Below, one piece after another: positions 1-64,000 of a stretch of DNA of 64,000 nt. Origin of the DNA: Candidatus Obscuribacteraceae bacterium (lineage in GTDB: Bacteria > Cyanobacteriota > Vampirovibrionia > Obscuribacterales > Obscuribacteraceae). The notes under the pieces were generated by a model. That model searched no databases. It was not told the DNA's origin and saw nothing but the letters and a program-made list of their open reading frames with translations. The number at the start of each line of letters is the position of its first letter. Position 1 is the first letter of the stretch. Location of the stretch: contig JBGAHS010000008.1 in the NCBI GenBank assembly GCA_044226015.1, forward strand, positions 448,001-512,000. The letters are read 5' to 3'. Made by a program: the position numbers and the translations under genes.

Positions 1-1335
1 GGGCAATCGCTCAGCAATCCAGGCGGCTCCTGCAGTTCCCCAACCAAGAGTAAGTCCATTTTTTCGCATGGATCCGACCTTGGGATTTCGATCTTTCCAT
101 CCGAATTTCTCGGCGCCCATTTTGTAGCAATCAATCAAATGCCTTGACGCAAAGGGAATGTCTAATCCTTCATCTTTCGCAGGCTCATTTACTATTCGCA
201 GTTGCACAGGGTCGATACCCAGCTTGATTGCCAGTTCATCCATAGCTGATTCGGTTGCCCACAGACCCGGCACGGCGCCTGGACCGCGCATGGATGTCGG
301 AGAACCGACATTACGCTTAGCCAAACCCGAGCTGACTATGACGTTAGGACAGCTATAAAAATACTTGGTTGCTTCACCACAATTCTCTTTGTAGTTATCT
401 AGCATTCCCATGTGATTCATATGATCGTGCATCAAAGCAGTCAATTTGCCGTCCTTAGACGCGGCAAGACGCACGCGCTGCTGAATAACTGGACGATGTC
501 CGGCGGCATGGAAAACCATTTTCCTGCTGATTACCAGCTTTACGGGGCGTCCCAAATTTCGCGATGAAGCAGCAGCGAGGGCACAGTGGGTCCACGGCCA
601 TAGCTTGCCACCAAACCCAGAGCCGAGGAACTTTGAAATCACCTTCACGTTTTCGGGCTCGACACCTAGAATCTGAGCCATTACATTTTTGTGATTGCTG
701 ATTGCCTGGGTCGTTTCGTAAAGTGTGAAATTACCACCTTCATACACTGCTAGGGAAGCATGAAGTTCAATTGCACAATGCACAAATGCAGGTGTTTCAT
801 AAATTTCATCAATCTGTATTTGCGCTGCGCTGAAAGCTGCATTCGCATCGCCTCGTTGATGGTCTACTTTCATTTTCGCATCGCGCAAATCAGTAGCAAC
901 ATTTGGCTTTCCTGGTGCATATTTTACTTTGACAGCATCGGCAGCCGCCGTTGCTTGCTCAATCGTTTCTGCCAAGGCAACTGCTACATATTGTCCATAG
1001 TAGCGAATGGTGTCATCCTCAAACGGTGGACGTAGCTCATCGGTCTTCATTCCCAAGTCTTTAGCGGGAGTGACACGAAAAAGTTTGCCAATGTTTCCTC
1101 TGTGGTAAACAGCTTTTACGCCTGGCATTTTTTCTGCAATCGAGGTATCGAGCGACTCAATCGTGCCATCGGCTATGGTGGCAAAAACCGGAACCGCATA
1201 GAGCATTCCGGGGAAATTGTAGTCGGCGGAGTACATAGCTGAACCGGTAACCTTCAGCGGACCATCAATTCTATTGGTCGGCTTGCCTATTACTTCGTTT
1301 GAATTCCACTTCGATGCTATTTCATTGTCTGGCAT
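1..1335 (-). CDS. paoC: Xanthine dehydrogenase family molybdopterin-binding subunit (PaoC/YagR-like), 3' end truncated by window edge
   Basis: Not in the ORF track. Manual translation from ATG at 1335 gives MPDNEIASKWNSNEVIGKPTNRIDGPLKVTGSAMYSADY. Later motifs GSGFGGK (~605-625) and MRGPG (~277-291) are typical of the Moco subunit. Lies directly downstream of the FAD and 2Fe-2S subunit genes. Confidence 0.93.
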   Translation of the reverse strand, partial: MPDNEIASKWNSNEVIGKPTNRIDGPLKVTGSAMYSADYNFPGMLYAVPVFATIADGTIESLDTSIAEKMPGVKAVYHRGNIGKLFRVTPAKDLGMKTDELRPPFEDDTIRYYGQYVAVALAETIEQATAAADAVKVKYAPGKPNVATDLRDAKMKVDHQRGDANAAFSAAQIQIDEIYETPAFVHCAIELHASLAVYEGGNFTLYETTQAISNHKNVMAQILGVEPENVKVISKFLGSGFGGKLWPWTHCALAAASSRNLGRPVKLVISRKMVFHAAGHRPVIQQRVRLAASKDGKLTALMHDHMNHMGMLDNYKENCGEATKYFYSCPNVIVSSGLAKRNVGSPTSMRGPGAVPGLWATESAMDELAIKLGIDPVQLRIVNEPAKDEGLDIPFASRHLIDCYKMGAEKFGWKDRNPKVGSMRKNGLTLGWGTAGAAWIAERLP

Positions 1336-1388
1336 TTCAACTTCTCTTCTTCGCTAATGTAATCGTCTCACGCTAAAACAATGTCCTG

Positions 1389-2393
1389 TTAAGCTAAAGC
1401 AATCGCCTGGTTAAGTGCATGCACTAAACATCGCTTTGCTAACTCGACCTTGAACTTGTTTTCTTTATGTGGTCGAGCATTCTTCAGCACAGCATCAGCG
1501 GCTCGTCCAAACAGGTCTGCACTGGGTGCCTGACCCTCAATCACTTTTTCTGCTTCAAAACATCTCCAGGGTTTAGCTCCGATGCCTCCCATCGCGATTC
1601 TCACTTTGCTTATTCGATTGCCACTGGACTTAACTATTACAGCCGCAGATGCCAGCGCAAACTCGTAGGAAGCGCGGTCTCGCAATTTCAGATAAAGCGA
1701 CTTAGAACCATCATCAATCTTCTTTAGTAAAACGTGGGTGATGAGGTCACCAGGCTCAAGCACATTTTCGACGTGCGGCTTGTCACCGGGTAACACGTAA
1801 AAATCATCGAAGGAAATTGTTCTCACTCCATTTTTACCCTGCACATGAATAGTGGCTTCAAGAGCAGTCATAGCTACATTCATGTCAGATGGATTAGAAG
1901 CGATGCAGGAATCACTGGTGCCAAGAATTGCAAGATTTCTGTGTTCGCCTTCAATCGCTGGGCAGCCAGAGCCAGGCTCACGCTTATTACAAGCAAACGC
2001 TGTATCACGGAAATAGATGCATCTGGTGCGCTGCAAAATGTTCCCCGCAGTCGTTGCTTTATTTCTCAACTGCGCTGAAGCACCAGAAAGAATAGCTTCA
2101 TGCAAAACAGGGTAGTGCGAACGAACATAGGGATGCATCGCAAGATCTGAATTGCGAACCATTGCACCAATCTTCAAGCCGCCATCCGGCAAGGTTTCGA
2201 TTTTGTCGAGCGGAAGCCCCGTGATGTCGATAATCTTATCGGGCGTTTCAACATTCAATTTCATCAAATCAACAAGAGTTGTTCCGCCAGCGATGAAGCG
2301 AATATCCCCGCCTTGCTGCACTGTTTTTGCCATTCCACCTTCTTGAATGGCTTTGTCAATTTCACTTTGTTTGGAATACGTAAATAACTTCAC
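1389..2393 (-). CDS. paoB: FAD-binding subunit of aldehyde oxidoreductase (PaoB/YagS-like)
   Basis: AGGTTLVDLMK, ASAQLRNKATTAGN and KLRDRASYEFAL motifs. The Cys insertion RCIYFRD..CNKR..GC..SC matches the extra 4Fe-4S site of E. coli PaoB. Confidence 0.95.
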   Translation of the reverse strand: MKLFTYSKQSEIDKAIQEGGMAKTVQQGGDIRFIAGGTTLVDLMKLNVETPDKIIDITGLPLDKIETLPDGGLKIGAMVRNSDLAMHPYVRSHYPVLHEAILSGASAQLRNKATTAGNILQRTRCIYFRDTAFACNKREPGSGCPAIEGEHRNLAILGTSDSCIASNPSDMNVAMTALEATIHVQGKNGVRTISFDDFYVLPGDKPHVENVLEPGDLITHVLLKKIDDGSKSLYLKLRDRASYEFALASAAVIVKSSGNRISKVRIAMGGIGAKPWRCFEAEKVIEGQAPSADLFGRAADAVLKNARPHKENKFKVELAKRCLVHALNQAIALA

Positions 2394-2420
2394 TTTGATG
2401 TCTCTCTAAACACTAAGCAA

Positions 2421-3062
2421 TTACACTAGAGTTCTTTTCGCTTGCTTGATGGCAGCCAAAATGTTCTGATAGGCTCCACAACGACAGATGTTGCCGCTCA
2501 TGCATTCTCGAATTCCATTATCGTCATCGGGGCAACCTTCTTTCAGAAGCGCTGTTGCCGACATGATCTGCCCCGAAGTGCAGTAGCCGCATTGGTAAGC
2601 ATCACAATCAACAAATGCCGATTGCATCGGGTGCATTTTTTCTGGCGTTCCCAGACCTTCGATCGTGGTCACTTCAGCACCGTCACACATCACAGCAAGA
2701 GTCAGACAGGAGTTGACTCTCCGTCCATTCAGATGTACTGTGCAAGCGCCGCACTGACCATGATCGCACCCTTTCTTGGTGCCGGTGATTTTCAAGTTCT
2801 CTCTCAGGCAATCAAGAAGCGTTGTTCGTGGATCTAATTTCAGGTTTCGCTTCTTGCCATTCACTGTCATAGCAATCGCAACAGCGCCTGGAACGGAACC
2901 TGCACCCTCACCCGTTTTCGCTTCATCTTGAGCAGCAACAGCTGCATGTTTCCCACTAACGGCAGCAGCTCCAGCAATACCGAGATGCGCCAGGAAATTA
3001 CGTCGCGAAGTCTGCAATTGCTTCGGTTTTTCGGTTTCATCTTCCGAATTATTTTTCGACAC
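2421..3062 (-). CDS. paoA: 2x[2Fe-2S] subunit with twin-arginine signal (PaoA/YagT-like)
   Basis: GCDHGQCGACTV, QCGYCTSGQ and CRCGAY iron-sulfur motifs. N-terminal SRRNFL followed by a hydrophobic Ala-rich stretch is a Tat signal. Confidence 0.96.
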   Translation of the reverse strand: MSKNNSEDETEKPKQLQTSRRNFLAHLGIAGAAAVSGKHAAVAAQDEAKTGEGAGSVPGAVAIAMTVNGKKRNLKLDPRTTLLDCLRENLKITGTKKGCDHGQCGACTVHLNGRRVNSCLTLAVMCDGAEVTTIEGLGTPEKMHPMQSAFVDCDAYQCGYCTSGQIMSATALLKEGCPDDDNGIRECMSGNICRCGAYQNILAAIKQAKRTLV

Positions 3063-3291
3063 TTCTGCCTCCGCTTGAGAAAAAACTCAGACTAGCATCT
3101 CTGAATATGCTCGTCTACGGATGATAATCACGTCCGCCAAATTTAATAGACCGCCCGCCACTTGAAAAGCAACCAACTCGCTTGAATTGAGCAAACTCAT
3201 TTAACTGAGGCGCAATGTTGAGTATCATGGAATTGTGTTTTAGAGACTTCAACCAATCTCGATTGTTAAGCGCAAAATGTGGTGATTTCTT

Positions 3292-5913
3292 ATGACAGTA
3301 TCAAAGCAAATACTATTGGTACAACTGGCAGTGCTCAGCATTTGCACAACAATCAAGTTTGCAGCCGCTCAAAGCTCAGCAGAGCAAAGCGACTTCAGCT
3401 CGGAGAAGCAACTAAAAACAGAGATTTCAAAACTCCAGAAGAAGGAAACCAGGAAAGATTCACTTTTCAGATTGATTAATTTCGCAGCGACAGAACTCTT
3501 TCCATCGGGAAGCGTTTTCTATCTAAGTGACCATGAAGACTGGGTCAAAATGGCGGCGGCAGCAGTGAACAAGCTAGCCAAAAACGATGAAGCTTTGACC
3601 TTGTGCCTTGAAGAAGGTGACCACACATCGAAATTATGGGCAATAAGAAACGTTGCGGGAAATCCGAAATTCATAAAGGCGCTGGAGAGCATAGCGGAAT
3701 TTGACACAGACTCCTCGGTTCGAAAACAGGCTTTAAAAGCATTGCCAAAAGCTGATTCAGCACGATTAACGACTCGGCTGAAGAAAACGCCTCCCAAGGA
3801 CCCTTATGTTCTGGAATCGCTCTTTGAAGACGAAGCCTCATTCAATACTCAACTCGCAGCAGTTCTGCAATCAGCAAATGGCGAGTCAAGAATACAGATA
3901 CTAAATTTTATAGGCTCAGATGGACTCCTGGGGCTTAATCCAACCCCGAAACATGCATTCTCTTCTGAAGTATTCAATGCGGTTATAAGATCTTGCAAAG
4001 CTGAAAACATTAAAGAAAGGGCTGCCGCAGCCTATGCTCTCGACAGACTGAAAAAATTCGACCCTGCTGAGAGCAAAAAAGTCTTTCTGGAACTGTCACG
4101 TGATAGTGAGCCTGATGTCCGATGGAGAGCAGCCAAAGCACTTTCAAATCAACGTGGTGACAAAGCAGTTGACGAAATGTTTGGTCGATTGCAGCAGGAC
4201 GAGTCTTCGCTCGTCAGAAGCATGACAACGAACTTTGCCACCGAGAATAAACAAACGCCAGAAGAGTTGGCAAAAAGCAGCAACGAAATAGAAAAGTTGG
4301 ATAAAGACAATCCGGCTAAAGACGCGCCAAATGACGGCACGCCAGATAAAGACATTCAAACAAAAACCAGCGATAAGCCAACACAAGTTGTGCCTGTCAA
4401 TTCCGCAGCAGCAGCAGCGTGGATCGGACGTAAGGATGTGCCTGCACAGTTCTTGTTGCCCGACCCACCGAGACCAAATGCAAGCAAACGATCAACTGTT
4501 GAACAAACACAAGAATTCATTTCGTTTATCAACAAATACATCGACGAAATCAAAGCAGAGCAGCCCGACAAATCCTATGAACTAAAGCGCTCGCTAGAGG
4601 CTCGAATGGCTTCAGCCTCCGAGGAATCCCATTTTGCAGAAATCAGGAAACTAATAAACCAAACAAAAGGAAATGAGAATACACCCGATCTTTACGTGGT
4701 CAATGTGGTATCGGAAGACTGGCCGCGCACAGACAACGTCTACACGCGCAGCGTGCACCTGACCAAGACAGGCGCGCCAGTGGTTCTTGCTTTGATGGCC
4801 GGAGACCAGGAGGGAACTCAATGGACTTTGACCGTCGACGAGGGTGTTGAACTCAAGAAAATTATTCTTAGCGGCAATGGTGTAAGAAACAGCACTGTTG
4901 CAGGCAATTTTCCGAAGTCCATTCCCGTTCTAAGCAAAGAGAATGACGATTCCACTTTCACTGTTTGGGTTCCTGATGAGCAAAATTTTGAGTTAACGAA
5001 CAGGCGCGAGGCATTCTTCAGTTCGCACTTCGGACTGAGCCCTACCACGATTCAAAATAGAAAGGACAAGGGGCATCAGCCACGCGCAACTATTGTTGTT
5101 GGAAACAGTGAAAGCGATTGGTGCGAGTCTCTGACCAAAGAGCTGCTCAAGCCATTGTATCTCGAGGCGAAAGATTACGAGAATAACAAGTTTGCATCAT
5201 CATTTGAGTATGAGTTTCCCATGCTAATCGCTACTCCCGTGCATGAAACTTGGAATTCAAGCCTTGCCTTCAACACGGGCTGGTGCACACACCTGAAGGG
5301 AACACTAAAAACTCCCATTAACAAAATCAGCCCACTTCATGCTTTTGAGTATGCAGGGTTAACATACGATCCAAATTCGGAAACGTATTTTTTTGCCACA
5401 CGAAAACAGGCATATATTATTGATGCAACAGGTGATTGCACCCCTATATTTAGCGATGAACAAGCGAAGGAATTCGAAAAGGACACACTCCGAGGAATTG
5501 TGGTTGATACCAGACGAAATCGATTGCTGCTCTCCTCTGGCAAGAAAACATTTGCTTATGACCTTTCACTAAAAAAACTCACGGAGCTAAATTTCAACCG
5601 ATACTCATCAAATCTGGCTTGTTATGATGCCAATGACGACATACTTTATGCACGAGACGGCAACGTTGTTTTCAGAATCAATCCGGAAGATGGCTCGCTG
5701 CTATCTCAGGGTTATTTGCCCATCTCTAGCAATGAAATTCTTAAAGAGATGCATTCCGACGGCAACAATTTCGTTTTTACATCTTCAGGATTTGCCACTG
5801 CTGGCGGTGCCAAGCAAATCGCCACCGTCATTGACAAAAGAGATGGCAGCATAATGTATCAGAGCGACTGTGTCTTCACCCCAATCAAAACAGATCAGAA
5901 CACGGTCAAATGA
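3292..5913 (+). CDS. Exported multidomain protein: HEAT-like repeats, uncharacterised middle domain, propeller-like C-terminus
   Basis: 873 aa ORF with a Sec-type signal (..FAAA-Q). HEAT-like units DSSVRKQALKAL, KERAAAAYAL, DSEPDVRWRAAKAL and DESSLVR. C-terminal blades GLTYDPNS, GIVVDTRRNRL and LACYDANDDILY. Confidence 0.8.
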   Translation: MTVSKQILLVQLAVLSICTTIKFAAAQSSAEQSDFSSEKQLKTEISKLQKKETRKDSLFRLINFAATELFPSGSVFYLSDHEDWVKMAAAAVNKLAKNDEALTLCLEEGDHTSKLWAIRNVAGNPKFIKALESIAEFDTDSSVRKQALKALPKADSARLTTRLKKTPPKDPYVLESLFEDEASFNTQLAAVLQSANGESRIQILNFIGSDGLLGLNPTPKHAFSSEVFNAVIRSCKAENIKERAAAAYALDRLKKFDPAESKKVFLELSRDSEPDVRWRAAKALSNQRGDKAVDEMFGRLQQDESSLVRSMTTNFATENKQTPEELAKSSNEIEKLDKDNPAKDAPNDGTPDKDIQTKTSDKPTQVVPVNSAAAAAWIGRKDVPAQFLLPDPPRPNASKRSTVEQTQEFISFINKYIDEIKAEQPDKSYELKRSLEARMASASEESHFAEIRKLINQTKGNENTPDLYVVNVVSEDWPRTDNVYTRSVHLTKTGAPVVLALMAGDQEGTQWTLTVDEGVELKKIILSGNGVRNSTVAGNFPKSIPVLSKENDDSTFTVWVPDEQNFELTNRREAFFSSHFGLSPTTIQNRKDKGHQPRATIVVGNSESDWCESLTKELLKPLYLEAKDYENNKFASSFEYEFPMLIATPVHETWNSSLAFNTGWCTHLKGTLKTPINKISPLHAFEYAGLTYDPNSETYFFATRKQAYIIDATGDCTPIFSDEQAKEFEKDTLRGIVVDTRRNRLLLSSGKKTFAYDLSLKKLTELNFNRYSSNLACYDANDDILYARDGNVVFRINPEDGSLLSQGYLPISSNEILKEMHSDGNNFVFTSSGFATAGGAKQIATVIDKRDGSIMYQSDCVFTPIKTDQNTVK

Positions 5914-6062
5914 CAACCACCCACCTAACCTCTCAAACAACCGCAAGACATACCTATATATAGGAACAGGAAAATAGTTCAACTTTTTAATCTTTTGGAT
6001 TGAACTTTTTGACCCCGAATTACGTTTTAAAAGTATCAACCCCTTCCAAAGGATTTATGACA

Positions 6063-6407
6063 ATGAAGTCAGTTATGTCGCTAGCACTAGTCGGAACCAT
6101 TCTTTCAGCATCCGCCATGATTATGTTTGCAGACTCTGCATCCGCAAAGCCTTGGTCACGCAGGGTTAATGCAAGACAGTGCAAACAACAAGACAGAATC
6201 GGCACCGGTGTAAGCAATGGCTCGCTAACTGCCAGAGAAAGCGCAAGAATCGAGCGTCAGCAGGCAGCGCTTTCGAAGCAGGAAGAGCGTATGCGTGATT
6301 CCGGCAACGGACTGAGCGCCCGCGAACACCGCAGACTAAAGAAAGAACAGAATCAACTAAGTCACAATATCTATAGACAAAAGCACGACTCACAAGAAAT
6401 GCACTAA
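6063..6407 (+). CDS. Small secreted helical protein (RQxxQQxRIxxGxxxGxLTxxE type)
   Basis: ORF track starts at 6000, but ATG 6063 follows an AAGGA ribosome-binding site. Signal peptide ends ..SASA-K. Repeated motifs NGSLTARESARI and GNGLSAREHRRL are common in small exported proteins of unknown function. Confidence 0.75.
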   Translation: MKSVMSLALVGTILSASAMIMFADSASAKPWSRRVNARQCKQQDRIGTGVSNGSLTARESARIERQQAALSKQEERMRDSGNGLSAREHRRLKKEQNQLSHNIYRQKHDSQEMH

Positions 6408-6435
6408 ATCTTTTCACGGTCAAACAGAAGTGCGA

Positions 6436-6467
6436 CAGGGAGGGGCGCTGCAAAGCGGTCCTCCCTG
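6436..6467 (+). other. GC-rich hairpin with GCAA tetraloop downstream of the small secreted protein gene
   Basis: CAGGGAGG..CGCT-GCAA-AGCG..CCTCCCTG. There is no U-tract, so it may be a stabilising or processing hairpin rather than a canonical terminator. Confidence 0.5.
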
Positions 6468-6816
6468 CCTCTACAACAAGGATTGCAGCGACTGTTGGAC
6501 AGAACACGAAAGAAAGGCAACTCAAGCACGCAGCTATGAAAGTAACTCCCCAAACTCAAAGAAATGCAATAGCCTCAATCAAAATTACAGCAACACCACA
6601 TGCGATATCACTATTCAACAAAGACTGATTCTGATAGGGCAAAATACTCAGGTCCTTACCAGGAATTTAGATGGTTTATGTCATCAAAACGTTCCCTGGC
6701 TCTGTAAGATGCTACGAAGCTGCAGTCTACAAAATGGACTTCTCCGGAAGAAATCTTTCGCGAAAATTTCAATTATGTCGAAAGTGGACAAGTGATTTAT
6801 CATTAGAAAGGAACTT

Positions 6817-6996
6817 TGGCATGCTGGTACTCCTTCACCAGCATGCCAGCACAGTATGCCGTTGCATTTATGGAGCGGCGACATGTTCCTGGTCGTCGCC
6901 ACCTTTTGCGCTCGAGTAGAGGAAGGTTCATTTCCTCACGCAAGATTTTGCAAACCACTCAAACGCAATCATGCCGCAAAAGGGGCACGACCTTTT
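6817..6996. ncRNA. Candidate structured RNA or inverted-repeat element (unassigned)
   Basis: Perfect 12-bp stem 6817-6828/6837-6848. Long imperfect inverted repeat 6891-6910/6975-6992 encloses further hairpins. No match to a family I can recognise. Confidence 0.35.
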
Positions 6997-7004
6997 ATCA
7001 AGCT

Positions 7005-7340
7005 CTATTCTTCCTCTTCTTCATCATCGTCGTCGTCATCAAGCAGATCCAAATTTTCGACAAGGCGATCATAAATGTCAAAAGCATGTTGCGGGACGGC
7101 TTTGTCACCAAATACCGACTGAGCCATGGTCCAGCAGAGATCGAGGGAGTTATTCATGAACAAGACCGATTCATTCAGCTCTTCATAACTGAAATTAGCC
7201 ATAATCGGGTCTGCTTCATTATTCATTAGCGCTTTGAGACGCTCTAGCTTCGCTTCAATTCCACCGCTCATACCATTCTCCTCAAACTCTGGTTCAATTG
7301 TACTGCGGAGCTGCAAACTGGCTGCCGACATTGACAACAT
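7005..7340 (-). CDS. Hypothetical protein with acidic C-terminal tail
   Basis: 111 aa ORF with protein-like helical composition ending in LLDDDDDDEEEEE. Divergent from the next gene. Start uncertain. Confidence 0.65.
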   Translation of the reverse strand: MLSMSAASLQLRSTIEPEFEENGMSGGIEAKLERLKALMNNEADPIMANFSYEELNESVLFMNNSLDLCWTMAQSVFGDKAVPQHAFDIYDRLVENLDLLDDDDDDEEEEE

Positions 7341-7471
7341 CCAACCGTATCTTTATCGATGTTTCATCTATTGACCCAGAATTGCCCCAAAGCTGACCCG
7401 ATAGAAACCCAGCAGTCGAATACGCTAATCACATGCAGAAAGAGGTCTGCCAAAGAGGAGAGATGTGAGTC

Positions 7472-9247
7472 ATGAGCGATCCATTTAGCAACTGGGCAAA
7501 CAAAGGTTGGGAGAGAGTTCGAGAAGTCGGACACAAAGTTCAGTCCCAATTTCATTTAACGCCAGAAGATCACCATACTCAACAACAGCACCACGAACAC
7601 CAGTTAAAAGTTGACCGCGTAGAACTTAGCAAAGAAGGCAAACTTCCGCAGGCTAAAGTAAGCAACAGTCATCTTGAGTTCGTAGCAAATTTCAACAACG
7701 AGCATTCAAAAGGTGATTCACCAAGAAAAACTAGTTCCGGCAGAAAGTCCTCCAGTGGATCGGAACGCAGGGATTCAGGCAAGCAGGAACAAAGAAACCA
7801 CCAGGAACAAAGTAATCACACAGAACAAAGAAAAGCTCATCAAGCAACAAACGAAGCTACTAATCAGAGTCGCCCTCAGCCAGCTGAACACGAAGTTGCA
7901 GGCAGCAAGAAAGGACAGACAACTGTCGAAGCTAAGAATCTGGGTAAGAGCATTCCCGAAGAAACACGCAGAGCATGGGATGAAGCCATCCTTGCCTACC
8001 AAGAAAAATATAGTTCGGCACACAGTGTAGACAACTCAAAAGTAATACCAAGCACAGGCAGCAACTCAAGAACTCATGGATACGTGGAACTAAAAAACAC
8101 CCCAGAGCATGTTAAAAACGCCGGTAAGATGCCTGGTGCAAATACTCATGGAAGCGAACACGTCGAGCTGCGAAATCTCCCAGAACATCTGAAACGTGGC
8201 AAGTCTCAAGCAACTGACCACCGTGCAACAACAAAAGGATTGGGCGAGCAAGCCAAGTCCACCGCAGCTAGCAAAAGTGAGTTGCACAACTCAACAAGCC
8301 ATCAATCAGAATCTCCACGTCATATTGAGTCCAAAGAAACGAAATCAAGCAAAACGAACACCCAAATAACAGGTGATAAAGGACCTTTAAGCGAAACCAA
8401 ACAATCTGCGCACAACTCAGAACGAGGACCGAAAGAAACGAACAAGGGTACGGCCGCAGAAGGTCCTCACTCCGCAAAAAATCCTGGCGTTTCCGCAGAA
8501 GTGCCAAAAGATTCTCCATTAACACCACGTGTCATTGGAGGACGAATTGCATTTGGCGGGCTAAGCGTCATGGGCATTGTGGGCGGAGCCTACGAAATCA
8601 AAGATGGAATTCAACAACTCAAAAGCGGCAAGCATTTGGAAGGAACACTTAATACCACAGCTGGTGTCAGCGACATCACAAGTGGAACAGCATCGTTGCT
8701 CTACACTTTTGGCAAAGAACACCTCGGAAACTTCGCAGCTAAGGTTGGCGGCATAGGCTCGATCACTAGCGGGCTGGCAGAGGGCATCGACGGGTTCAAA
8801 AATAAAGACGACGAGAAGAAGTTTGAAGGTTCCCTAAAAGTTACTCTTGGTGCCGGAATGCTCTTCAGCAGCACCGCTGCAATATCTACGTCAGCGGCTC
8901 TCGGATGGGGCGTAGGTCGCTTCGCTGGAAGGAATGTTGGATGGGGCGGAGAGAACGTCGACACAAAGGTAACCAGACTAGCCGATGGGTTGATTAATAG
9001 CAAAGTAAACGCTGAACTCGCAGCCATTCAACACAAAGAAAGCGAACTGTCTGGCAAAGCCCTCGAATTGATGGGACAAGATGCTCAAGCTCTTAACGCA
9101 AAAGGCATTAGTAAGAAGGAAGCCACAGAAGCCATAATCGGGCTTCGCTCTATGCTAGAACAAGAGCGAAACGCAGGTCGCGATACGCAAGAACTTCAAG
9201 CCAACTTGAAAATGATGCTTGAGGTGCGTGCGCAGCTGAAGAGCTAG
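7472..9247 (+). CDS. Hypothetical protein with disordered N-terminal half and Gly-rich hydrophobic helices
   Basis: 591 aa ORF preceded by GAGGAG. N-half is rich in S/E/K/H/Q. C-half has hydrophobic segments (IAFGGLSVMGIVGGAY, VTLGAGMLFSSTAAISTSAALGWGVG) and a coiled-coil end. Confidence 0.8.
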   Translation: MSDPFSNWANKGWERVREVGHKVQSQFHLTPEDHHTQQQHHEHQLKVDRVELSKEGKLPQAKVSNSHLEFVANFNNEHSKGDSPRKTSSGRKSSSGSERRDSGKQEQRNHQEQSNHTEQRKAHQATNEATNQSRPQPAEHEVAGSKKGQTTVEAKNLGKSIPEETRRAWDEAILAYQEKYSSAHSVDNSKVIPSTGSNSRTHGYVELKNTPEHVKNAGKMPGANTHGSEHVELRNLPEHLKRGKSQATDHRATTKGLGEQAKSTAASKSELHNSTSHQSESPRHIESKETKSSKTNTQITGDKGPLSETKQSAHNSERGPKETNKGTAAEGPHSAKNPGVSAEVPKDSPLTPRVIGGRIAFGGLSVMGIVGGAYEIKDGIQQLKSGKHLEGTLNTTAGVSDITSGTASLLYTFGKEHLGNFAAKVGGIGSITSGLAEGIDGFKNKDDEKKFEGSLKVTLGAGMLFSSTAAISTSAALGWGVGRFAGRNVGWGGENVDTKVTRLADGLINSKVNAELAAIQHKESELSGKALELMGQDAQALNAKGISKKEATEAIIGLRSMLEQERNAGRDTQELQANLKMMLEVRAQLKS

Positions 9248-9327
9248 TCGCCATCGCTCCTGCTCATTCCGTTCTTAGTCTCGTAGAATTACACGACTAC
9301 TCCAAGCATAGTAAACTAAGACCTGGC

Positions 9328-10050
9328 ATGGAAGCTGTGATGATTTTTGATTCTGAAGAGTCTTATAGAAGAGCACAAAAACAAGCCGTCAATCAGCTGC
9401 GGGACCTTTTCGCTTCTGGGTCTGCGCTAAGCTCGACTGTAAAACCGGTACCGGACTATACCAGCGACCTTCGCCTTTGCCTGACTGCAGTCGCTTTTGT
9501 TGGGAATCATTTTGCAAACGATTCAAAGTTGAATAGCTTAATCGAGTCGTTGCGAGCCTTGGAGCCCTGGCAGTACTTCTACCCTCCAGAATCGCTACAC
9601 ATCACCATTCAAAATGTTCAAACTATAGATGAACCACCGAAATTCGACGAAAGAACAATCCAACTCGCACGCTTGATTTTCGAACGCATAATACCGGAGC
9701 ACAAGACCCTAGAATTTGAAACCGATGGTCTTCTTGTGACACCGTCAAGTTCGGCACTAGTGGCTTTCGCTGATTCGAGCATTCTGGCGCTTAGCAAGTC
9801 ATTGAGGAACGCATTGGCTGAATCGCAAATTCCCGATGACAAACATTACATCAGTGATGAAGTTGTCTTCGGCAACATCACATTTTGCCGATTTACTCGA
9901 AACCCTGGTTCGAAATTCAGAGAACTGCTCGATGCTTATATCGGTTCTGAAATTTGTATTCGGGCGAATGAGATACATTTGGTGTCCACCAATAGTGTTT
10001 GCTATCGCCCTCTTACCAGTATTCATGGGCGATTTCGCCTCATGGACTGA
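9328..10050 (+). CDS. 2H phosphoesterase / 2'-5' RNA ligase-like protein
   Basis: First motif PESLHITI. The second motif position 92 aa later reads GNITF. Size is typical for the 2H fold. Confidence 0.65.
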   Translation: MEAVMIFDSEESYRRAQKQAVNQLRDLFASGSALSSTVKPVPDYTSDLRLCLTAVAFVGNHFANDSKLNSLIESLRALEPWQYFYPPESLHITIQNVQTIDEPPKFDERTIQLARLIFERIIPEHKTLEFETDGLLVTPSSSALVAFADSSILALSKSLRNALAESQIPDDKHYISDEVVFGNITFCRFTRNPGSKFRELLDAYIGSEICIRANEIHLVSTNSVCYRPLTSIHGRFRLMD

Positions 10051-10238
10051 CACATCACATTTCGACTGACTGAAATCACACCAGCGGACACAAATTCATC
10101 AAGAGTCTGCATTTTATTAACTCAACCATTCATCATAGATGAGCGATTACACGAACTGCAGATTTGTGTCATCATTGAAGAACAAGGCAGTTTCCCAAGG
10201 CAAGTTCTCTTTCAACCTTCGATGGTGGCAGGTTCTCT

Positions 10239-10460
10239 ATGGACTCAGAGAAACGAGATGACCAAGAATTGACAGAAGTCGAACTTGCCATAATAAACCT
10301 CGTTGCTGATGGCAAGTCGAATAGGGAAATCGCAAAAGAGCTTAGCTGCAGTGTTGATACGATAAGAACTTACATGAAGTACATCTTCAGGAAGCTAAAG
10401 GAGAAATCCCGGAAGCAAATTGCGGAAAAATACAGCAAAATAGACCCAGAAGAAGAATAA
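10239..10460 (+). CDS. Stand-alone LuxR/GerE-type helix-turn-helix regulator
   Basis: LTEVELAIINLVADGKSNREIAKELSCSVDTIRTYMKYIFRKL matches the LuxR C-terminal HTH pattern. No receiver or ligand-binding domain. Confidence 0.88.
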   Translation: MDSEKRDDQELTEVELAIINLVADGKSNREIAKELSCSVDTIRTYMKYIFRKLKEKSRKQIAEKYSKIDPEEE

Positions 10461-10527
10461 AGCTTACCATTCGTTAAGCTTGTAGCCCTGCGAACATTTT
10501 GCCCGTAGATGTCAGCATTCCAAAAGA

Positions 10528-10533
10528 TATAAT
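10528..10533 (+). promoter_or_regulatory. Possible sigma70 -10 box for the 2498 aa gene
   Basis: Perfect TATAAT 56 nt upstream of ATG 10590. No convincing -35 at 17 nt spacing. Confidence 0.3.
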
Positions 10534-10589
10534 GGACAAGCAAAAGCAGTTCTGCTCTTGCGAAGTGAACTCACCCAACAGTCGACATC

Positions 10590-13500
10590 ATGAGAGCAAA
10601 AAATAGAGCATTCCTTTTGAGTTTATCCCTATCACTGCTAGGTCAGGTCAGCGTTCCGTTGATTTGCAGTGCTCAGGGAGTACGTCCTGGATCAATACCA
10701 TTGTCGCAGTCGAACAACTCTGGAAGCACCACGGTTCCTTCGAATTTGGATCTCAGCTCTACAACAGCTTCCATGGGGGCACAAAACACAAAGCCTGTTA
10801 ACATTCAGGTCGGAGGCAACTCGCTCAATGGCACCATAAGCGGTGGCACATCGCTTACAGTCCTACCAGGACAGCTCTTAACCCCCGCTCAATATCTCGC
10901 GACTCTGGCAGCTATTAATGGGCATCAAACATTACTGTTGAACAATTCGGGGGCAGCGATCGGTGGCTCTGCCATATTGAACGCGAAGACAAGCCCAGCA
11001 CTAAATGGTCTTCTAGTGCCGACGAATGTTAGCATCAATGCGATAGGATTTAACAAAGCGACCCCGCTCAATGTAAGTGGGGTTGTTGATATTTTCGGCT
11101 CTGTTTACGCACTGCAGAACACACAAAATGTAGTTGCATCAATGAACCTCGGTAGCCTCGTAGTAGAACAGGGTGGACTGCTTTCGACAAGGTTACCAGC
11201 TGGATTCAATCTGCCTGGTGTATTCTCATCTGCAGGACTTCAAATCAATACGAGCGGAAACGTATTGAATCATGGCACCATATTCAGTGGCGGCAATCTC
11301 GCAATCAGCGCGGGTGGTGCTATCACCAATCAAACACTGGGGAATCTACAAGCGCAGATAAGTGCAATCAACCTGAGCTTGAATACAGCTCAGGGCAGCA
11401 TCATAAACAGTGGATTGATTCAAGCTAGTCAATCAATGGAACTCAGCGCAGCTCTGGGAAAAGACCTATTCATAGATAATAAGAATGGGCTGATTGAGGC
11501 AACTGGACTTGTAAACGCTGTAACAAAGCTCGTCTCCGAAGGAACAATAAATATCGGAAACATTCAAGCGCCTGAACTTGCGAATGTGAGAATCATCGGG
11601 GGGCAAATAAGTTCTGTTGCTGGTACCAGCATCTACGGCAAGAATATGGATGTATCTGTCGATCGCGTCGATGGAGTTATCAACAACACAGGATCCACAG
11701 CGCATCTGGACGTGAGTGGTGGCAACCTGCTAATAGGCACGCAAAATCTGTCCGGTGATCCAACCTATTTCAACAGCAACGGAGACATTACGCTGACTGA
11801 TACTATCAGCGTCGCAGGCGATCTCGCTTTTGTTGCTTCAGGCAACATTTTAACGACCGGAAAGACTTCAATCCAGACAACGGCTGCAAACAACAGCATT
11901 CTAATGAGTGCTGGATACCAATTCACTACCGATGGACCCGCCAGCGGAACTGATAGCACAACGACCATAACATTTAATGGCAGCGCTGATTCAAGTAAGA
12001 ACATAAGCTCGCCTGGAAATGAGCTGAACATCAAAACTAGCGGCACAGGTACTATCACGCTCATATCCGCAGGGAAGGTGGATCTCGGTACAGGCGTCAT
12101 CAGCAGTCAATCAGGAAAAATAAATATTCTTGGTGCTGGTGGTGTCACTACAAAGGGATCGATAAGCTCTACCGCAGGCAATATTTCGATTGCCTCAGGA
12201 GATGTAGGCAACATAAATCTCATAAGCATTAAAGACGGCACACCAAGCGCGCTTCCAAGCTTGGGTACACTAAGCAGTTTCCCCGTGCAGGTAAGCGACA
12301 TAAGCATAGGTAATGGTCAAACTCTGGATCTGAGTACTGCTGCACAGCTGACAATCGGAAAGGTGACTTCAAATACGAGCAACTTGAATTTCACAGGCAG
12401 CGCAGTCACCATTACAGGTAATGTAGGATCGCTCACTGACACCACCACAATAACGAGTACAGCTGGCGATATCACGGTGCTATACGACCCCAGCCCGGGC
12501 TTGCTTAGTTCGAAACAACTTGTACTTAACAGCGCGGGCAGCATAAATGGCGTAAACAATGACTCGCTTGCATTTCTGGCTGATGTTGCAGACTTCATTG
12601 ATGCTAGCGCAGCGAAATCGGTCTTCATTTCAAATTCTCACACTCTAGGCACACTAAGTGTCAAAGCAAAAGCTGGAACCGGTTTCATAAATTTGAATTC
12701 GAGCAATTCAATCAAACTGCTCAGTGACCTCGACGCGCAAGGCGTCACTTTGCGGGCGTCAAATTTTGCTAATGCCCAAATTGATTTGAATGGTCATTTG
12801 CTTAAGTCTAACGGCAAAGATATTTCTCTTGTAGCTTCAGATATCGTGTTCAACAGTGGCACTATAAATGCGGGAGCAGGAAATGTCTTCGTAATTTCTG
12901 CTCAACCCGACCTACCTATTTCACTTGGCTCTGCAACTGGAGGACTACACTTCAGTCAAGCTGATCTCAAAGCAATCACAGCAAACAAATTGAGAATCGG
13001 ATTCGGCATGAATGGTGGCATGACCATTGGCAACGGAGATGGCACAGGCGGAGCTCTTGTCTTTCCTTATAGTGTCGACCTCTATCAATTCGATGACCCG
13101 GACATTCCGACTGCAGTGGGCAACATAAATTCAGGTGCTATTGGGATAGAAGTATCAGGCAATCTTTATGCCCAGAGCCAAGCTGGCGATATCTCTGTTG
13201 GAAAGATAACTAGCACCACGAATGGAAACGTAACGCTTGTCACCAGTGGTGGTGACATAAACCTCTCTGGCACAAACGGTGCATCTTTGCCGGTCGCGCA
13301 TGAAATCAAATTGCTCGCAGGTGGGATAGGCGTGGGTTCAGCTACTGGCGCTCTCACCGGGCTGGGAAGCGCAGCACTGCTGATAACGCCAGTCGTTGTT
13401 GGAAATGACGCTGGCTCAGTTTACCTTCGAGGCAATAATCTTGGAACAACGGGAAATGTTGGCACCACCGCTGCACCTCTGACAATAGATGTTAGTGCGC

Positions 13501-16500
13501 CCGGCAGCACGGGAAACGGCGGCGTAGCCTCATTTGAGCGCACTGCAACGGGAGCATTTGCACCAACATCTGCATCTTTGTTATTAAAGGTCAGCGGTGG
13601 CAGCACAAGCGGAAATCAAGGCACAGCTGTCATATCCAACAACGGCGACCTCACTTACAACACATCAGCAGCAAACAAGAGCATTGAATATGGAAGCGGT
13701 TCCGGAAATGGCGTCAGCATAACGCTGAGCGCTGGAAATATCTCAAAAGGTAACCTGCTTGTTACTGGTCCACTGGACACAAGCGCAAATGGAAGTGACC
13801 ACGACGGCGGTAACATCACTCTCGAATCAAACAGCACCACTCCACTTGCCATAGCAATGAGCAATACGAAGAACGGAATAACCGGGCTGCTAACGCTAAA
13901 CAAAACGGGCATTGGTAAGGATGGCGCACTTACAATCGTTAACCGTGGTGGCAACATAAGCAACACCGTACAGAATTTGACAGCGGTCAGCAAGCTCGTT
14001 TTCGATACTAGCTCTGCGGCAACGGGCTCAATAACAAACACAAAATTGCTCGGTAGCAGCAGTACAAGTGAAATCAGAATCTCGACTAAAGGTGGTGCAA
14101 TAAACAGCACCGCAGTCACGCTCACCACCCAGTCCACAGGTAGCGTGTATTTGCAAACAGCAAGTGGAGCAATAACAGCAAACATTGACACGGGAAACGT
14201 CTCAGTGAACACTGGCGGCAGTGCTGCAGCAACAATCAATAGCATTGGATCAAACCCGCTGAATGTCTTATCCTCATCAGTTGGTGGTTCCCTAACAATC
14301 ACCCAAGCCGGGGGCGACCTCAATGTCACAGAGCCAATATTCAGTGGGAACACGCTCACTTTAAAGACCAGCAAGACCGATGCAGTCATCAACGTAAACG
14401 CAAACTTGACTGCAGGATTTCAATTTGTCGGCTTCGGCACGATGAATTTGCAAACCGCAGGAAACGGTTCTATCAGTGGTACGGGCACCCTAAACGCAAA
14501 AACCATCAATTTGACTTCTGGTACAGGTTCCTTTGGAACCGCCCTGCAGGCATTGAATCTGACCACAGCTCAAGTCAGCTTAAACAGCAGCGGTCTGGTC
14601 AATATCAATAATGGTGCCTACAACCTTGACGCTCTGAAAATAAGCTCAGCGAAATCGGCGAACAACTTCACCCTAATATCAAGCAACTCAATAGTGTTGG
14701 CTGCAGCCCTGACCAATGTCAGCAAGGCAACACTACAGAGCACCAATGGTAGTCTCACACTGAGTTCAGGTATAGGAAACAGTACCAGTACCGACAATAT
14801 CACACTAACTGCCAAAGGAAGCATCACCGGAGCAGGTCTTCTCACGAACAGCACCGGTAAAACTATAGCATTGACAGTGCAAAGTACCACCGCAACGATA
14901 GGCAGCAGCAGTGTTCCCATAAACGTTAGCGGCTCATTTATTACGATAAGCAATTCTCCGACAGCGTCTGGTCTGATTAACTTAAACAGCAAAAACACAG
15001 GCTCAAGCACTATCAGCGGGCTTGTCACTACAGGTTCGGTCAAATTGGCTACCGCTGGAGCCGCCAACTTTGGTAGCAATGTTAGCGGTTCATCGGTCAC
15101 TTTAAATCTGAAAGACGATAACAACTTCCTTGGTAGCATCGCAGCCAGCAACGGTGCCCTCACCCTGACACAGACAGGTGCGGGCTTTGATACGGTCGAC
15201 GTAGCATTTGCTTTGAGCGCCACATCGAGCATCACAATCAAGGTTGCTGGGGCTTTAGCGGTTCATGACACAATTAATTCAGGCGCCTCTTTAACGGTCA
15301 CCAGCGGCGGTGCAGTCAACCTCGGCTTGGCATCCAAAAGCATCACTACGACAGGTCCTATCAGCATCACACAGACCGCTACAGATGTAAACGGAAGCTC
15401 CTTTGGTTCTTTGTCCGGGCAGTCGGTCACAGTCAAGCTCAAGCCATTGTCCTCTGCCGTTCAATTCCTGGGAAGTATCACGGCAACCAATGGAAGCATC
15501 TTAATCAGCGAAACGGGATTGGCGACCAACACAAGTATCGCATCAACAGCCAAAGCAACTGGCGACATAACGATTACGTCTGTGGGACCGGGCTCTTTCG
15601 GAGATATTACAGCCGGAGACAAAGCTGGAAATGGTGCGATTAATCTTACTCTAGGAGACGCGAGTTCACTTGGGGCTCTCTCAACTAGCGGCACCAAAGG
15701 CAACATCACTATCGTGGAAAAATTTGGCAAGCTATCGTTTCCATCAGCAACTGCAAGTGCCGCAATTTCTATTACGAATCAGTTTGTAGATGGCATTGAA
15801 GTTTCCGGCGCACTAGCTGCAAATTCCAAGGTTACAATAGCATCAAACGGGTTTGTGTCTGTTGGAGGGAAAACCAGCGCGAGCAGCAAGACAGGGTTGA
15901 TTTCTATTGCAGCTCCAGGCAATCAATATGTATCACTAGCAGCAGTGGATGCACCAACAGTAACGATAAGCGCAGGAAACATCGGTGCTGACACCTTAGC
16001 CTCGACTCCGACGCTGCTGAACAGCGCAAGCCTAACTTTTAAGTCTCTCGGTTCAGTCAATTTCAATAATTCAGGAACCTCTCTACTTACAATCGCGGCT
16101 GCAAGCACGGCGACAAACAGTGCAACTGTAAGTTCGCAAGGTGCAATAAGCATACTAAGTCCGCTGAAGACGACCCAGTCGATTGAGCTCAGCAGCAACA
16201 GCGACATGTTGATCAAAGCCACCACAGTCGGTGGCAGTAGCACAAACAAGATTTCGATCAGCGCAAATACGCTTACAGGCGCTGGCGTTCTGAAAGCAAA
16301 TGAAACAAGCGGCGTTATAGACTTAAAAGTCGCAGCAAACATCGGAACGAGCACAAGCAGCCTGAAAGTTAATGCTAAAACAGTAAATATCGCGAACGCG
16401 ACAAGCGTCGTAAACGTTTTCAATCAATTAGCGAGCACAAAATCTACTTTCAATGTATCGACCACTTCAAGCCCAAATTTGATACTCGGTAGCGCAGGAG

Positions 16501-18086
16501 CGAGCACGTATAGCGACCTTACTGCAGGCAGCATCACAATAAAGTACAGCGGGGCGTCTGATTTTAACAAGCTGACTTCGAGCATCGGCGCAATTAGTTT
16601 GACGCAATCTGGAGCGGCGAGCAAAAGTTCGTTCAACGGCATCATAAGTTCGGCAAAATCTGTGAGCATCACAACGACAGGCGATGCGACCTATGGCTCT
16701 AACATAACCGCGTCTGACGGCTCAATAGTCTTGTCTGCTAATACTGGAGTGCTCCAAGTAAGCAATAACGTTTCGATAAACTCAAATGGCACTGGTTCAC
16801 AAATAACATTGATGGAGAAGGCAAACACCAATACGTCAGGCATAGTCATTGGTTCGTTAGTCTCCCTTTCGACACTGGCCAGCTCAAAAACTGGAACCAA
16901 GCTTCCCTTGCCAGGACAAATAAACATAATAATCGGAACGAGCGTGCCTACGGCTCCTGTTCAAAATCCTACGGGTCAACCAGCAAACACAATCATCGAC
17001 ATACAACCACCAACAACTTCAATCAACAAAGTTTACTGGGGCACGAATTCAGGCAAGATTGACTCAAGCGGTGCAAGCGGGGCTGGCAATGAAATAAAAT
17101 TGAGTGTCATTGGAAACAGTGCAATTGTCTTTTCAGCCGGAACAAAAGCTGGTATCACCATTGGTGCCAAAACCACCTTAACGGCAGATCCACCAAGCAA
17201 CATCAATGCTGTGCCAGCTCTGAGATCTTTCCCTTCTGCGGTGCCAGTGGCGCAAGCATTTGCAACACGCTCCTCACAAATTGCTGCACTCGGACAATCT
17301 AACATAGCACCATTGAGTCACCAGAACTCAAAGGCTGACGCTGATATTACATCGTTCTATCAATCGTTACCCTTACCTGGGGCAGCGAACATAACAAGCT
17401 TAGCTGCAGTGAACAGTGCGACAAGATCGCTGTCTTCAACACCCCCGCTCACTTCGTCCAAGTCTGCTTTTACCAACTCAGCATCGGCATTCCCATTGCA
17501 TGGCACAGTGAACAAGCAAGAAAGATTAGGCTCCAACAAGACCCATACAGAGTTTGAACATCGACTACAGACAAGCAGCGGATATGATTACACTCACACT
17601 TTGGAAAATGGTGGCAGATTAATCGCGCCGACCTCAGATATGGTTTTGAAAACGAATCTGGCAGACATCGATATCGCCGCAAAATCCCTGGTACTAATCT
17701 ATTGCAATGACAGCACTCTAGTCGTTTTCAACATCGACGACCACCACAAGAATGCAGTTCGAGTTAAGTTCAACAAACACTGCATTGATGTCCCTGCGGG
17801 ATCACAGCTTTTGCTAAGCGATAAGGTAGAAGAATCATTCGAGAAACTCAATGTGGTTAAAAGAGCTTCCTATCGCAAAATAATCGAAAAGCGCAGCGAT
17901 GATTTGAAGTTTATTTCAGCGGAATTTTCTGTTCCCTCCTTGCTAACGGCAATTTCGAAGATTCGCGGTCTGCTTAACTCAAACAATGCATTTGAAACCA
18001 AGATTGGAAAGCACTTGCTAAAAACGGCAGCAGCATTGAATTCGGTTCGCAAGGACAACAGCGCATTTAGAATGTTGAATGATTGA
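10590..18086 (+). CDS. Giant secreted beta-strand-repeat (hemagglutinin/adhesin-like) protein with C-terminal FecR-like domain
   Basis: 2498 aa ORF with signal peptide MRAKNRAFLLSLSLSLLGQVSVPLICSA-Q. The G/S/T/N/A/I-rich alternating-strand pattern is typical of beta-helix passengers. The charged ~160 aa C-terminal domain (from ~17600) is shared with the other two giants. Confidence 0.9.
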   Translation: MRAKNRAFLLSLSLSLLGQVSVPLICSAQGVRPGSIPLSQSNNSGSTTVPSNLDLSSTTASMGAQNTKPVNIQVGGNSLNGTISGGTSLTVLPGQLLTPAQYLATLAAINGHQTLLLNNSGAAIGGSAILNAKTSPALNGLLVPTNVSINAIGFNKATPLNVSGVVDIFGSVYALQNTQNVVASMNLGSLVVEQGGLLSTRLPAGFNLPGVFSSAGLQINTSGNVLNHGTIFSGGNLAISAGGAITNQTLGNLQAQISAINLSLNTAQGSIINSGLIQASQSMELSAALGKDLFIDNKNGLIEATGLVNAVTKLVSEGTINIGNIQAPELANVRIIGGQISSVAGTSIYGKNMDVSVDRVDGVINNTGSTAHLDVSGGNLLIGTQNLSGDPTYFNSNGDITLTDTISVAGDLAFVASGNILTTGKTSIQTTAANNSILMSAGYQFTTDGPASGTDSTTTITFNGSADSSKNISSPGNELNIKTSGTGTITLISAGKVDLGTGVISSQSGKINILGAGGVTTKGSISSTAGNISIASGDVGNINLISIKDGTPSALPSLGTLSSFPVQVSDISIGNGQTLDLSTAAQLTIGKVTSNTSNLNFTGSAVTITGNVGSLTDTTTITSTAGDITVLYDPSPGLLSSKQLVLNSAGSINGVNNDSLAFLADVADFIDASAAKSVFISNSHTLGTLSVKAKAGTGFINLNSSNSIKLLSDLDAQGVTLRASNFANAQIDLNGHLLKSNGKDISLVASDIVFNSGTINAGAGNVFVISAQPDLPISLGSATGGLHFSQADLKAITANKLRIGFGMNGGMTIGNGDGTGGALVFPYSVDLYQFDDPDIPTAVGNINSGAIGIEVSGNLYAQSQAGDISVGKITSTTNGNVTLVTSGGDINLSGTNGASLPVAHEIKLLAGGIGVGSATGALTGLGSAALLITPVVVGNDAGSVYLRGNNLGTTGNVGTTAAPLTIDVSAPGSTGNGGVASFERTATGAFAPTSASLLLKVSGGSTSGNQGTAVISNNGDLTYNTSAANKSIEYGSGSGNGVSITLSAGNISKGNLLVTGPLDTSANGSDHDGGNITLESNSTTPLAIAMSNTKNGITGLLTLNKTGIGKDGALTIVNRGGNISNTVQNLTAVSKLVFDTSSAATGSITNTKLLGSSSTSEIRISTKGGAINSTAVTLTTQSTGSVYLQTASGAITANIDTGNVSVNTGGSAAATINSIGSNPLNVLSSSVGGSLTITQAGGDLNVTEPIFSGNTLTLKTSKTDAVINVNANLTAGFQFVGFGTMNLQTAGNGSISGTGTLNAKTINLTSGTGSFGTALQALNLTTAQVSLNSSGLVNINNGAYNLDALKISSAKSANNFTLISSNSIVLAAALTNVSKATLQSTNGSLTLSSGIGNSTSTDNITLTAKGSITGAGLLTNSTGKTIALTVQSTTATIGSSSVPINVSGSFITISNSPTASGLINLNSKNTGSSTISGLVTTGSVKLATAGAANFGSNVSGSSVTLNLKDDNNFLGSIAASNGALTLTQTGAGFDTVDVAFALSATSSITIKVAGALAVHDTINSGASLTVTSGGAVNLGLASKSITTTGPISITQTATDVNGSSFGSLSGQSVTVKLKPLSSAVQFLGSITATNGSILISETGLATNTSIASTAKATGDITITSVGPGSFGDITAGDKAGNGAINLTLGDASSLGALSTSGTKGNITIVEKFGKLSFPSATASAAISITNQFVDGIEVSGALAANSKVTIASNGFVSVGGKTSASSKTGLISIAAPGNQYVSLAAVDAPTVTISAGNIGADTLASTPTLLNSASLTFKSLGSVNFNNSGTSLLTIAAASTATNSATVSSQGAISILSPLKTTQSIELSSNSDMLIKATTVGGSSTNKISISANTLTGAGVLKANETSGVIDLKVAANIGTSTSSLKVNAKTVNIANATSVVNVFNQLASTKSTFNVSTTSSPNLILGSAGASTYSDLTAGSITIKYSGASDFNKLTSSIGAISLTQSGAASKSSFNGIISSAKSVSITTTGDATYGSNITASDGSIVLSANTGVLQVSNNVSINSNGTGSQITLMEKANTNTSGIVIGSLVSLSTLASSKTGTKLPLPGQINIIIGTSVPTAPVQNPTGQPANTIIDIQPPTTSINKVYWGTNSGKIDSSGASGAGNEIKLSVIGNSAIVFSAGTKAGITIGAKTTLTADPPSNINAVPALRSFPSAVPVAQAFATRSSQIAALGQSNIAPLSHQNSKADADITSFYQSLPLPGAANITSLAAVNSATRSLSSTPPLTSSKSAFTNSASAFPLHGTVNKQERLGSNKTHTEFEHRLQTSSGYDYTHTLENGGRLIAPTSDMVLKTNLADIDIAAKSLVLIYCNDSTLVVFNIDDHHKNAVRVKFNKHCIDVPAGSQLLLSDKVEESFEKLNVVKRASYRKIIEKRSDDLKFISAEFSVPSLLTAISKIRGLLNSNNAFETKIGKHLLKTAAALNSVRKDNSAFRMLND

Positions 18087-18325
18087 CCCCTAGAGAAAAC
18101 AAGCGCGAATCAGTCAACTGACGGATTCGACGCAGAACGATTAGAAATAGTCACAGGAACGACCTTCTTTGTCGCCCAAAACTGAGCACTGCCAAAGCTC
18201 TCAAGCTCACGAGCCCATCATGCCGTCTTGTAAACTTCCTATTACCAAGATCTTGTCGATGCACGGAGACCGGGACATTTCAGAGTATTATTTAGACATC
18301 TCCTGGATATTCATGGTGGTATGAG

Positions 18326-18892
18326 ATGAACTTAAGTAAATTGTCTAAGGCAGCTGTAATGACCGCATTGGTCTCTATGACAGCAGCCCCGTCTTTCGCA
18401 GCAGGCGCAGCAGCCAACATGTCAGTGAAGGTCGGCTATTTCAACCTCGCTCTTGTCAAAGCTTCCTATCCTGAATCTGCTGGTTCTGAAACACTACGTG
18501 TGCAAGCTGAGAACCAACTTCGCCGCGACGTAGAAGAGGGCAACAAGCGCCTGCAGAAGCTTCAAGAAGATAAGAAGCCAAAAGAAGAAGTTGAAAAAAT
18601 GGCTCAACAACTCCAAGTTGAAATCAACGCTAAACAAAGAGCATTGATTGAATTGGTGCAAAATCAGCAAGCGCAAGCAAACGCGCAGATCGCTCAAGTT
18701 GTAAACACAGTTGCTAAAGAGAAGGGTCTAGACCTGGTATTCGACGGCGCTGGCGTTTTCTCCGGTGGGGACAAGATCATCACCTCAGGCGAAGACATCA
18801 CTGATTCAATCGTCAGAAAGCTGAACCCGATGGCTGCTAAATCAGCTTCGACACCAGCCCCAGCTGAAAAGCCGGCTGCAGAGAAGAAATAA
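18326..18892 (+). CDS. skp: Skp/OmpH family periplasmic chaperone
   Basis: Signal peptide, strand KVGYFN, long Q/E/K coiled-coil and C-terminal VAKEKGLDLVFD..GEDITDSIVRKL, all characteristic of OmpH. Confidence 0.85.
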   Translation: MNLSKLSKAAVMTALVSMTAAPSFAAGAAANMSVKVGYFNLALVKASYPESAGSETLRVQAENQLRRDVEEGNKRLQKLQEDKKPKEEVEKMAQQLQVEINAKQRALIELVQNQQAQANAQIAQVVNTVAKEKGLDLVFDGAGVFSGGDKIITSGEDITDSIVRKLNPMAAKSASTPAPAEKPAAEKK

Positions 18893-18909
18893 GCACTCTG
18901 AAAAACATT

Positions 18910-18944
18910 AAGTCTGCCAGTTGCGAAATTGGCAGACTTTTTTT
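18910..18944 (+). terminator. Rho-independent terminator of skp
   Basis: AAGTCTGCCAGTT-GCGA-AATTGGCAGACTT followed by a T-run, 17 nt after the stop codon. Confidence 0.85.
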
Positions 18945-19026
18945 GTGCTTTGATTCTAAAATGATGGTCTTGGAACATGCTGATGACATCCCATAGGTGC
19001 GCTGCAATCTGGACTGGAGGTTCAAA

Positions 19027-19854
19027 ATGAGCAGACTTTTCCCGCTCCTGGCTGTTTTCATTATTTCGATGAACCCGGCCAGTGCCCAATTCAACATTCA
19101 GACAAAGGATGGTGGGAACGTAAGCATTGGACCAAACGGTATTTCCGTTAACAAGCGCAATAAGAAAATTGATATTAGTCCAGCCGGAATAAACATTGAA
19201 AAGCCCGGAAAAACCGTCGAAGTGACGCCTGATGGAGTTAAAACGAGCAAGAATAAACACAAAAAAGCAGACAAGGATGACACTGAAGCTGTAAGTGGTG
19301 CTGGCAGTACATCGCTGTCTGTCAATGCCGGTAATCTGAGCCTTGACCAGCGCATCACATTGATTGAAATGCATGTTTATGGAAAGAAATCCGACCAACC
19401 GCTAATGCATCGCGTCGAAAAACTTGAGCGAGACAACTTTGGAAAGAAAGGCTCAGGTACGATAGTTCAGCGCATCGATGCTTTATGGAAGGATCTAGCA
19501 CCACCTGCAACACCACAAGATTCCACAATCAACAGTGGAATAGGAATTGGAAGCAGCCCTCTTGAGCTCAGCAAAAAAGACGATTCGCAAGTTCTTACGC
19601 TAAACAACAGCAATTTCGAAGGCGAAATCAAATGCCAGAACAACGACGCAATTCTCAATGCAAGCAATTGCAAGATTAAGTTCCTTGGTCCTCTGCGGAA
19701 ACTCGTCGTCAACGGAAGCAACAACGAAATTTACTGCGAGAACATTCTTGAGATACAAACGAATGGCAGCGGGAATGATGTGTCCTGGAGTGCAGACATG
19801 AAACCATCAGGCGCAGACGCTGGCACATCGAACAAGCTTCATGCGAAAGAATAA
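19027..19854 (+). CDS. Secreted protein with C-terminal DUF3060-like beta-solenoid
   Basis: ATG 19027 follows GGAGG (the ORF track starts at 18997). Signal peptide ends ..PASA-Q. Short repeats VSIGPNGI, IDISPAGI and VEVTPDGV. C-terminal LVVNGSNNEI..IQTNGSGNDVSW..GTSNKL resembles DUF3060. Confidence 0.75.
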   Translation: MSRLFPLLAVFIISMNPASAQFNIQTKDGGNVSIGPNGISVNKRNKKIDISPAGINIEKPGKTVEVTPDGVKTSKNKHKKADKDDTEAVSGAGSTSLSVNAGNLSLDQRITLIEMHVYGKKSDQPLMHRVEKLERDNFGKKGSGTIVQRIDALWKDLAPPATPQDSTINSGIGIGSSPLELSKKDDSQVLTLNNSNFEGEIKCQNNDAILNASNCKIKFLGPLRKLVVNGSNNEIYCENILEIQTNGSGNDVSWSADMKPSGADAGTSNKLHAKE

Positions 19855-19930
19855 GTGGTACGCGGCGCTGGTTTAGGGATCTGAATAAGCGCCAGACAAT
19901 AAGCCGCTGCATCCGAGTAGCACTGCAAAG

Positions 19931-19964
19931 AAAATGAGTCGATCTCAAAGAAATCGACTCATTT
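19931..19964. terminator. Likely bidirectional terminator between convergent genes
   Basis: 12-bp stem AAATGAGTCGAT...ATCGACTCATTT between the stops at 19854 (+) and 20004 (-). Confidence 0.75.
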
Positions 19965-20003
19965 CGTTTATTGGTTCAGAGGACCAGCTCCGCAACTCAC
20001 AAG

Positions 20004-23000
20004 CTATTGCTTGTAGCTGACCGGGGTGAAGTTATCGTCATGTGCATAACGAGTTCCGTTCTCTGGAGTGCTTGTTGGAACGACCTTTTTAGGAGTCGAC
20101 TTATAGCCACCGTGACCTTGAGTGATTGTATGGAGTGCCGCTGCAGTCTTCAGCAATCGGTCACGCAACGTCTTCTCAACGTTGTTGTTAGGATGGCGCA
20201 AGGACTTCAGATGGTCAGTGTTGGACAAGACACTCGGTAGCGAGACTTCGCAGGTAGAGAAGAACAAGCCATTTGGATACGAGTAGTGGCGGAATCCTCT
20301 TCTACCAATACCGTCAGCCTTGAATTGCTCTGCTTCGGTGAGAGCATGTCGTGAAATGGTTATTTCTTCTCCAGAGCTCAGTACTACCGTCTTATTGTGA
20401 ATCTTGACGGAAACGGCACCAGACTCGCCGCAGTTTGCGACTCTCAGAGACACATTGTCTTGTGAAACTGCAGTCAGAGCACCCTTCTTCACATTGATTT
20501 GAGCAAAGGGTGAGCTGATAGTGGTGTCAAAGTTTGGATGAATAATCATCTCACCAGAGCCAAACGCTAGCTTCACGTTAGCATCATGCTTGCCACGAGC
20601 GGTATCATCCATTTTCGCGGTTAGTGCATGACTCGATTCTTCACCGCTGACAAACAAATCAGCTAGCTTGTGAGTACTACCAGACTCTTGCTCATCAACT
20701 TCAAATGTAGTCGACGGCACCACAGAGACGGTGTATCCGATGGCCTTGTAACCTGCGACAGTGAACGTCACACCATCCATGTGTACTGTGTTGGTAGCAT
20801 TCGTATCGAATACGATGCCGCCACCGGACAGGTTCATGGTTGTGGTGTTTGAGTTGCTCGTCGATAGGTTCACACTACCAGTCGCAGCGCCATTGGTGTA
20901 GTTCAGTGCGAGCGAACCTTGAACAGTGCCAGTAGCAGGGTTGTTGATCGTCACCTTGCTGCCGAAATCGCTTGCTGGCGGATATGGCAATGTTTTCTTG
21001 GCAGACAACTTGCTGACCAGGGTACCAGCACCGAATTCGATACCACCTCCCGAGGACGATTGGCTTGTTCCTATAGCAGACGCCTGGAAGTTGTTGCCAC
21101 TGTTAGTAGCAGTGGATATATCACCGTTCGCCAGAACAACTATGTTGCCACCACTTGCGGTCCAGGTGTTGCCGGATCCGATTGTCAGAGGATTTGTTCC
21201 TTTAGATGTGAGGTTGATGTTTCCACCGATGGAATTAAATTTGGTGGTGTTGCCTACTGTGATAACACCTGCCGCACTCATATTGATAGAGCCCTTTGTC
21301 AGAACTTGGGTATTGGTCAACGGCGTACAGCATGGAATACTTGCCGAGGAGAACAAGCCAGCTGTAATCGCGGTTCCATCAACATTCACATTGCCAGAAG
21401 TGGAAGTCACGCTAACACCCTTAGAGCCGTAGAAGCCCGTTCCGGCAGTGGTCGAAGCGTTGAGAGTAATATCTCCCGTTGCAGTCAATCCGATGTTTGC
21501 ATTGGAAGTAGTGAAGGTGTTATCGGCACCAATTGTGATGCCACCACCGGTAGCGCTGAACGTGACAGCACCATTCAAATTATTGAGCGTTGTCGCAGTG
21601 AGTGAATTTCCGCTACCAAGCACAATATTCTTCGCACTGTTAACTGTCATGGAGGCACCCAGCGCATTGAACGTACCACCATTGTTAATGCTCAACGTTG
21701 CACTCGTATTTGAGGATTTGAGGGCAATGTTTCCACCAACAGAGGTGAAGGCGACACCATCGTTAATAAGCAACTGAGAACCGGCTGTCGTGATATTGAT
21801 TGCACCCGCTGAACCGATATTTGTTGAGGTCAGCGACTGAGCTGGATTTCCATTTAGTTGTCCTGCGTTTATTACAACGTTATTGCCGATATTGATTCCA
21901 GTACCAGTAGCGGAGGTATCGGATATATTTACGTTCGTTGATGAATTCAAGCTCTGGTTGCTGGCGATCGTTATGCCACCAGCAGAACTCAAAGTTAGCG
22001 CGGTTGCTGAAGTTCCGAAAGTGTTATTGACGGAATTTACAAGCAATCCACCAGCGCCGGCCGTCACAGTGATGGCAGCAGCCGTAGAGAAAGAACTGAC
22101 GCCATTAATGCTGACAGTGCTTCCCTTCAAGTTGATTGGCTGATTACCCAGAGAACGCACGGTACCATTCGAGAAGGTGAATGTGCCCGTGCTTCCACCG
22201 AGGTTGATGGCTCCAAAACCAACAATCGTATCAGCTGTCGAACCGATAGACAGACCGGTTGTCCCGATAGTGATTGCTCCCAGGCTGGTGGTGGCACTAG
22301 CGTTGGTCAGACCGCGGGCCTGATAAGTTACGTTGCCCTTGTCAGTTACTGTACCAGCTATGGTGATATTGCCGCCGTTAGCGAAGAATCCATCGGATGA
22401 ACCCAGCGACTTAGTTCCAGAACCGTTGATAGATATGTTGGCACCATTGGAGGTGAAGCTAGAGGTATTACCAACAGTGACGCCTCCAGTTCCTGCAGTA
22501 ATGCTAATAGCACCAGTTTTGGCTATGTCGGAGCTAAATACCGCAGATGGCGCAGGGGGAGCACCAGCATTCAAAGCACCTGCAGTGAACGTGGTGTTGT
22601 CCCCGATATTGACAGAGGATGTCGTTCCATTGGCTGTGATGTTTGTTGAACCTGAACTAGCTACCGTCAAGTTGTTATCGAAAGTCACATTACCGACTCC
22701 GGTGACTGTCAATGAATTACCAGTAGTTGAAGTATTTGTAGATAGACTGGAAACAGAAAGATTGCTTCCAGCAACTACGGTTACAGTTCCTCCACTGCTT
22801 GTAATTGAGCTGGAACCACCAATTGCTGTCATCGGAGCATTGTTCAACAATATGTTGCCTTGTCCAGTGACTGTGAAGCCACCATGGTATGTATTGATCG
22901 GCACATTCACAAGATCTACAGAACCAGCGGAAGCTCCGATTATGACGCCAGCACCAGCATTCACAGAACCTGACAAGGTGACGCCTTGTTTGCCCGTTAT

Positions 23001-26000
23001 TGTCACAGCACCAAGGTTACCCGCAGTATTGAGCGATTGAGCAAAAATCGCAGTATTGCCATTTGCAACGAAACTTCCACCGGTGGAGTTCAGAGATACA
23101 GAGCCACCGTAAGCATTTATGGTACTCGTAGTGAGGAAGATGGTACCAGTTGTATTCATGGTAGTCTGACCAACGGAACTCAAAATGATGTTGCCAACAC
23201 TGATGCCACCACTTCCAGCAGTTATCTGAAGGTTACCAGCCGTCTGAATACCACTTGAGCTCAGAGGCGAAGGCAGCGCAGGCGGGGCAACCTTCAGTGC
23301 GCCGGCGGATACGCCGAGCACACCAGGAGTTATGTCAATCTTCGAATTCTTCTCGGTTGCTTTGAGTGTCAAATTCGTGCCAGCTGACACCAGAGATCCA
23401 GCAGTGAATGAAATAGCGGTGCCTGTTCCAGCAGCAGTCATGCTGATCGCCTTATTGCTGCTGGTGACATTAGCGTTGTTCACCCCGATGATGCCCTTGG
23501 CCGTCATACCGACGCCACCATTGTTGAATGCACTGACAATGCCGTTGTTTACAGATATGTCTAAGGAGCTGTTCAAGGTGACATTCGCACTTGCGGCTTT
23601 GCTGGATAGACCAGAGCTAATGCTTGCATTCGCTACCGTTATGCTACCTGGTGTTTTCGAATTGGTTGTCAGCGTAGCAAGCGAACCAGCGTTGATTGAG
23701 CTAGCACTCACAGTGGCTGAACCAACCTGATAAACCTGCCCTCCGGACGCATTGTTCAGGGTGGATGAAGTGACACTCGATCCTGCCACTACGTTCAAGA
23801 CACCGGGAGCAGTCACTGAGAGCGCTCCGCCGTTTATCGTCAGTGCGCTGGAAATGAAGCTGCTGTCACCGCCGCTCTTGATAGTGATAGAGCCACTGTT
23901 TGCAGTGAGACTACTCGAATTAACAAGAAATGGTGCCGTGCCAGCATTGTTGAAACTTATCGAGCCCGAACTGACTACCTGGCTCTTAGTGACGTTGAAT
24001 CCTAGAACGGCCGAGTTCAAGGCGCCTGCCTTCAACGTTGAACCATTAACGATGTTCACACCAGCAGTCTTGTCTGACGAGTTGAAAGCCATTGACTGAG
24101 TGGTGGTCACAAGCGCGTTATTTAGCTGCAAAGATCCGCTGTAGGTCGTCGTCATCTTACCCGCAGATGATACCGAAGGTCCAACTCCGATGCCTTCACC
24201 GAAGTTGACCCCTGTTTTACCAGTGATGGTCAAGTTGCTGTTTGCCTTGTTGGTAGACACACTGGAACGAAGCACAGTTGGAGAGTCAGCTATCGTGACT
24301 ACCGCATCTGAACTCAACGATAGAGTCGTGCCAGCAACAAGATTGCTTGGGTTCGCGATCACCGTAGCGGTCGAAGATCCGATAGCGAGTGGTGTTGCAG
24401 GAGCACCCTTAACAGTTTTCGCTGTGATGGCTATGCTACTCGGAACGAAAGATGGAGTAACGTTGGATGTATCACCGCCCACGATAGCAGTCTGTGCCTT
24501 GTTTGAAGGATCACTGAGAGCAAAATTGAGGGCAACCTTTTGGGTTGTCGATGGAGCGAACGCTGCAGCTAGAGGCTTGGCAGCGGCAGCCATCGGCATA
24601 GCCTGGAAGAGCACGGGCAAATTGAAGTTAGAAGCAGTGGAATTGAAATTGAACGTCAAGTTGGTTCCCATTCCCTGATCAATAATGATTGCTCCATTGG
24701 CTGGTCCCATGATGGTGCCACCATTTGTCTGGTTGAAGTTGATGCCATTGCCGTTGTTTGCAGCCATGAGAATCTTGCCAGCCACAATGGTTCCCTGGTT
24801 GCTCCAGTTGGTTCCAGTTGCAGTCAACATCAGTGTAGAGCTGTTTGTAGCGCTGACCTGACCGCCTGGAAGAACCTTCATGCCACTGCTACCGAAGTCA
24901 ACCATAGCTGTCGAACCCAGAGTAGTGAAGTTCAAAGTTCCACCAATAGCACTGTTGGCTCCAAGATATGCAGTCGGATGATCACCAGCAACATTGAGCA
25001 CAAAGTTTCCGCCACCAGATACAACAAGGTTGAACTTGCTGAAGCTAGATGGAAGATCATATCCATTCACCGCGATTGAACTGCCTGCAACAGCTTGATT
25101 GTTGCCATTCAAATTGACTGTCACAACTTGACCACGAGTCGCCTGGTATTGTGCCAGAGCTTGCGATGGAGTGATTTGTGTTCTTACACCGCTGCCATTG
25201 TCCGGTGCGATCGTCGGCGTTCCGCTAACGGTGATGCTGACACTTCCTTTGGTGAAGTCACTGTTGAAGTAAACGCGTCCGGTGCCACCATTGATGTCTG
25301 CAGCAGTGACAATCGGGTTTGATGTTCCGGTGTTACCAGCGATGTTCCCCTTGATGCCATTGACCACAGCCGAATTTCCAACTGTGAATAGAGCACCAGG
25401 AAGAGCATAAACGCCATTGCCAGCTTTGCTCAAATCGCTAGTTCCTACTGTAAGGTCAAGGTTTGTTGGCAGAGACTGAATTGAAGAAGAAGTGAGTGCA
25501 ACATTACCGTCAGTTCCGTTGGTTGCGCCGGTTGAGCCCTTTAAGCCGCCTCTGGCATCTACACTGACGCTGCCGGTGCCGTTGCTTGTTCCAGCAACGG
25601 CAATAGAACCTGCAGAGAGTGTGATTGCTCCTGCAGTGCCACCATTACCTGTGCCAGTCTTAGCAGCGTTGCCGCCGCGGGAATCAACAGCTCCTGTTAT
25701 GTTTATAGCACCTTGATACAAGCCACCAGTCTGTTGAGTCACAATACTGATGGAACCAGCAGCACCACCTGACTCATTCGTCACGCTTCCATTGCCACCG
25801 GAAGAGACCACAGAGCCTTTGATGCTCACAAAGCTCGCTGCATTAATCAGCACAGCACCACCTGCTCGAGCAGGGTTAGCGCTGAAGCCCTTAGCAGAGC
25901 TGCCTCCAGCATTTATGGAACCCGCGATGGATACAATTCCTGTGAGTTGTGCTGAGGGAACGCCCTGGTTAATGAAGACAGAAGCGGCGTTTATCACGCC

Positions 26001-29000
26001 TGAAGTCGTGATAGCACCCTGAACTGTTACGTGCGAGTCAGAAGCAAGCACAACTGTACCGCCTGAGCCATTCGCGCTTGACGTGTTGATGGCACCGCCG
26101 ACGTAGATTGCTGCACCATTGAGCGCACTAACGGAACCCGCATTTGTGCCAAAGGAACCACCAGTAACGCTGTTGTTGTAAATGACAGGAGAGCCGATCA
26201 CCACTGGTGCCGAACCCACGAGATTTACAGTGCCACCATTGCTAGGCTGGATGGTATTCGTCGAGCCAGCAGCGGTGATGCCTTTGTCGATAATGATACC
26301 GCCAGGACCCGCCACGGTGACTTTACCTGCGTCGAACTTGGATGAAGTGGTGATTGAACCGACGTGAATCAAGCCATTGTTCAACAAGCCAGCATTAGCC
26401 ATCAGGGTGACGTTACCGCCATTAGCCTGCTTACCTCCAGTCGGCACCTTGCTCGCTGTGCTGGAGGTATCGATAGCTGTATTCGGGAGAAGGATGGAAC
26501 CACCCGATGCGGACGGAACCAGGTTCGTGATTTGTCCATTAGGATTGCTCGTATAATCCCATCCAGCAAGGATGAAGAGATCACCACCACCTCTGGTTGA
26601 GCTGTTGAGCTTGATGCTACCAATAGCCTTGCCCTGGAGAATGTTGCCTTTAGCAAGCAGAACGAGGGAGTTACCATTGAAGGTAATAGCATTATTCAGA
26701 ACGAGGTCTTGCGACGAAACCATCGTCGGAGTTGTGTTGCTACCTGGAGGAGCTGTCCACACGATGCCCGGGGTCACGCTTGTCGAATTATCTGTAAGAA
26801 CAGAAGTATTAATGTATAGCGGACCAGGATTGACTGTAATCACAGAACCCGTAGCAAGCACAACGGATTGTCCAGACTGAGTGGCATTCACATTTGTGAA
26901 ACCATTGAATGTCTGAGTTCCAGCCAGAGTTAGCACCTGATTTGCGGCGCTGCCAGTCAGGTTCAGATTTACACCATTGCCGGTTCCAGACCCCGTAGCT
27001 GTCATCGTGCCACCTGCGCCTGTTCCGGTGACCGTCAGACTCTTACCAGATTCACTATTGACGTTGATGAAACCATTGGTTGCAGTCAATGTATTGCCGT
27101 AGTTCAGCGCGTTGGTGTTAAGCACGAGGTTATTGCTTGCAGTGGTATTGCCACCAGTGGTGATGCTTCCCGAAGACGAGAAAGTGATGTTATTGCCTGT
27201 GCTCGCATTCAACACGGTATTGCCAACTACTTTGACGAAGACATCTCCAAGCGTGTTAGCACTGACACTTGTAGAGGATACATTCTTCGGAACGTTGATG
27301 AGAATCGGAACAGAAGAAGAACCTATGTTTCCGAGGCCAGTTCCAGCAATACTGCTCAAATTAACGACATTTGCAGTAATTGGTGTATTAGCTTTCTGTT
27401 GTATTGCAGTTGGCAATGCAGGATTGCCCTGAAGTGCCGAGCCGCCGTCAATATTTACGGTGCCAGTTATGCCCGCAGTGGTTGTGATCTTGTTGTTCAA
27501 GAACACTGTGCCACCAGCACCCAAGGTAATAGTTTTGCCATTGTTGATGGCTGTGCCCAAGGTGAGGTTGCCGGTGGAAGTGGCTACGGCAGTGACCGCG
27601 AGCGTGCCGTTGTTGCCGATGGTGACTTTGCTGAGCACAACATCACTGTTGCCCATGTTATGAACAAAAGCATCGTTAGTGGAAGTCAGGGTCAGGTTCG
27701 CAGACCCTGAAGTAGATTGATAGTTCAGGGAGTTGCCGGCTGCACCAATATTGGCTCCGGATAGAAGCAGTTTGGAACCAGTGATTTGAATTCCGTTACC
27801 CGTTCCAGCAGTGTCAGTGATCGTGCCAGTTCCGGTTGCGGTTAGTGTCACCGAGCCAGAGGCAGATGTGGCGACCACATTTGATGTGCCAGTAAGTTGA
27901 ATGCTTGTATTGATCTTCGTGCTGCTTCCTTTCAAGGTAACAGAACTTCCAACTACATCACTCAAAACTTGCAGAGTGGAATTATTTTGTGTACTGCTAA
28001 TTTGCACCGGTCCAGGAGCCGTGACGCCTGACACTGTGGTAGTGCCAGCTCCATTGTTGTTAAGGAAGACGCCTGCAGTCGAAGTACCTGAGGTGTTAGA
28101 AACCAGGGCAGAGCCTAGCGCCGGCGAGCTGAAGCCAACTGGTGTGACGGAACTTCCGATAGCGCCATTCTGTGTAGTCAGTGTCAGCATCGCAGAGGCT
28201 GCTAACAAGCCAGTGGCACTGGCATTGATGGAACCAGTGCCGGTAGCATTCACGGTGACATTGCTTGAGCTCACCGTCGAGTTGTTTGTTATCGACACGT
28301 TGGTGTTCGAGTTTCCTGCAATAGTCAGGTTGTTTCCAGCGTTCATCGTCTGAGCGATGGTTACATTTCCATTACTGACTAAATTGTAGTTAGTTCCTGC
28401 AGTGCTCTTGTTGATCGTCAAAGGAGTGGTGCCGAGGCTGGTCAAGAATGTCGAACCAGTGCCACCAGAATTGGTCTGTATTGAATTAGCAGTGAACGAG
28501 AACGGAGTCAGGCTAGAGCCAATATCAGTTGTGTCTGTGGACAGGCTCAATGAGTTGGTGTTCAGTGTGCCACCAAGGTTGCTGATAGTGCCAGCCACTG
28601 GTCCGGCTGTAGTAGCCTTCAGAACGATTGAGTTGCTAGCCTTAACTGGCGATTGAATTGTAATTGAACCACCGTTTAGAGCATTCAATGTAAGGTTGCT
28701 TACACTGATGTTTCCACTGGTAGTGATATTACCTGTAGTGACCGGAGCCTTAGCAGGATTGCCTGGTGAACCGGCATCAAATTGGAAGTTCGCAGCATTG
28801 ATATTGCCGAGAACTACGGAACCAGGAGAACTCATAAATACATTGCCAGTTGTGTTGACAGTCAAAGGAGATGCGTTCAATGCAAATGGATTTGTAGCAG
28901 TACCGACATTGCCCGTTCCCTTGATGTTAACGGTATTGCCATCGACAAATGCACCATTTGTCTCGCTGAGCGTGCCGCCATTCACTTCGAGATTGAGAAT

Positions 29001-32000
29001 GCCACCGTTAGGTGAACTGGCGTGTAAGACGCTATTGGGGTCATTAGGACTTCCAGCGCCAATCAAGGTTAGATTGCCAGCGAGTGTTTTCAATGAAATA
29101 TTAGGAGCAAAGCAACCGAGACATACAGATTGAATTCCGGCTACGTTTACATTCAGACTTCCAGCAGAAGTAGCATTTACGGTGCCACCATCTTGCGTGA
29201 ATATCTTGATCTGACCAGCACTCGTGCCAATGTTCATCGCTGAACCTGAGCTAGTTGTGGTCAGGGTGACTGAACCGCCCTTACCTTTGTTAGTTCCATT
29301 GGCATTAAGAGAAAGCGGTGCAGTAGCTCCTGAAGCTGTGACGAAGCTTGTTGCATTTATCGTGATGCTGCCACCGGCTTGGGCAGTCGGTCCAGCGCCG
29401 TTGGCATTGATTGTACCTCCGGCGATGGCAAAGGTTCCACCGAGATTGTTCAAGGTCACAGAGCCACCATCACCGAGTGCAGCTGCTGATGACGAGATGA
29501 GTGCAGTGTTAGTGAACAAGTAGCCGCCAGCAGAGTTGCTGACTGTCACTGTGCCACCATTGCCACGTGTGCTGCCACCGTCTGCGATGATGCTGCCTGT
29601 TATGCCAGCATTGTTGCCAGTTACTGTGCCGCCAAACTGAAATGTGCCAGTGCCGCTTGAGGTGATATTGATGCTTCCACCCTTACCTTCAGCGCCAGCA
29701 TTGGCAGTCAGGGAACCAAGAACCTGAACATAGCTTGTCTTAGATACCAGCGAAATTGAACCACCGTCGCCAACACCCTTACCGCTGACATCAAGTCCGA
29801 AAGCCAACTTCAGTGGTGCCACGAAACCTGTGCCTGCTGTCAGGTCGATAGAGCCGCCAGTGCCCTTAGCACCGCTGGCTACATTGATCGCAGATGCAGA
29901 ACTGACAGTCAGAGCGTTTCCAGCCGATACAACGACAGAACCACCGGCTCCGGCATTAGGTCCAGCAGTCGCGGAGAGCTGGAATTGGTTTGCAGCAGTA
30001 CCGAGCGTTATGCCGCTGGTCACAGACTTAATGGTTATCGTACCACCATCGCCACCGAGGGCTCCGTTAGCGCTGATGATACTCGAGGACGCTGGTCCGA
30101 TAGCTGCAATGTTATTGCCAGTTATCGTCACGGTTCCCCCCTTGTAGGAGCTGATACCATCAGTAGCTGCATCAGCAGAGAGCGTGCCCTGTCCGACGCG
30201 AACTGTACCCAGCGGAGCTGCAAGAGTTATGGTCCCGCCATCGCCACCCTTGCTGCCAGGGGCATGTCCGACGAGAATAGCGTTTGTCGGATCGGCCACC
30301 GTAAGAGTGGATGCACCATTTACAGTGACGAGCACGCTTCCGCCAGTTGATGCGGAGCCAGAGCTACCCAGTGCAGATAGACTGCCAGCGACTCCCTGTT
30401 GTAGATTTTGAAGGCTTACAGTGCCACCAACAACAAATGGAGATGCATTGCTTACTGTTAGCGAAATTGTTCCGCCATCACCGGAATTACTGCCACCATT
30501 TGCAGAAAGCGAACCGTTAACAAATAAACCTGATGCACTCAGGAAGATGCTACCACCACGTCCTGTCTGAGCACTATCAATATGAATTCCGTTAGTGTCG
30601 ACAACGATGTTGCCGGTATTCACAACACTAAAACTACCTTGAGCACCAATTGCACTCAGATCGATTGATGAACCAGAATTGTTGACGGTGACCGTACCAG
30701 CAGCCCCGATGACAACCGCTCCGCCGTTTGATGCACCTTGAGCCTCAAACATGACTGAATTGCCAGTATTATCGATGGTCATTCCGCCCGCACTCAGCGA
30801 AATTGTAATTTTGCCACCTTTATCACCATTGGACTGGAATAGGACAGGACCACCGGTTATAGCCAGTGACGGAGCCTTAATCGAAATATCTCCTCCAGCA
30901 CCATCTCCGTTGGCGGAGAGAGTTCCTGTGCTAATTGTAAGAACCCCTTTTGATTCTATTGTGAGAATTCCGCCGGCTCCAATTCCGCCTGGAATGCCTC
31001 TAATATCAACCAGGTTTGGATTAATCGAGATACCACCTGCGGAGTTAACAATGGTGAGATTTCCGGAAGCCTGGAGTCCGCCAGTAGCAGTGATGCCACC
31101 GACAACACCACCACCAGCCTGGGTAGCAGTGGAACCAACAACAAATGTGTTGGCAGAACTCTGTGTAATATTGATGTCTCCACCAAGTCCAGTTGAACCG
31201 TTTGCAGAAAGCTTGCCTCCAATAAAAATGTAACCGGACACAGCATTCAAAAGCACTTTCGCATTTGTATCTCCTGGAGCCTGTCCGGAGCTGTCTGCAA
31301 GAACATCACCTGTAATAATGATGTTGCCCTTGCCAGCAAATATATTGATGAATCCCCCATTAGAATTGCCGGATGATTGAACATTCAAGTCACCGGTCAC
31401 GGAGACATTGGTGGCAGCAAGAAGCTGCACCGCACCGCCAGGACCATTACTACCCACTTTATTAGAGAATGTCTGAATACTTCCAGCATTGCTAGAAATC
31501 ACAGCTCCAGTGGTTGACTGAAGAACAACTTGTCCACCACCGCCTCCGAGTGGTCCAGCATTAGCAATGACAGAATACTGTCCAGAGCCAGTCCCGACCG
31601 TGATGCTAGGACTGGTGTTTATAGTGACGGAGCCACCGCTTCCATGACCCTGCCCACTAACATCAATCACACCGGCAGGAATGGAAAGCGTTCCGTTCGG
31701 AACCAATAGTTGAAGTTCTCCACCATCACCATCCGAACTTCCACTCACGTTCAATGTATTGGTAACTGCAGAGCCAAGAATCCTCAGAACACCGCCCTGA
31801 GCCGTGTCGTTCAGCACGACCTTGCCACCGCGACCCAGTGCACCCTGTCCGCCAGCACCAGTCACTGAGATGGTACCATTCACACCATTTCCGGTCGCTG
31901 AATTTCCTACTGTGAAGGTGCCACTATTGCTGGCATTAATCACGACAGAGCCACCAGCACCTGTTCCGGCAGCATTGGCATTGATGTTGCCAGTTATATT

Positions 32001-35000
32001 GATAGGTCCTACAGGGCTTCCTGAAATCTGAATATTGCCACCGTTACCGGCCACTGTAGCATTAGCAGTGAGACCACCATTAACGACGATTGTACTGCCA
32101 GAGGATGTGAAAGTGATGTCGCCACCACCGGTAGGTCCAGAAACATCGAGCACACCATTGACGGTTAGAGCCCCAGAGCCGGTTTGCAACACAACCTTAG
32201 CGCCCACACCGACAGGTCCCTGAGGAGCAAGATCGAACCCGCTAGCGTTGACAGTAATAGCTTTGGCTACTGTTACAACAAGCGCTCCACCATTGCCACC
32301 ATTTGGTCCGCTGATAGCAACCGGGTGGAATTGTCCGCTGGCAGAACCGATATTCAAAGAACCATTAGAGGTGAACTTAATAGTGCCACCCGCGCCCACA
32401 CCAGCTCCACTAGCGAATGCGGTGAAAGGCGACGTAGCAGGGAATGCAACAGTGCCAATGTTTATATCAATCAAGCCACCATTGAACACACCGTTGGGCA
32501 GAACTGATGATGCATTGCTTGATGCGCTGGCTGAAATCGATGGCGTATTCAGAGTGACGGCAGAGCTGCTTCCGGCAATCGAAATGCTGCCTCCATTTCC
32601 ACCGTTTGCGCCCCCATCAGCCGAGACAGAACCTCCAAGCAAAAATGTTGGATTTGCCGTGCTAGAAGTGGGGTTAATCGAAATACTTATCGACCCACCA
32701 TTTCCGAACGTCGAGCCGGGCGATACAGCAGAACTTCCATTGGCTAGTAAATTACCCAAGATGATGGCTGTGCCATTGGCGATGAGATTGATTTTTCCGC
32801 CATCACCAGAATTGCCAGTGTTACCGGAAGCACTTGCATCAAGGTTTGCATTTATTTGCAATAAAGAAGGATTCGCTGACCCGGTGTCTGTCCCGGAGAT
32901 TAAAGTTATATTGGCGCCATCTCCCCCTGCTGCATTTGGTCCTGTTTGCAAATTGTTGACGATCAAATTTGAACCAGCAGAGACAACTATATTTCCAGCT
33001 TGACCTAGATTGTTGATACTCAGTTGTCCGGGCAAGACACCTAGAGTTACGCCGGAGAGAGCTGTTTTGACAGTTACGTTGCCTCCAAAGCCTGCATTGG
33101 TGCCAGCAGCCATAAGCGACGCCGCTGCTGGACCACTGATGGACAGCGTGCTGCTCTGCAGAGTGATGCTGCCACCATCCCAATCTTGAGCGCCGGCGGC
33201 ATTGGCATTGATAGCTCCGTTCAGTCGGATGGCGCCACTATCGCTGACCAGGCTGATGGAACCTCCATGTCCTTGTGTCGCAGTCGACATGAGCAAGGCA
33301 GTTCCATCGAGTACGATGTCACCAGCTAGTCCGCTATTCGTGATACTGATGACTTGCGCGCCCTCAGGCAATGCCTGACCAATGACAGTGCTGCCACCAT
33401 TGGCGCTTATGTTGCCCTTCACACCATTAGTCGGTGAGGCAGTCGTTGTGATAGTGAATGCGGATGAGACATTCGACTTCAGAATGATCGAGCCACCATA
33501 TCCAGAACCTACGCCATCAGCATTAATGTTTCCAGTGACTTGTAGGCGTCCGGTTCCGGAGCTTCCAGCAATTAATGACAGATTGCCGCCATTACCATTG
33601 CTAGTGCCATTAGTTGTCGGATTGAACAACAACGCTGACATATCAACGATGATGTTGCCTCCGGTAGTCAGTGAGACTGTACCACCATTGGCTGCAGCAG
33701 CTAGTGGATCATTGCCGGCCACAGCGGAAATAGATGTCTGTCCAGGATTACTACCTATATTTAGATTGGATCCCGAAACACTTCCAGCATTGATAGTGAC
33801 CGACCCGCCGGAGCCCTCACCGGCGCCATTGGCGCTGAAGGATGTGTGTCCAGCCGGAGTCAGGTAATTTGTGCCTTTTCCGGTGATTGTTATTTGACCA
33901 CCTTCAACCACTCCAGTGCCACCAGCATTCGCTGAAATGGATCCAAATACAGGGTCGGCAGAGCCGAAGGAGAGAATGCCGTTGCCTGCTAGAGTGACAT
34001 CGCCACCATCACCTTGAGCAGCCGAGGCGCTGATGGCAGCATCATTGAAAGTGAACCCGCCCACACCCTGGTTCTTGATAGTGATAGTTCCAGCATTGCC
34101 AGCAACGCCACCACCATTAACAGCCAAAGCAACGTTGCCCGGACCGGAGACACCCGTGACACCATTTACGGTAGCACCAGCTCCGAATACAAAATTCTGA
34201 GAGGAATTTTCCAGAATATTGATGCTACCACCTGTGCCAGTACCATTGATTGCACCAGACAAATCGAGTGTGCCTTGTATAAACACATTACCGACACCAC
34301 CAGCATTGCCGGCTGTCAAATCTAGTTGCCCGCCATTTCCATTGCCATTTGCGCTGGATAGAAGCTGAAGCTGAGCCGCAGATATAGTTATACTTCCAGG
34401 CACTACAACTTTGAAATGACCACCGCTTCCGCCATTGCTTCCACCGTTTGCACTAACCGAAACAGCGTCAGTTTGAGAAGCTACCGTTAACGAGCCTGAA
34501 CCACCCGTGGCAGTAATACTGATGTCTCCGCCATCTCCAAGATCCGCTCCATTAGCTGTAAGCGTTGTAGAACTCGTCCCTAGACCTGTTAATTGAGTGC
34601 TGGCGCCCGACAGCTCTATGCTGCCACCCTTGAAGCTGTTTGGACCGCCTCCGCTGACATCGATGGAACCACCATTGAATGTCATGGCACCGGTCGAGCT
34701 CGTGATGCGAACAACACCGCCATTGCCGCCGGTCGGACCGCCTGCTGCCACAGCGCTAATGACTCCCATTCCAGGAGCATTGGAGAAGAATCCGAACCCA
34801 CCGCTGCCGGTGTTGTTAACTGTGATGGTGCCGCCGTCGCCGATGCCACCACCTCCATTCGCGGAGACTACGCCAGTGACGCCATTGATTGAGCTGCCGT
34901 TCTGTCCAAACAGGAAGCTGCTCAGACTGGTAGACACGATAGTGATAACGCCGCCGGCACCAGTGCCAGCATCGGCGGTAAGATTACCGTTGACAAACAC

Positions 35001-38000
35001 GTTATTGCCACCAGTCATATTAATGAATCCGGCTATGCCGCTACCGACACCGCTTGCATCAAGGTCGCCCAGGACATTGATGCCTGCATTACAGTTCTGC
35101 GAACCTCCGACAAGAGTCAATTGAGCACCAGCACCGCTGAGTGATGTCGGGTGGGCTAACAAACCTGGAACTAAGAGGTCGCTGTTGTCTATGTCTAACT
35201 TGTCACCAACACTTATATTAACGACTCCACCGTCGCCAAAACTGCCACCGCCAGTAGCCTGAACCGAAACCTTACCGTCACCCTTACCAAGGAAGAGGGT
35301 GTAATCATTCGGCGTGGTCGAACCTGGAGGGAAGCCTGAGTAGGTACTCGACATTCTGACAGTACCACCGTCTCCACCACCTGCGCTTCCCGATGCATTT
35401 ACTATCAGCGTTCCAGCACCTGCAGAACCTATCTGATTAAAGGATAGAGCACGAATGATGATTGAACCACCATCTGCAGTGTTATCCGTACCAGAAGCAT
35501 CAATGCTGCCACCGGCTACGTTGAAGGCTCCTCCGACTGTAGTTAGTGTGATCGAGCCACCAGAGCCGCCCTTTCCACCACCAGAGGCTCCGCCAGAGGC
35601 GTCGATGCTTCCACCGTTCATGCTGATGCCACCATCGAGTGGATCAGTCGAAACTCCGATATTGCTAACGTTGATGATACCGCCGATGCCACCATCACCG
35701 ATTGAAGGCGTTCCACCTTTTGCAGAAATAGGTCCTTGAATAAAATTAGTGCCAGAATTCGCGCCAATCTTTAGTGCATCGGTGCTGTTTACAGATATAT
35801 TGATCGAACCACCAGCACCACCTATAGTGCCGCTGCTTCCGCCCTCCGCGAGAATTTGAGTCTGGGCTTTGATATTTCCAGAATTCTGAGATGTTCCAGC
35901 AGTCATCTGTATAGTTCCGCCGGCGCCATTGCCAGCCCCTGAGGCATCTACACTAGCGCTTGCGCCTACACTGAGGTCGCCGTTAGCGAAGGTGCCGGAC
36001 AGGAGAACAAGGTTACCGCCATTACCGTTGCCTCCAGAATTGGGGCTAACGTTGAGACAGCCAGTGCATGTGGTGACCCCTATGTTGAGGTCTGTACCAG
36101 CCGCAACAGAGATTGTTCCTCCGTTGCCATCGCCAGCGCCAAGAGCATTTATTGTAGTGCCTGCATCAGATATATTGATGGCGCCTTGTGTTGCCGTAAA
36201 AATGACGGTGCCACCATTACCATCACCGGCACCATTGGCGAAAAGTCCTAATATATTATTGCTAATCGTTTGCGCATTGATGCTGATGTTACCGCCATTT
36301 ACTTGACCGACACCAGCGGCACTGACGTCCAAGGTCATACCTGAGGCGAAGCTTATTGCACCATTTGCATTAGAGATGGAAACATTTCCACCAGCTCCTT
36401 GAGCAGGTGTAACCGCTACAACCGAGCCTGCATCAAACGACATGTCTGCTGTACCAGCATTGATGATGTTGACGACACCGCCATCACCTGATGTGCTACC
36501 GCCAGTAGATTTGATGATTCCCTTCACCCCTGATGTGCTGGCAGAAGCACCCACGGTGAACACAGTCGGTGCATTGCTGTTGAAGCTGAGCAAAATCTGG
36601 CCGCCATTGCCGACGCTGCCAGCAGACGCATCAATATTGCCTCCCACGAACAGACCATTCGCGGACACGAGAGAGACAGCCCCTCCATCTCCTGTTCCAA
36701 TGCCAGTGACGTCCAGAGCCCCAGCTACATCTATTGAACCGGTACCGTTAGATGTCAGAGCAATATTTCCGCCATTTCCATTTAAGCTTGCAGCTACATT
36801 CAGGAATGAACTATCAGTGACATTAACGTTACGACCCGAAGTAACAGTGATAGAACCACCAGAACCTGACAATTGCTCACTGGCATCTAGACTGAAGCCT
36901 GCAGCACCAATCAACACATCACTGCTACTCGACAAACTCAGCACGCTAATGTTGCCGCCGCCGCCGCCAGAACCTTGAGCAGTGATGGGAGAAAAAGAGA
37001 GCACAGAAAAGTCATTAGCAGTAAGGTTTATGATGCCACCACCAAAGGTACCAACGCCAAATGCATCTGCATTTATGTTCGTATTGCCGAGGAACAGCGT
37101 TCCTTGAGAAGCGTCAATGGTGATAATTCCACCGTTACCGCTACCAGCAAAGAAAGCTGATGCGCTAATGTTCGTTTGTACGGCATTGAAACCACTACCG
37201 ACGGTAATCGAAATCGCCCCACCATTACCACTAATAGAGCCACCATTAGCAACTACATTTGTAAAACTAGGCAAGATCACATTGCTGGCCGCGACCAGCG
37301 TGATTGTTCCACCAGAGCCACTGTCTCCACCATTGGCAGAGAGTCCGCCCGAGAATAGCTGGATATCACCAGCAGTCTTACCTGCAAGAAGTGTTATGGT
37401 TCCGCCATTGCCTGCCCCCACTCCATCAGCAGATGGAGGAGCATCCAACAATATGTTTCCGACCCCATTGGTTCCTGCGGTGAGAGACAGGATGCCACCA
37501 CTTCCGTTGATTCCCTGCGGACTGAGCGTGATGCAGTTGACACAAGACGAACCATTGATGTCACTTCCGGATGAAGCGATGAACGTACCGCCATCACCAG
37601 CCACGCTTCCTGCGCTGCCACCGGTAGCACTGACGCTGAAGCCCGAACTGGTGTCCAAAAAGATAGGAGATAAGGAAGAAGTGAGTGAAACAGAGCCACC
37701 ATTTCCGAAGCCAACAGCGTTTGCTTTGAGCACAACGGCAGAGCCAGAATTATCGAGTGTTGTCCCTGAAATACTGATCGATCCACCATCGTAGCTGACG
37801 TTAGTGCCAGTAGCACTGACATCGATGGTACCAGCTGCGCTGAAGTCTACGGCTCCGCCGTTCGTGATGCTGACTGTGCCACCGGCTCCGCCCGCTGATG
37901 CGCTTGATGCCTTGGCTTGAACCGTATTAGGAATAATAGAGAAAGGTTGGGTTCCGGCATTGGATATCGTTATGACACCACCAGAGCCACCATCTCCGAC

Positions 38001-41000
38001 TGGGTTTGTACCGCCATTTACCGAAACTCCAGTAAGAATACCGCTTAAGCCGCCCCCTCCGATGACAAACTGTGTCGCTGAATTACTATTCAAGCTTACG
38101 TTAACTGTGCCTCCGTTTCCGGACTCTGAGTTAGCAGTAATTCCAGCAACAAGCAGATCGGCAGTAGAGGACAGATTGACCAGACCACCATCGCCCTTGC
38201 CTTTGCCGCTGGCATCGAGAGACTGGACTATAAATAGTGAAGCAGGAGTTGCTGTTCCTGCGGTCAAGCTTATTGTGCCTCCACGTCCTTCAACGGAGGT
38301 CTTGACGCTGACGCTGTTGGCCACATTTATTTGATCACCATTGGAGACAACAATAGAACCACCATCTCCACCGGCACTGCCACCATCAGCGATGAGCTCG
38401 AAATCGTTAGCCGCTGTCGTTCCATCTCCGATATTCATGATGATGCCGGCATCAGTAGCGTTAATTTCGATACTGCCCCCCTTACCGGTACCAGAGCCAC
38501 TGGCGTTAAAAATAACCGGATTGTTTGGAGCCGCACTTATAGCGAAGTTTTTCGCGTTGATCTTTATGCTGCCACCATCGTATTGGTCTCCGCTTCCAGA
38601 TGCGGCTGCGGATATCAGATATGAACCTGGTCCTGCACTATTGTCGATGAATACAGCCCCTGAGCTGGCAGACAGTTCTATGGTGCCACCGTTGCCGCCA
38701 CCGCTGGATGACACATCCAGACCAGCAGAACTGTCAATTGTAATGCCACCAGGATTAGCAAGAGCAATGCTGCCACCATCACGTGGAAGGCCGGGAGCCC
38801 CTTGCCCTTTCGCTTGAAGCAGTCCAGTGAGTCCATTTGCAGACACCACATTTGTGGACACAACAAAGGGAACGCCTCCAACAACGTTGAGGAATACAGA
38901 GCCACCACTTCCGAGTTGATTACCTGCGTTAGCGCTTATGTTTCCTACTATAGATACGCCCTTGCCAGAGTCACTTATCGTTACAGAGCCACCATCTCCA
39001 AAGCCTACACCACTCACATCAAGGTTCACAGGATTGAGGGAAGTTCCCACTGATTCGACAGTGAGCTGGTATGTGCCACCACTACCATTAAGCCCCAAAG
39101 GACCATTAGCAATGCCACCAGCAGTGATGCTCAGCGCAGAACCTACATTAACGATAATCTTTCCCCCGTCGCCAAAGACAGAGTTTGTGCTGCCTCCAGT
39201 AGCGGTCATAGTCAGTCCCCCTGGACCAACGGCGATAGGCTGAGCAGAGCTTCCTAGCGCAGTGGAAACGAGGCTTATGCTGCCACCGTTGCCCCCAGAT
39301 GTGCCCGCAGCAATGAGATCGAGCACCGTCGAGCCGCTAGAGAGTGTGTTTAAGGATATAAAGCTTATACTACCACCACTGGTATCACCTACTCCCACCG
39401 AGTTTTGATAGCCAATACCACCTGCTGCGCCGGACGCAGACACGGTGCCGCCACTAGCGCTAATGTCTCCTGCTGTGGCCCTGATTTCTATGCTGCCGCC
39501 ACCGCCGAACATGCGGGGCAAATTCCCATTGGTCGACGTGTTGAGAGCGAATGTCGCTCCTCCATCGGCCTGCAACAATGCTCCTGCAACAAAATTGATT
39601 CCCCCAATGCCATCATTGACAATAGAAATCTTACCGCCACTAGGGTTGTTACCAAATCCACCTATATCTGAACCGTTAGCGATAATGCTACCGGAAATGC
39701 CATTGCCACCAGAATTGTCTCCCACGAAAAACGGAAGTTGGCTGTTCATGTGCAGGTTAACAGTACCGCCAGCACCACTGAATTTATCAGTAGAAGCAAG
39801 GGATACAAAGGGACCATTGGCAAGTATGTCTCCAAAAATCTGGATATTGCCTGCACCACCTGTGCCTGCGCGAAGGTCAACGACTCCACCTGTGCCTGCA
39901 GGTGTGGTGAGAATATGATTAACACTCAATCCACTGAAGCCCGCGAATGAGCCATTTGTGTCTATGTTGAAGGTCCCAAATGTAGCTACAATATTCTGCC
40001 CGGAGCTGACACCAATATTTCCATCAATATAGAGGTTTGAGACCTGAACACCATTTGCAAATGGTGTTCCCAAGTACAGAGTACTGCCGGGAGAGGTCGA
40101 GACAATTGAAGTTCCAGCTTGCGAAATCGGAAAGGTTCTAAATGTGTAAGGTATTCCAAGAAAGGTCACCGGAATAGGCACTACCGATATAGTATTGCCC
40201 TTTATAGAGATAACACCAGATGGACTTCCCGGCGCCGACAAACCAGAAACGATTTCAAATAGAGGGTCGAAATGAGGGGTAAGTTGAATTGGTCCGGCTG
40301 CTGAGTCCAGTGTAAGATTGGAGCCTTCTTTTCCATTCAAGAATATCTGTGAAGGATCGCCAATAATAATGCCACCAGTGCCGGAATTGGAAATGGTCAA
40401 GTTACCGGCACTGCCCGAAACATCTAAAGAACCTGTTATTCCATTTACCGTAGCGGAACTATCTTGATTAAACGGAGAAGAGCTTGAGGAACTGATTGAA
40501 ATGGCAGCGGCGATGCCTTTGGTATTGATGCTTCCCTGTACATACACATTATGAGGGGAAGATAGGCTGACACTTCCACCGGCCACTCCTCCGGTGAGAA
40601 TTATGTCCCCGTTTACAGTTGTCGAACCAGCGTTATGGGAAACAGCATCAAGAGTACCGCCAACTTTGTTTCCGCTGGCATTAGATATCAAAAGTGAACT
40701 CATATCCAGAGTGACGGCACCGCCAACATCAATTGACACCTGCCCACCGTCAGTCCCGATATTAAAATTGTGAATATCAACAACAAATTGAGCGTTATTA
40801 GCTACAGTGCCAGTTCCAACATAAATATCATTTGTTGCATCGGTACTCTTGACCTTGAATGATCCCCCCGAGCCGGCAGAGAGAGCCAGGAGGGTTAACG
40901 GCCTCGGTCCCTGAGTCACAACAGACTTGCCTGTAAACGAAAAAGAACCACCGAGGCTAGCCTTGCTTGTATTAGAGCTGGCATCTATCGTGTTGTTTGT

Positions 41001-44000
41001 TTTGTCAGTTATGAGAGTCACAATGCCATTGGCTCCGGCATCGAAGGTTAGCTGACCCCCATTGCCCAGCGCGTTAGTCGGAGCATTAGTTCCTCCCTTG
41101 AGAGCCAGCGCCGCTGTACTCCATAGAGTGATACCACCACCTCCAGGAGAAAGGTTGTTCACCGTAATGGTGCCTCCACCGCCACTGGCACCACCATTTG
41201 CCAACAGAGAGCCCGTGACACCGTTAGAGGTGCTAGATAGACCAACGTCAAATATGGTGTTACTGCTGTTCTCTTGCAGCAATATGTCACCGCCATCACC
41301 ATCACCGACAGCACTGGCGTCGAGTGAACCAATCACGAGCAATTGACCCTGACCATTTCCAAGGCTGAGTGATATGTCGCCACCTCCACCGTTGGCTCCT
41401 TTAGGGGTGACATCCAGCCCTGCTGCGTCAACGGTGAGGTTTCCCTCAGCTCTCACGGTGACTGAACCGCCATCGCCTTCAGCACTGCCCGAATGACCAC
41501 CACCAGCCAGAAGGCGGAACTGGACGGCCTGGGTTCCCAGAGCAATTGCATTTGCTTCACTGTAAATGTCTATAGAACCACCATTGGCTTTGTCACCAAC
41601 GCTTGAACCACTGGCATCAAGAGTGACCGGAATTACGCCCCCGAGAGTGACTGTAAAGCCCTTAATTTGTATTGTTCCACCGCTCGAATCATCGGTTGAA
41701 CCAGCCCCCCCATGGCCAGCAACACTAATCGTGCCGCCTTCAATGTGGATGTCGCCGCTATCTGCCTTCAAAGATAACGAGCCACCAGTAGAACCCTTTC
41801 CAGAAGAAGAACCAGAAAAATCAAACAAGCCAGGAGTCGCAATGTAAATTCCACCCTGCTTGTTTTTTATGCTGACGCTACCGCTAGCCTTACCTCCAGT
41901 GCTTCCAGCTTGCACGGACATGACTCCAGTTATGCCGCTGCTATTAGCATTTGTGTCAACCCGGAATGAGACCGGACTGTTAGTATCGATGCTGATCGTG
42001 CCACCAGCACCAGCCCCCTTGCCATTCGCATCGAGTCCGCCCTGCACGAACAAGGTGCCAGCTGCATCCTCGGTACCAGCAGCTAGAGTGATGGAGGCAC
42101 CATCACCATCTACGAAAGTGCTGGTGTGAAGATAATTGGAGTCAACATTGAGGTCCTTACCGCTCTTGATCACAACGGATGCACCAGTTCCACCCGCAAT
42201 TCCCGTGTTGGCTGTAATTTGCAGACTGCCTGCCTGACTGCCTATGTTAAGGTCCTGGGTTTGTGACTTTTGCTCAATACTTATTTTGCCTGCATCGGCA
42301 ACATTACTCGTAGCAGTCGTAGAGCCGTTTGCCACCAGACTTAGCGGCAACACTCCAAGCACCTGAATGTAGTCAGCGCTGAGGTTGACAGACCCTCCCT
42401 TGCCATCAGAGCCAGAACCACTAACGTCTAACTGTCCACCCTGCGAGAAACTCAACAAACCATCGGTTTTGAAAGTAACGACTCCGCCATCGCCTTTGTT
42501 AGCCCCCGCACTCACGGAAACCTGTGAAAGTTGAGAAATGGTCAGCCCGCCCTTTCCAGCAATGAACTCAACTGTTCCTCCGTTGCCGTCAACGCCTCCG
42601 TTGGAGGAGACGAGCCCCCTAACACCATTGGTAGTGGCAGTCAACCCAGCAACAAACGGAACTGTATCACTGTGGCTGCTAATAGATACTTTCTGCCCTT
42701 TCCCTTTACCGGCGGCGTCCGCGACGATCGAACCCGACACGTACACCGTACTGCCCTCGATCGTCACAATACCTCCGTCACCATCTCCGGTGGCAGCCGC
42801 ACTGGCGTCAATGTTACCATTCAGAACTACCGGACCAGCAGGCGACTTCATTGTGAATCGTCCACCAGCACCAGATCCAGGATCAAGGTCAAACACTGAT
42901 GTACTTGCAACAAATATTCCACCAGCATTCTTATTGTTATTCGTAATCGATATCGAACCCGCTCCAGTAGCTGCAGCTCCTGCGGCGCCTCGTACAGAGA
43001 TGGAACCGGCAACGCCAGTGCCTACAGCGCCGGCTCCGACCCGGAATACGCCAGTGTCGCCGACGATAATATCTACGGTACCGCCAGCTGCCGTATTTAG
43101 CGGGTCGGTACCTGCGGAGGCATTGATTGACCCCCCAACGTACAAGCTTCCAGCCAGGTTAGTTTGGAATGAGCCACCACTTCCAGTGCCATTGGAGTCG
43201 CTGACATCGACTGACCCGTTAATAATAGACTTTCCACTTTCATTATTGTTGGTCAGGCTGACTCCGCCACCTGAGAAAGTTCCTGCGCCGACAGCTGAAA
43301 TTCCACCTGCAACAGTGATATTCTGCCCGGTCAGATTTACAGCTCCACCACTGCCAGAGATAGAAGCATCGACGTTCAGGGCACCTACTACATTCAGATT
43401 TCCTTTTGTAGCCACGAAATTCAACTTGGCACCAGCACCAGATGCTGTAGCTTGCGGGTTTGCAACTATGGCTGCTGGATCTACTGTGAGATCGTTGCCG
43501 GCTGTGAGCGTCACGTTGCCACCATCAGCGATGGTTCCACTGGGTCCGCCCGTCGCATTGATGATTAAACCACCCACCTGATCAGCGACAATGAGATTGG
43601 ATTTCGTGCCAGTGGTCACAAGATTGATTACACCACCCCTGCCACTTGCTCCAGTGGCGCTAGCTTCGATATTCAGAGGATAGGCTCCAACAATTCGAAG
43701 CGCGGAACCTCCTAGCGTGACGGTTCCCCCGGTTACGGCACCGGAGGTAAAAAAGTACTTGTTCGTCAGGGTGGTCGGAACTTCGACTCTGCCCTCAGGC
43801 GCCTGTAGTTCTACAAGACCGCCTTCTCCCCCATTGCCACGCACATCGATAGAACCACCCGTTCCATCAGATATACTCAGGGACTGCACAATCACGTCGG
43901 CGCCCGAGTTGATAATGTGCACTCCACCCGCATTACCTTTGGCTCCCCCACCTATAGCCTGTACAACAGTTCCAGAGCCCGTGAATCCATTCACCGTCGC

Positions 44001-45908
44001 TCCGCCGACCAAGAAATCATGCTTGCTACTCGTTTTGATGGTAATCTGAGAAGCAGAGCCGTCTGAAGGTCCCCCATTGCCAATGATGGAACCGCTGAGC
44101 AAATCCCCCGCGCTAATGTTGATCGATGCTGGGGTACTGGCACCGGCAGACGGAGTGTTGTCGATACTTCCGATAGTGACTACCTGACTGCCACTGACTG
44201 TGATATTTGCGGCGTCGCCTTTGATGCTTCCCACACCGACCGAACCGAAAGCCGCAGCTCCACTGTTTATAGTTGCCGTCGGGTCAACACTGTTGAAACC
44301 GGTGTCAATCTTCATGTTTGCAAATGAAGGCACGGCACTGGCGATATTTACTTTTGCAAGATTATTAGCACCACCGCTAGTGTCAATCGTCCCAAGCGTA
44401 ATTGAAGTGAACGAATTTTTTGTTCCAGCCACAGCGGTGAAGTTCCCACCAGCAGTCGATACCGTAGAGCCAGGGCTCATACTTATCGTCCCTGCACTTG
44501 TCGCTCCAGCATTTGCGGACATATAGACGTGCCCACCAGCGGTGTCGATCACTGTTCCTGTGGCAGCCAGGCTGACATTACCTCCCTCTGGGGAGAGCTT
44601 ATTGATCACATATTGAGTATTGTCGATGGGGTCAGGCAGTACCCCCGCCAGCAGCACCAGGTCTCCGCCGCCAGTGCTGAACGTGGTGCTGGAGTCAGCC
44701 GTGATGTTGCCTCCAGCGAGGTAAATCAGAGGCTGTCCAACAGCTGACTGCGAGCCTGAGAGATTAATGTTGCCGTTGAACGCCGAGAAACCAGGATCAC
44801 TCTTGGCGAGCATTGATCCGAGATTAAGATCGCCAGTATCGACCATGATATGGACATTATTGCCTAATGTATTGATCTGACTACTAACCTTGTTTACGTG
44901 AATATCCACGTTGCCGTAGTCATTGAAAACATTTAGTTGATTCGAGAGAATGTCGCCCCCGAGTATGTTTACAGCAGAACTGCCGGTAAAGAGGGAGTCT
45001 CTGACATTGATGTTGCCAGCCAACGCACTAATGACGCCGGCGGTATTAGCAATTGAAAGACTGTCTTTTGCTGATTGTGTGGCGAAATTGATATTGCCAG
45101 CGATTGAACTCAGCAAGCCACTGTTGACCACCGAAGGAGTGAGAATAGTGAGATTATTCAATGCCTGAATGGCAGGCTGCGAGCCAGTAGTGCCTGTCGG
45201 AAGAGCATTCACGATCGAAGTGCCCGCAATCAAGTTTAGATTACCGGCACTAGTTATTTGTCCCAAGTTAGTTATGGTTTGCGCCGCATTTAGTGTGAAA
45301 CTAAAGTGCGGAACGACGCTGCCCAGCCAACTCATAGAGCCAGGAATATTCGACGTAATCAATCCAAGTTGATTGTTCAGGATGTTCTGTGCATACAGAG
45401 TGCCGTGAGTCACTGCTGTATTGTTTGAGTACAAATACATCGTGCCAGAATTGGTCAGCTGATTTCCAAAGTTGAATGAGTTGGCGTTGGCGAAATTAGT
45501 GAACGCTTTCACCCCTTGAGGAATCATCAAACCGGTCATTGAAGCCGCGTTTGGTATGTTATTGACTACAAAACCGCCACCCGTTGCAACTCCGAGCGCG
45601 TTGATTTGGAGGTACTGCTTCCCAGTGTTCAAGACTTGATTGAGAGCTACACTTTCAGCCGGTGTAAGCAGTGTGCCGTTGCTCACGTTGACTCTAGTGC
45701 CACCGATAGTGATGGTGGGTGCATGTTTCGCATTATCTGGTATCACCGCTGACACCGATTTGGTTGCCGAACTGAGATCCACATTGCCTGTTTCAGCTAA
45801 CGCAGACCCCGATTGCATACCCAACAACAACAAGCAAGTTTTTGCGATGACCCTGTTGTTATCGAGTCCTTTGATTGACACTGTTTTCTTTCTGGACAAT
45901 AGTTGCAT
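20004..45908 (-). CDS. Giant (8634 aa) secreted beta-strand-repeat protein with C-terminal FecR-like domain
   Basis: Uninterrupted 25.9 kb ORF with AGGA upstream of the ATG. Signal peptide with long basic N-region ending ..GSALA-E. Very many GxGGx(I/V)x(I/L) turns. N- and C-terminal modules are homologous to those of the 2498 aa protein. Confidence 0.93.
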   Translation of the reverse strand: MQLLSRKKTVSIKGLDNNRVIAKTCLLLLGMQSGSALAETGNVDLSSATKSVSAVIPDNAKHAPTITIGGTRVNVSNGTLLTPAESVALNQVLNTGKQYLQINALGVATGGGFVVNNIPNAASMTGLMIPQGVKAFTNFANANSFNFGNQLTNSGTMYLYSNNTAVTHGTLYAQNILNNQLGLITSNIPGSMSWLGSVVPHFSFTLNAAQTITNLGQITSAGNLNLIAGTSIVNALPTGTTGSQPAIQALNNLTILTPSVVNSGLLSSIAGNINFATQSAKDSLSIANTAGVISALAGNINVRDSLFTGSSAVNILGGDILSNQLNVFNDYGNVDIHVNKVSSQINTLGNNVHIMVDTGDLNLGSMLAKSDPGFSAFNGNINLSGSQSAVGQPLIYLAGGNITADSSTTFSTGGGDLVLLAGVLPDPIDNTQYVINKLSPEGGNVSLAATGTVIDTAGGHVYMSANAGATSAGTISMSPGSTVSTAGGNFTAVAGTKNSFTSITLGTIDTSGGANNLAKVNIASAVPSFANMKIDTGFNSVDPTATINSGAAAFGSVGVGSIKGDAANITVSGSQVVTIGSIDNTPSAGASTPASINISAGDLLSGSIIGNGGPSDGSASQITIKTSSKHDFLVGGATVNGFTGSGTVVQAIGGGAKGNAGGVHIINSGADVIVQSLSISDGTGGSIDVRGNGGEGGLVELQAPEGRVEVPTTLTNKYFFTSGAVTGGTVTLGGSALRIVGAYPLNIEASATGASGRGGVINLVTTGTKSNLIVADQVGGLIINATGGPSGTIADGGNVTLTAGNDLTVDPAAIVANPQATASGAGAKLNFVATKGNLNVVGALNVDASISGSGGAVNLTGQNITVAGGISAVGAGTFSGGGVSLTNNNESGKSIINGSVDVSDSNGTGSGGSFQTNLAGSLYVGGSINASAGTDPLNTAAGGTVDIIVGDTGVFRVGAGAVGTGVAGSISVRGAAGAAATGAGSISITNNNKNAGGIFVASTSVFDLDPGSGAGGRFTMKSPAGPVVLNGNIDASAAATGDGDGGIVTIEGSTVYVSGSIVADAAGKGKGQKVSISSHSDTVPFVAGLTATTNGVRGLVSSNGGVDGNGGTVEFIAGKGGLTISQLSQVSVSAGANKGDGGVVTFKTDGLLSFSQGGQLDVSGSGSDGKGGSVNLSADYIQVLGVLPLSLVANGSTTATSNVADAGKISIEQKSQTQDLNIGSQAGSLQITANTGIAGGTGASVVIKSGKDLNVDSNYLHTSTFVDGDGASITLAAGTEDAAGTLFVQGGLDANGKGAGAGGTISIDTNSPVSFRVDTNANSSGITGVMSVQAGSTGGKASGSVSIKNKQGGIYIATPGLFDFSGSSSGKGSTGGSLSLKADSGDIHIEGGTISVAGHGGAGSTDDSSGGTIQIKGFTVTLGGVIPVTLDASGSSVGDKANGGSIDIYSEANAIALGTQAVQFRLLAGGGHSGSAEGDGGSVTVRAEGNLTVDAAGLDVTPKGANGGGGDISLSLGNGQGQLLVIGSLDASAVGDGDGGDILLQENSSNTIFDVGLSSTSNGVTGSLLANGGASGGGGTITVNNLSPGGGGITLWSTAALALKGGTNAPTNALGNGGQLTFDAGANGIVTLITDKTNNTIDASSNTSKASLGGSFSFTGKSVVTQGPRPLTLLALSAGSGGSFKVKSTDATNDIYVGTGTVANNAQFVVDIHNFNIGTDGGQVSIDVGGAVTLDMSSLLISNASGNKVGGTLDAVSHNAGSTTVNGDIILTGGVAGGSVSLSSPHNVYVQGSINTKGIAAAISISSSSSSPFNQDSSATVNGITGSLDVSGSAGNLTISNSGTGGIIIGDPSQIFLNGKEGSNLTLDSAAGPIQLTPHFDPLFEIVSGLSAPGSPSGVISIKGNTISVVPIPVTFLGIPYTFRTFPISQAGTSIVSTSPGSTLYLGTPFANGVQVSNLYIDGNIGVSSGQNIVATFGTFNIDTNGSFAGFSGLSVNHILTTPAGTGGVVDLRAGTGGAGNIQIFGDILANGPFVSLASTDKFSGAGGTVNLHMNSQLPFFVGDNSGGNGISGSIIANGSDIGGFGNNPSGGKISIVNDGIGGINFVAGALLQADGGATFALNTSTNGNLPRMFGGGGSIEIRATAGDISASGGTVSASGAAGGIGYQNSVGVGDTSGGSISFISLNTLSSGSTVLDLIAAGTSGGNGGSISLVSTALGSSAQPIAVGPGGLTMTATGGSTNSVFGDGGKIIVNVGSALSITAGGIANGPLGLNGSGGTYQLTVESVGTSLNPVNLDVSGVGFGDGGSVTISDSGKGVSIVGNISANAGNQLGSGGSVFLNVVGGVPFVVSTNVVSANGLTGLLQAKGQGAPGLPRDGGSIALANPGGITIDSSAGLDVSSSGGGNGGTIELSASSGAVFIDNSAGPGSYLISAAASGSGDQYDGGSIKINAKNFAISAAPNNPVIFNASGSGTGKGGSIEINATDAGIIMNIGDGTTAANDFELIADGGSAGGDGGSIVVSNGDQINVANSVSVKTSVEGRGGTISLTAGTATPASLFIVQSLDASGKGKGDGGLVNLSSTADLLVAGITANSESGNGGTVNVSLNSNSATQFVIGGGGLSGILTGVSVNGGTNPVGDGGSGGVITISNAGTQPFSIIPNTVQAKASSASAGGAGGTVSITNGGAVDFSAAGTIDVSATGTNVSYDGGSISISGTTLDNSGSAVVLKANAVGFGNGGSVSLTSSLSPIFLDTSSGFSVSATGGSAGSVAGDGGTFIASSGSDINGSSCVNCITLSPQGINGSGGILSLTAGTNGVGNILLDAPPSADGVGAGNGGTITLLAGKTAGDIQLFSGGLSANGGDSGSGGTITLVAASNVILPSFTNVVANGGSISGNGGAISITVGSGFNAVQTNISASAFFAGSGNGGIITIDASQGTLFLGNTNINADAFGVGTFGGGIINLTANDFSVLSFSPITAQGSGGGGGNISVLSLSSSSDVLIGAAGFSLDASEQLSGSGGSITVTSGRNVNVTDSSFLNVAASLNGNGGNIALTSNGTGSIDVAGALDVTGIGTGDGGAVSLVSANGLFVGGNIDASAGSVGNGGQILLSFNSNAPTVFTVGASASTSGVKGIIKSTGGSTSGDGGVVNIINAGTADMSFDAGSVVAVTPAQGAGGNVSISNANGAISFASGMTLDVSAAGVGQVNGGNISINAQTISNNILGLFANGAGDGNGGTVIFTATQGAINISDAGTTINALGAGDGNGGTISVAAGTDLNIGVTTCTGCLNVSPNSGGNGNGGNLVLLSGTFANGDLSVGASASVDASGAGNGAGGTIQMTAGTSQNSGNIKAQTQILAEGGSSGTIGGAGGSINISVNSTDALKIGANSGTNFIQGPISAKGGTPSIGDGGIGGIINVSNIGVSTDPLDGGISMNGGSIDASGGASGGGKGGSGGSITLTTVGGAFNVAGGSIDASGTDNTADGGSIIIRALSFNQIGSAGAGTLIVNASGSAGGGDGGTVRMSSTYSGFPPGSTTPNDYTLFLGKGDGKVSVQATGGGSFGDGGVVNISVGDKLDIDNSDLLVPGLLAHPTSLSGAGAQLTLVGGSQNCNAGINVLGDLDASGVGSGIAGFINMTGGNNVFVNGNLTADAGTGAGGVITIVSTSLSSFLFGQNGSSINGVTGVVSANGGGGIGDGGTITVNNTGSGGFGFFSNAPGMGVISAVAAGGPTGGNGGVVRITSSTGAMTFNGGSIDVSGGGPNSFKGGSIELSGASTQLTGLGTSSTTLTANGADLGDGGDISITATGGSGSLTVASQTDAVSVSANGGSNGGSGGHFKVVVPGSITISAAQLQLLSSANGNGNGGQLDLTAGNAGGVGNVFIQGTLDLSGAINGTGTGGSINILENSSQNFVFGAGATVNGVTGVSGPGNVALAVNGGGVAGNAGTITIKNQGVGGFTFNDAAISASAAQGDGGDVTLAGNGILSFGSADPVFGSISANAGGTGVVEGGQITITGKGTNYLTPAGHTSFSANGAGEGSGGSVTINAGSVSGSNLNIGSNPGQTSISAVAGNDPLAAAANGGTVSLTTGGNIIVDMSALLFNPTTNGTSNGNGGNLSLIAGSSGTGRLQVTGNINADGVGSGYGGSIILKSNVSSAFTITTTASPTNGVKGNISANGGSTVIGQALPEGAQVISITNSGLAGDIVLDGTALLMSTATQGHGGSISLVSDSGAIRLNGAINANAAGAQDWDGGSITLQSSTLSISGPAAASLMAAGTNAGFGGNVTVKTALSGVTLGVLPGQLSINNLGQAGNIVVSAGSNLIVNNLQTGPNAAGGDGANITLISGTDTGSANPSLLQINANLDASASGNTGNSGDGGKINLIANGTAIILGNLLANGSSAVSPGSTFGNGGSISISINPTSSTANPTFLLGGSVSADGGANGGNGGSISIAGSSSAVTLNTPSISASASSNASSVLPNGVFNGGLIDINIGTVAFPATSPFTAFASGAGVGAGGTIKFTSNGSLNIGSASGQFHPVAISGPNGGNGGALVVTVAKAITVNASGFDLAPQGPVGVGAKVVLQTGSGALTVNGVLDVSGPTGGGDITFTSSGSTIVVNGGLTANATVAGNGGNIQISGSPVGPINITGNINANAAGTGAGGSVVINASNSGTFTVGNSATGNGVNGTISVTGAGGQGALGRGGKVVLNDTAQGGVLRILGSAVTNTLNVSGSSDGDGGELQLLVPNGTLSIPAGVIDVSGQGHGSGGSVTINTSPSITVGTGSGQYSVIANAGPLGGGGGQVVLQSTTGAVISSNAGSIQTFSNKVGSNGPGGAVQLLAATNVSVTGDLNVQSSGNSNGGFINIFAGKGNIIITGDVLADSSGQAPGDTNAKVLLNAVSGYIFIGGKLSANGSTGLGGDINITQSSANTFVVGSTATQAGGGVVGGITATGGLQASGNLTIVNSAGGISINPNLVDIRGIPGGIGAGGILTIESKGVLTISTGTLSANGDGAGGDISIKAPSLAITGGPVLFQSNGDKGGKITISLSAGGMTIDNTGNSVMFEAQGASNGGAVVIGAAGTVTVNNSGSSIDLSAIGAQGSFSVVNTGNIVVDTNGIHIDSAQTGRGGSIFLSASGLFVNGSLSANGGSNSGDGGTISLTVSNASPFVVGGTVSLQNLQQGVAGSLSALGSSGSASTGGSVLVTVNGASTLTVADPTNAILVGHAPGSKGGDGGTITLAAPLGTVRVGQGTLSADAATDGISSYKGGTVTITGNNIAAIGPASSSIISANGALGGDGGTITIKSVTSGITLGTAANQFQLSATAGPNAGAGGSVVVSAGNALTVSSASAINVASGAKGTGGSIDLTAGTGFVAPLKLAFGLDVSGKGVGDGGSISLVSKTSYVQVLGSLTANAGAEGKGGSINITSSGTGTFQFGGTVTGNNAGITGSIIADGGSTRGNGGTVTVSNSAGGYLFTNTALISSSAAALGDGGSVTLNNLGGTFAIAGGTINANGAGPTAQAGGSITINATSFVTASGATAPLSLNANGTNKGKGGSVTLTTTSSGSAMNIGTSAGQIKIFTQDGGTVNATSAGSLNVNVAGIQSVCLGCFAPNISLKTLAGNLTLIGAGSPNDPNSVLHASSPNGGILNLEVNGGTLSETNGAFVDGNTVNIKGTGNVGTATNPFALNASPLTVNTTGNVFMSSPGSVVLGNINAANFQFDAGSPGNPAKAPVTTGNITTSGNISVSNLTLNALNGGSITIQSPVKASNSIVLKATTAGPVAGTISNLGGTLNTNSLSLSTDTTDIGSSLTPFSFTANSIQTNSGGTGSTFLTSLGTTPLTINKSTAGTNYNLVSNGNVTIAQTMNAGNNLTIAGNSNTNVSITNNSTVSSSNVTVNATGTGSINASATGLLAASAMLTLTTQNGAIGSSVTPVGFSSPALGSALVSNTSGTSTAGVFLNNNGAGTTTVSGVTAPGPVQISSTQNNSTLQVLSDVVGSSVTLKGSSTKINTSIQLTGTSNVVATSASGSVTLTATGTGTITDTAGTGNGIQITGSKLLLSGANIGAAGNSLNYQSTSGSANLTLTSTNDAFVHNMGNSDVVLSKVTIGNNGTLAVTAVATSTGNLTLGTAINNGKTITLGAGGTVFLNNKITTTAGITGTVNIDGGSALQGNPALPTAIQQKANTPITANVVNLSSIAGTGLGNIGSSSVPILINVPKNVSSTSVSANTLGDVFVKVVGNTVLNASTGNNITFSSSGSITTGGNTTASNNLVLNTNALNYGNTLTATNGFINVNSESGKSLTVTGTGAGGTMTATGSGTGNGVNLNLTGSAANQVLTLAGTQTFNGFTNVNATQSGQSVVLATGSVITVNPGPLYINTSVLTDNSTSVTPGIVWTAPPGSNTTPTMVSSQDLVLNNAITFNGNSLVLLAKGNILQGKAIGSIKLNSSTRGGGDLFILAGWDYTSNPNGQITNLVPSASGGSILLPNTAIDTSSTASKVPTGGKQANGGNVTLMANAGLLNNGLIHVGSITTSSKFDAGKVTVAGPGGIIIDKGITAAGSTNTIQPSNGGTVNLVGSAPVVIGSPVIYNNSVTGGSFGTNAGSVSALNGAAIYVGGAINTSSANGSGGTVVLASDSHVTVQGAITTSGVINAASVFINQGVPSAQLTGIVSIAGSINAGGSSAKGFSANPARAGGAVLINAASFVSIKGSVVSSGGNGSVTNESGGAAGSISIVTQQTGGLYQGAINITGAVDSRGGNAAKTGTGNGGTAGAITLSAGSIAVAGTSNGTGSVSVDARGGLKGSTGATNGTDGNVALTSSSIQSLPTNLDLTVGTSDLSKAGNGVYALPGALFTVGNSAVVNGIKGNIAGNTGTSNPIVTAADINGGTGRVYFNSDFTKGSVSITVSGTPTIAPDNGSGVRTQITPSQALAQYQATRGQVVTVNLNGNNQAVAGSSIAVNGYDLPSSFSKFNLVVSGGGNFVLNVAGDHPTAYLGANSAIGGTLNFTTLGSTAMVDFGSSGMKVLPGGQVSATNSSTLMLTATGTNWSNQGTIVAGKILMAANNGNGINFNQTNGGTIMGPANGAIIIDQGMGTNLTFNFNSTASNFNLPVLFQAMPMAAAAKPLAAAFAPSTTQKVALNFALSDPSNKAQTAIVGGDTSNVTPSFVPSSIAITAKTVKGAPATPLAIGSSTATVIANPSNLVAGTTLSLSSDAVVTIADSPTVLRSSVSTNKANSNLTITGKTGVNFGEGIGVGPSVSSAGKMTTTYSGSLQLNNALVTTTQSMAFNSSDKTAGVNIVNGSTLKAGALNSAVLGFNVTKSQVVSSGSISFNNAGTAPFLVNSSSLTANSGSITIKSGGDSSFISSALTINGGALSVTAPGVLNVVAGSSVTSSTLNNASGGQVYQVGSATVSASSINAGSLATLTTNSKTPGSITVANASISSGLSSKAASANVTLNSSLDISVNNGIVSAFNNGGVGMTAKGIIGVNNANVTSSNKAISMTAAGTGTAISFTAGSLVSAGTNLTLKATEKNSKIDITPGVLGVSAGALKVAPPALPSPLSSSGIQTAGNLQITAGSGGISVGNIILSSVGQTTMNTTGTIFLTTSTINAYGGSVSLNSTGGSFVANGNTAIFAQSLNTAGNLGAVTITGKQGVTLSGSVNAGAGVIIGASAGSVDLVNVPINTYHGGFTVTGQGNILLNNAPMTAIGGSSSITSSGGTVTVVAGSNLSVSSLSTNTSTTGNSLTVTGVGNVTFDNNLTVASSGSTNITANGTTSSVNIGDNTTFTAGALNAGAPPAPSAVFSSDIAKTGAISITAGTGGVTVGNTSSFTSNGANISINGSGTKSLGSSDGFFANGGNITIAGTVTDKGNVTYQARGLTNASATTSLGAITIGTTGLSIGSTADTIVGFGAINLGGSTGTFTFSNGTVRSLGNQPINLKGSTVSINGVSSFSTAAAITVTAGAGGLLVNSVNNTFGTSATALTLSSAGGITIASNQSLNSSTNVNISDTSATGTGINIGNNVVINAGQLNGNPAQSLTSTNIGSAGAINITTAGSQLLINDGVAFTSVGGNIALKSSNTSATLSINNGGTFNALGASMTVNSAKNIVLGSGNSLTATTLNNLNGAVTFSATGGGITIGADNTFTTSNANIGLTATGDITLNASTTAGTGFYGSKGVSVTSTSGNVNVDGTAITAGLFSSASIPCCTPLTNTQVLTKGSINMSAAGVITVGNTTKFNSIGGNINLTSKGTNPLTIGSGNTWTASGGNIVVLANGDISTATNSGNNFQASAIGTSQSSSGGGIEFGAGTLVSKLSAKKTLPYPPASDFGSKVTINNPATGTVQGSLALNYTNGAATGSVNLSTSNSNTTTMNLSGGGIVFDTNATNTVHMDGVTFTVAGYKAIGYTVSVVPSTTFEVDEQESGSTHKLADLFVSGEESSHALTAKMDDTARGKHDANVKLAFGSGEMIIHPNFDTTISSPFAQINVKKGALTAVSQDNVSLRVANCGESGAVSVKIHNKTVVLSSGEEITISRHALTEAEQFKADGIGRRGFRHYSYPNGLFFSTCEVSLPSVLSNTDHLKSLRHPNNNVEKTLRDRLLKTAAALHTITQGHGGYKSTPKKVVPTSTPENGTRYAHDDNFTPVSYKQ
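29597..44020 (-). repeat. Degenerate protein-level macro-repeat (~255 aa period) within the 8634 aa gene
   Basis: Marker FxVG...NG(V/I)xG recurs near 44000, 43030, 42640, 41950, 41235, 40455, 39715, 38850, 38070, 36545, 35755, 34900, 34175, 33440, 32640, 31900, 31125, 30420 and 29620 (approximate positions). Confidence 0.75.
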
Positions 45909-45948
45909 CTGTCCTAACCCTCACAAATGGCGGCACACAATAGAATTG

Positions 45949-46009
45949 TTCCCTTATTCGGCCGATTTGCAGGTAAGGGAAACACACTATAATGTAGGGA
46001 AGTATAGTG
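45949..46009 (-). promoter_or_regulatory. Two inverted repeats in the leader of the 8634 aa gene
   Basis: TTCCCTTA(45949-45956)/TAAGGGAA(45974-45981) and CACTATA(45985-45991)-N11-TATAGTG(46003-46009). The second overlaps minus-strand TATACT/TATAGT -10-like hexamers. Confidence 0.35.
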
Positions 46010-46266
46010 CCTCCGGCGCTTGGCCGTCCTTCTCTTTTGTTGTCAAGCCAACAGTTATAGAGATAATTAATCGTTCTAGCAGGTCAAGACGTAGTCTTTG
46101 CAACGAATTATTTCTAAGTAATCAAGAATCATGATAGGAGACTAAGCGTTTCATGAATTCTCATAGTAACTTTTTGAGGACTTCAATCCTACCCCAAAAA
46201 TTACAGTTTTCGGCACCACCGGCGATACCACTTTCCGAGTCTTCTCGTCCAAGCTTTTCATATCTC

Positions 46267-46277
46267 AAAAAAAAAAA
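46267..46277. repeat. A11 homopolymer tract
   Basis: Eleven consecutive A ~360 nt upstream of the 8634 aa start; the longest homopolymer I noticed in the window. Confidence 0.8.
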
Positions 46278-46311
46278 TCCGGAATTCCAATTTGCTTCTT
46301 CACGAGACTCT

Positions 46312-46381
46312 GGGAATCCGAATCTTCATCATAAGGGAACCGCTTCTTCAGCACATGCAGTGGGATCCGCTTCTTCAGCAT
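46312..46381. repeat. Degenerate direct repeats, ~20 nt core
   Basis: GGGAATCCGAATCTTCATCAT (46312), GGGAACCGCTTCTTCAGCAC (46335) and GGGATCCGCTTCTTCAGCAT (46362), with weaker copies on either side. Confidence 0.65.
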
Positions 46382-46413
46382 AAAGTTCCTCAGCAGACTC
46401 AGGACTAACTCCG

Positions 46414-46450
46414 AAAAACCGAAAGGAGCCGCCATTCAGCGACTCCTTTC
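46414..46450 (-). terminator. Rho-independent terminator of the >5832 aa gene
   Basis: Minus strand GAAAGGAGUCGC-UGAAUG-GCGGCUCCUUUC then GGUUUUU, 25 nt after the stop codon. Confidence 0.75.
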
Positions 46451-46475
46451 TCGACCGTGCAGGTCAGGGCGTGAT

Positions 46476-49400
46476 TTACTTCTCTTTCTGTGCAGGTGCT
46501 GCAACCTGAACGAACTGACCATGCCTTGCAGTAACTTGAGTCAGGACGGCAGCCATCTTGACCAACTTATTGGCAATAGCTTTATCTGCAGGGTTGCTAC
46601 TGTTGACGAGGTCTTGCAAGAACTCGGAGTTTTCAGCTTGCATCAAAGTAGGCAACGGAACTTCAGCACGTTGCATGTACATTCCATTTGGAACTGGAAT
46701 GCCACGAACTTTACGGCGTCCCATTGTGTCTTTTGATAGGGCACGATTAACACCGGTCTGATCCCATCCGAGAACGGATTCTTCACCAGCTGCGATGTCG
46801 ACATATTTGCCGTCAGCAACAAGCTGCCTGATGTCTCCGTGTCCGAGTTCCCAAAGATTGCGCACTTTGGTTACTTTGTCAGCAACCGTGACGAGAGCAA
46901 TAGTGTTGGGTTGAATCATAACCATTGAATGCGGTGTCTTCACAACGGTTAGCTTGTCGGTTGAAACAAGAACCTCACCGTTGGTTAGCTGCATCACTGT
47001 TGGGTGGTCGAAGGAGATTGAAGCCTTACCATGTTTCACAACAGCTGTGTGAGTCGTGAATGTGTGGATACTGCCAGAAACTCCAGTCGAGCCGTTGAAG
47101 GAAATTGGCTTGAGTACTGCTTCCGAAGCGTCGTCGCTACCAATGCCTTCGGTGCTTCCAATTTCAGTCACAGCACCCACGCCAGCTGGCATGATTGTCG
47201 GCAATTCAAGCATCGATTTTTGTAACGGTTTTGGCGAACTGCCGCTGCCTGGACGTGGAGCGAGAGGCTTAGCTTCTTTATCTACTTTGTCCTTCAAATT
47301 CTTGATCTTGTTTCGGGTCTGGTAGAAACTACCTGCATTACAAACAAGCAGTTTTTCCTTGTTCATCATCATCTTCTGGTCGAATTTGCTTGCGCGAATC
47401 TTAATACCAGGAACGGTGATGCTACCTACGATCGGTTCACGATCTACCCCATCAACAGGAATCAATTCTTCATCAGACAACGATGCATCTGCCAAACAGA
47501 TTTCTTCACCAGCCTTAGCTGTGATGGTCTTTATCTCGCCATTACGGTTAACAGTGATGGTGGCTTCGTTTCCAGAGAGGTTAGCAACACGGGTGATACC
47601 GTCGGCAGTTTGCTGAATTACAGCAGCACTATTTCCAGCAACACTTACGTCGCCGAAGCCGGTATTAACCTTGATTGGTTGCTTACCAACCATCGCAACG
47701 ATCTTTCCTTGCTGCAATGTGACCGTACGATTGTCAGCTTTGAAGGCTGTGCCTTTTTCGCCAACCATCATGGTGTCATCATCATCTTCGAGGAAGAATG
47801 GTTGACATGCGCCACCAGCTATGTAGTAGGCGTTAGTTGCCTGAGCAGCGTTTTTCTTCAATGCGCTCTGGTCAAGCAAGTATTGTGCGTTTTGCTGCAA
47901 CTGGATGTTTACAGTTCTGGTAGCGTCTGTAGCGACAATGCCAGAGCCAACGGAATTGAACGAAGGAACTGTGTTTGAGCTTGTCTGAACAATTACGTTA
48001 ACACCTTCAACGGTACCACCCGGAGGAATAACAACTGGCACATCGGATGCAACAACAATAGGCGGCGAGGTTGTATACACGTTTGTAGCACCTGCCAGGT
48101 CGACGCCAGCACCAGCGGGTGGGTCAATCACAATGATGCCGCCCGCAGCATTGAATATATTGCCGTTGGTTATGGTCTTTCCAGGAATGTTTTCTGGAGG
48201 ACCCGATGGATTTTGATTTGGTCCTTGCTCTGTCATGACTACAGTCAAACCACCAGTTCGTCCGGAGGTCGCGCTTGCGAAGTTATTCGCAGCTGGCTTA
48301 AAGCCAAGCGGACTGGCACCATTATCAAAAACGTTGACCAGGGTAACAGCATTTCTTTGCTGTGATGCAAATTGCAGCTGCTGAGCTGGTGTGATGAGTG
48401 TACTGCCAGGGGTACCATTCACGGATGGGTAGACACCAGTCGGCACGCCAGCATAGAGACCAACGGCTCCACCTGTGTGGTTGAACATTTCGAATCCACC
48501 AGGCGCAAGAGCGCTATTGTCCAGAGGGGCCTTCTTGCCGTAATCAGTCTTCAAGGCGATTACGAGAGGATTTTCCTGAATCAACTGAGTCGTCGTGCTT
48601 GCCGTTGAGCATGATGGACAGTCGACGGTGACAGACGAGCTGCTGCCATTTGCATGGAAAGTAGTGGTCTGGGTCAGGAAGCCAGCCTTGCCGTTTGACA
48701 TAACGCCAGCAAAAGTATTAACGACTTGCTTGGCATCAGGAACAATCATCGAGACAGAGAAGATGTTATTCGGCTTGGCGCTGCTGACATCTCCACCACC
48801 TGCGCTTAGAACAATTCTGTTTGCTACATCTACTATGACATTGCCACCATAGGAGCCCAAGGTCAATTTCTGACCAGCGACAAACGAATTGGCAGAATTG
48901 ATGATAGTGCCACCATTGATGGTGCCCTGGCTCCAGGTCGATGGGTCGCCATTGTCATTGAAATTATTCATGTCTAACGAACCACCCCAGGAGGTGAGAT
49001 TAACATTGTAACCAAATACAATGTTGCGAGGTCCTTGTCCAGTTACTGAACCAGAAGCCTGGTAGCCACCGGAAGCCTGGTCTTTACTTGAACCAACGAC
49101 ACCGCCGAAGATAGGAGCTCCGGGGTTATACGGGTTACGGTTGTCGATCAACACGCGTCCAACTGACTTAAATGGCATACCAGCAGCCGTTGAACTCATG
49201 TTCAATGGAATACACAATGGGCACTTGCCGTAGCCTGTGAAGTTGGTGTTGTTCTTCCAGGTAGACCACATCTGGGTCTGCTGGACGCTTGGTCCCTTGC
49301 CAAGGTCGTAAGCGAATCCATCAGCAAACTGACCAGCAGAAACTGTTATACCCACTGGCGTAGAGCCCACCGAAACAGGGTTGCTTCCACCTTGTGTGGT

Positions 49401-52400
49401 GGGTGACGCATTCACGTTGTACTCGATGACATTGCCCAATGTAATCTGCTTAGTACCAACAATTGTCACATTGAAAGCCGCAGAGATAGTGGTGCCATCT
49501 TGAACAACCAGATCACTACCACCAACAATGAGTCCACCATTTGTAATTGCAGCCTCATTTGCAGCCTTTTGATTTGGATCTAGTGCTCTGATTGTGACAC
49601 TTCCACTGGTAGACTTCATGTATCCGCCAAGTCCACCGAAAATGACCGGAACTGAAGAGCCCTTCGCATCAGCATTGTTTCTCACGGTGATATTGAGGTC
49701 GGAATGGCTTGTGTCCCAACCAGTGTCAAGAACGCTGTTGCCATTAGAGTCGACAAGGAAGAACCCTGGGGCTACTGGCTTAGCTATAGCGGCACCACCA
49801 GCGATGGCATTAACACTGCCGAGAGCAGTTTCGAGGTCCATAGTGACACTACCAAACGGCGCATTCAGGTCGATTCTGCCACCGTTAACATCGATAACGC
49901 TGTTGCTGCCTCTCCAAGGCATATTCAAATCACCATGCTCAACAGTGACTGACATTGAATCTTCGGCCGAAACTTTGTTGTTCAAATTCAGGTTGAAGGC
50001 AGTACCGTAGCCAGCTCCCTCAAAGTCAAATTCGATGGTCTTAGTACTACGAAGAGCATTGGTCGCACTTCCAATGTTCAAGAAAGTCTGGTTTCCAGGA
50101 TTGCCGACAGAACCGCTAAGTTTGATTAGCAGACCACCAGCATCACCATAGATGTAGTGATCGCCGGCTCCTCCATTGGCAATTCCATGCTGAGTTAGCT
50201 TAGTCGCCGGATTGAGGGCTTTGCCATCCAAGAAGATAACAGGTGCATCAATAACGCCACTATCAATGTTTGTGTTCTGAACAGTGACTCCCGTAGTCGC
50301 AAATGCTTTGCCATCCAGGGTATTCCTATTGGTCAAAGTAATTTGGGTTCCAGAGGAAATCGAGAAGTCATTCGTGATGTTTGGAACGTGCAACGACATG
50401 TCTGACGCTGCAACGATGTTGGTAGCAGTCACAACTTTATTAGCGAACTGCAAGTGCACCTCACCAGGCTGATTGCCCGGCATGCTCAGCGTGAGCGTAG
50501 CCTTGCTTGAGCCTGGCGTGACTGCCGACGTTGCAAAAGTTATCGGGTCAGCGGCCGTTCCAATATTGCCAGCCAGTGTGCTTATGGTAGCTGATGGAGT
50601 TGATGATTTGAATATAATCAAACTCGAATTGTCACCGCGAGTGATATCGCCACCAGCAGCCAGAATAAAGGTATTACTGGAAGCATCAGTGAAATTGATA
50701 CTCTTGCCCGCATCGAGAGCTACCGCACTAGCTGTAGACTGAAGCTCAAACTTACCTCCAACTGTGATTTGCTTGCTGCTTAAGCCGAACAGATTTGGCA
50801 TGCTGCTCAGATGAAGCTGAGATACACCTGTGTTTACCACCTTAGCGTCTTTACCAGCAACAAAGGACAGCGTTGCAGGGTTAGCTCCAGCAGAACTCAT
50901 TGCAACCTTGACATCGATGCCACCAGTTCTTGCATAGAAGGAAGCATTTGTAGCTGACAACACTCCGTTGTTAGCATTGCTGATACCAGATGCTGAATTG
51001 GTAGCCATATTCAATGTATAAGCGTTTCCGACACCGGGCACACCAGAGACATTCAAGGCATCTTGCTGAATACCAGCCGTCATAGTCTGGCTACCTATAT
51101 TCACTGTCGCTGCATGAATCGCAGAAAAATCTCCACTGCTCATTGAGTATGCACCAAGCAGCCCCGCACCACCGAGGAAAACATTCTTCACTGCAGTATC
51201 AGGTAGCAGCGTGAGCACATTGGTGCTGGTAACAGCGGTACCCAGAGTGAGTTTGCCGCCACCCAATCCCGACGCGAGTTCAATTGAATTAGAAACCACG
51301 CTCAGGTCACCATCAACTACAAGTTCCGAACTTCTAACTGCAAACAGGATGCCGGTCTTTCCTGTCGGATTAATCGACACAGCCTTTCCGCCGGTGAGGA
51401 CGCTGAACTTGCTGCCAGCGTTGCCGGTAACTATGAATTGACTTGTGGGTGAGAATGTGATTCCGCGAGGATTGTCTGATGTCTTAATCGCACCATTTCC
51501 ATTTACGTTGATGTTGTCGGTAGCGATATTCAAATCAGAACTTACTGCGCTATTGATCGATAGAGTTGCGTTGTTGAAAGCAAGGGTTCCGCTAGTGATG
51601 CTTACATCACCGCCAGCTGGCAATTTGCCCGCCGGATCACCAATAGTCTGGTCACCGTTGAAGGTAATCTTGTTGAGAATACCTCCAGAGCTGAGGTTGA
51701 CATTGATTACGTTGCCACCAGCATTCTTGATAGTTCCACCACCGCTTATCGTCATGTCACCAGTTGAGGTGATGGCGATAGTGCCATTAGCTTTGCTAGT
51801 GAGGACATTGCCAGCGTTGTTGAGCGTGCCACCGTCGATGTGCATGTTGATGTCGCCATCATTTCTGACGGTCTGGTTAGAACCGATGTTGACACCACCT
51901 GCAGCACCACTGGTATTGAAGTTAGCATCTCCATTACTCAAGAAGAGAGTTGAAGCTCCAAAGCTGCTGTTAACAGAAACCGTCTCATTGGCTGCCATAT
52001 TGAAGTTGTAAGCACCAGCACTTCCAAGAGCGATCTTGGCAATACCGCCTCCAGAGGTTCCCAGGTTGACTTGCAAATTGCTTGCACCATTTGTCTGGAA
52101 GCTCATGGCGTTTCCGCTGACATTCAGAGTTGGGTTAGCACCGTTGACACCGAGATTTAGGGTGTTACCGATGAATGCAACATTGTTGCCTCCAGCACTA
52201 CCTGCTGTGAATATCTCCGCACCGTCATTGATTGTGATGGTGTTGCCACGCATGGTGATGACCTTTCCGTCTCCACCATAGAAGCTTCCAGAGCTATTAA
52301 ATGTTAGATCTGCACGATTTCCGCTTGTTGGCGTACTACCTTGAGCAACCGTGTCGATGTTGCCTTCCAACAACATTCCATTGTCGGCTGTGACACCGGT

Positions 52401-55400
52401 GTTGTTCTTGAGGTTGCCAGAATTCACTCCGATAACCAGAGTTCCAGCATTATTGGTAGTTGTATTCAGTTGCGTTCCAGGAGCACCAGTAATGTTCACG
52501 TCATTGCCGGCGTTCTTGTTAGCGATGATGATGTCAGCGCCCTGGGTAGACAATGCAGTCTTCGGGTTGCTCAAGGATATGCTGAGGTCGTCGCCATTTG
52601 GCGCTTGAATCACAATACCCTGACCGCTTATCTTAGCAGTTGAGATGGAATTGTCGCCACCCATAACCAGAGCATTGCTGGTCATTGTGATCAGCGAATT
52701 TCCTGTGCTGCTGATGGAAGATCCGGAACCTAGATTCACACCATTTGGTGCTGTAACCGAAATGCCTGCACCCGTCTGAATGCTGTTTCCGCCATCAAGA
52801 GTCAAGCTGTCAGAAACGAAAGTGTAGACGCTAGCGGAACCATTGCTGCCGATAGTACCATTGCTGAGAACGTGCATTCCGTTATTTGTATTGAAATTGA
52901 CGTTTCCTGTTCCGGCATCATAGATACCTGCGCCACTAACCGTGATGGAGTCGGGGCTGACACCAGCATTGGCAGTGAAGCTCAGCAGATTGGTGGTACC
53001 ATTTGCAGCTTGAATTGAAGAGGTGTTATTTACGGACAAGTCACCACTCGTGGCTTGCACTGTGACGTTTCTGGCACCAGCTGGTAGAAGGTTTGGAATT
53101 CCCAGGTTATAGCCAGCGGCCATAGGCGATGTGTTAGTGACAGAACCGCCAGTAGCGAAGTTAACGGCTACGCTACCCTGGCTCTGCATTCCTGGTGTGG
53201 AACCTGAGCCTAGAGCACCAGTGGTGCTGTTTGTGAGAGTGCCGGTGCCAGCTCCTAGAATAGTGGTGAAGTTGAAGGTCGAGTTGCCTTGAACCTGCAA
53301 TTGACCATTATTGATGAAGGAACCATTATTGGTGGTATTGAATACGAAATCGCCGAATCCACCGCCATTAGTCTTCACCTGAATTGTCGCGCCAGAGCTA
53401 ATTTGAACAGTTGTGTTCGGGTTGCTTGGTGTAGCGATAGGTCCAGGAATTGGGAAGTTCGCTGGGCTACCAGTACCTGAGTTAAGGACAACGGTGCCAC
53501 TATCAGAAGCCAGAACAAGTGCTGTCTTCGAGCTTCCATCAATTGCTTTGAAGACAACGCCATTAGCAGCATTGATTATGAAGCTACCAGATGTTGCTTC
53601 CAGCAGAGGGGGGCGGGTCTGGTCAATGGTTGCGTTGTTGCTTGAAAGGATTTGCAACGGCGCTTTGGTATCCGAGCTGGAAATGATCACGCTGGTGCCG
53701 CTCAGTTCACCGGTTACCTGAACCTTCTGATTGGTTGCATCTGTAATATTGATGATCAACGGTGAGTTACTGACGATTTTGCCATCAACGATGATGCCCG
53801 CTGGGTAAGTCGCGGTTCCATTAATGAAGAGTCTGACGTGCTGCTCTACGGTGGGAGATGGGCTATTGCCTGGTGCTCCGATTGTGACAGCCGGGCTCGT
53901 CACGCCTGGAACCACGGAACCATCTGAGCCAAGATGGATTGAGAACCAATCAGCTGCAGCTCCGCTGTTGTTATGGAAGTTAATGGTCTTTCCAGCGTCT
54001 GCAAGTATGCTGATGGAACCAGTGTTACCCGTGGTGATCGTTGCAGTGTTTGGATTTGCACCCTGAATGATGAGATTGTTTGCAGGTTGAGCCTGAATGA
54101 TGACATTGCTGGAAGCAGCTGTTGAGCCAATTGCCGTGTTATCGAACAAGGTCAAGGTGTTCTGTGTGAAGCTTATTGTGCCACCGTCTGTGCTCAGCAG
54201 TTGTGTCGAACCAGACTGAACCACTGTCTGTCCGGCAGAGAAATTGACATTGCCACCGTTACCTACAGATTGTGTGTTGTAGGTCAAGGTACCGGAGAGA
54301 TTGAGCACTCCAGAAGAGGATACATTAATCGCATTTGCAGCCTGGTTAGCAGGAGTCACTGTTTGGATGGTACCAGTACCAGCCAGGAAGAGGTCTCCAG
54401 AAGTGCTTCTGATTTGGAGATTTGCCGCACCTGCACTCTTTGCATCACTGATGAACCCGTTTACCGTGATGGTGTTGCCACCATTGACTGTCCAGACCTG
54501 ATCTCCTGTGGATGTCACACCTACACCAGCATTGACTGTTGTAGCTCCCTGCGCATTGACGGCGAGATCACCAGTTACATTGTAGGATGCCAAACCACCC
54601 GTGTTGAATGAGAGCGACTTGCCTGCAGCAAGTGATTGGATTGTCGTGCCTGTGCTTGAACCGATGCTAGCAGCGCCAGTCAGGTTCAAATCGAGGTTTC
54701 CGTTGGCTGTGGAAATGCTGACACTGTTACCAGTACTAGATGAACCAGCGCCAAGATTAACTACCAGATCGCCTGCAGCGCCACCATCTAGAGTCAGAGC
54801 GCCAGCTGCGTTAAGTGTTCCATTGTTAGTGATACTTCCATTTGATGCATGCAGGGTGATTGCGCCACCAGCTGTAGTGCTAATAGATTGTGAGTTCGTT
54901 ATAGAAGAACTCGTCATCGTGATGGAACCATTCGAGGTCAAATCAAGTGGGTTGCTGATAGCTCCTGCGCCAGTTGTGGTGAAGTTGCTAGCGCCATCCA
55001 CATGGAATGTGCCTGCTCCCGAGAGAACAATATTCTTTCCTGCAGTCGTAGTACCGAAGTTTATATTAGTAGCTGTGAAAGTTGCGTTGGTTGGATTTAC
55101 GCCAGGTCCGGCGATAGTCAGGTCACCAGTAGAACCGTCAAATACATTGATAGTTCCAGCAGGATTTGCGCCGGTACCGAAGAATGCCGCATCCGCTAGC
55201 AAGATTGATGGAGAGGTGAGGTTAACAACCTGACCACCAAAGCTTTGAGACTGGCTCTTAGCGAAAGAAACGCTAGAAGCGCTAAAATTGGTAGCACCAG
55301 AGGACAACCAGGTAGTTGAACCATTCAGAGAGAGTCCAGTAGTACCACTAACGCTCAGTTGTCCAGCACTCTTGATGACACCACCGTTAAGGCCTGTAGC

Positions 55401-58400
55401 TGCTTTGCCAGCGCTGCTGAAGGAGATGTCGCCAGATGTGGTACGGACGCCACCGTTACCGCCTCCAGCTGCAGACACGAACAGGTTCATCAATCCAGAT
55501 GAATTGGTGGACGAAGCGCTGAGGCTTCCGGCTTGAACAACGCTAGTGCCTAGAACAGTAAAGGTCATACCAGCTGCACTGTTGCTGGTCAGGGTCATCG
55601 CGTTGGTTACGGTAGTAGTACCAAGCGAGTTTGTGAATGCGAGAGATCCACTGCCGGAGGTTTCAGAGAAAGATGCGCTCGAGAAACTTGCGGAGTTACT
55701 ATAGACTGCCGAGGTTGTGCCACTTATCTTCGCAGCACCGGTCACAGTTGATGAGCCACCGTTGCCAAAACTTGCCTGTCCGGCAGAGGCAGTGACGCTG
55801 AGGTCGCTACCGACTGTCATGGTTCCGTTCTGAGTCACAGATACGGTGGTTCCCTTGAAGGTCGTTGTAGTGCCAGAACTCAGAGTACCAGCACTAGTAG
55901 CAATCAAGCCTGCAGAGTTTTGAACAGTCAGAGCGCCGCCAGCAGTTGCTGTTCCCGAGTTTTGGAAACTTGATGTATTGATGGTCAGGTCAGAGCTTCC
56001 ACCGTTTGCATTCAGAGAGAAGCCAGCACCGATTGTGAGAACATTAGTAGCTGGGGTTGTAGCAGTCAGACTGGTAGAAGAATTGACGTTAACAAACCCG
56101 GTGTTGCCAGACGCGCCATTACCGATAGTGATGTTACCAGCGGTGGCATTAAGCTGAGGGTTGCTGGCAGAGATATTCAAAGTGCCAGTGCCAGCTGCAG
56201 CCTGTCCGCGAATCTGAATTGCATCAGCAGCGCTGGAACCAGAGATGTTCAGTGAACCACCATTGGTATTGATCGTGGACGTGCCAGATCTTACTTCAAT
56301 GATGATCGCGCCAGCGCCATTGTTTATTGTTGTGTTGCTCTTCGAGGTACTTGCCACGAATCCACCATTGCTCAGAACAAGCAAAGGTGTGGTAACAGAC
56401 AGAGGAGCATCAACCACATTGTTAATGGACTGATTTCCTGTTGCAACAATCGAGGTTGAACCGGTAAGCGAAAGACCTGCGCTTCCAACTTTGTAGCTGT
56501 TTGCACCAAGATTGAGCGTGTTAGTTGCATTGGCGGTCACGCCTTTGCCAGCGCCGAAGGCATTGAATGTACTGCCCGTCAGGGTTGTGTCAACCGTGCT
56601 CTGAGCAACTATATTGCCTGAAGTTGAACTCAAGATGCTGCCGGAGATGCTTGTGTTGCCACCAGCTGTAACGTTAATATCACCACCGGAGTTAAAAGTA
56701 GCAGAACTGACGGTGGCATCCTGACCAGCTTTAACAGTTATGGTGCCAGAATTTGCATTAAGAGTGTTACCAGAAATTGAGACACTCTTGGCACCAGTTG
56801 TATTGAAATTCAAATTACCAGTGCTTGAGCTGATGCTACCAGTTCCAGTGACAGAGATGTTACTGGCAGCGTTGACTCCATTGAATATGAAATCATTGGT
56901 TGAGCTAACGACATTATTGTTGCTTAGAGTAGCTGTGCTGGCAGTGTTATTCGTGAGGGTCATCGCAGCCGAAGACTGCAAGGTGCCGGTAGCAGTGTTG
57001 GTGATTGTCCAACCACCACCTGAAGAAGCGTCGACATTGAAATTGCCTGTCGAAGAAATCTTACCAGAGTTAGTCAGAGTACCGCTGAACTCATTGAGAG
57101 CAAAGGCTCCGGCCGATGTAATATTGCCCGAATTGTTGATGTCTCCAGCCCAATTGACATTGATAGGAGCTGCGTTACTCGTATTGATAGTGCCAGCATT
57201 GGTGAAAGTGCCAGTGCTGCCGGAACCTGCTACACCAATTGTCAGCTGACTGTTGGAGTTGATGGCTAGTGTGCTCTGGCTCTGATTGAAATTCTTATTC
57301 GAAGCAATGTTGAAGTTCACATTTGCATCGTTGAAGTTCAAGCTGCCATTGCTAGCAGCAAAGTTAAGATTGCCTGCAGGATTGATATTGAACGCTCCAC
57401 CGGCACTCTTCGAGTTCAGGGTCTCAGCGCCGTTGACGCTTATCGACATTGCCCCAGCACCGTTCGATATGGTGAAGACAGAACCATTTGCACCAGTACC
57501 ATTTATGGTGCCACCGTTGAAGTCGATGTTGCCACTTGTGATGTTGATAGCGGCACCATTGAGGATGGTCTGGGTGCTCGTGTCGGAGAAGTTCACGTTG
57601 CCAGCAACGAAGTTAACAGACTTCGTGCCGCCAACATCATAGGTTCTGCTGCCACCGATGTTGAGCGCATTGGTCGCTGCCAGGGTGATGTCACCTTTAT
57701 TGGAGACGATTGAACCTGTTCCGCTAAGAGTGAGATTGCCAGTCGAGCTAGTTGCGAAACTACCGTCGGCAGTAACACCACCGACATTGTTGATGGTGCC
57801 ACCATTCCAATTGATAGTCATTGTTGCAGACTTGCTTGTGCTTAATGAGCTACCGCCATTAATGGTCAATGTGCCAGTAGCACCATTGATGACCATGTTG
57901 CTGTCTTCGCTGAGCTGTATTTGACCAGCACCAGCACCGGTACCGAAATTCACATTTCCTGCGCCAGATACGCTGATGGTCGGAACAGCATTCGTGTTAG
58001 CAGCACCACCGGAAATCGCGATAGTAGATCCGGCACCAGCTCCCTGGAAGTTGACATTGTTGCCAGCGCTGCCCGGGGTGAACTGCACGTTGCCTGAGCC
58101 ACCGGTGAAGTTGAAACCAACGGTGCCTGTTCCAAGATTCTTCACTGTGAGGTCAGAGCCGGAAGGCGAGGTCACGGTAAAGAGACTGCCAGCCGCACTT
58201 GCATCAAATGAGCTGCCAGTGCTGAGTTCCAATATTGGGGTTGTGACAGTCAGGTTTTTGCCGTTAAGAACCGTTGTAGACTTCGTGTTAACGACTTTAT
58301 TGCCTGCGCCAGAACCTGTGCTCACAGAGCTCGAACCGCCTGCATCTAGCACGACAGAACCTAGAGTAACGACCCCATTGGTGGTCGAGATGCCGATGTT

Positions 58401-61400
58401 GTTGGAGCTTACGAAGCTCGAGCCACCATCGACTGTGACGTCACCGCCAGCTTGCGCAGCTATCGTGAGATCGCCAGCGCTTGCGGTTATCGCAGCGCCA
58501 TTGTTGCTCACGTCGATATTGCCACCGCCAGTGCTTCTGATCGTCGTCACAGCACCGCCCAACGCGGTAGACGAAGCATCGTTTTGAACTTTGAGTAGTC
58601 CAGCACCAGTGGTCAGAATGTCGAGAGTGCCAGTAGCAGCGATGGAACTTGCAGCGCGATTGCGAACCGTCATCGCACCAGCGCCAGATATTGTCAGGTT
58701 AGCACCTGCAGTCAGTCCACCCTGGTTATCAACCGTTCCACCACCCAGAACATTCAGGGTCACCCCAGCATTTTGCGAACTGACCTTTCCGCTGTTGGTG
58801 AGAAGGTTTATGCCGCTCAAGAGAATGTCTGCAGAGGCTCCGCTGGTTTGAATCACGCCAGAAGCGTTGTTGGTCATCGTACCAGCTGTGATATTGATGT
58901 TGCTGTTGTTTCCAGAGGTCTGCAAAGTTCCACTATTTGAGAAGTTGGCAGCTGTGGCAGTGACAGCATTGTTCGAGTCAACAGTGACGCCAGAAGCTAT
59001 AGTCAGGTCATTGCCGCCCAAAGTGAATGTAGAAGCGGCACCACGCAGATTCAATGTAGCGTTAGTGGTAGCGCCACCCTTCTGGATATTCATGCTGGAG
59101 GCAGGGTCGAAGGTAATTGCTCCACCGCCCGACTGAATAGTAGCGCTAGAAGTTGCAACACCATTTCCAACATTTATTGTTGGCACGGTGAAGGTTAGAG
59201 TTGTGGAACCTCCGAGCACGGCAATCTGAGCAGCATCACCGAGCGTCATCGAGCTGCCAGTGACTTGAAGCGCTTTGCCATTTGTTACAGTGACATGAGC
59301 GCCGGTGCCAGCGCCAGCGTCGAGAAGCGCCACGTCACCGTTGAAGTTGACCTGACCAACTGCACCAGCGGTGTCGGGGTTGAGGTTGATGCTGCTGCTT
59401 GCAGCAAAATTGACTCCACCACCAGCGATGCCTACGTTGATAGTTCCAGAGTTGCCAGCGCCGCTGAAACCAACAGTGTTGTTGTTCTGTGCGTTGATGA
59501 CGATGGTGCCGGGCACGCCAATGATTCCAACGTTGCTATAGTTATTGCGAATCAGTATAGAGCCGCCGTTTGCATTATCAACAATCTTGCCGGTTCCACT
59601 CATAATCAATGAAGGAGTATCGATGGTGATGCTGGCTCCGGTTACAGTTTCGCCATTGCCTATGGTGACAGAACCGGTGCCGCTGGTGATCAGCTTAACT
59701 GTGGTGCCTGAGTTGATTGTTCCAACTGAACTAATCGAATTAGAGTTTGTTGTTGTGAGCTGAATGTCATTGCCTGTCAGCGTAGAGCCGCTGGCAGAAA
59801 TATTTCCACCAGTAGAAGTCAGGTACAACTGACCGCTTACTGTAGATGTGTTGAGGTGAATTGCAGAATTCACCTGCCCGATGAAGGCATTACTTGCTGA
59901 AAGTGCGAGGTTGCCCACTTGAGTGCGCAGCGGAATACCGAGAGCTCCGACATCACCACTGGTGGCAGTCAAAGTAGCAGTGCCAGCAGCACCGGTAGTG
60001 ACAAATCCGAGTGCAGAATTTGCAATATTCGAAGCAGTGATGCTGACTGCAGACGCGGTGGCGTTGCTAGTGCCCAGCTGAGCATTCAGGGTCGCAGTAC
60101 CGGTCGAAGAAACAAGGATTGTACCGCTTGTAACTTGATTGCTGGAAACTGTGAATGTGTTGCCTGCTGTAATATTCCAATTGCTTGTTGCAGTTGCTCC
60201 GAGATCAAATGCACCAGCGACGTTACCAAGCTTGATGTCGCCAGCAGTGGCATTCAATCTGATGGTTCCTGGAGTAGCAGCCGCGCCGTTGGCGCTCAGT
60301 CCAATGCCAGTTCCGACGTTTGTGAATTGGCTGCCTTCGATATCGATGTTTCCACCAATCCCTGCGGCATTCGCGTTCAGCCCACCAAATCCGCTAAAAT
60401 CGATTGCACCATCGCCGTTTCCTAGCGCTTTGATGTTGATGCTGCCACCATTTGTGCCGCCGGTTACATCGACGCCGCTTACACCATTGAGGCTGATGCC
60501 TCCATTGCCTTGAGCAGCGATGCCATTGTTGAGAATTGAGACAGTACCACCAGTGCCACCACCAGAGCCCTTAGCTTGAACTGAGAGTCCGCTTATAGAG
60601 AATGGGGTACCAGTTTTGGTATTGTTTGTGAGAGCCACAACACCACCGTTTCCGTTACCGCTTGCATTTGCAGTGATGGCAGCGAGTGCGAATACTCCAG
60701 AGCCCCCCGTTGAGCTGATGGTGACGTTACCAGCAGTACCAGTGCTGCTGTTGGTGCTGATAGCAGTAGAACTGATATTGCGAACTGCAGTTAGCTGCAC
60801 ACTGCCACCGTCAATGGCGCTGACTGCACCACCAGAGATGGTGATATCACGTGATGAACTCACCTTAAGAGTGTTTGTGCCTGTGCTTATGCCAGCAGGA
60901 GAAGCAAGAATTACGTCAGAGCTTGCGCCTGTAGTTCTGAAAGTTGCAGTCGCAGGGTTGCTGCCCAAAACGATGCCACCAGTGCCGCCAGGAGCGATGC
61001 GCAGATTACCTGTGCCTGCTCCAACTGCTACAGCCCCAGCTCCGGTAATTGTTACGGTGCCATTGCTTATGGTGACCAGGTCAAAAGCACCGGTAGCTGA
61101 AGATGTACCAAGGTTTACGCTGCCATCTTGTTGAAGGAAAGCGTCACCGGCATTGGCAACGGCAGTCAAATTGGATGCCTTTGTTTTGAATGGCGAAGCA
61201 ACGCTAGTACCGATGCTAGTTGCAGAGTTCAGGTTCACGTTTACAGCCGACACGCTGCCGGCGCCGCTTATGCCATTTGCCGTTGTGGTCAAATTGATTG
61301 TCTGGCTGCCAGATATGTTCGCAGAAACGGTGATTGCACCGCTAGCCTGCAAGTCAAATACGTTGGAAACATTGAAACCTGCACCAGTTAAATTGATTGC

Positions 61401-64000
61401 GGCAGTTTGAATGAATGCATTTGTAGAGGTCAAGTTCAGAGTGCTGCTGCTAGACAGGTTGAAGCGACTGGCAGCGCTTACTCCGATGTTATTACCAGCA
61501 GTAAAGTCGATATCGCCAACATTAGGGGCAGAACCGCCAGGATTGAGAATATCGCGCCCAGCGTTAACAACGAGCTTCCCGTTCGAATCATTAATAGTGA
61601 ATCTGTTAGCGCCAACAGCACCAATACTCACGTCACCAGTAGCACTGGTTGCAGTCAACGAAATAGTTCCGCCAGTGCCTGTACCTGCGGCATTCAAGGT
61701 CAGAGAAGTTGTTGGTCCAGCAAAAGTAGAAGCAAGAATGTCGATGTTTGCTCCGGCAGAGGCTGTGCCGTTAGCATTTATTGAAGTAAGCGTTCCGAGG
61801 CTCACTACGCCATCGATAGCTCCAGCTGTAGCATCTACCTTGATGCTTGCAGCACCTTTGGTCGCATTCGCGCTGGTGGCAGACAATGAGGTCGCAGCCC
61901 CATTGAACAAGATTCCACCGTTTGCAGCACCATTTCCGTTGTTAGCGATAGTGATGGTGTTTGGTGTATCAGCTGCGCCGGCACCATTTGCGGTAAAGTT
62001 GCCGGAGATTGTAAGGAGTCCACTTGAAGCTGAATTAACAGCGATTGCACCGGCCGTGCCACCTGAGGCAGTAGAGGTGATTGCTCCCAGAGTGACGGTG
62101 CCTGTTTCACCAGCAAGTGCATTAAGAGATATGGTGACCGAGCCACCATTACCTGCAGTACCTTGTGAGTTGATGGTGCCGACAGAAATAGAACCTGCGG
62201 TGTTGGATTTGCCTGCGTTAATGATTACATTTCCGCCAGTGCTACCGGAACTGTTCAAAGTGCCCGTTACAGTGACACTGCCACCGGCTTCAAGATCAAT
62301 AGAATTTCCGTTAGTGATAATTGATTTGCCGCCGCCAGCTGTGAGCACCACGTTTCCGGCACTCGACGTGAAGGTTCCAGATGCAGTAATGTCGCTAGCG
62401 GTCGTGGCGATAGTGAGGTTTCCGGTTCCAGCAATCGGATTTCCAGATACAGTCAAAGCGCCAACGTTGAGCAAGTCATAACTTGTTCCAGCAGAATTGG
62501 TGCCAGAAAGTGTGAGCACGCCTGTGTTCCGTACATACACTTCACCAGCAGCTTTCGCCGAGAGAGTTCCAGCACTCGTCTGCAAGCGTGTGGTCGTTCC
62601 AGAATTACCGATGCTTCCTGCGGCATCAAGTGTCAAAGTAGTGGTCGCGGTGAGCACGTTGGCAGCTACACTGTTGATGTTGCCCGCAGCGCTCGTAGTG
62701 ATGCTGATCGCATTTGCATTCACACCTGCATTTACGTCCACATTTCCTGCGGCAGTTAAAGTGAATTTGCCACCACCATTCAGGTTCACACTATTCAGAG
62801 TTACTGCGCCACCAGCATCTAGAACCAGTTTTCCGCCGCCATTCAGGGTGCCAGAGACGGCCAGACCAGTGCTGTCGGAAACGTTGGCGTTTCCAGATGT
62901 TGCCTTGACGATACTCAGCACAGGAGTAGTGACCAAAACAGGACCGGTTCCGGTGGAATCCGCAATATTGCCAGTGGGTGACGACATCGATAGAGAGGCA
63001 GTAGCAACAATTGGGTTAGCGCCGACTGTCTGAGTGATGCCGCTGTTAGTGTTCAGAACAACCGTGGCAGCTCCGATGCCGCTTCCACTTCCAAATGAAA
63101 TGGTGTTGCCTGCTCCGGCAGAATTGTCGAGAGTTACTGTACCAGTACTATTAATCTGACCATTTACAGCTATGGCTCCATTGAGAACCGAGAAGCCGCC
63201 AGCGGTGGTACCAGCACTGAAGTTATGGCTACCCATGTTCAATGTCGAGCCAGCAAGACTCGTGTAGCCGCCTTGACTTTGAAGAACAATGTCATAGTTA
63301 ACTGTAAGATTATGGCCTGCACCAGGTCCATCAGAGAAGATGCCGCCTCCAGTAAAGGCATTCGAGCCAATCACCAGGGTCTGCGCATTGATGTTAGCCA
63401 ATTCAGTGTCATCGATAACGAGGTCATAAGGCATTCCGGCGCGGCCAAATCCAATGGTCTTGCCGTTTGCGTTCTGCTGAATGTTTACACGCACTCCCGC
63501 ATTGTTAGCGCTGTTTATTGTGCCAGGCATGATGAGATCAACAGTTTGAATAGTCACTTGCTTGTTAGCATTGACAGCAATGTCACCATTTACGGTAACT
63601 GTTCCCGTTCCTGCGGTCTGCAAAATGACACCGTTAGAACCGGTCACAGAGCCAACCGTTATGTTAGCATTGTTGCCGCCAACCAGTGAAAAGACACCAT
63701 TGGTAGCAGTCGCGGTGCCAACAGTCACAGACTTAGTATCTGTGACGTAAGCATCGCCATTCGAGGCAGTGATGTTCAGGGCTGGAGTCGTTGTACCAAT
63801 CGCTGCGCCGGAAGAACCAACTGCAGTAGCAGCCGTGAGAGTCACACTAGTGTCGCCGGTGAGTGCTTTTCCGGCCGCCTGGGTTATCGCACCAGTGAAT
63901 GACTGAACTGTCACTACACCTGTCGTACCGGTGGTTCCAAAATTACCGTTCAGAGCAACTGTTGCTCCCTTCACGCTTGCAGAAAGAGGATTGCTTACAT
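46476..64000 (-). CDS. Giant (>5832 aa) beta-strand-repeat protein with tandem C-terminal FecR-like domains; 5' end outside window
   Basis: The frame stays open from 63974 to the window edge, so the GTG start in the ORF track is artificial. Same composition and C-terminal domain as the other two giants. Confidence 0.92.
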   Translation of the reverse strand, partial: VSNPLSASVKGATVALNGNFGTTGTTGVVTVQSFTGAITQAAGKALTGDTSVTLTAATAVGSSGAAIGTTTPALNITASNGDAYVTDTKSVTVGTATATNGVFSLVGGNNANITVGSVTGSNGVILQTAGTGTVTVNGDIAVNANKQVTIQTVDLIMPGTINSANNAGVRVNIQQNANGKTIGFGRAGMPYDLVIDDTELANINAQTLVIGSNAFTGGGIFSDGPGAGHNLTVNYDIVLQSQGGYTSLAGSTLNMGSHNFSAGTTAGGFSVLNGAIAVNGQINSTGTVTLDNSAGAGNTISFGSGSGIGAATVVLNTNSGITQTVGANPIVATASLSMSSPTGNIADSTGTGPVLVTTPVLSIVKATSGNANVSDSTGLAVSGTLNGGGKLVLDAGGAVTLNSVNLNGGGKFTLTAAGNVDVNAGVNANAISITTSAAGNINSVAANVLTATTTLTLDAAGSIGNSGTTTRLQTSAGTLSAKAAGEVYVRNTGVLTLSGTNSAGTSYDLLNVGALTVSGNPIAGTGNLTIATTASDITASGTFTSSAGNVVLTAGGGKSIITNGNSIDLEAGGSVTVTGTLNSSGSTGGNVIINAGKSNTAGSISVGTINSQGTAGNGGSVTISLNALAGETGTVTLGAITSTASGGTAGAIAVNSASSGLLTISGNFTANGAGAADTPNTITIANNGNGAANGGILFNGAATSLSATSANATKGAASIKVDATAGAIDGVVSLGTLTSINANGTASAGANIDILASTFAGPTTSLTLNAAGTGTGGTISLTATSATGDVSIGAVGANRFTINDSNGKLVVNAGRDILNPGGSAPNVGDIDFTAGNNIGVSAASRFNLSSSSTLNLTSTNAFIQTAAINLTGAGFNVSNVFDLQASGAITVSANISGSQTINLTTTANGISGAGSVSAVNVNLNSATSIGTSVASPFKTKASNLTAVANAGDAFLQQDGSVNLGTSSATGAFDLVTISNGTVTITGAGAVAVGAGTGNLRIAPGGTGGIVLGSNPATATFRTTGASSDVILASPAGISTGTNTLKVSSSRDITISGGAVSAIDGGSVQLTAVRNISSTAISTNSSTGTAGNVTISSTGGSGVFALAAITANASGNGNGGVVALTNNTKTGTPFSISGLSVQAKGSGGGTGGTVSILNNGIAAQGNGGISLNGVSGVDVTGGTNGGSINIKALGNGDGAIDFSGFGGLNANAAGIGGNIDIEGSQFTNVGTGIGLSANGAAATPGTIRLNATAGDIKLGNVAGAFDLGATATSNWNITAGNTFTVSSNQVTSGTILVSSTGTATLNAQLGTSNATASAVSITASNIANSALGFVTTGAAGTATLTATSGDVGALGIPLRTQVGNLALSASNAFIGQVNSAIHLNTSTVSGQLYLTSTGGNISASGSTLTGNDIQLTTTNSNSISSVGTINSGTTVKLITSGTGSVTIGNGETVTGASITIDTPSLIMSGTGKIVDNANGGSILIRNNYSNVGIIGVPGTIVINAQNNNTVGFSGAGNSGTINVGIAGGGVNFAASSSINLNPDTAGAVGQVNFNGDVALLDAGAGTGAHVTVTNGKALQVTGSSMTLGDAAQIAVLGGSTTLTFTVPTINVGNGVATSSATIQSGGGAITFDPASSMNIQKGGATTNATLNLRGAASTFTLGGNDLTIASGVTVDSNNAVTATAANFSNSGTLQTSGNNSNINITAGTMTNNASGVIQTSGASADILLSGINLLTNSGKVSSQNAGVTLNVLGGGTVDNQGGLTAGANLTISGAGAMTVRNRAASSIAATGTLDILTTGAGLLKVQNDASSTALGGAVTTIRSTGGGNIDVSNNGAAITASAGDLTIAAQAGGDVTVDGGSSFVSSNNIGISTTNGVVTLGSVVLDAGGSSSVSTGSGAGNKVVNTKSTTVLNGKNLTVTTPILELSTGSSFDASAAGSLFTVTSPSGSDLTVKNLGTGTVGFNFTGGSGNVQFTPGSAGNNVNFQGAGAGSTIAISGGAANTNAVPTISVSGAGNVNFGTGAGAGQIQLSEDSNMVINGATGTLTINGGSSLSTSKSATMTINWNGGTINNVGGVTADGSFATSSTGNLTLSGTGSIVSNKGDITLAATNALNIGGSRTYDVGGTKSVNFVAGNVNFSDTSTQTILNGAAINITSGNIDFNGGTINGTGANGSVFTISNGAGAMSISVNGAETLNSKSAGGAFNINPAGNLNFAASNGSLNFNDANVNFNIASNKNFNQSQSTLAINSNSQLTIGVAGSGSTGTFTNAGTINTSNAAPINVNWAGDINNSGNITSAGAFALNEFSGTLTNSGKISSTGNFNVDASSGGGWTITNTATGTLQSSAAMTLTNNTASTATLSNNNVVSSTNDFIFNGVNAASNISVTGTGSISSSTGNLNFNTTGAKSVSISGNTLNANSGTITVKAGQDATVSSATFNSGGDINVTAGGNTSISGSILSSTSGNIVAQSTVDTTLTGSTFNAFGAGKGVTANATNTLNLGANSYKVGSAGLSLTGSTSIVATGNQSINNVVDAPLSVTTPLLVLSNGGFVASTSKSNTTINNGAGAIIIEVRSGTSTINTNGGSLNISGSSAADAIQIRGQAAAGTGTLNISASNPQLNATAGNITIGNGASGNTGFVNVNSSTSLTATTPATNVLTIGAGFSLNANGGSSDLTINTSSFQNSGTATAGGALTVQNSAGLIATSAGTLSSGTTTTFKGTTVSVTQNGTMTVGSDLSVTASAGQASFGNGGSSTVTGAAKISGTTSAVYSNSASFSSASFSETSGSGSLAFTNSLGTTTVTNAMTLTSNSAAGMTFTVLGTSVVQAGSLSASSTNSSGLMNLFVSAAGGGNGGVRTTSGDISFSSAGKAATGLNGGVIKSAGQLSVSGTTGLSLNGSTTWLSSGATNFSASSVSFAKSQSQSFGGQVVNLTSPSILLADAAFFGTGANPAGTINVFDGSTGDLTIAGPGVNPTNATFTATNINFGTTTAGKNIVLSGAGTFHVDGASNFTTTGAGAISNPLDLTSNGSITMTSSSITNSQSISTTAGGAITLHASNGSITNNGTLNAAGALTLDGGAAGDLVVNLGAGSSSTGNSVSISTANGNLDLNLTGAASIGSSTGTTIQSLAAGKSLSFNTGGLASYNVTGDLAVNAQGATTVNAGVGVTSTGDQVWTVNGGNTITVNGFISDAKSAGAANLQIRSTSGDLFLAGTGTIQTVTPANQAANAINVSSSGVLNLSGTLTYNTQSVGNGGNVNFSAGQTVVQSGSTQLLSTDGGTISFTQNTLTLFDNTAIGSTAASSNVIIQAQPANNLIIQGANPNTATITTGNTGSISILADAGKTINFHNNSGAAADWFSIHLGSDGSVVPGVTSPAVTIGAPGNSPSPTVEQHVRLFINGTATYPAGIIVDGKIVSNSPLIINITDATNQKVQVTGELSGTSVIISSSDTKAPLQILSSNNATIDQTRPPLLEATSGSFIINAANGVVFKAIDGSSKTALVLASDSGTVVLNSGTGSPANFPIPGPIATPSNPNTTVQISSGATIQVKTNGGGFGDFVFNTTNNGSFINNGQLQVQGNSTFNFTTILGAGTGTLTNSTTGALGSGSTPGMQSQGSVAVNFATGGSVTNTSPMAAGYNLGIPNLLPAGARNVTVQATSGDLSVNNTSSIQAANGTTNLLSFTANAGVSPDSITVSGAGIYDAGTGNVNFNTNNGMHVLSNGTIGSNGSASVYTFVSDSLTLDGGNSIQTGAGISVTAPNGVNLGSGSSISSTGNSLITMTSNALVMGGDNSISTAKISGQGIVIQAPNGDDLSISLSNPKTALSTQGADIIIANKNAGNDVNITGAPGTQLNTTTNNAGTLVIGVNSGNLKNNTGVTADNGMLLEGNIDTVAQGSTPTSGNRADLTFNSSGSFYGGDGKVITMRGNTITINDGAEIFTAGSAGGNNVAFIGNTLNLGVNGANPTLNVSGNAMSFQTNGASNLQVNLGTSGGGIAKIALGSAGAYNFNMAANETVSVNSSFGASTLFLSNGDANFNTSGAAGGVNIGSNQTVRNDGDINMHIDGGTLNNAGNVLTSKANGTIAITSTGDMTISGGGTIKNAGGNVINVNLSSGGILNKITFNGDQTIGDPAGKLPAGGDVSITSGTLAFNNATLSINSAVSSDLNIATDNINVNGNGAIKTSDNPRGITFSPTSQFIVTGNAGSKFSVLTGGKAVSINPTGKTGILFAVRSSELVVDGDLSVVSNSIELASGLGGGKLTLGTAVTSTNVLTLLPDTAVKNVFLGGAGLLGAYSMSSGDFSAIHAATVNIGSQTMTAGIQQDALNVSGVPGVGNAYTLNMATNSASGISNANNGVLSATNASFYARTGGIDVKVAMSSAGANPATLSFVAGKDAKVVNTGVSQLHLSSMPNLFGLSSKQITVGGKFELQSTASAVALDAGKSINFTDASSNTFILAAGGDITRGDNSSLIIFKSSTPSATISTLAGNIGTAADPITFATSAVTPGSSKATLTLSMPGNQPGEVHLQFANKVVTATNIVAASDMSLHVPNITNDFSISSGTQITLTNRNTLDGKAFATTGVTVQNTNIDSGVIDAPVIFLDGKALNPATKLTQHGIANGGAGDHYIYGDAGGLLIKLSGSVGNPGNQTFLNIGSATNALRSTKTIEFDFEGAGYGTAFNLNLNNKVSAEDSMSVTVEHGDLNMPWRGSNSVIDVNGGRIDLNAPFGSVTMDLETALGSVNAIAGGAAIAKPVAPGFFLVDSNGNSVLDTGWDTSHSDLNITVRNNADAKGSSVPVIFGGLGGYMKSTSGSVTIRALDPNQKAANEAAITNGGLIVGGSDLVVQDGTTISAAFNVTIVGTKQITLGNVIEYNVNASPTTQGGSNPVSVGSTPVGITVSAGQFADGFAYDLGKGPSVQQTQMWSTWKNNTNFTGYGKCPLCIPLNMSSTAAGMPFKSVGRVLIDNRNPYNPGAPIFGGVVGSSKDQASGGYQASGSVTGQGPRNIVFGYNVNLTSWGGSLDMNNFNDNGDPSTWSQGTINGGTIINSANSFVAGQKLTLGSYGGNVIVDVANRIVLSAGGGDVSSAKPNNIFSVSMIVPDAKQVVNTFAGVMSNGKAGFLTQTTTFHANGSSSSVTVDCPSCSTASTTTQLIQENPLVIALKTDYGKKAPLDNSALAPGGFEMFNHTGGAVGLYAGVPTGVYPSVNGTPGSTLITPAQQLQFASQQRNAVTLVNVFDNGASPLGFKPAANNFASATSGRTGGLTVVMTEQGPNQNPSGPPENIPGKTITNGNIFNAAGGIIVIDPPAGAGVDLAGATNVYTTSPPIVVASDVPVVIPPGGTVEGVNVIVQTSSNTVPSFNSVGSGIVATDATRTVNIQLQQNAQYLLDQSALKKNAAQATNAYYIAGGACQPFFLEDDDDTMMVGEKGTAFKADNRTVTLQQGKIVAMVGKQPIKVNTGFGDVSVAGNSAAVIQQTADGITRVANLSGNEATITVNRNGEIKTITAKAGEEICLADASLSDEELIPVDGVDREPIVGSITVPGIKIRASKFDQKMMMNKEKLLVCNAGSFYQTRNKIKNLKDKVDKEAKPLAPRPGSGSSPKPLQKSMLELPTIMPAGVGAVTEIGSTEGIGSDDASEAVLKPISFNGSTGVSGSIHTFTTHTAVVKHGKASISFDHPTVMQLTNGEVLVSTDKLTVVKTPHSMVMIQPNTIALVTVADKVTKVRNLWELGHGDIRQLVADGKYVDIAAGEESVLGWDQTGVNRALSKDTMGRRKVRGIPVPNGMYMQRAEVPLPTLMQAENSEFLQDLVNSSNPADKAIANKLVKMAAVLTQVTARHGQFVQVAAPAQKEK

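Follow-up and report, generated by a model that had tools for sequence, protein, structure and literature searches.

Giant signal-peptide-bearing proteins with a shared C-terminal domain of predicted FecR-type fold in the order Obscuribacterales

A family of giant proteins with signal-peptide-like starts and a common C-terminal domain (CTD) is massively expanded in Candidatus Obscuribacteraceae bacterium (GCA_044226015.1, genome 8.19 Mb) and restricted to its order. The window analysed here, a stretch of 64,000 nt of contig JBGAHS010000008.1, holds three of these giants. Our preferred, though still tentative, explanation is that they may be order-specific surface fibres resembling the exoproteins of two-partner secretion (TPS), whose FecR-fold tail would stay in the periplasm as an anchor or stopper and hold the fibre at the envelope.

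The three giants and the family they belong to

The features of the window, with coordinates and strand, are:

10590..18086, + strand: giant 1, 2498 aa, with signal peptide, head, G/S/T/N solenoid, linker and CTD (ORF list, translation)
10590..10673, + strand: signal-peptide-like start of giant 1 (MRAKNR, a hydrophobic stretch, then CSA followed by QG), with an RPGS motif next
10674..11789, + strand: N-terminal head of giant 1, modelled as a TPS-like beta-helix with one helix at LTPAQYLA (alignment, AF2)
17598..18071, + strand: CTD of giant 1 (HMM, residues 2344-2501 of the stop-to-stop ORF, 4 aa before the stop), predicted to form a FecR-fold beta-sandwich plus helices
18326..18892, + strand: skp/OmpH paralogue between two convergent giants (Pfam OmpH, E 3.9e-12)
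18997..19854, + strand: 285-aa protein with a signal peptide and a weakly DUF3060-like C-terminus
20004..45908, - strand: giant 2, 8634 aa (ORF list)
20100..20564, - strand: CTD of giant 2 (HMM, residues 8453-8607 of 8638), the sequence used for folding
44655..45839, - strand: N-terminal head of giant 2 (head profile match, E 1.1e-125, and alignment)
46476..64000, - strand: C-terminal 5840 aa of the 8137-aa ORF of giant 3, with head and signal peptide beyond the window end
46509..46994, - strand: terminal CTD of giant 3 (HMM, residues 7966-8127 of 8137; BLASTP)
47346..47720, - strand: upstream partial CTD copy of giant 3, beta-sandwich part only (HMM positions 2-123, domain E 1.1e-20)

An earlier note on this DNA had aligned the ends of the three giants by eye, and BLASTP bears the alignment out: the CTD of about 160 aa is common to all three, with pairwise identities of 23-25% (E 9e-12, 3e-7 and 4e-16). 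The abrupt change that it described, from an almost uncharged solenoid to a charged terminal domain, is real. Averaged over 46 giants, charged residues make up 7.6% of the body, 14% of the 150 aa that precede the CTD and 21% of the CTD itself, and the G/S/T/N share is 51, 39 and 28%, respectively. Giants 1 and 2 have signal-peptide-like starts, as had been stated; giant 3 is whole in the genome (8137 aa, stop to stop), with a signal-peptide-like start outside the window and a head that the head profile search placed at G000:C12:517492-518835. The fourth stretch that had been read as a copy of the domain is real, being matched in a second search as well (E 2.1e-5), but only as the partial copy listed above. 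The skp gene seen inside the cluster is the OmpH paralogue at 18326-18892, and the genome has four OmpH matches, one of them adjoining bamA. An Rfam search of the window gave no match, and no public RNA run was listed with 16500-21500, which is silent on expression either way.

In the whole genome, the HMM search detected the CTD in 65 ORFs. It ends no more than 45 aa from the stop in 61 of them, and 57 have a signal-peptide-like start as judged by a crude heuristic; a second, upstream CTD match is present in 11. The tails beyond the CTD are polar, 1-40 aa long and free of any hydrophobic segment. A full HMMER scan recovered 2626 cluster representatives worldwide at E<=1e-3, and the domain was terminal in 144 of the best 150 global matches (table read by eye); a word-index protein search is weak for this family, with one match among longer and four among similar-length proteins, and a contig search for related loci with one CTD as query returned no relative. 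The many paralogues anticipated in the earlier note are thus there, and its expectation that the domain would always be C-terminal and always on signal-peptide proteins holds for most ORFs, not for all. The restriction to one lineage that it foresaw is clear-cut: 98 of the order's 107 genomes have the CTD, whereas none of nine sister-family genomes or 300 genomes sampled from the phylum does. Two genomes have the CTD and lack the head. There are dozens of paralogues per genome (about fifty giants), and here the family occupies 633 kb in 67 ORFs of up to 14,400 aa each, about 7.7% of 8.2 Mb. Eleven adjacent pairs of giants were counted, and TPS exoproteins likewise often lie in tandem or convergent arrays.

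The long members share one layout: after a signal peptide and a conserved head of about 350 aa comes a G/S/T/N solenoid, which can reach about 14,000 aa, and a linker of about 100-150 aa with more charge then leads to the terminal CTD. The head HMM was run on the first 700 aa only, since scoring of whole ORFs misses the longest giants with their very long low-complexity sequence. One and the same head was found on 48/48 CTD proteins of at least 1400 aa, contrary to the varied passengers that had been expected of a sorting tag, and the constant C-terminal position of the CTD can therefore be the inherited architecture of one expanded family. In all, 50 ORFs have the head; 48 of these carry the CTD and two are head-bearing giants without it. 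The 17 headless CTD ORFs, all of 1227 aa or less, include small proteins consisting of a signal peptide, low-complexity sequence and the CTD, so that the CTD can stand as a module in its own right on exported proteins. The inheritance of head and CTD is coupled only loosely (Spearman 0.143): by both parts, the nearest paralogue is the same in 16 of 48 proteins. The CTDs are more diverged than the heads (mean pairwise identity 24.7% vs 34.1%), and they keep a near-invariant or invariant core consisting of R103, K153, E120 and the EFS.PS and LLKTAA motifs.

Predicted folds of the two ends

The AF2 model of the giant 1 head (pLDDT 91.9, pTM 0.87) resembles TPS secretion domains. When it was compared by VIA with 48,161 chains, the top three were the secretion domains of HMW1, HxuA and EtpA (Z 19.1, 18.9 and 17.4), whose identities to the head (14-20%) were the highest in the list; generic beta-helices reached Z 16.4, a modest gap, and FHA Z 15.1. 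Foldseek gave no significant match for the head model, and 29 of 30 ESM Atlas feature matches fell in the filamentous-haemagglutinin set. Of the 50 heads, 30 have an RPG motif after the signal region. TPS domains carry conserved NPNL and NPNGI motifs; unlike them, the heads have no NPN[LG] in their first 450 aa (0/50), and direct hmmscan with Pfam TPS PF05860 matched 0/22 heads at E<=1. A PF05860 search of the whole genome also returned no match, and its positive control likewise gave none. The statement of the earlier note that nothing TPS-like is present therefore stands for sequence motifs, the Pfam TPS family and full-length TpsB, and fails for the predicted fold of the head. Since TPS secretion domains are what the predicted fold of the head resembles most, the export signal could lie in the head at least as plausibly as in the CTD.

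For the CTD, the AlphaFold and Foldseek check proposed earlier was carried out and pointed to a periplasmic beta-sandwich of FecR type. The AF2 model of the giant 2 CTD (pLDDT 85.1, pTM 0.77) is a beta-sandwich followed by helices, and FecR-family periplasmic domains were its only clear structural matches in both Foldseek (E 4.9e-4 to 3.9e-3, probability 1.0; 4m0n at E 4.9e-4) and VIA (4m0h_A, Z 9.0 over 101 aa with rmsd 3.4; 6ovm_R, Z 8.3 over 97 aa with rmsd 2.9; next row Z 3.6). Sequence comparison is much less telling: Pfam FecR (PF04773) matched 0/23 CTDs at E<=1, the upstream copy in giant 3 scored 17.1 bits, under the gathering cut-off of 24, and hhalign of the CTD with the FecR ORFs of the genome put 84 columns in register at E 0.0051 with a probability of only 7%. 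The Pfam-positive FecR ORFs, four in the genome, are separate small secreted proteins, and the sole STN domain found belongs to a PilQ-like secretin. We conclude that the CTD is predicted to adopt a FecR-type beta-sandwich with a helical addition.

The FecR/PupR-type regulators (4m0h/4m0n, 6ovk/6ovm; PF04773) and the modelled CTD would thus share a beta-sandwich over about 100 aligned residues, and both occur within exported or periplasmic proteins. Unlike these anti-sigma regulators, the CTD has neither a cytoplasmic anti-sigma domain nor a transmembrane helix, is placed at the end of giant fibres, and is modelled with three helices where they have an STN or DUF4974 subdomain. The known characterised FecR-fold domains are periplasmic. 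The predicted fold points to a periplasmic docking or retention role more than to a translocated signal, although a fold shared with FecR does not by itself show the location or function of the CTD.

Search for an export route

The Pfam autotransporter and RTX models gave no match to giant 1 or to the C-terminal 500 aa of giants 2 and 3, in keeping with the earlier reading that a C-terminal barrel and RTX repeats are lacking. No ShlB-type TpsB (PF03865) was found in the genome itself, and a search of the order's 107 genomes gave no full-length one. Partial PF03865 matches in 12 of these genomes (19.9-25.2 bits, model positions about 105 to 309) come from ORFs of 689-769 aa, plus one of 328 aa, and look like BamA cross-matches. 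As a positive control, five of the nine sister-family genomes gave full-length matches with E 7e-19 to 1e-31. Wherever Omp85 proteins were found there was exactly one per genome, and BamA is the sole one here; the bamA-skp-lpxD cluster of a diderm envelope is present. With neither TpsB nor another channel found, the TPS analogy lacks its defining transporter. TPS-like fibres without TpsB imply either a new outer-membrane route, or BamA or a secretin in a role not ascribed to it before.

We also clustered the ORFs that lie up to 8 kb from any of the 65 CTD genes. No recurrent envelope gene or outer-membrane candidate emerged, and the only recurring neighbours at these loci are Ser/Thr kinases, histidine kinases, response regulators and TPR proteins. 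A neighbour family with four members of 631-646 aa and many hydrophobic segments was rejected as an outer-membrane partner, as by eye it resembles an inner-membrane transporter. Eight CTD neighbourhoods in a 2.9-Mb relative (G019) had no recurrent envelope partner either; RND efflux genes, HerA-like ATPases and housekeeping genes are found there. Neither a sortase-like peptidase nor a translocon candidate was linked to the CTD genes here or in this relative, and no periplasmic protease linked to the giants was seen in the window or the neighbourhoods examined. The genome has two secretins, neither in an operon with the giants. One secretin in the genome, encoded at G000:C7:127562-130243, is an order-specific orphan, and this candidate outer-membrane conduit, which we regard as a lead only, is all that came of the specific co-occurring outer-membrane family expected in the earlier note; none could be demonstrated.

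Like the giants, the TPS exoproteins (HMW1, HxuA, EtpA, FhaB, CdiA) combine a Sec signal peptide with a giant beta-helical shaft, and we know of no TpsA protein with a FecR-fold CTD. The CTD of type IX secretion (T9SS) is similarly a C-terminal module of beta-sandwich size, found on signal-peptide proteins in many copies per genome within one lineage. It differs in that T9SS serves diverse enzymes and the cargo here is one family, and the giants' CTD has no NCBIfam or Pfam match and no T9SS CTD among its fold matches; T9SS is not known from the host phylum. PEP-CTERM, LPXTG and similar tags consist of a terminal motif, then a hydrophobic helix and a basic tail; in contrast, no hydrophobic segment follows the CTD, and no NCBIfam model matched. 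Type Va autotransporters end in an outer-membrane barrel, unlike the sandwich plus helices predicted at the C-terminus of the giants. The logic of a periplasmic anchor is shared by the type I-secreted giant adhesins (LapA and MpIBP type), in which a folded terminal plug that cannot fit through the channel in the outer membrane holds a giant repetitive fibre in place. Their plug, however, is N-terminal, and they are exported independently of Sec by a TolC-like pore and a C-terminal RTX signal, whereas the giants have an N-terminal signal peptide and no RTX repeats in the parts scanned.

Possible roles of the C-terminal domain

If the giants are anchored fibres, the head would engage an outer-membrane channel after Sec export, and the solenoid would be extruded and folded outside the cell, both as in two-partner secretion. 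The linker may span the channel or the periplasm, and the CTD, globular and folded in the periplasm, would be unable to pass and, as a stopper or docking module, would keep the fibre attached. TPS offers precedents for a C-terminus retained in the periplasm, namely the FhaB prodomain, the C-terminal tether of HMW1 and the secretion arrest of CdiA. The linker is more charged than the solenoid, and we counted this for the anchor. The phyletic and positional pattern would suit a sorting signal just as well. Such a role would make the CTD a true C-terminal signal like that of T9SS, read by a dedicated, undescribed outer-membrane translocon and afterwards either removed or put to use in attachment, covalent or not. 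We consider this somewhat unlikely, even though the domain is nearly always terminal, has dozens of order-restricted paralogues per genome and also sits on the 17 headless signal-peptide proteins with unrelated low-complexity N-terminal parts. The loose co-inheritance of head and CTD is compatible with a shuffled module, no standard export route was detected, and the order-specific orphan secretin exists. Against it, the cargo amounts to a single protein family whose TPS-like head is conserved, two giants with this head have no CTD at all, the FecR fold is known from periplasmic binding domains and not from translocated tags, and no sortase-like peptidase or translocon candidate is linked to the loci. 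The original proposal of a sorting or anchoring signal for a new pathway thus keeps its many terminal, order-restricted copies, and is weakened by the single cargo family, the TPS-like head and the predicted FecR fold. That the order replaced the TpsB-dependent route by a new mode of export and anchoring for giant beta-helical fibres, with the FecR-fold CTD as a dedicated sorting and anchoring signal and a non-Omp85 channel such as the orphan secretin as conduit, appears unlikely.

Other readings differ in where they put the CTD. It is improbable that it forms the functional end of the fibre, a ligand- or cell-binding tip or a sensor, while the head stays at the cell, an arrangement proposed for mature FHA. 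Apart from the head, the CTD is the sole module that is globular and charged, its greater divergence is what a surface-exposed, diversifying part would show, and the 11 ORFs with tandem beta-sandwich copies would agree with a tip; its near-invariant core, however, hints at a single shared partner and not at a range of ligands, a periplasmic module agrees better with the non-solenoid linker and the FecR-type fold, and the small headless proteins would have no fibre to display it. A periplasmic pro-domain or a module for secretion timing or quality control, degraded after export like the FhaB prodomain instead of lasting as an anchor, shares all the evidence for a periplasmic location with the preferred anchor, and the FhaB precedent and the extra skp paralogue between the CTD ends of two giants speak for it. 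Sequence cannot separate the two, and as no linked periplasmic protease was seen, we rate the pro-domain as quite improbable. Very improbable, finally, is a matrix in the periplasm or cell wall in which the giants never cross the outer membrane and the CTD is an ordinary domain for interactions in the periplasm. In its favour, the giants could be assigned no outer-membrane transporter and the FecR fold is periplasmic in known cases, but rod-like beta-helices of 2,500-14,400 aa far exceed the width of the periplasm, and surface fibres typically come with dozens of diverging paralogues and with a TPS- or FHA-like head.

The CTD as a FecR-fold tail on giant fibres is so far undescribed in Pfam and NCBIfam. 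No Pfam family matched the CTDs of the giants or any of the 23 CTDs tested, and NCBIfam gave no match at E<=0.01 in giant 1 or the last 500 aa of giants 2 and 3, so that, as the earlier note supposed, the CTD matches no sorting or anchoring family described in these two databases. In the accessible portions of the literature on Obscuribacter, Melainabacteria and the order, family and species names (including PMC4040986, 10.1101/2023.11.21.568195 and PMC13104272) these giants are not mentioned. The family defines a whole order of uncultured, non-photosynthetic cyanobacterial relatives common in activated sludge and wastewater metagenomes, and its fibres are like TPS substrates in an order with no detectable TpsB whose sister lineages have it. 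The FecR-fold tail might serve as a testable handle for partner searches, for studying how giant proteins are tethered in diderm envelopes and for recognising the family in metagenomes. In public annotation, the family members are listed as hypothetical proteins only.

Giant ORFs and their terminal domain

The region 10590-64000 of the window is taken up by three very long ORFs, of which giants 1 and 2 are convergent and giants 2 and 3 lie in tandem. ORF limits are stop to stop; start codons and signal peptides were assigned with a heuristic and by visual inspection.

10590-18086, + strand: giant 1, ORF of 2498 aa
18326-18892: skp/OmpH gene (E 3.9e-12), between the 3' ends of giants 1 and 2
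20004-45908, - strand: giant 2, ORF of 8634 aa
46476 to window end, - strand: giant 3, ORF of 8137 aa stop to stop when complete in the assembly

The assembly of the source genome (G000) comprises 8.19 Mb in 13 contigs and is 92% complete; the window corresponds to C12:448001-512000. The earlier note had aligned by eye a charged domain at the ends of all three giants, and BLASTP of the last ~160 aa bears this out with pairwise identities of 23-25% and E values of 9e-12, 3e-7, and 4e-16. The switch in composition that it described, from a near-uncharged solenoid to this charged C-terminal domain (CTD), holds for a set of 46 giants, in which charged residues make up 7.6% of the solenoid, 14% of the 150 aa that precede the CTD, and 21% of the CTD itself, and the G/S/T/N share falls from 51% in the solenoid to 28% in the CTD. 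A fourth stretch that it had proposed, upstream in giant 3, is a real CTD copy but a partial one with the beta part only; this copy alone gives a weak match to Pfam FecR (17.1 bits vs. a cut-off of 24).

A 285-aa signal-peptide protein is also encoded between the 3' ends of giants 1 and 2. There are four skp/OmpH paralogues in G000 (window 18326-18892, C4:385321-385692, C8:343631-344026, and C8:393667-394062), just one of which is found in the canonical bamA-skp-lpxD cluster; the window copy has the CTD end of a giant on either side, and both C8 copies lie away from family members. The 5' neighbors of the giants in the window are a xanthine-dehydrogenase-type three-subunit enzyme, a HEAT-repeat protein, and two ORFs without family. 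The ~1.5 kb that separate the HEAT-repeat gene from its neighboring ORF (5914-7471) contain no ORF >137 aa on either strand and have no Rfam match. The 591-aa ORF at 7472-9247 has no signal peptide and no family match; its first two thirds are low-complexity and rich in His/Ser/Lys/Gln, the part after that is hydrophobic and Gly-rich, and the tail is coiled-coil-like.

Expansion within one order

An iterated HMM run on all stop-to-stop ORFs detected the CTD in 65 ORFs of G000 (68 matches by profile search of the genome), the many paralogues that the earlier note had anticipated. It had also named, as a mark of support, a C-terminal position on signal-peptide proteins, which agrees with what was found: in 61 of the 65 ORFs no more than 45 aa separate the best match from the stop, and a crude heuristic is positive for a signal peptide in 57 of the 65 family members that reach 200 aa. 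The four non-terminal exceptions are one split match (second half 13 aa from the stop), two partial copies, and one internal copy; among the eight heuristic-negative ORFs, six have a hydrophobic stretch that looks signal-like by eye and the remaining two are low-complexity ORFs whose starts are unclear. The CTD is present in 46 of the 65 G000 ORFs that reach 2000 aa. The whole family, including two giants with the conserved N-terminal region (head) only, amounts to 67 ORFs and 633 kb, or 7.7% of the genome, with a longest member of 14,400 aa; 11 adjacent pairs comprise 20 family ORFs.

Restriction to one lineage, which the earlier note had named as a mark of support, is borne out by the relatives, which are non-independent samples: within the order Obscuribacterales the CTD profile matches 98 of 107 genomes (37/39 high-quality ones, 36/38 genera) vs. 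none of nine genomes from six other families of the class and none of 300 further genomes sampled evenly across the phylum. The head follows the same phyletic pattern (15/18 and 3/3 genomes in the order's two families, 0/9 outside). Scanned in full with HMMER, a library of 1.84 billion cluster representatives yielded 2626 proteins at E<=1e-3, 893 of them at E<=1e-30; the library carries no taxonomy, so some of these proteins may come from outside the order. In 144 of the best 150 of these 2626 the CTD match lies <=25 residues from the protein end (table read by eye), and the remaining six carry the CTD match two or three times in tandem. The only source names among the matches are 'hypothetical protein' of Candidatus Obscuribacter sp. 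and of a Candidatus Melainabacteria bacterium.

A common head and two predicted folds

When a profile of the first ~420 aa was searched against the N-terminal 700 aa of every ORF, the head was found in 50 ORFs of G000. The CTD is present in 48 of these, and every CTD ORF of 1400 aa or more (48/48) has the head, so the varied passengers expected by the earlier note gave way to a single type. Whole-ORF hmmsearch missed the head in the longest giants despite their seed membership and the first 700 aa alone recovered all; domain surveys of giant low-complexity proteins are better run on segments. The head and CTD distances of the 48 paralogues are weakly correlated (Spearman 0.143, reached by 4/999 permutations), and the nearest paralogue is identical by head and CTD in 16/48. 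The two head giants without CTD (3068 and 3039 aa; G000:C10:420507-429710 and C10:433146-442262) are natural CTD-less controls; they end in acidic tails (…DDGLEF and …DDGLEDDLQSL). Conversely, 17 CTD ORFs of <=1227 aa are without head, and those inspected consist of a signal peptide, low-complexity sequence, and one or two CTD copies. Such head-less proteins include C11:156590-160270, C4:407763-411065, C9:607531-608469, and further small ORFs, with (TSP)n, NNQFANNNNG repeats, or a run of ~22 prolines in their N-terminal parts.

No head matches the Pfam two-partner secretion (TPS) domain (PF05860, 0/22) or contains an NPN[LG] motif (0/50), and 3/22 give sub-threshold haemagglutinin-repeat matches in Pfam. 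The AlphaFold2 model of the head (pLDDT 91.9, pTM 0.87) is a beta-helix with a single helix at a conserved LTPAE motif. Foldseek found nothing significant for it; in a structural search of 48,161 chains the top three were the TPS domains of HMW1 (Z 19.1), HxuA (Z 18.9), and EtpA (Z 17.4), with alignments that start at the very N-terminus and show 14-20% identity, vs. generic beta-helices from Z 16.4 and FHA at Z 15.1. In the ESM Atlas 29/30 feature matches of the head fall in the filamentous-haemagglutinin set, with a low recognition score. We read the head as TPS-like in its predicted fold and as a non-member by sequence criteria. In 30/50 heads an RPG[S/A/T] motif stands directly past the predicted signal-peptide cleavage site (window 10674-10700; e.g., AQG-RPGS), followed by N(L)DLSS; it may serve as an additional motif for recognition or processing.

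The CTD matches no Pfam family in any of 23 sequences at E<=1, no NCBIfam family, and nothing below E 0.3 among PDB sequences in a profile search. In its AlphaFold2 model, from a 23-paralogue alignment (pLDDT 85.1, pTM 0.77), nine to eleven strands (residues ~11-121) lead into three helices (123-161), and the chain ends in a short tail without structure. The top Foldseek matches in the PDB (E 4.9e-4 to 3.9e-3, probability 1.0) are 4m0n/4m0h, a putative FecR-family anti-sigma factor, and 6ovk, the C-terminal cell-surface signalling domain of PupR. An independent structural search gave 4m0h_A at Z 9.0 (rmsd 3.4 over 101 aa) and 6ovm_R at Z 8.3 (rmsd 2.9 over 97 aa) before dropping to Z 3.6, and profile-profile comparison with the four Pfam-positive FecR ORFs of G000 aligned 84 columns in the expected register at 7% probability. 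Taken together, these searches argue that the CTD, as modelled, is a very divergent FecR-fold sandwich, whose predicted helical addition stands where regulators have an STN/DUF4974 subdomain and carries a conserved LLKTAA motif. The four FecR ORFs (C8:121123-…, C7:689500-690279, C1:1008300-1009574, and C7:691947-693338) encode small signal-peptide proteins without anti-sigma domain; therefore the lineage uses the canonical FecR fold also outside sigma-factor signalling.

Export route and role of the terminal domain

The ShlB-type TpsB transporter (PF03865) has no match in G000 or in 21 other order genomes of the first sample, and no full-length match in any of the 107 genomes of the order; 12/107 give weak partial matches in ORFs of ~700 aa, which is BamA size. 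The search itself works, since 7/9 sister-family genomes match, five of them at full length with E 7e-19 to 1e-31 (G022, G025, G026, G028, and G030, from sister families without giants). Omp85 (PF01103) is single-copy in 19/22 order genomes and never found twice, vs. one to three copies in sister families; the G000 protein has three POTRA domains, is followed by skp and lpxD, and fits BamA best among NCBIfam models, below that model's cut-off. The earlier note's view that no standard TPS route is visible stands for sequence motifs and Pfam families; for the alternative that it had named, a standard TPS head with a TpsB elsewhere in the genome, neither Pfam domain was found, but the structural search with the predicted head fold ranks TPS domains first, by a modest margin over generic beta-helices.

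In giant 1 and the last 500 aa of giants 2 and 3, Pfam and NCBIfam give no sign of an autotransporter, an RTX adhesin, or a T9SS substrate, and the predicted C-terminal fold is not that of an autotransporter barrel. By analogy, TPS exoproteins would be closest in working to the giants, which nevertheless lack their Pfam domain, motifs, and TpsB; likewise the CTD has a predicted FecR fold but does not match the family HMM or share the architecture of FecR-type regulators. TPS proteins retain C-terminal parts in the periplasm (the FhaB prodomain, the HMW1 tether, CdiA) and, to our knowledge, all characterised FecR-fold domains are periplasmic. In line with these precedents we tentatively prefer, as plausible though by no means assured, TPS-like fibres kept on the cell by their CTD. 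This model builds on the observed architecture, expansion, restriction to the order, and lack of a TpsB, and on the two predicted folds. After Sec export the head would initiate extrusion of the solenoid through a channel in the outer membrane; the linker, with its higher charge, would bridge this channel or the periplasm, and the CTD, folded in the periplasm, would serve there as a stopper or docking element. The sorting signal of an undescribed pathway proposed by the earlier note accounts equally well for where the CTD sits, for its phyletic pattern, and for the small head-less CTD proteins, but the uniform cargo and the two CTD-less giants do not fit it, and we consider it rather doubtful. 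It is improbable that the CTD forms a distal binding tip, still somewhat less probable that it is a transient pro-domain, and very improbable that the giants make up a purely periplasmic matrix. We found no paper on these giant proteins in the literature searched; diderm-type envelope genes are described in Melainabacteria (PMC4040986), in an article with no occurrence of 'adhesin', 'hemagglutinin', or 'secretion'. If a TpsB-independent route lies behind the giants, it would be categorically new.

G000 has two secretins, one PilQ-like with the genome's only STN domain and one orphan:

G000:C7:127562-130243, outside the window: orphan RcpA/CpaC-like secretin, 893 aa

The orphan has no pilus or T2SS genes within ~9 kb and lies 1.7 kb from a 4822-aa giant, an arrangement that does not recur in relatives by the coordinates compared. 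Among 21 other order genomes examined, 20 have matches over most of its length, at 53-85% identity in those with a listed N-terminal match and often in the form of tandem pairs, vs. a generic secretin domain only, or no match, in sister families. We regard it as a lead and not as evidence, because kin share genes. In a 2.9-Mb relative (G019:C129), a 6342-aa giant is flanked by three ORFs (~960-1090 aa) whose ATPase domain is HerA-like (DUF87).
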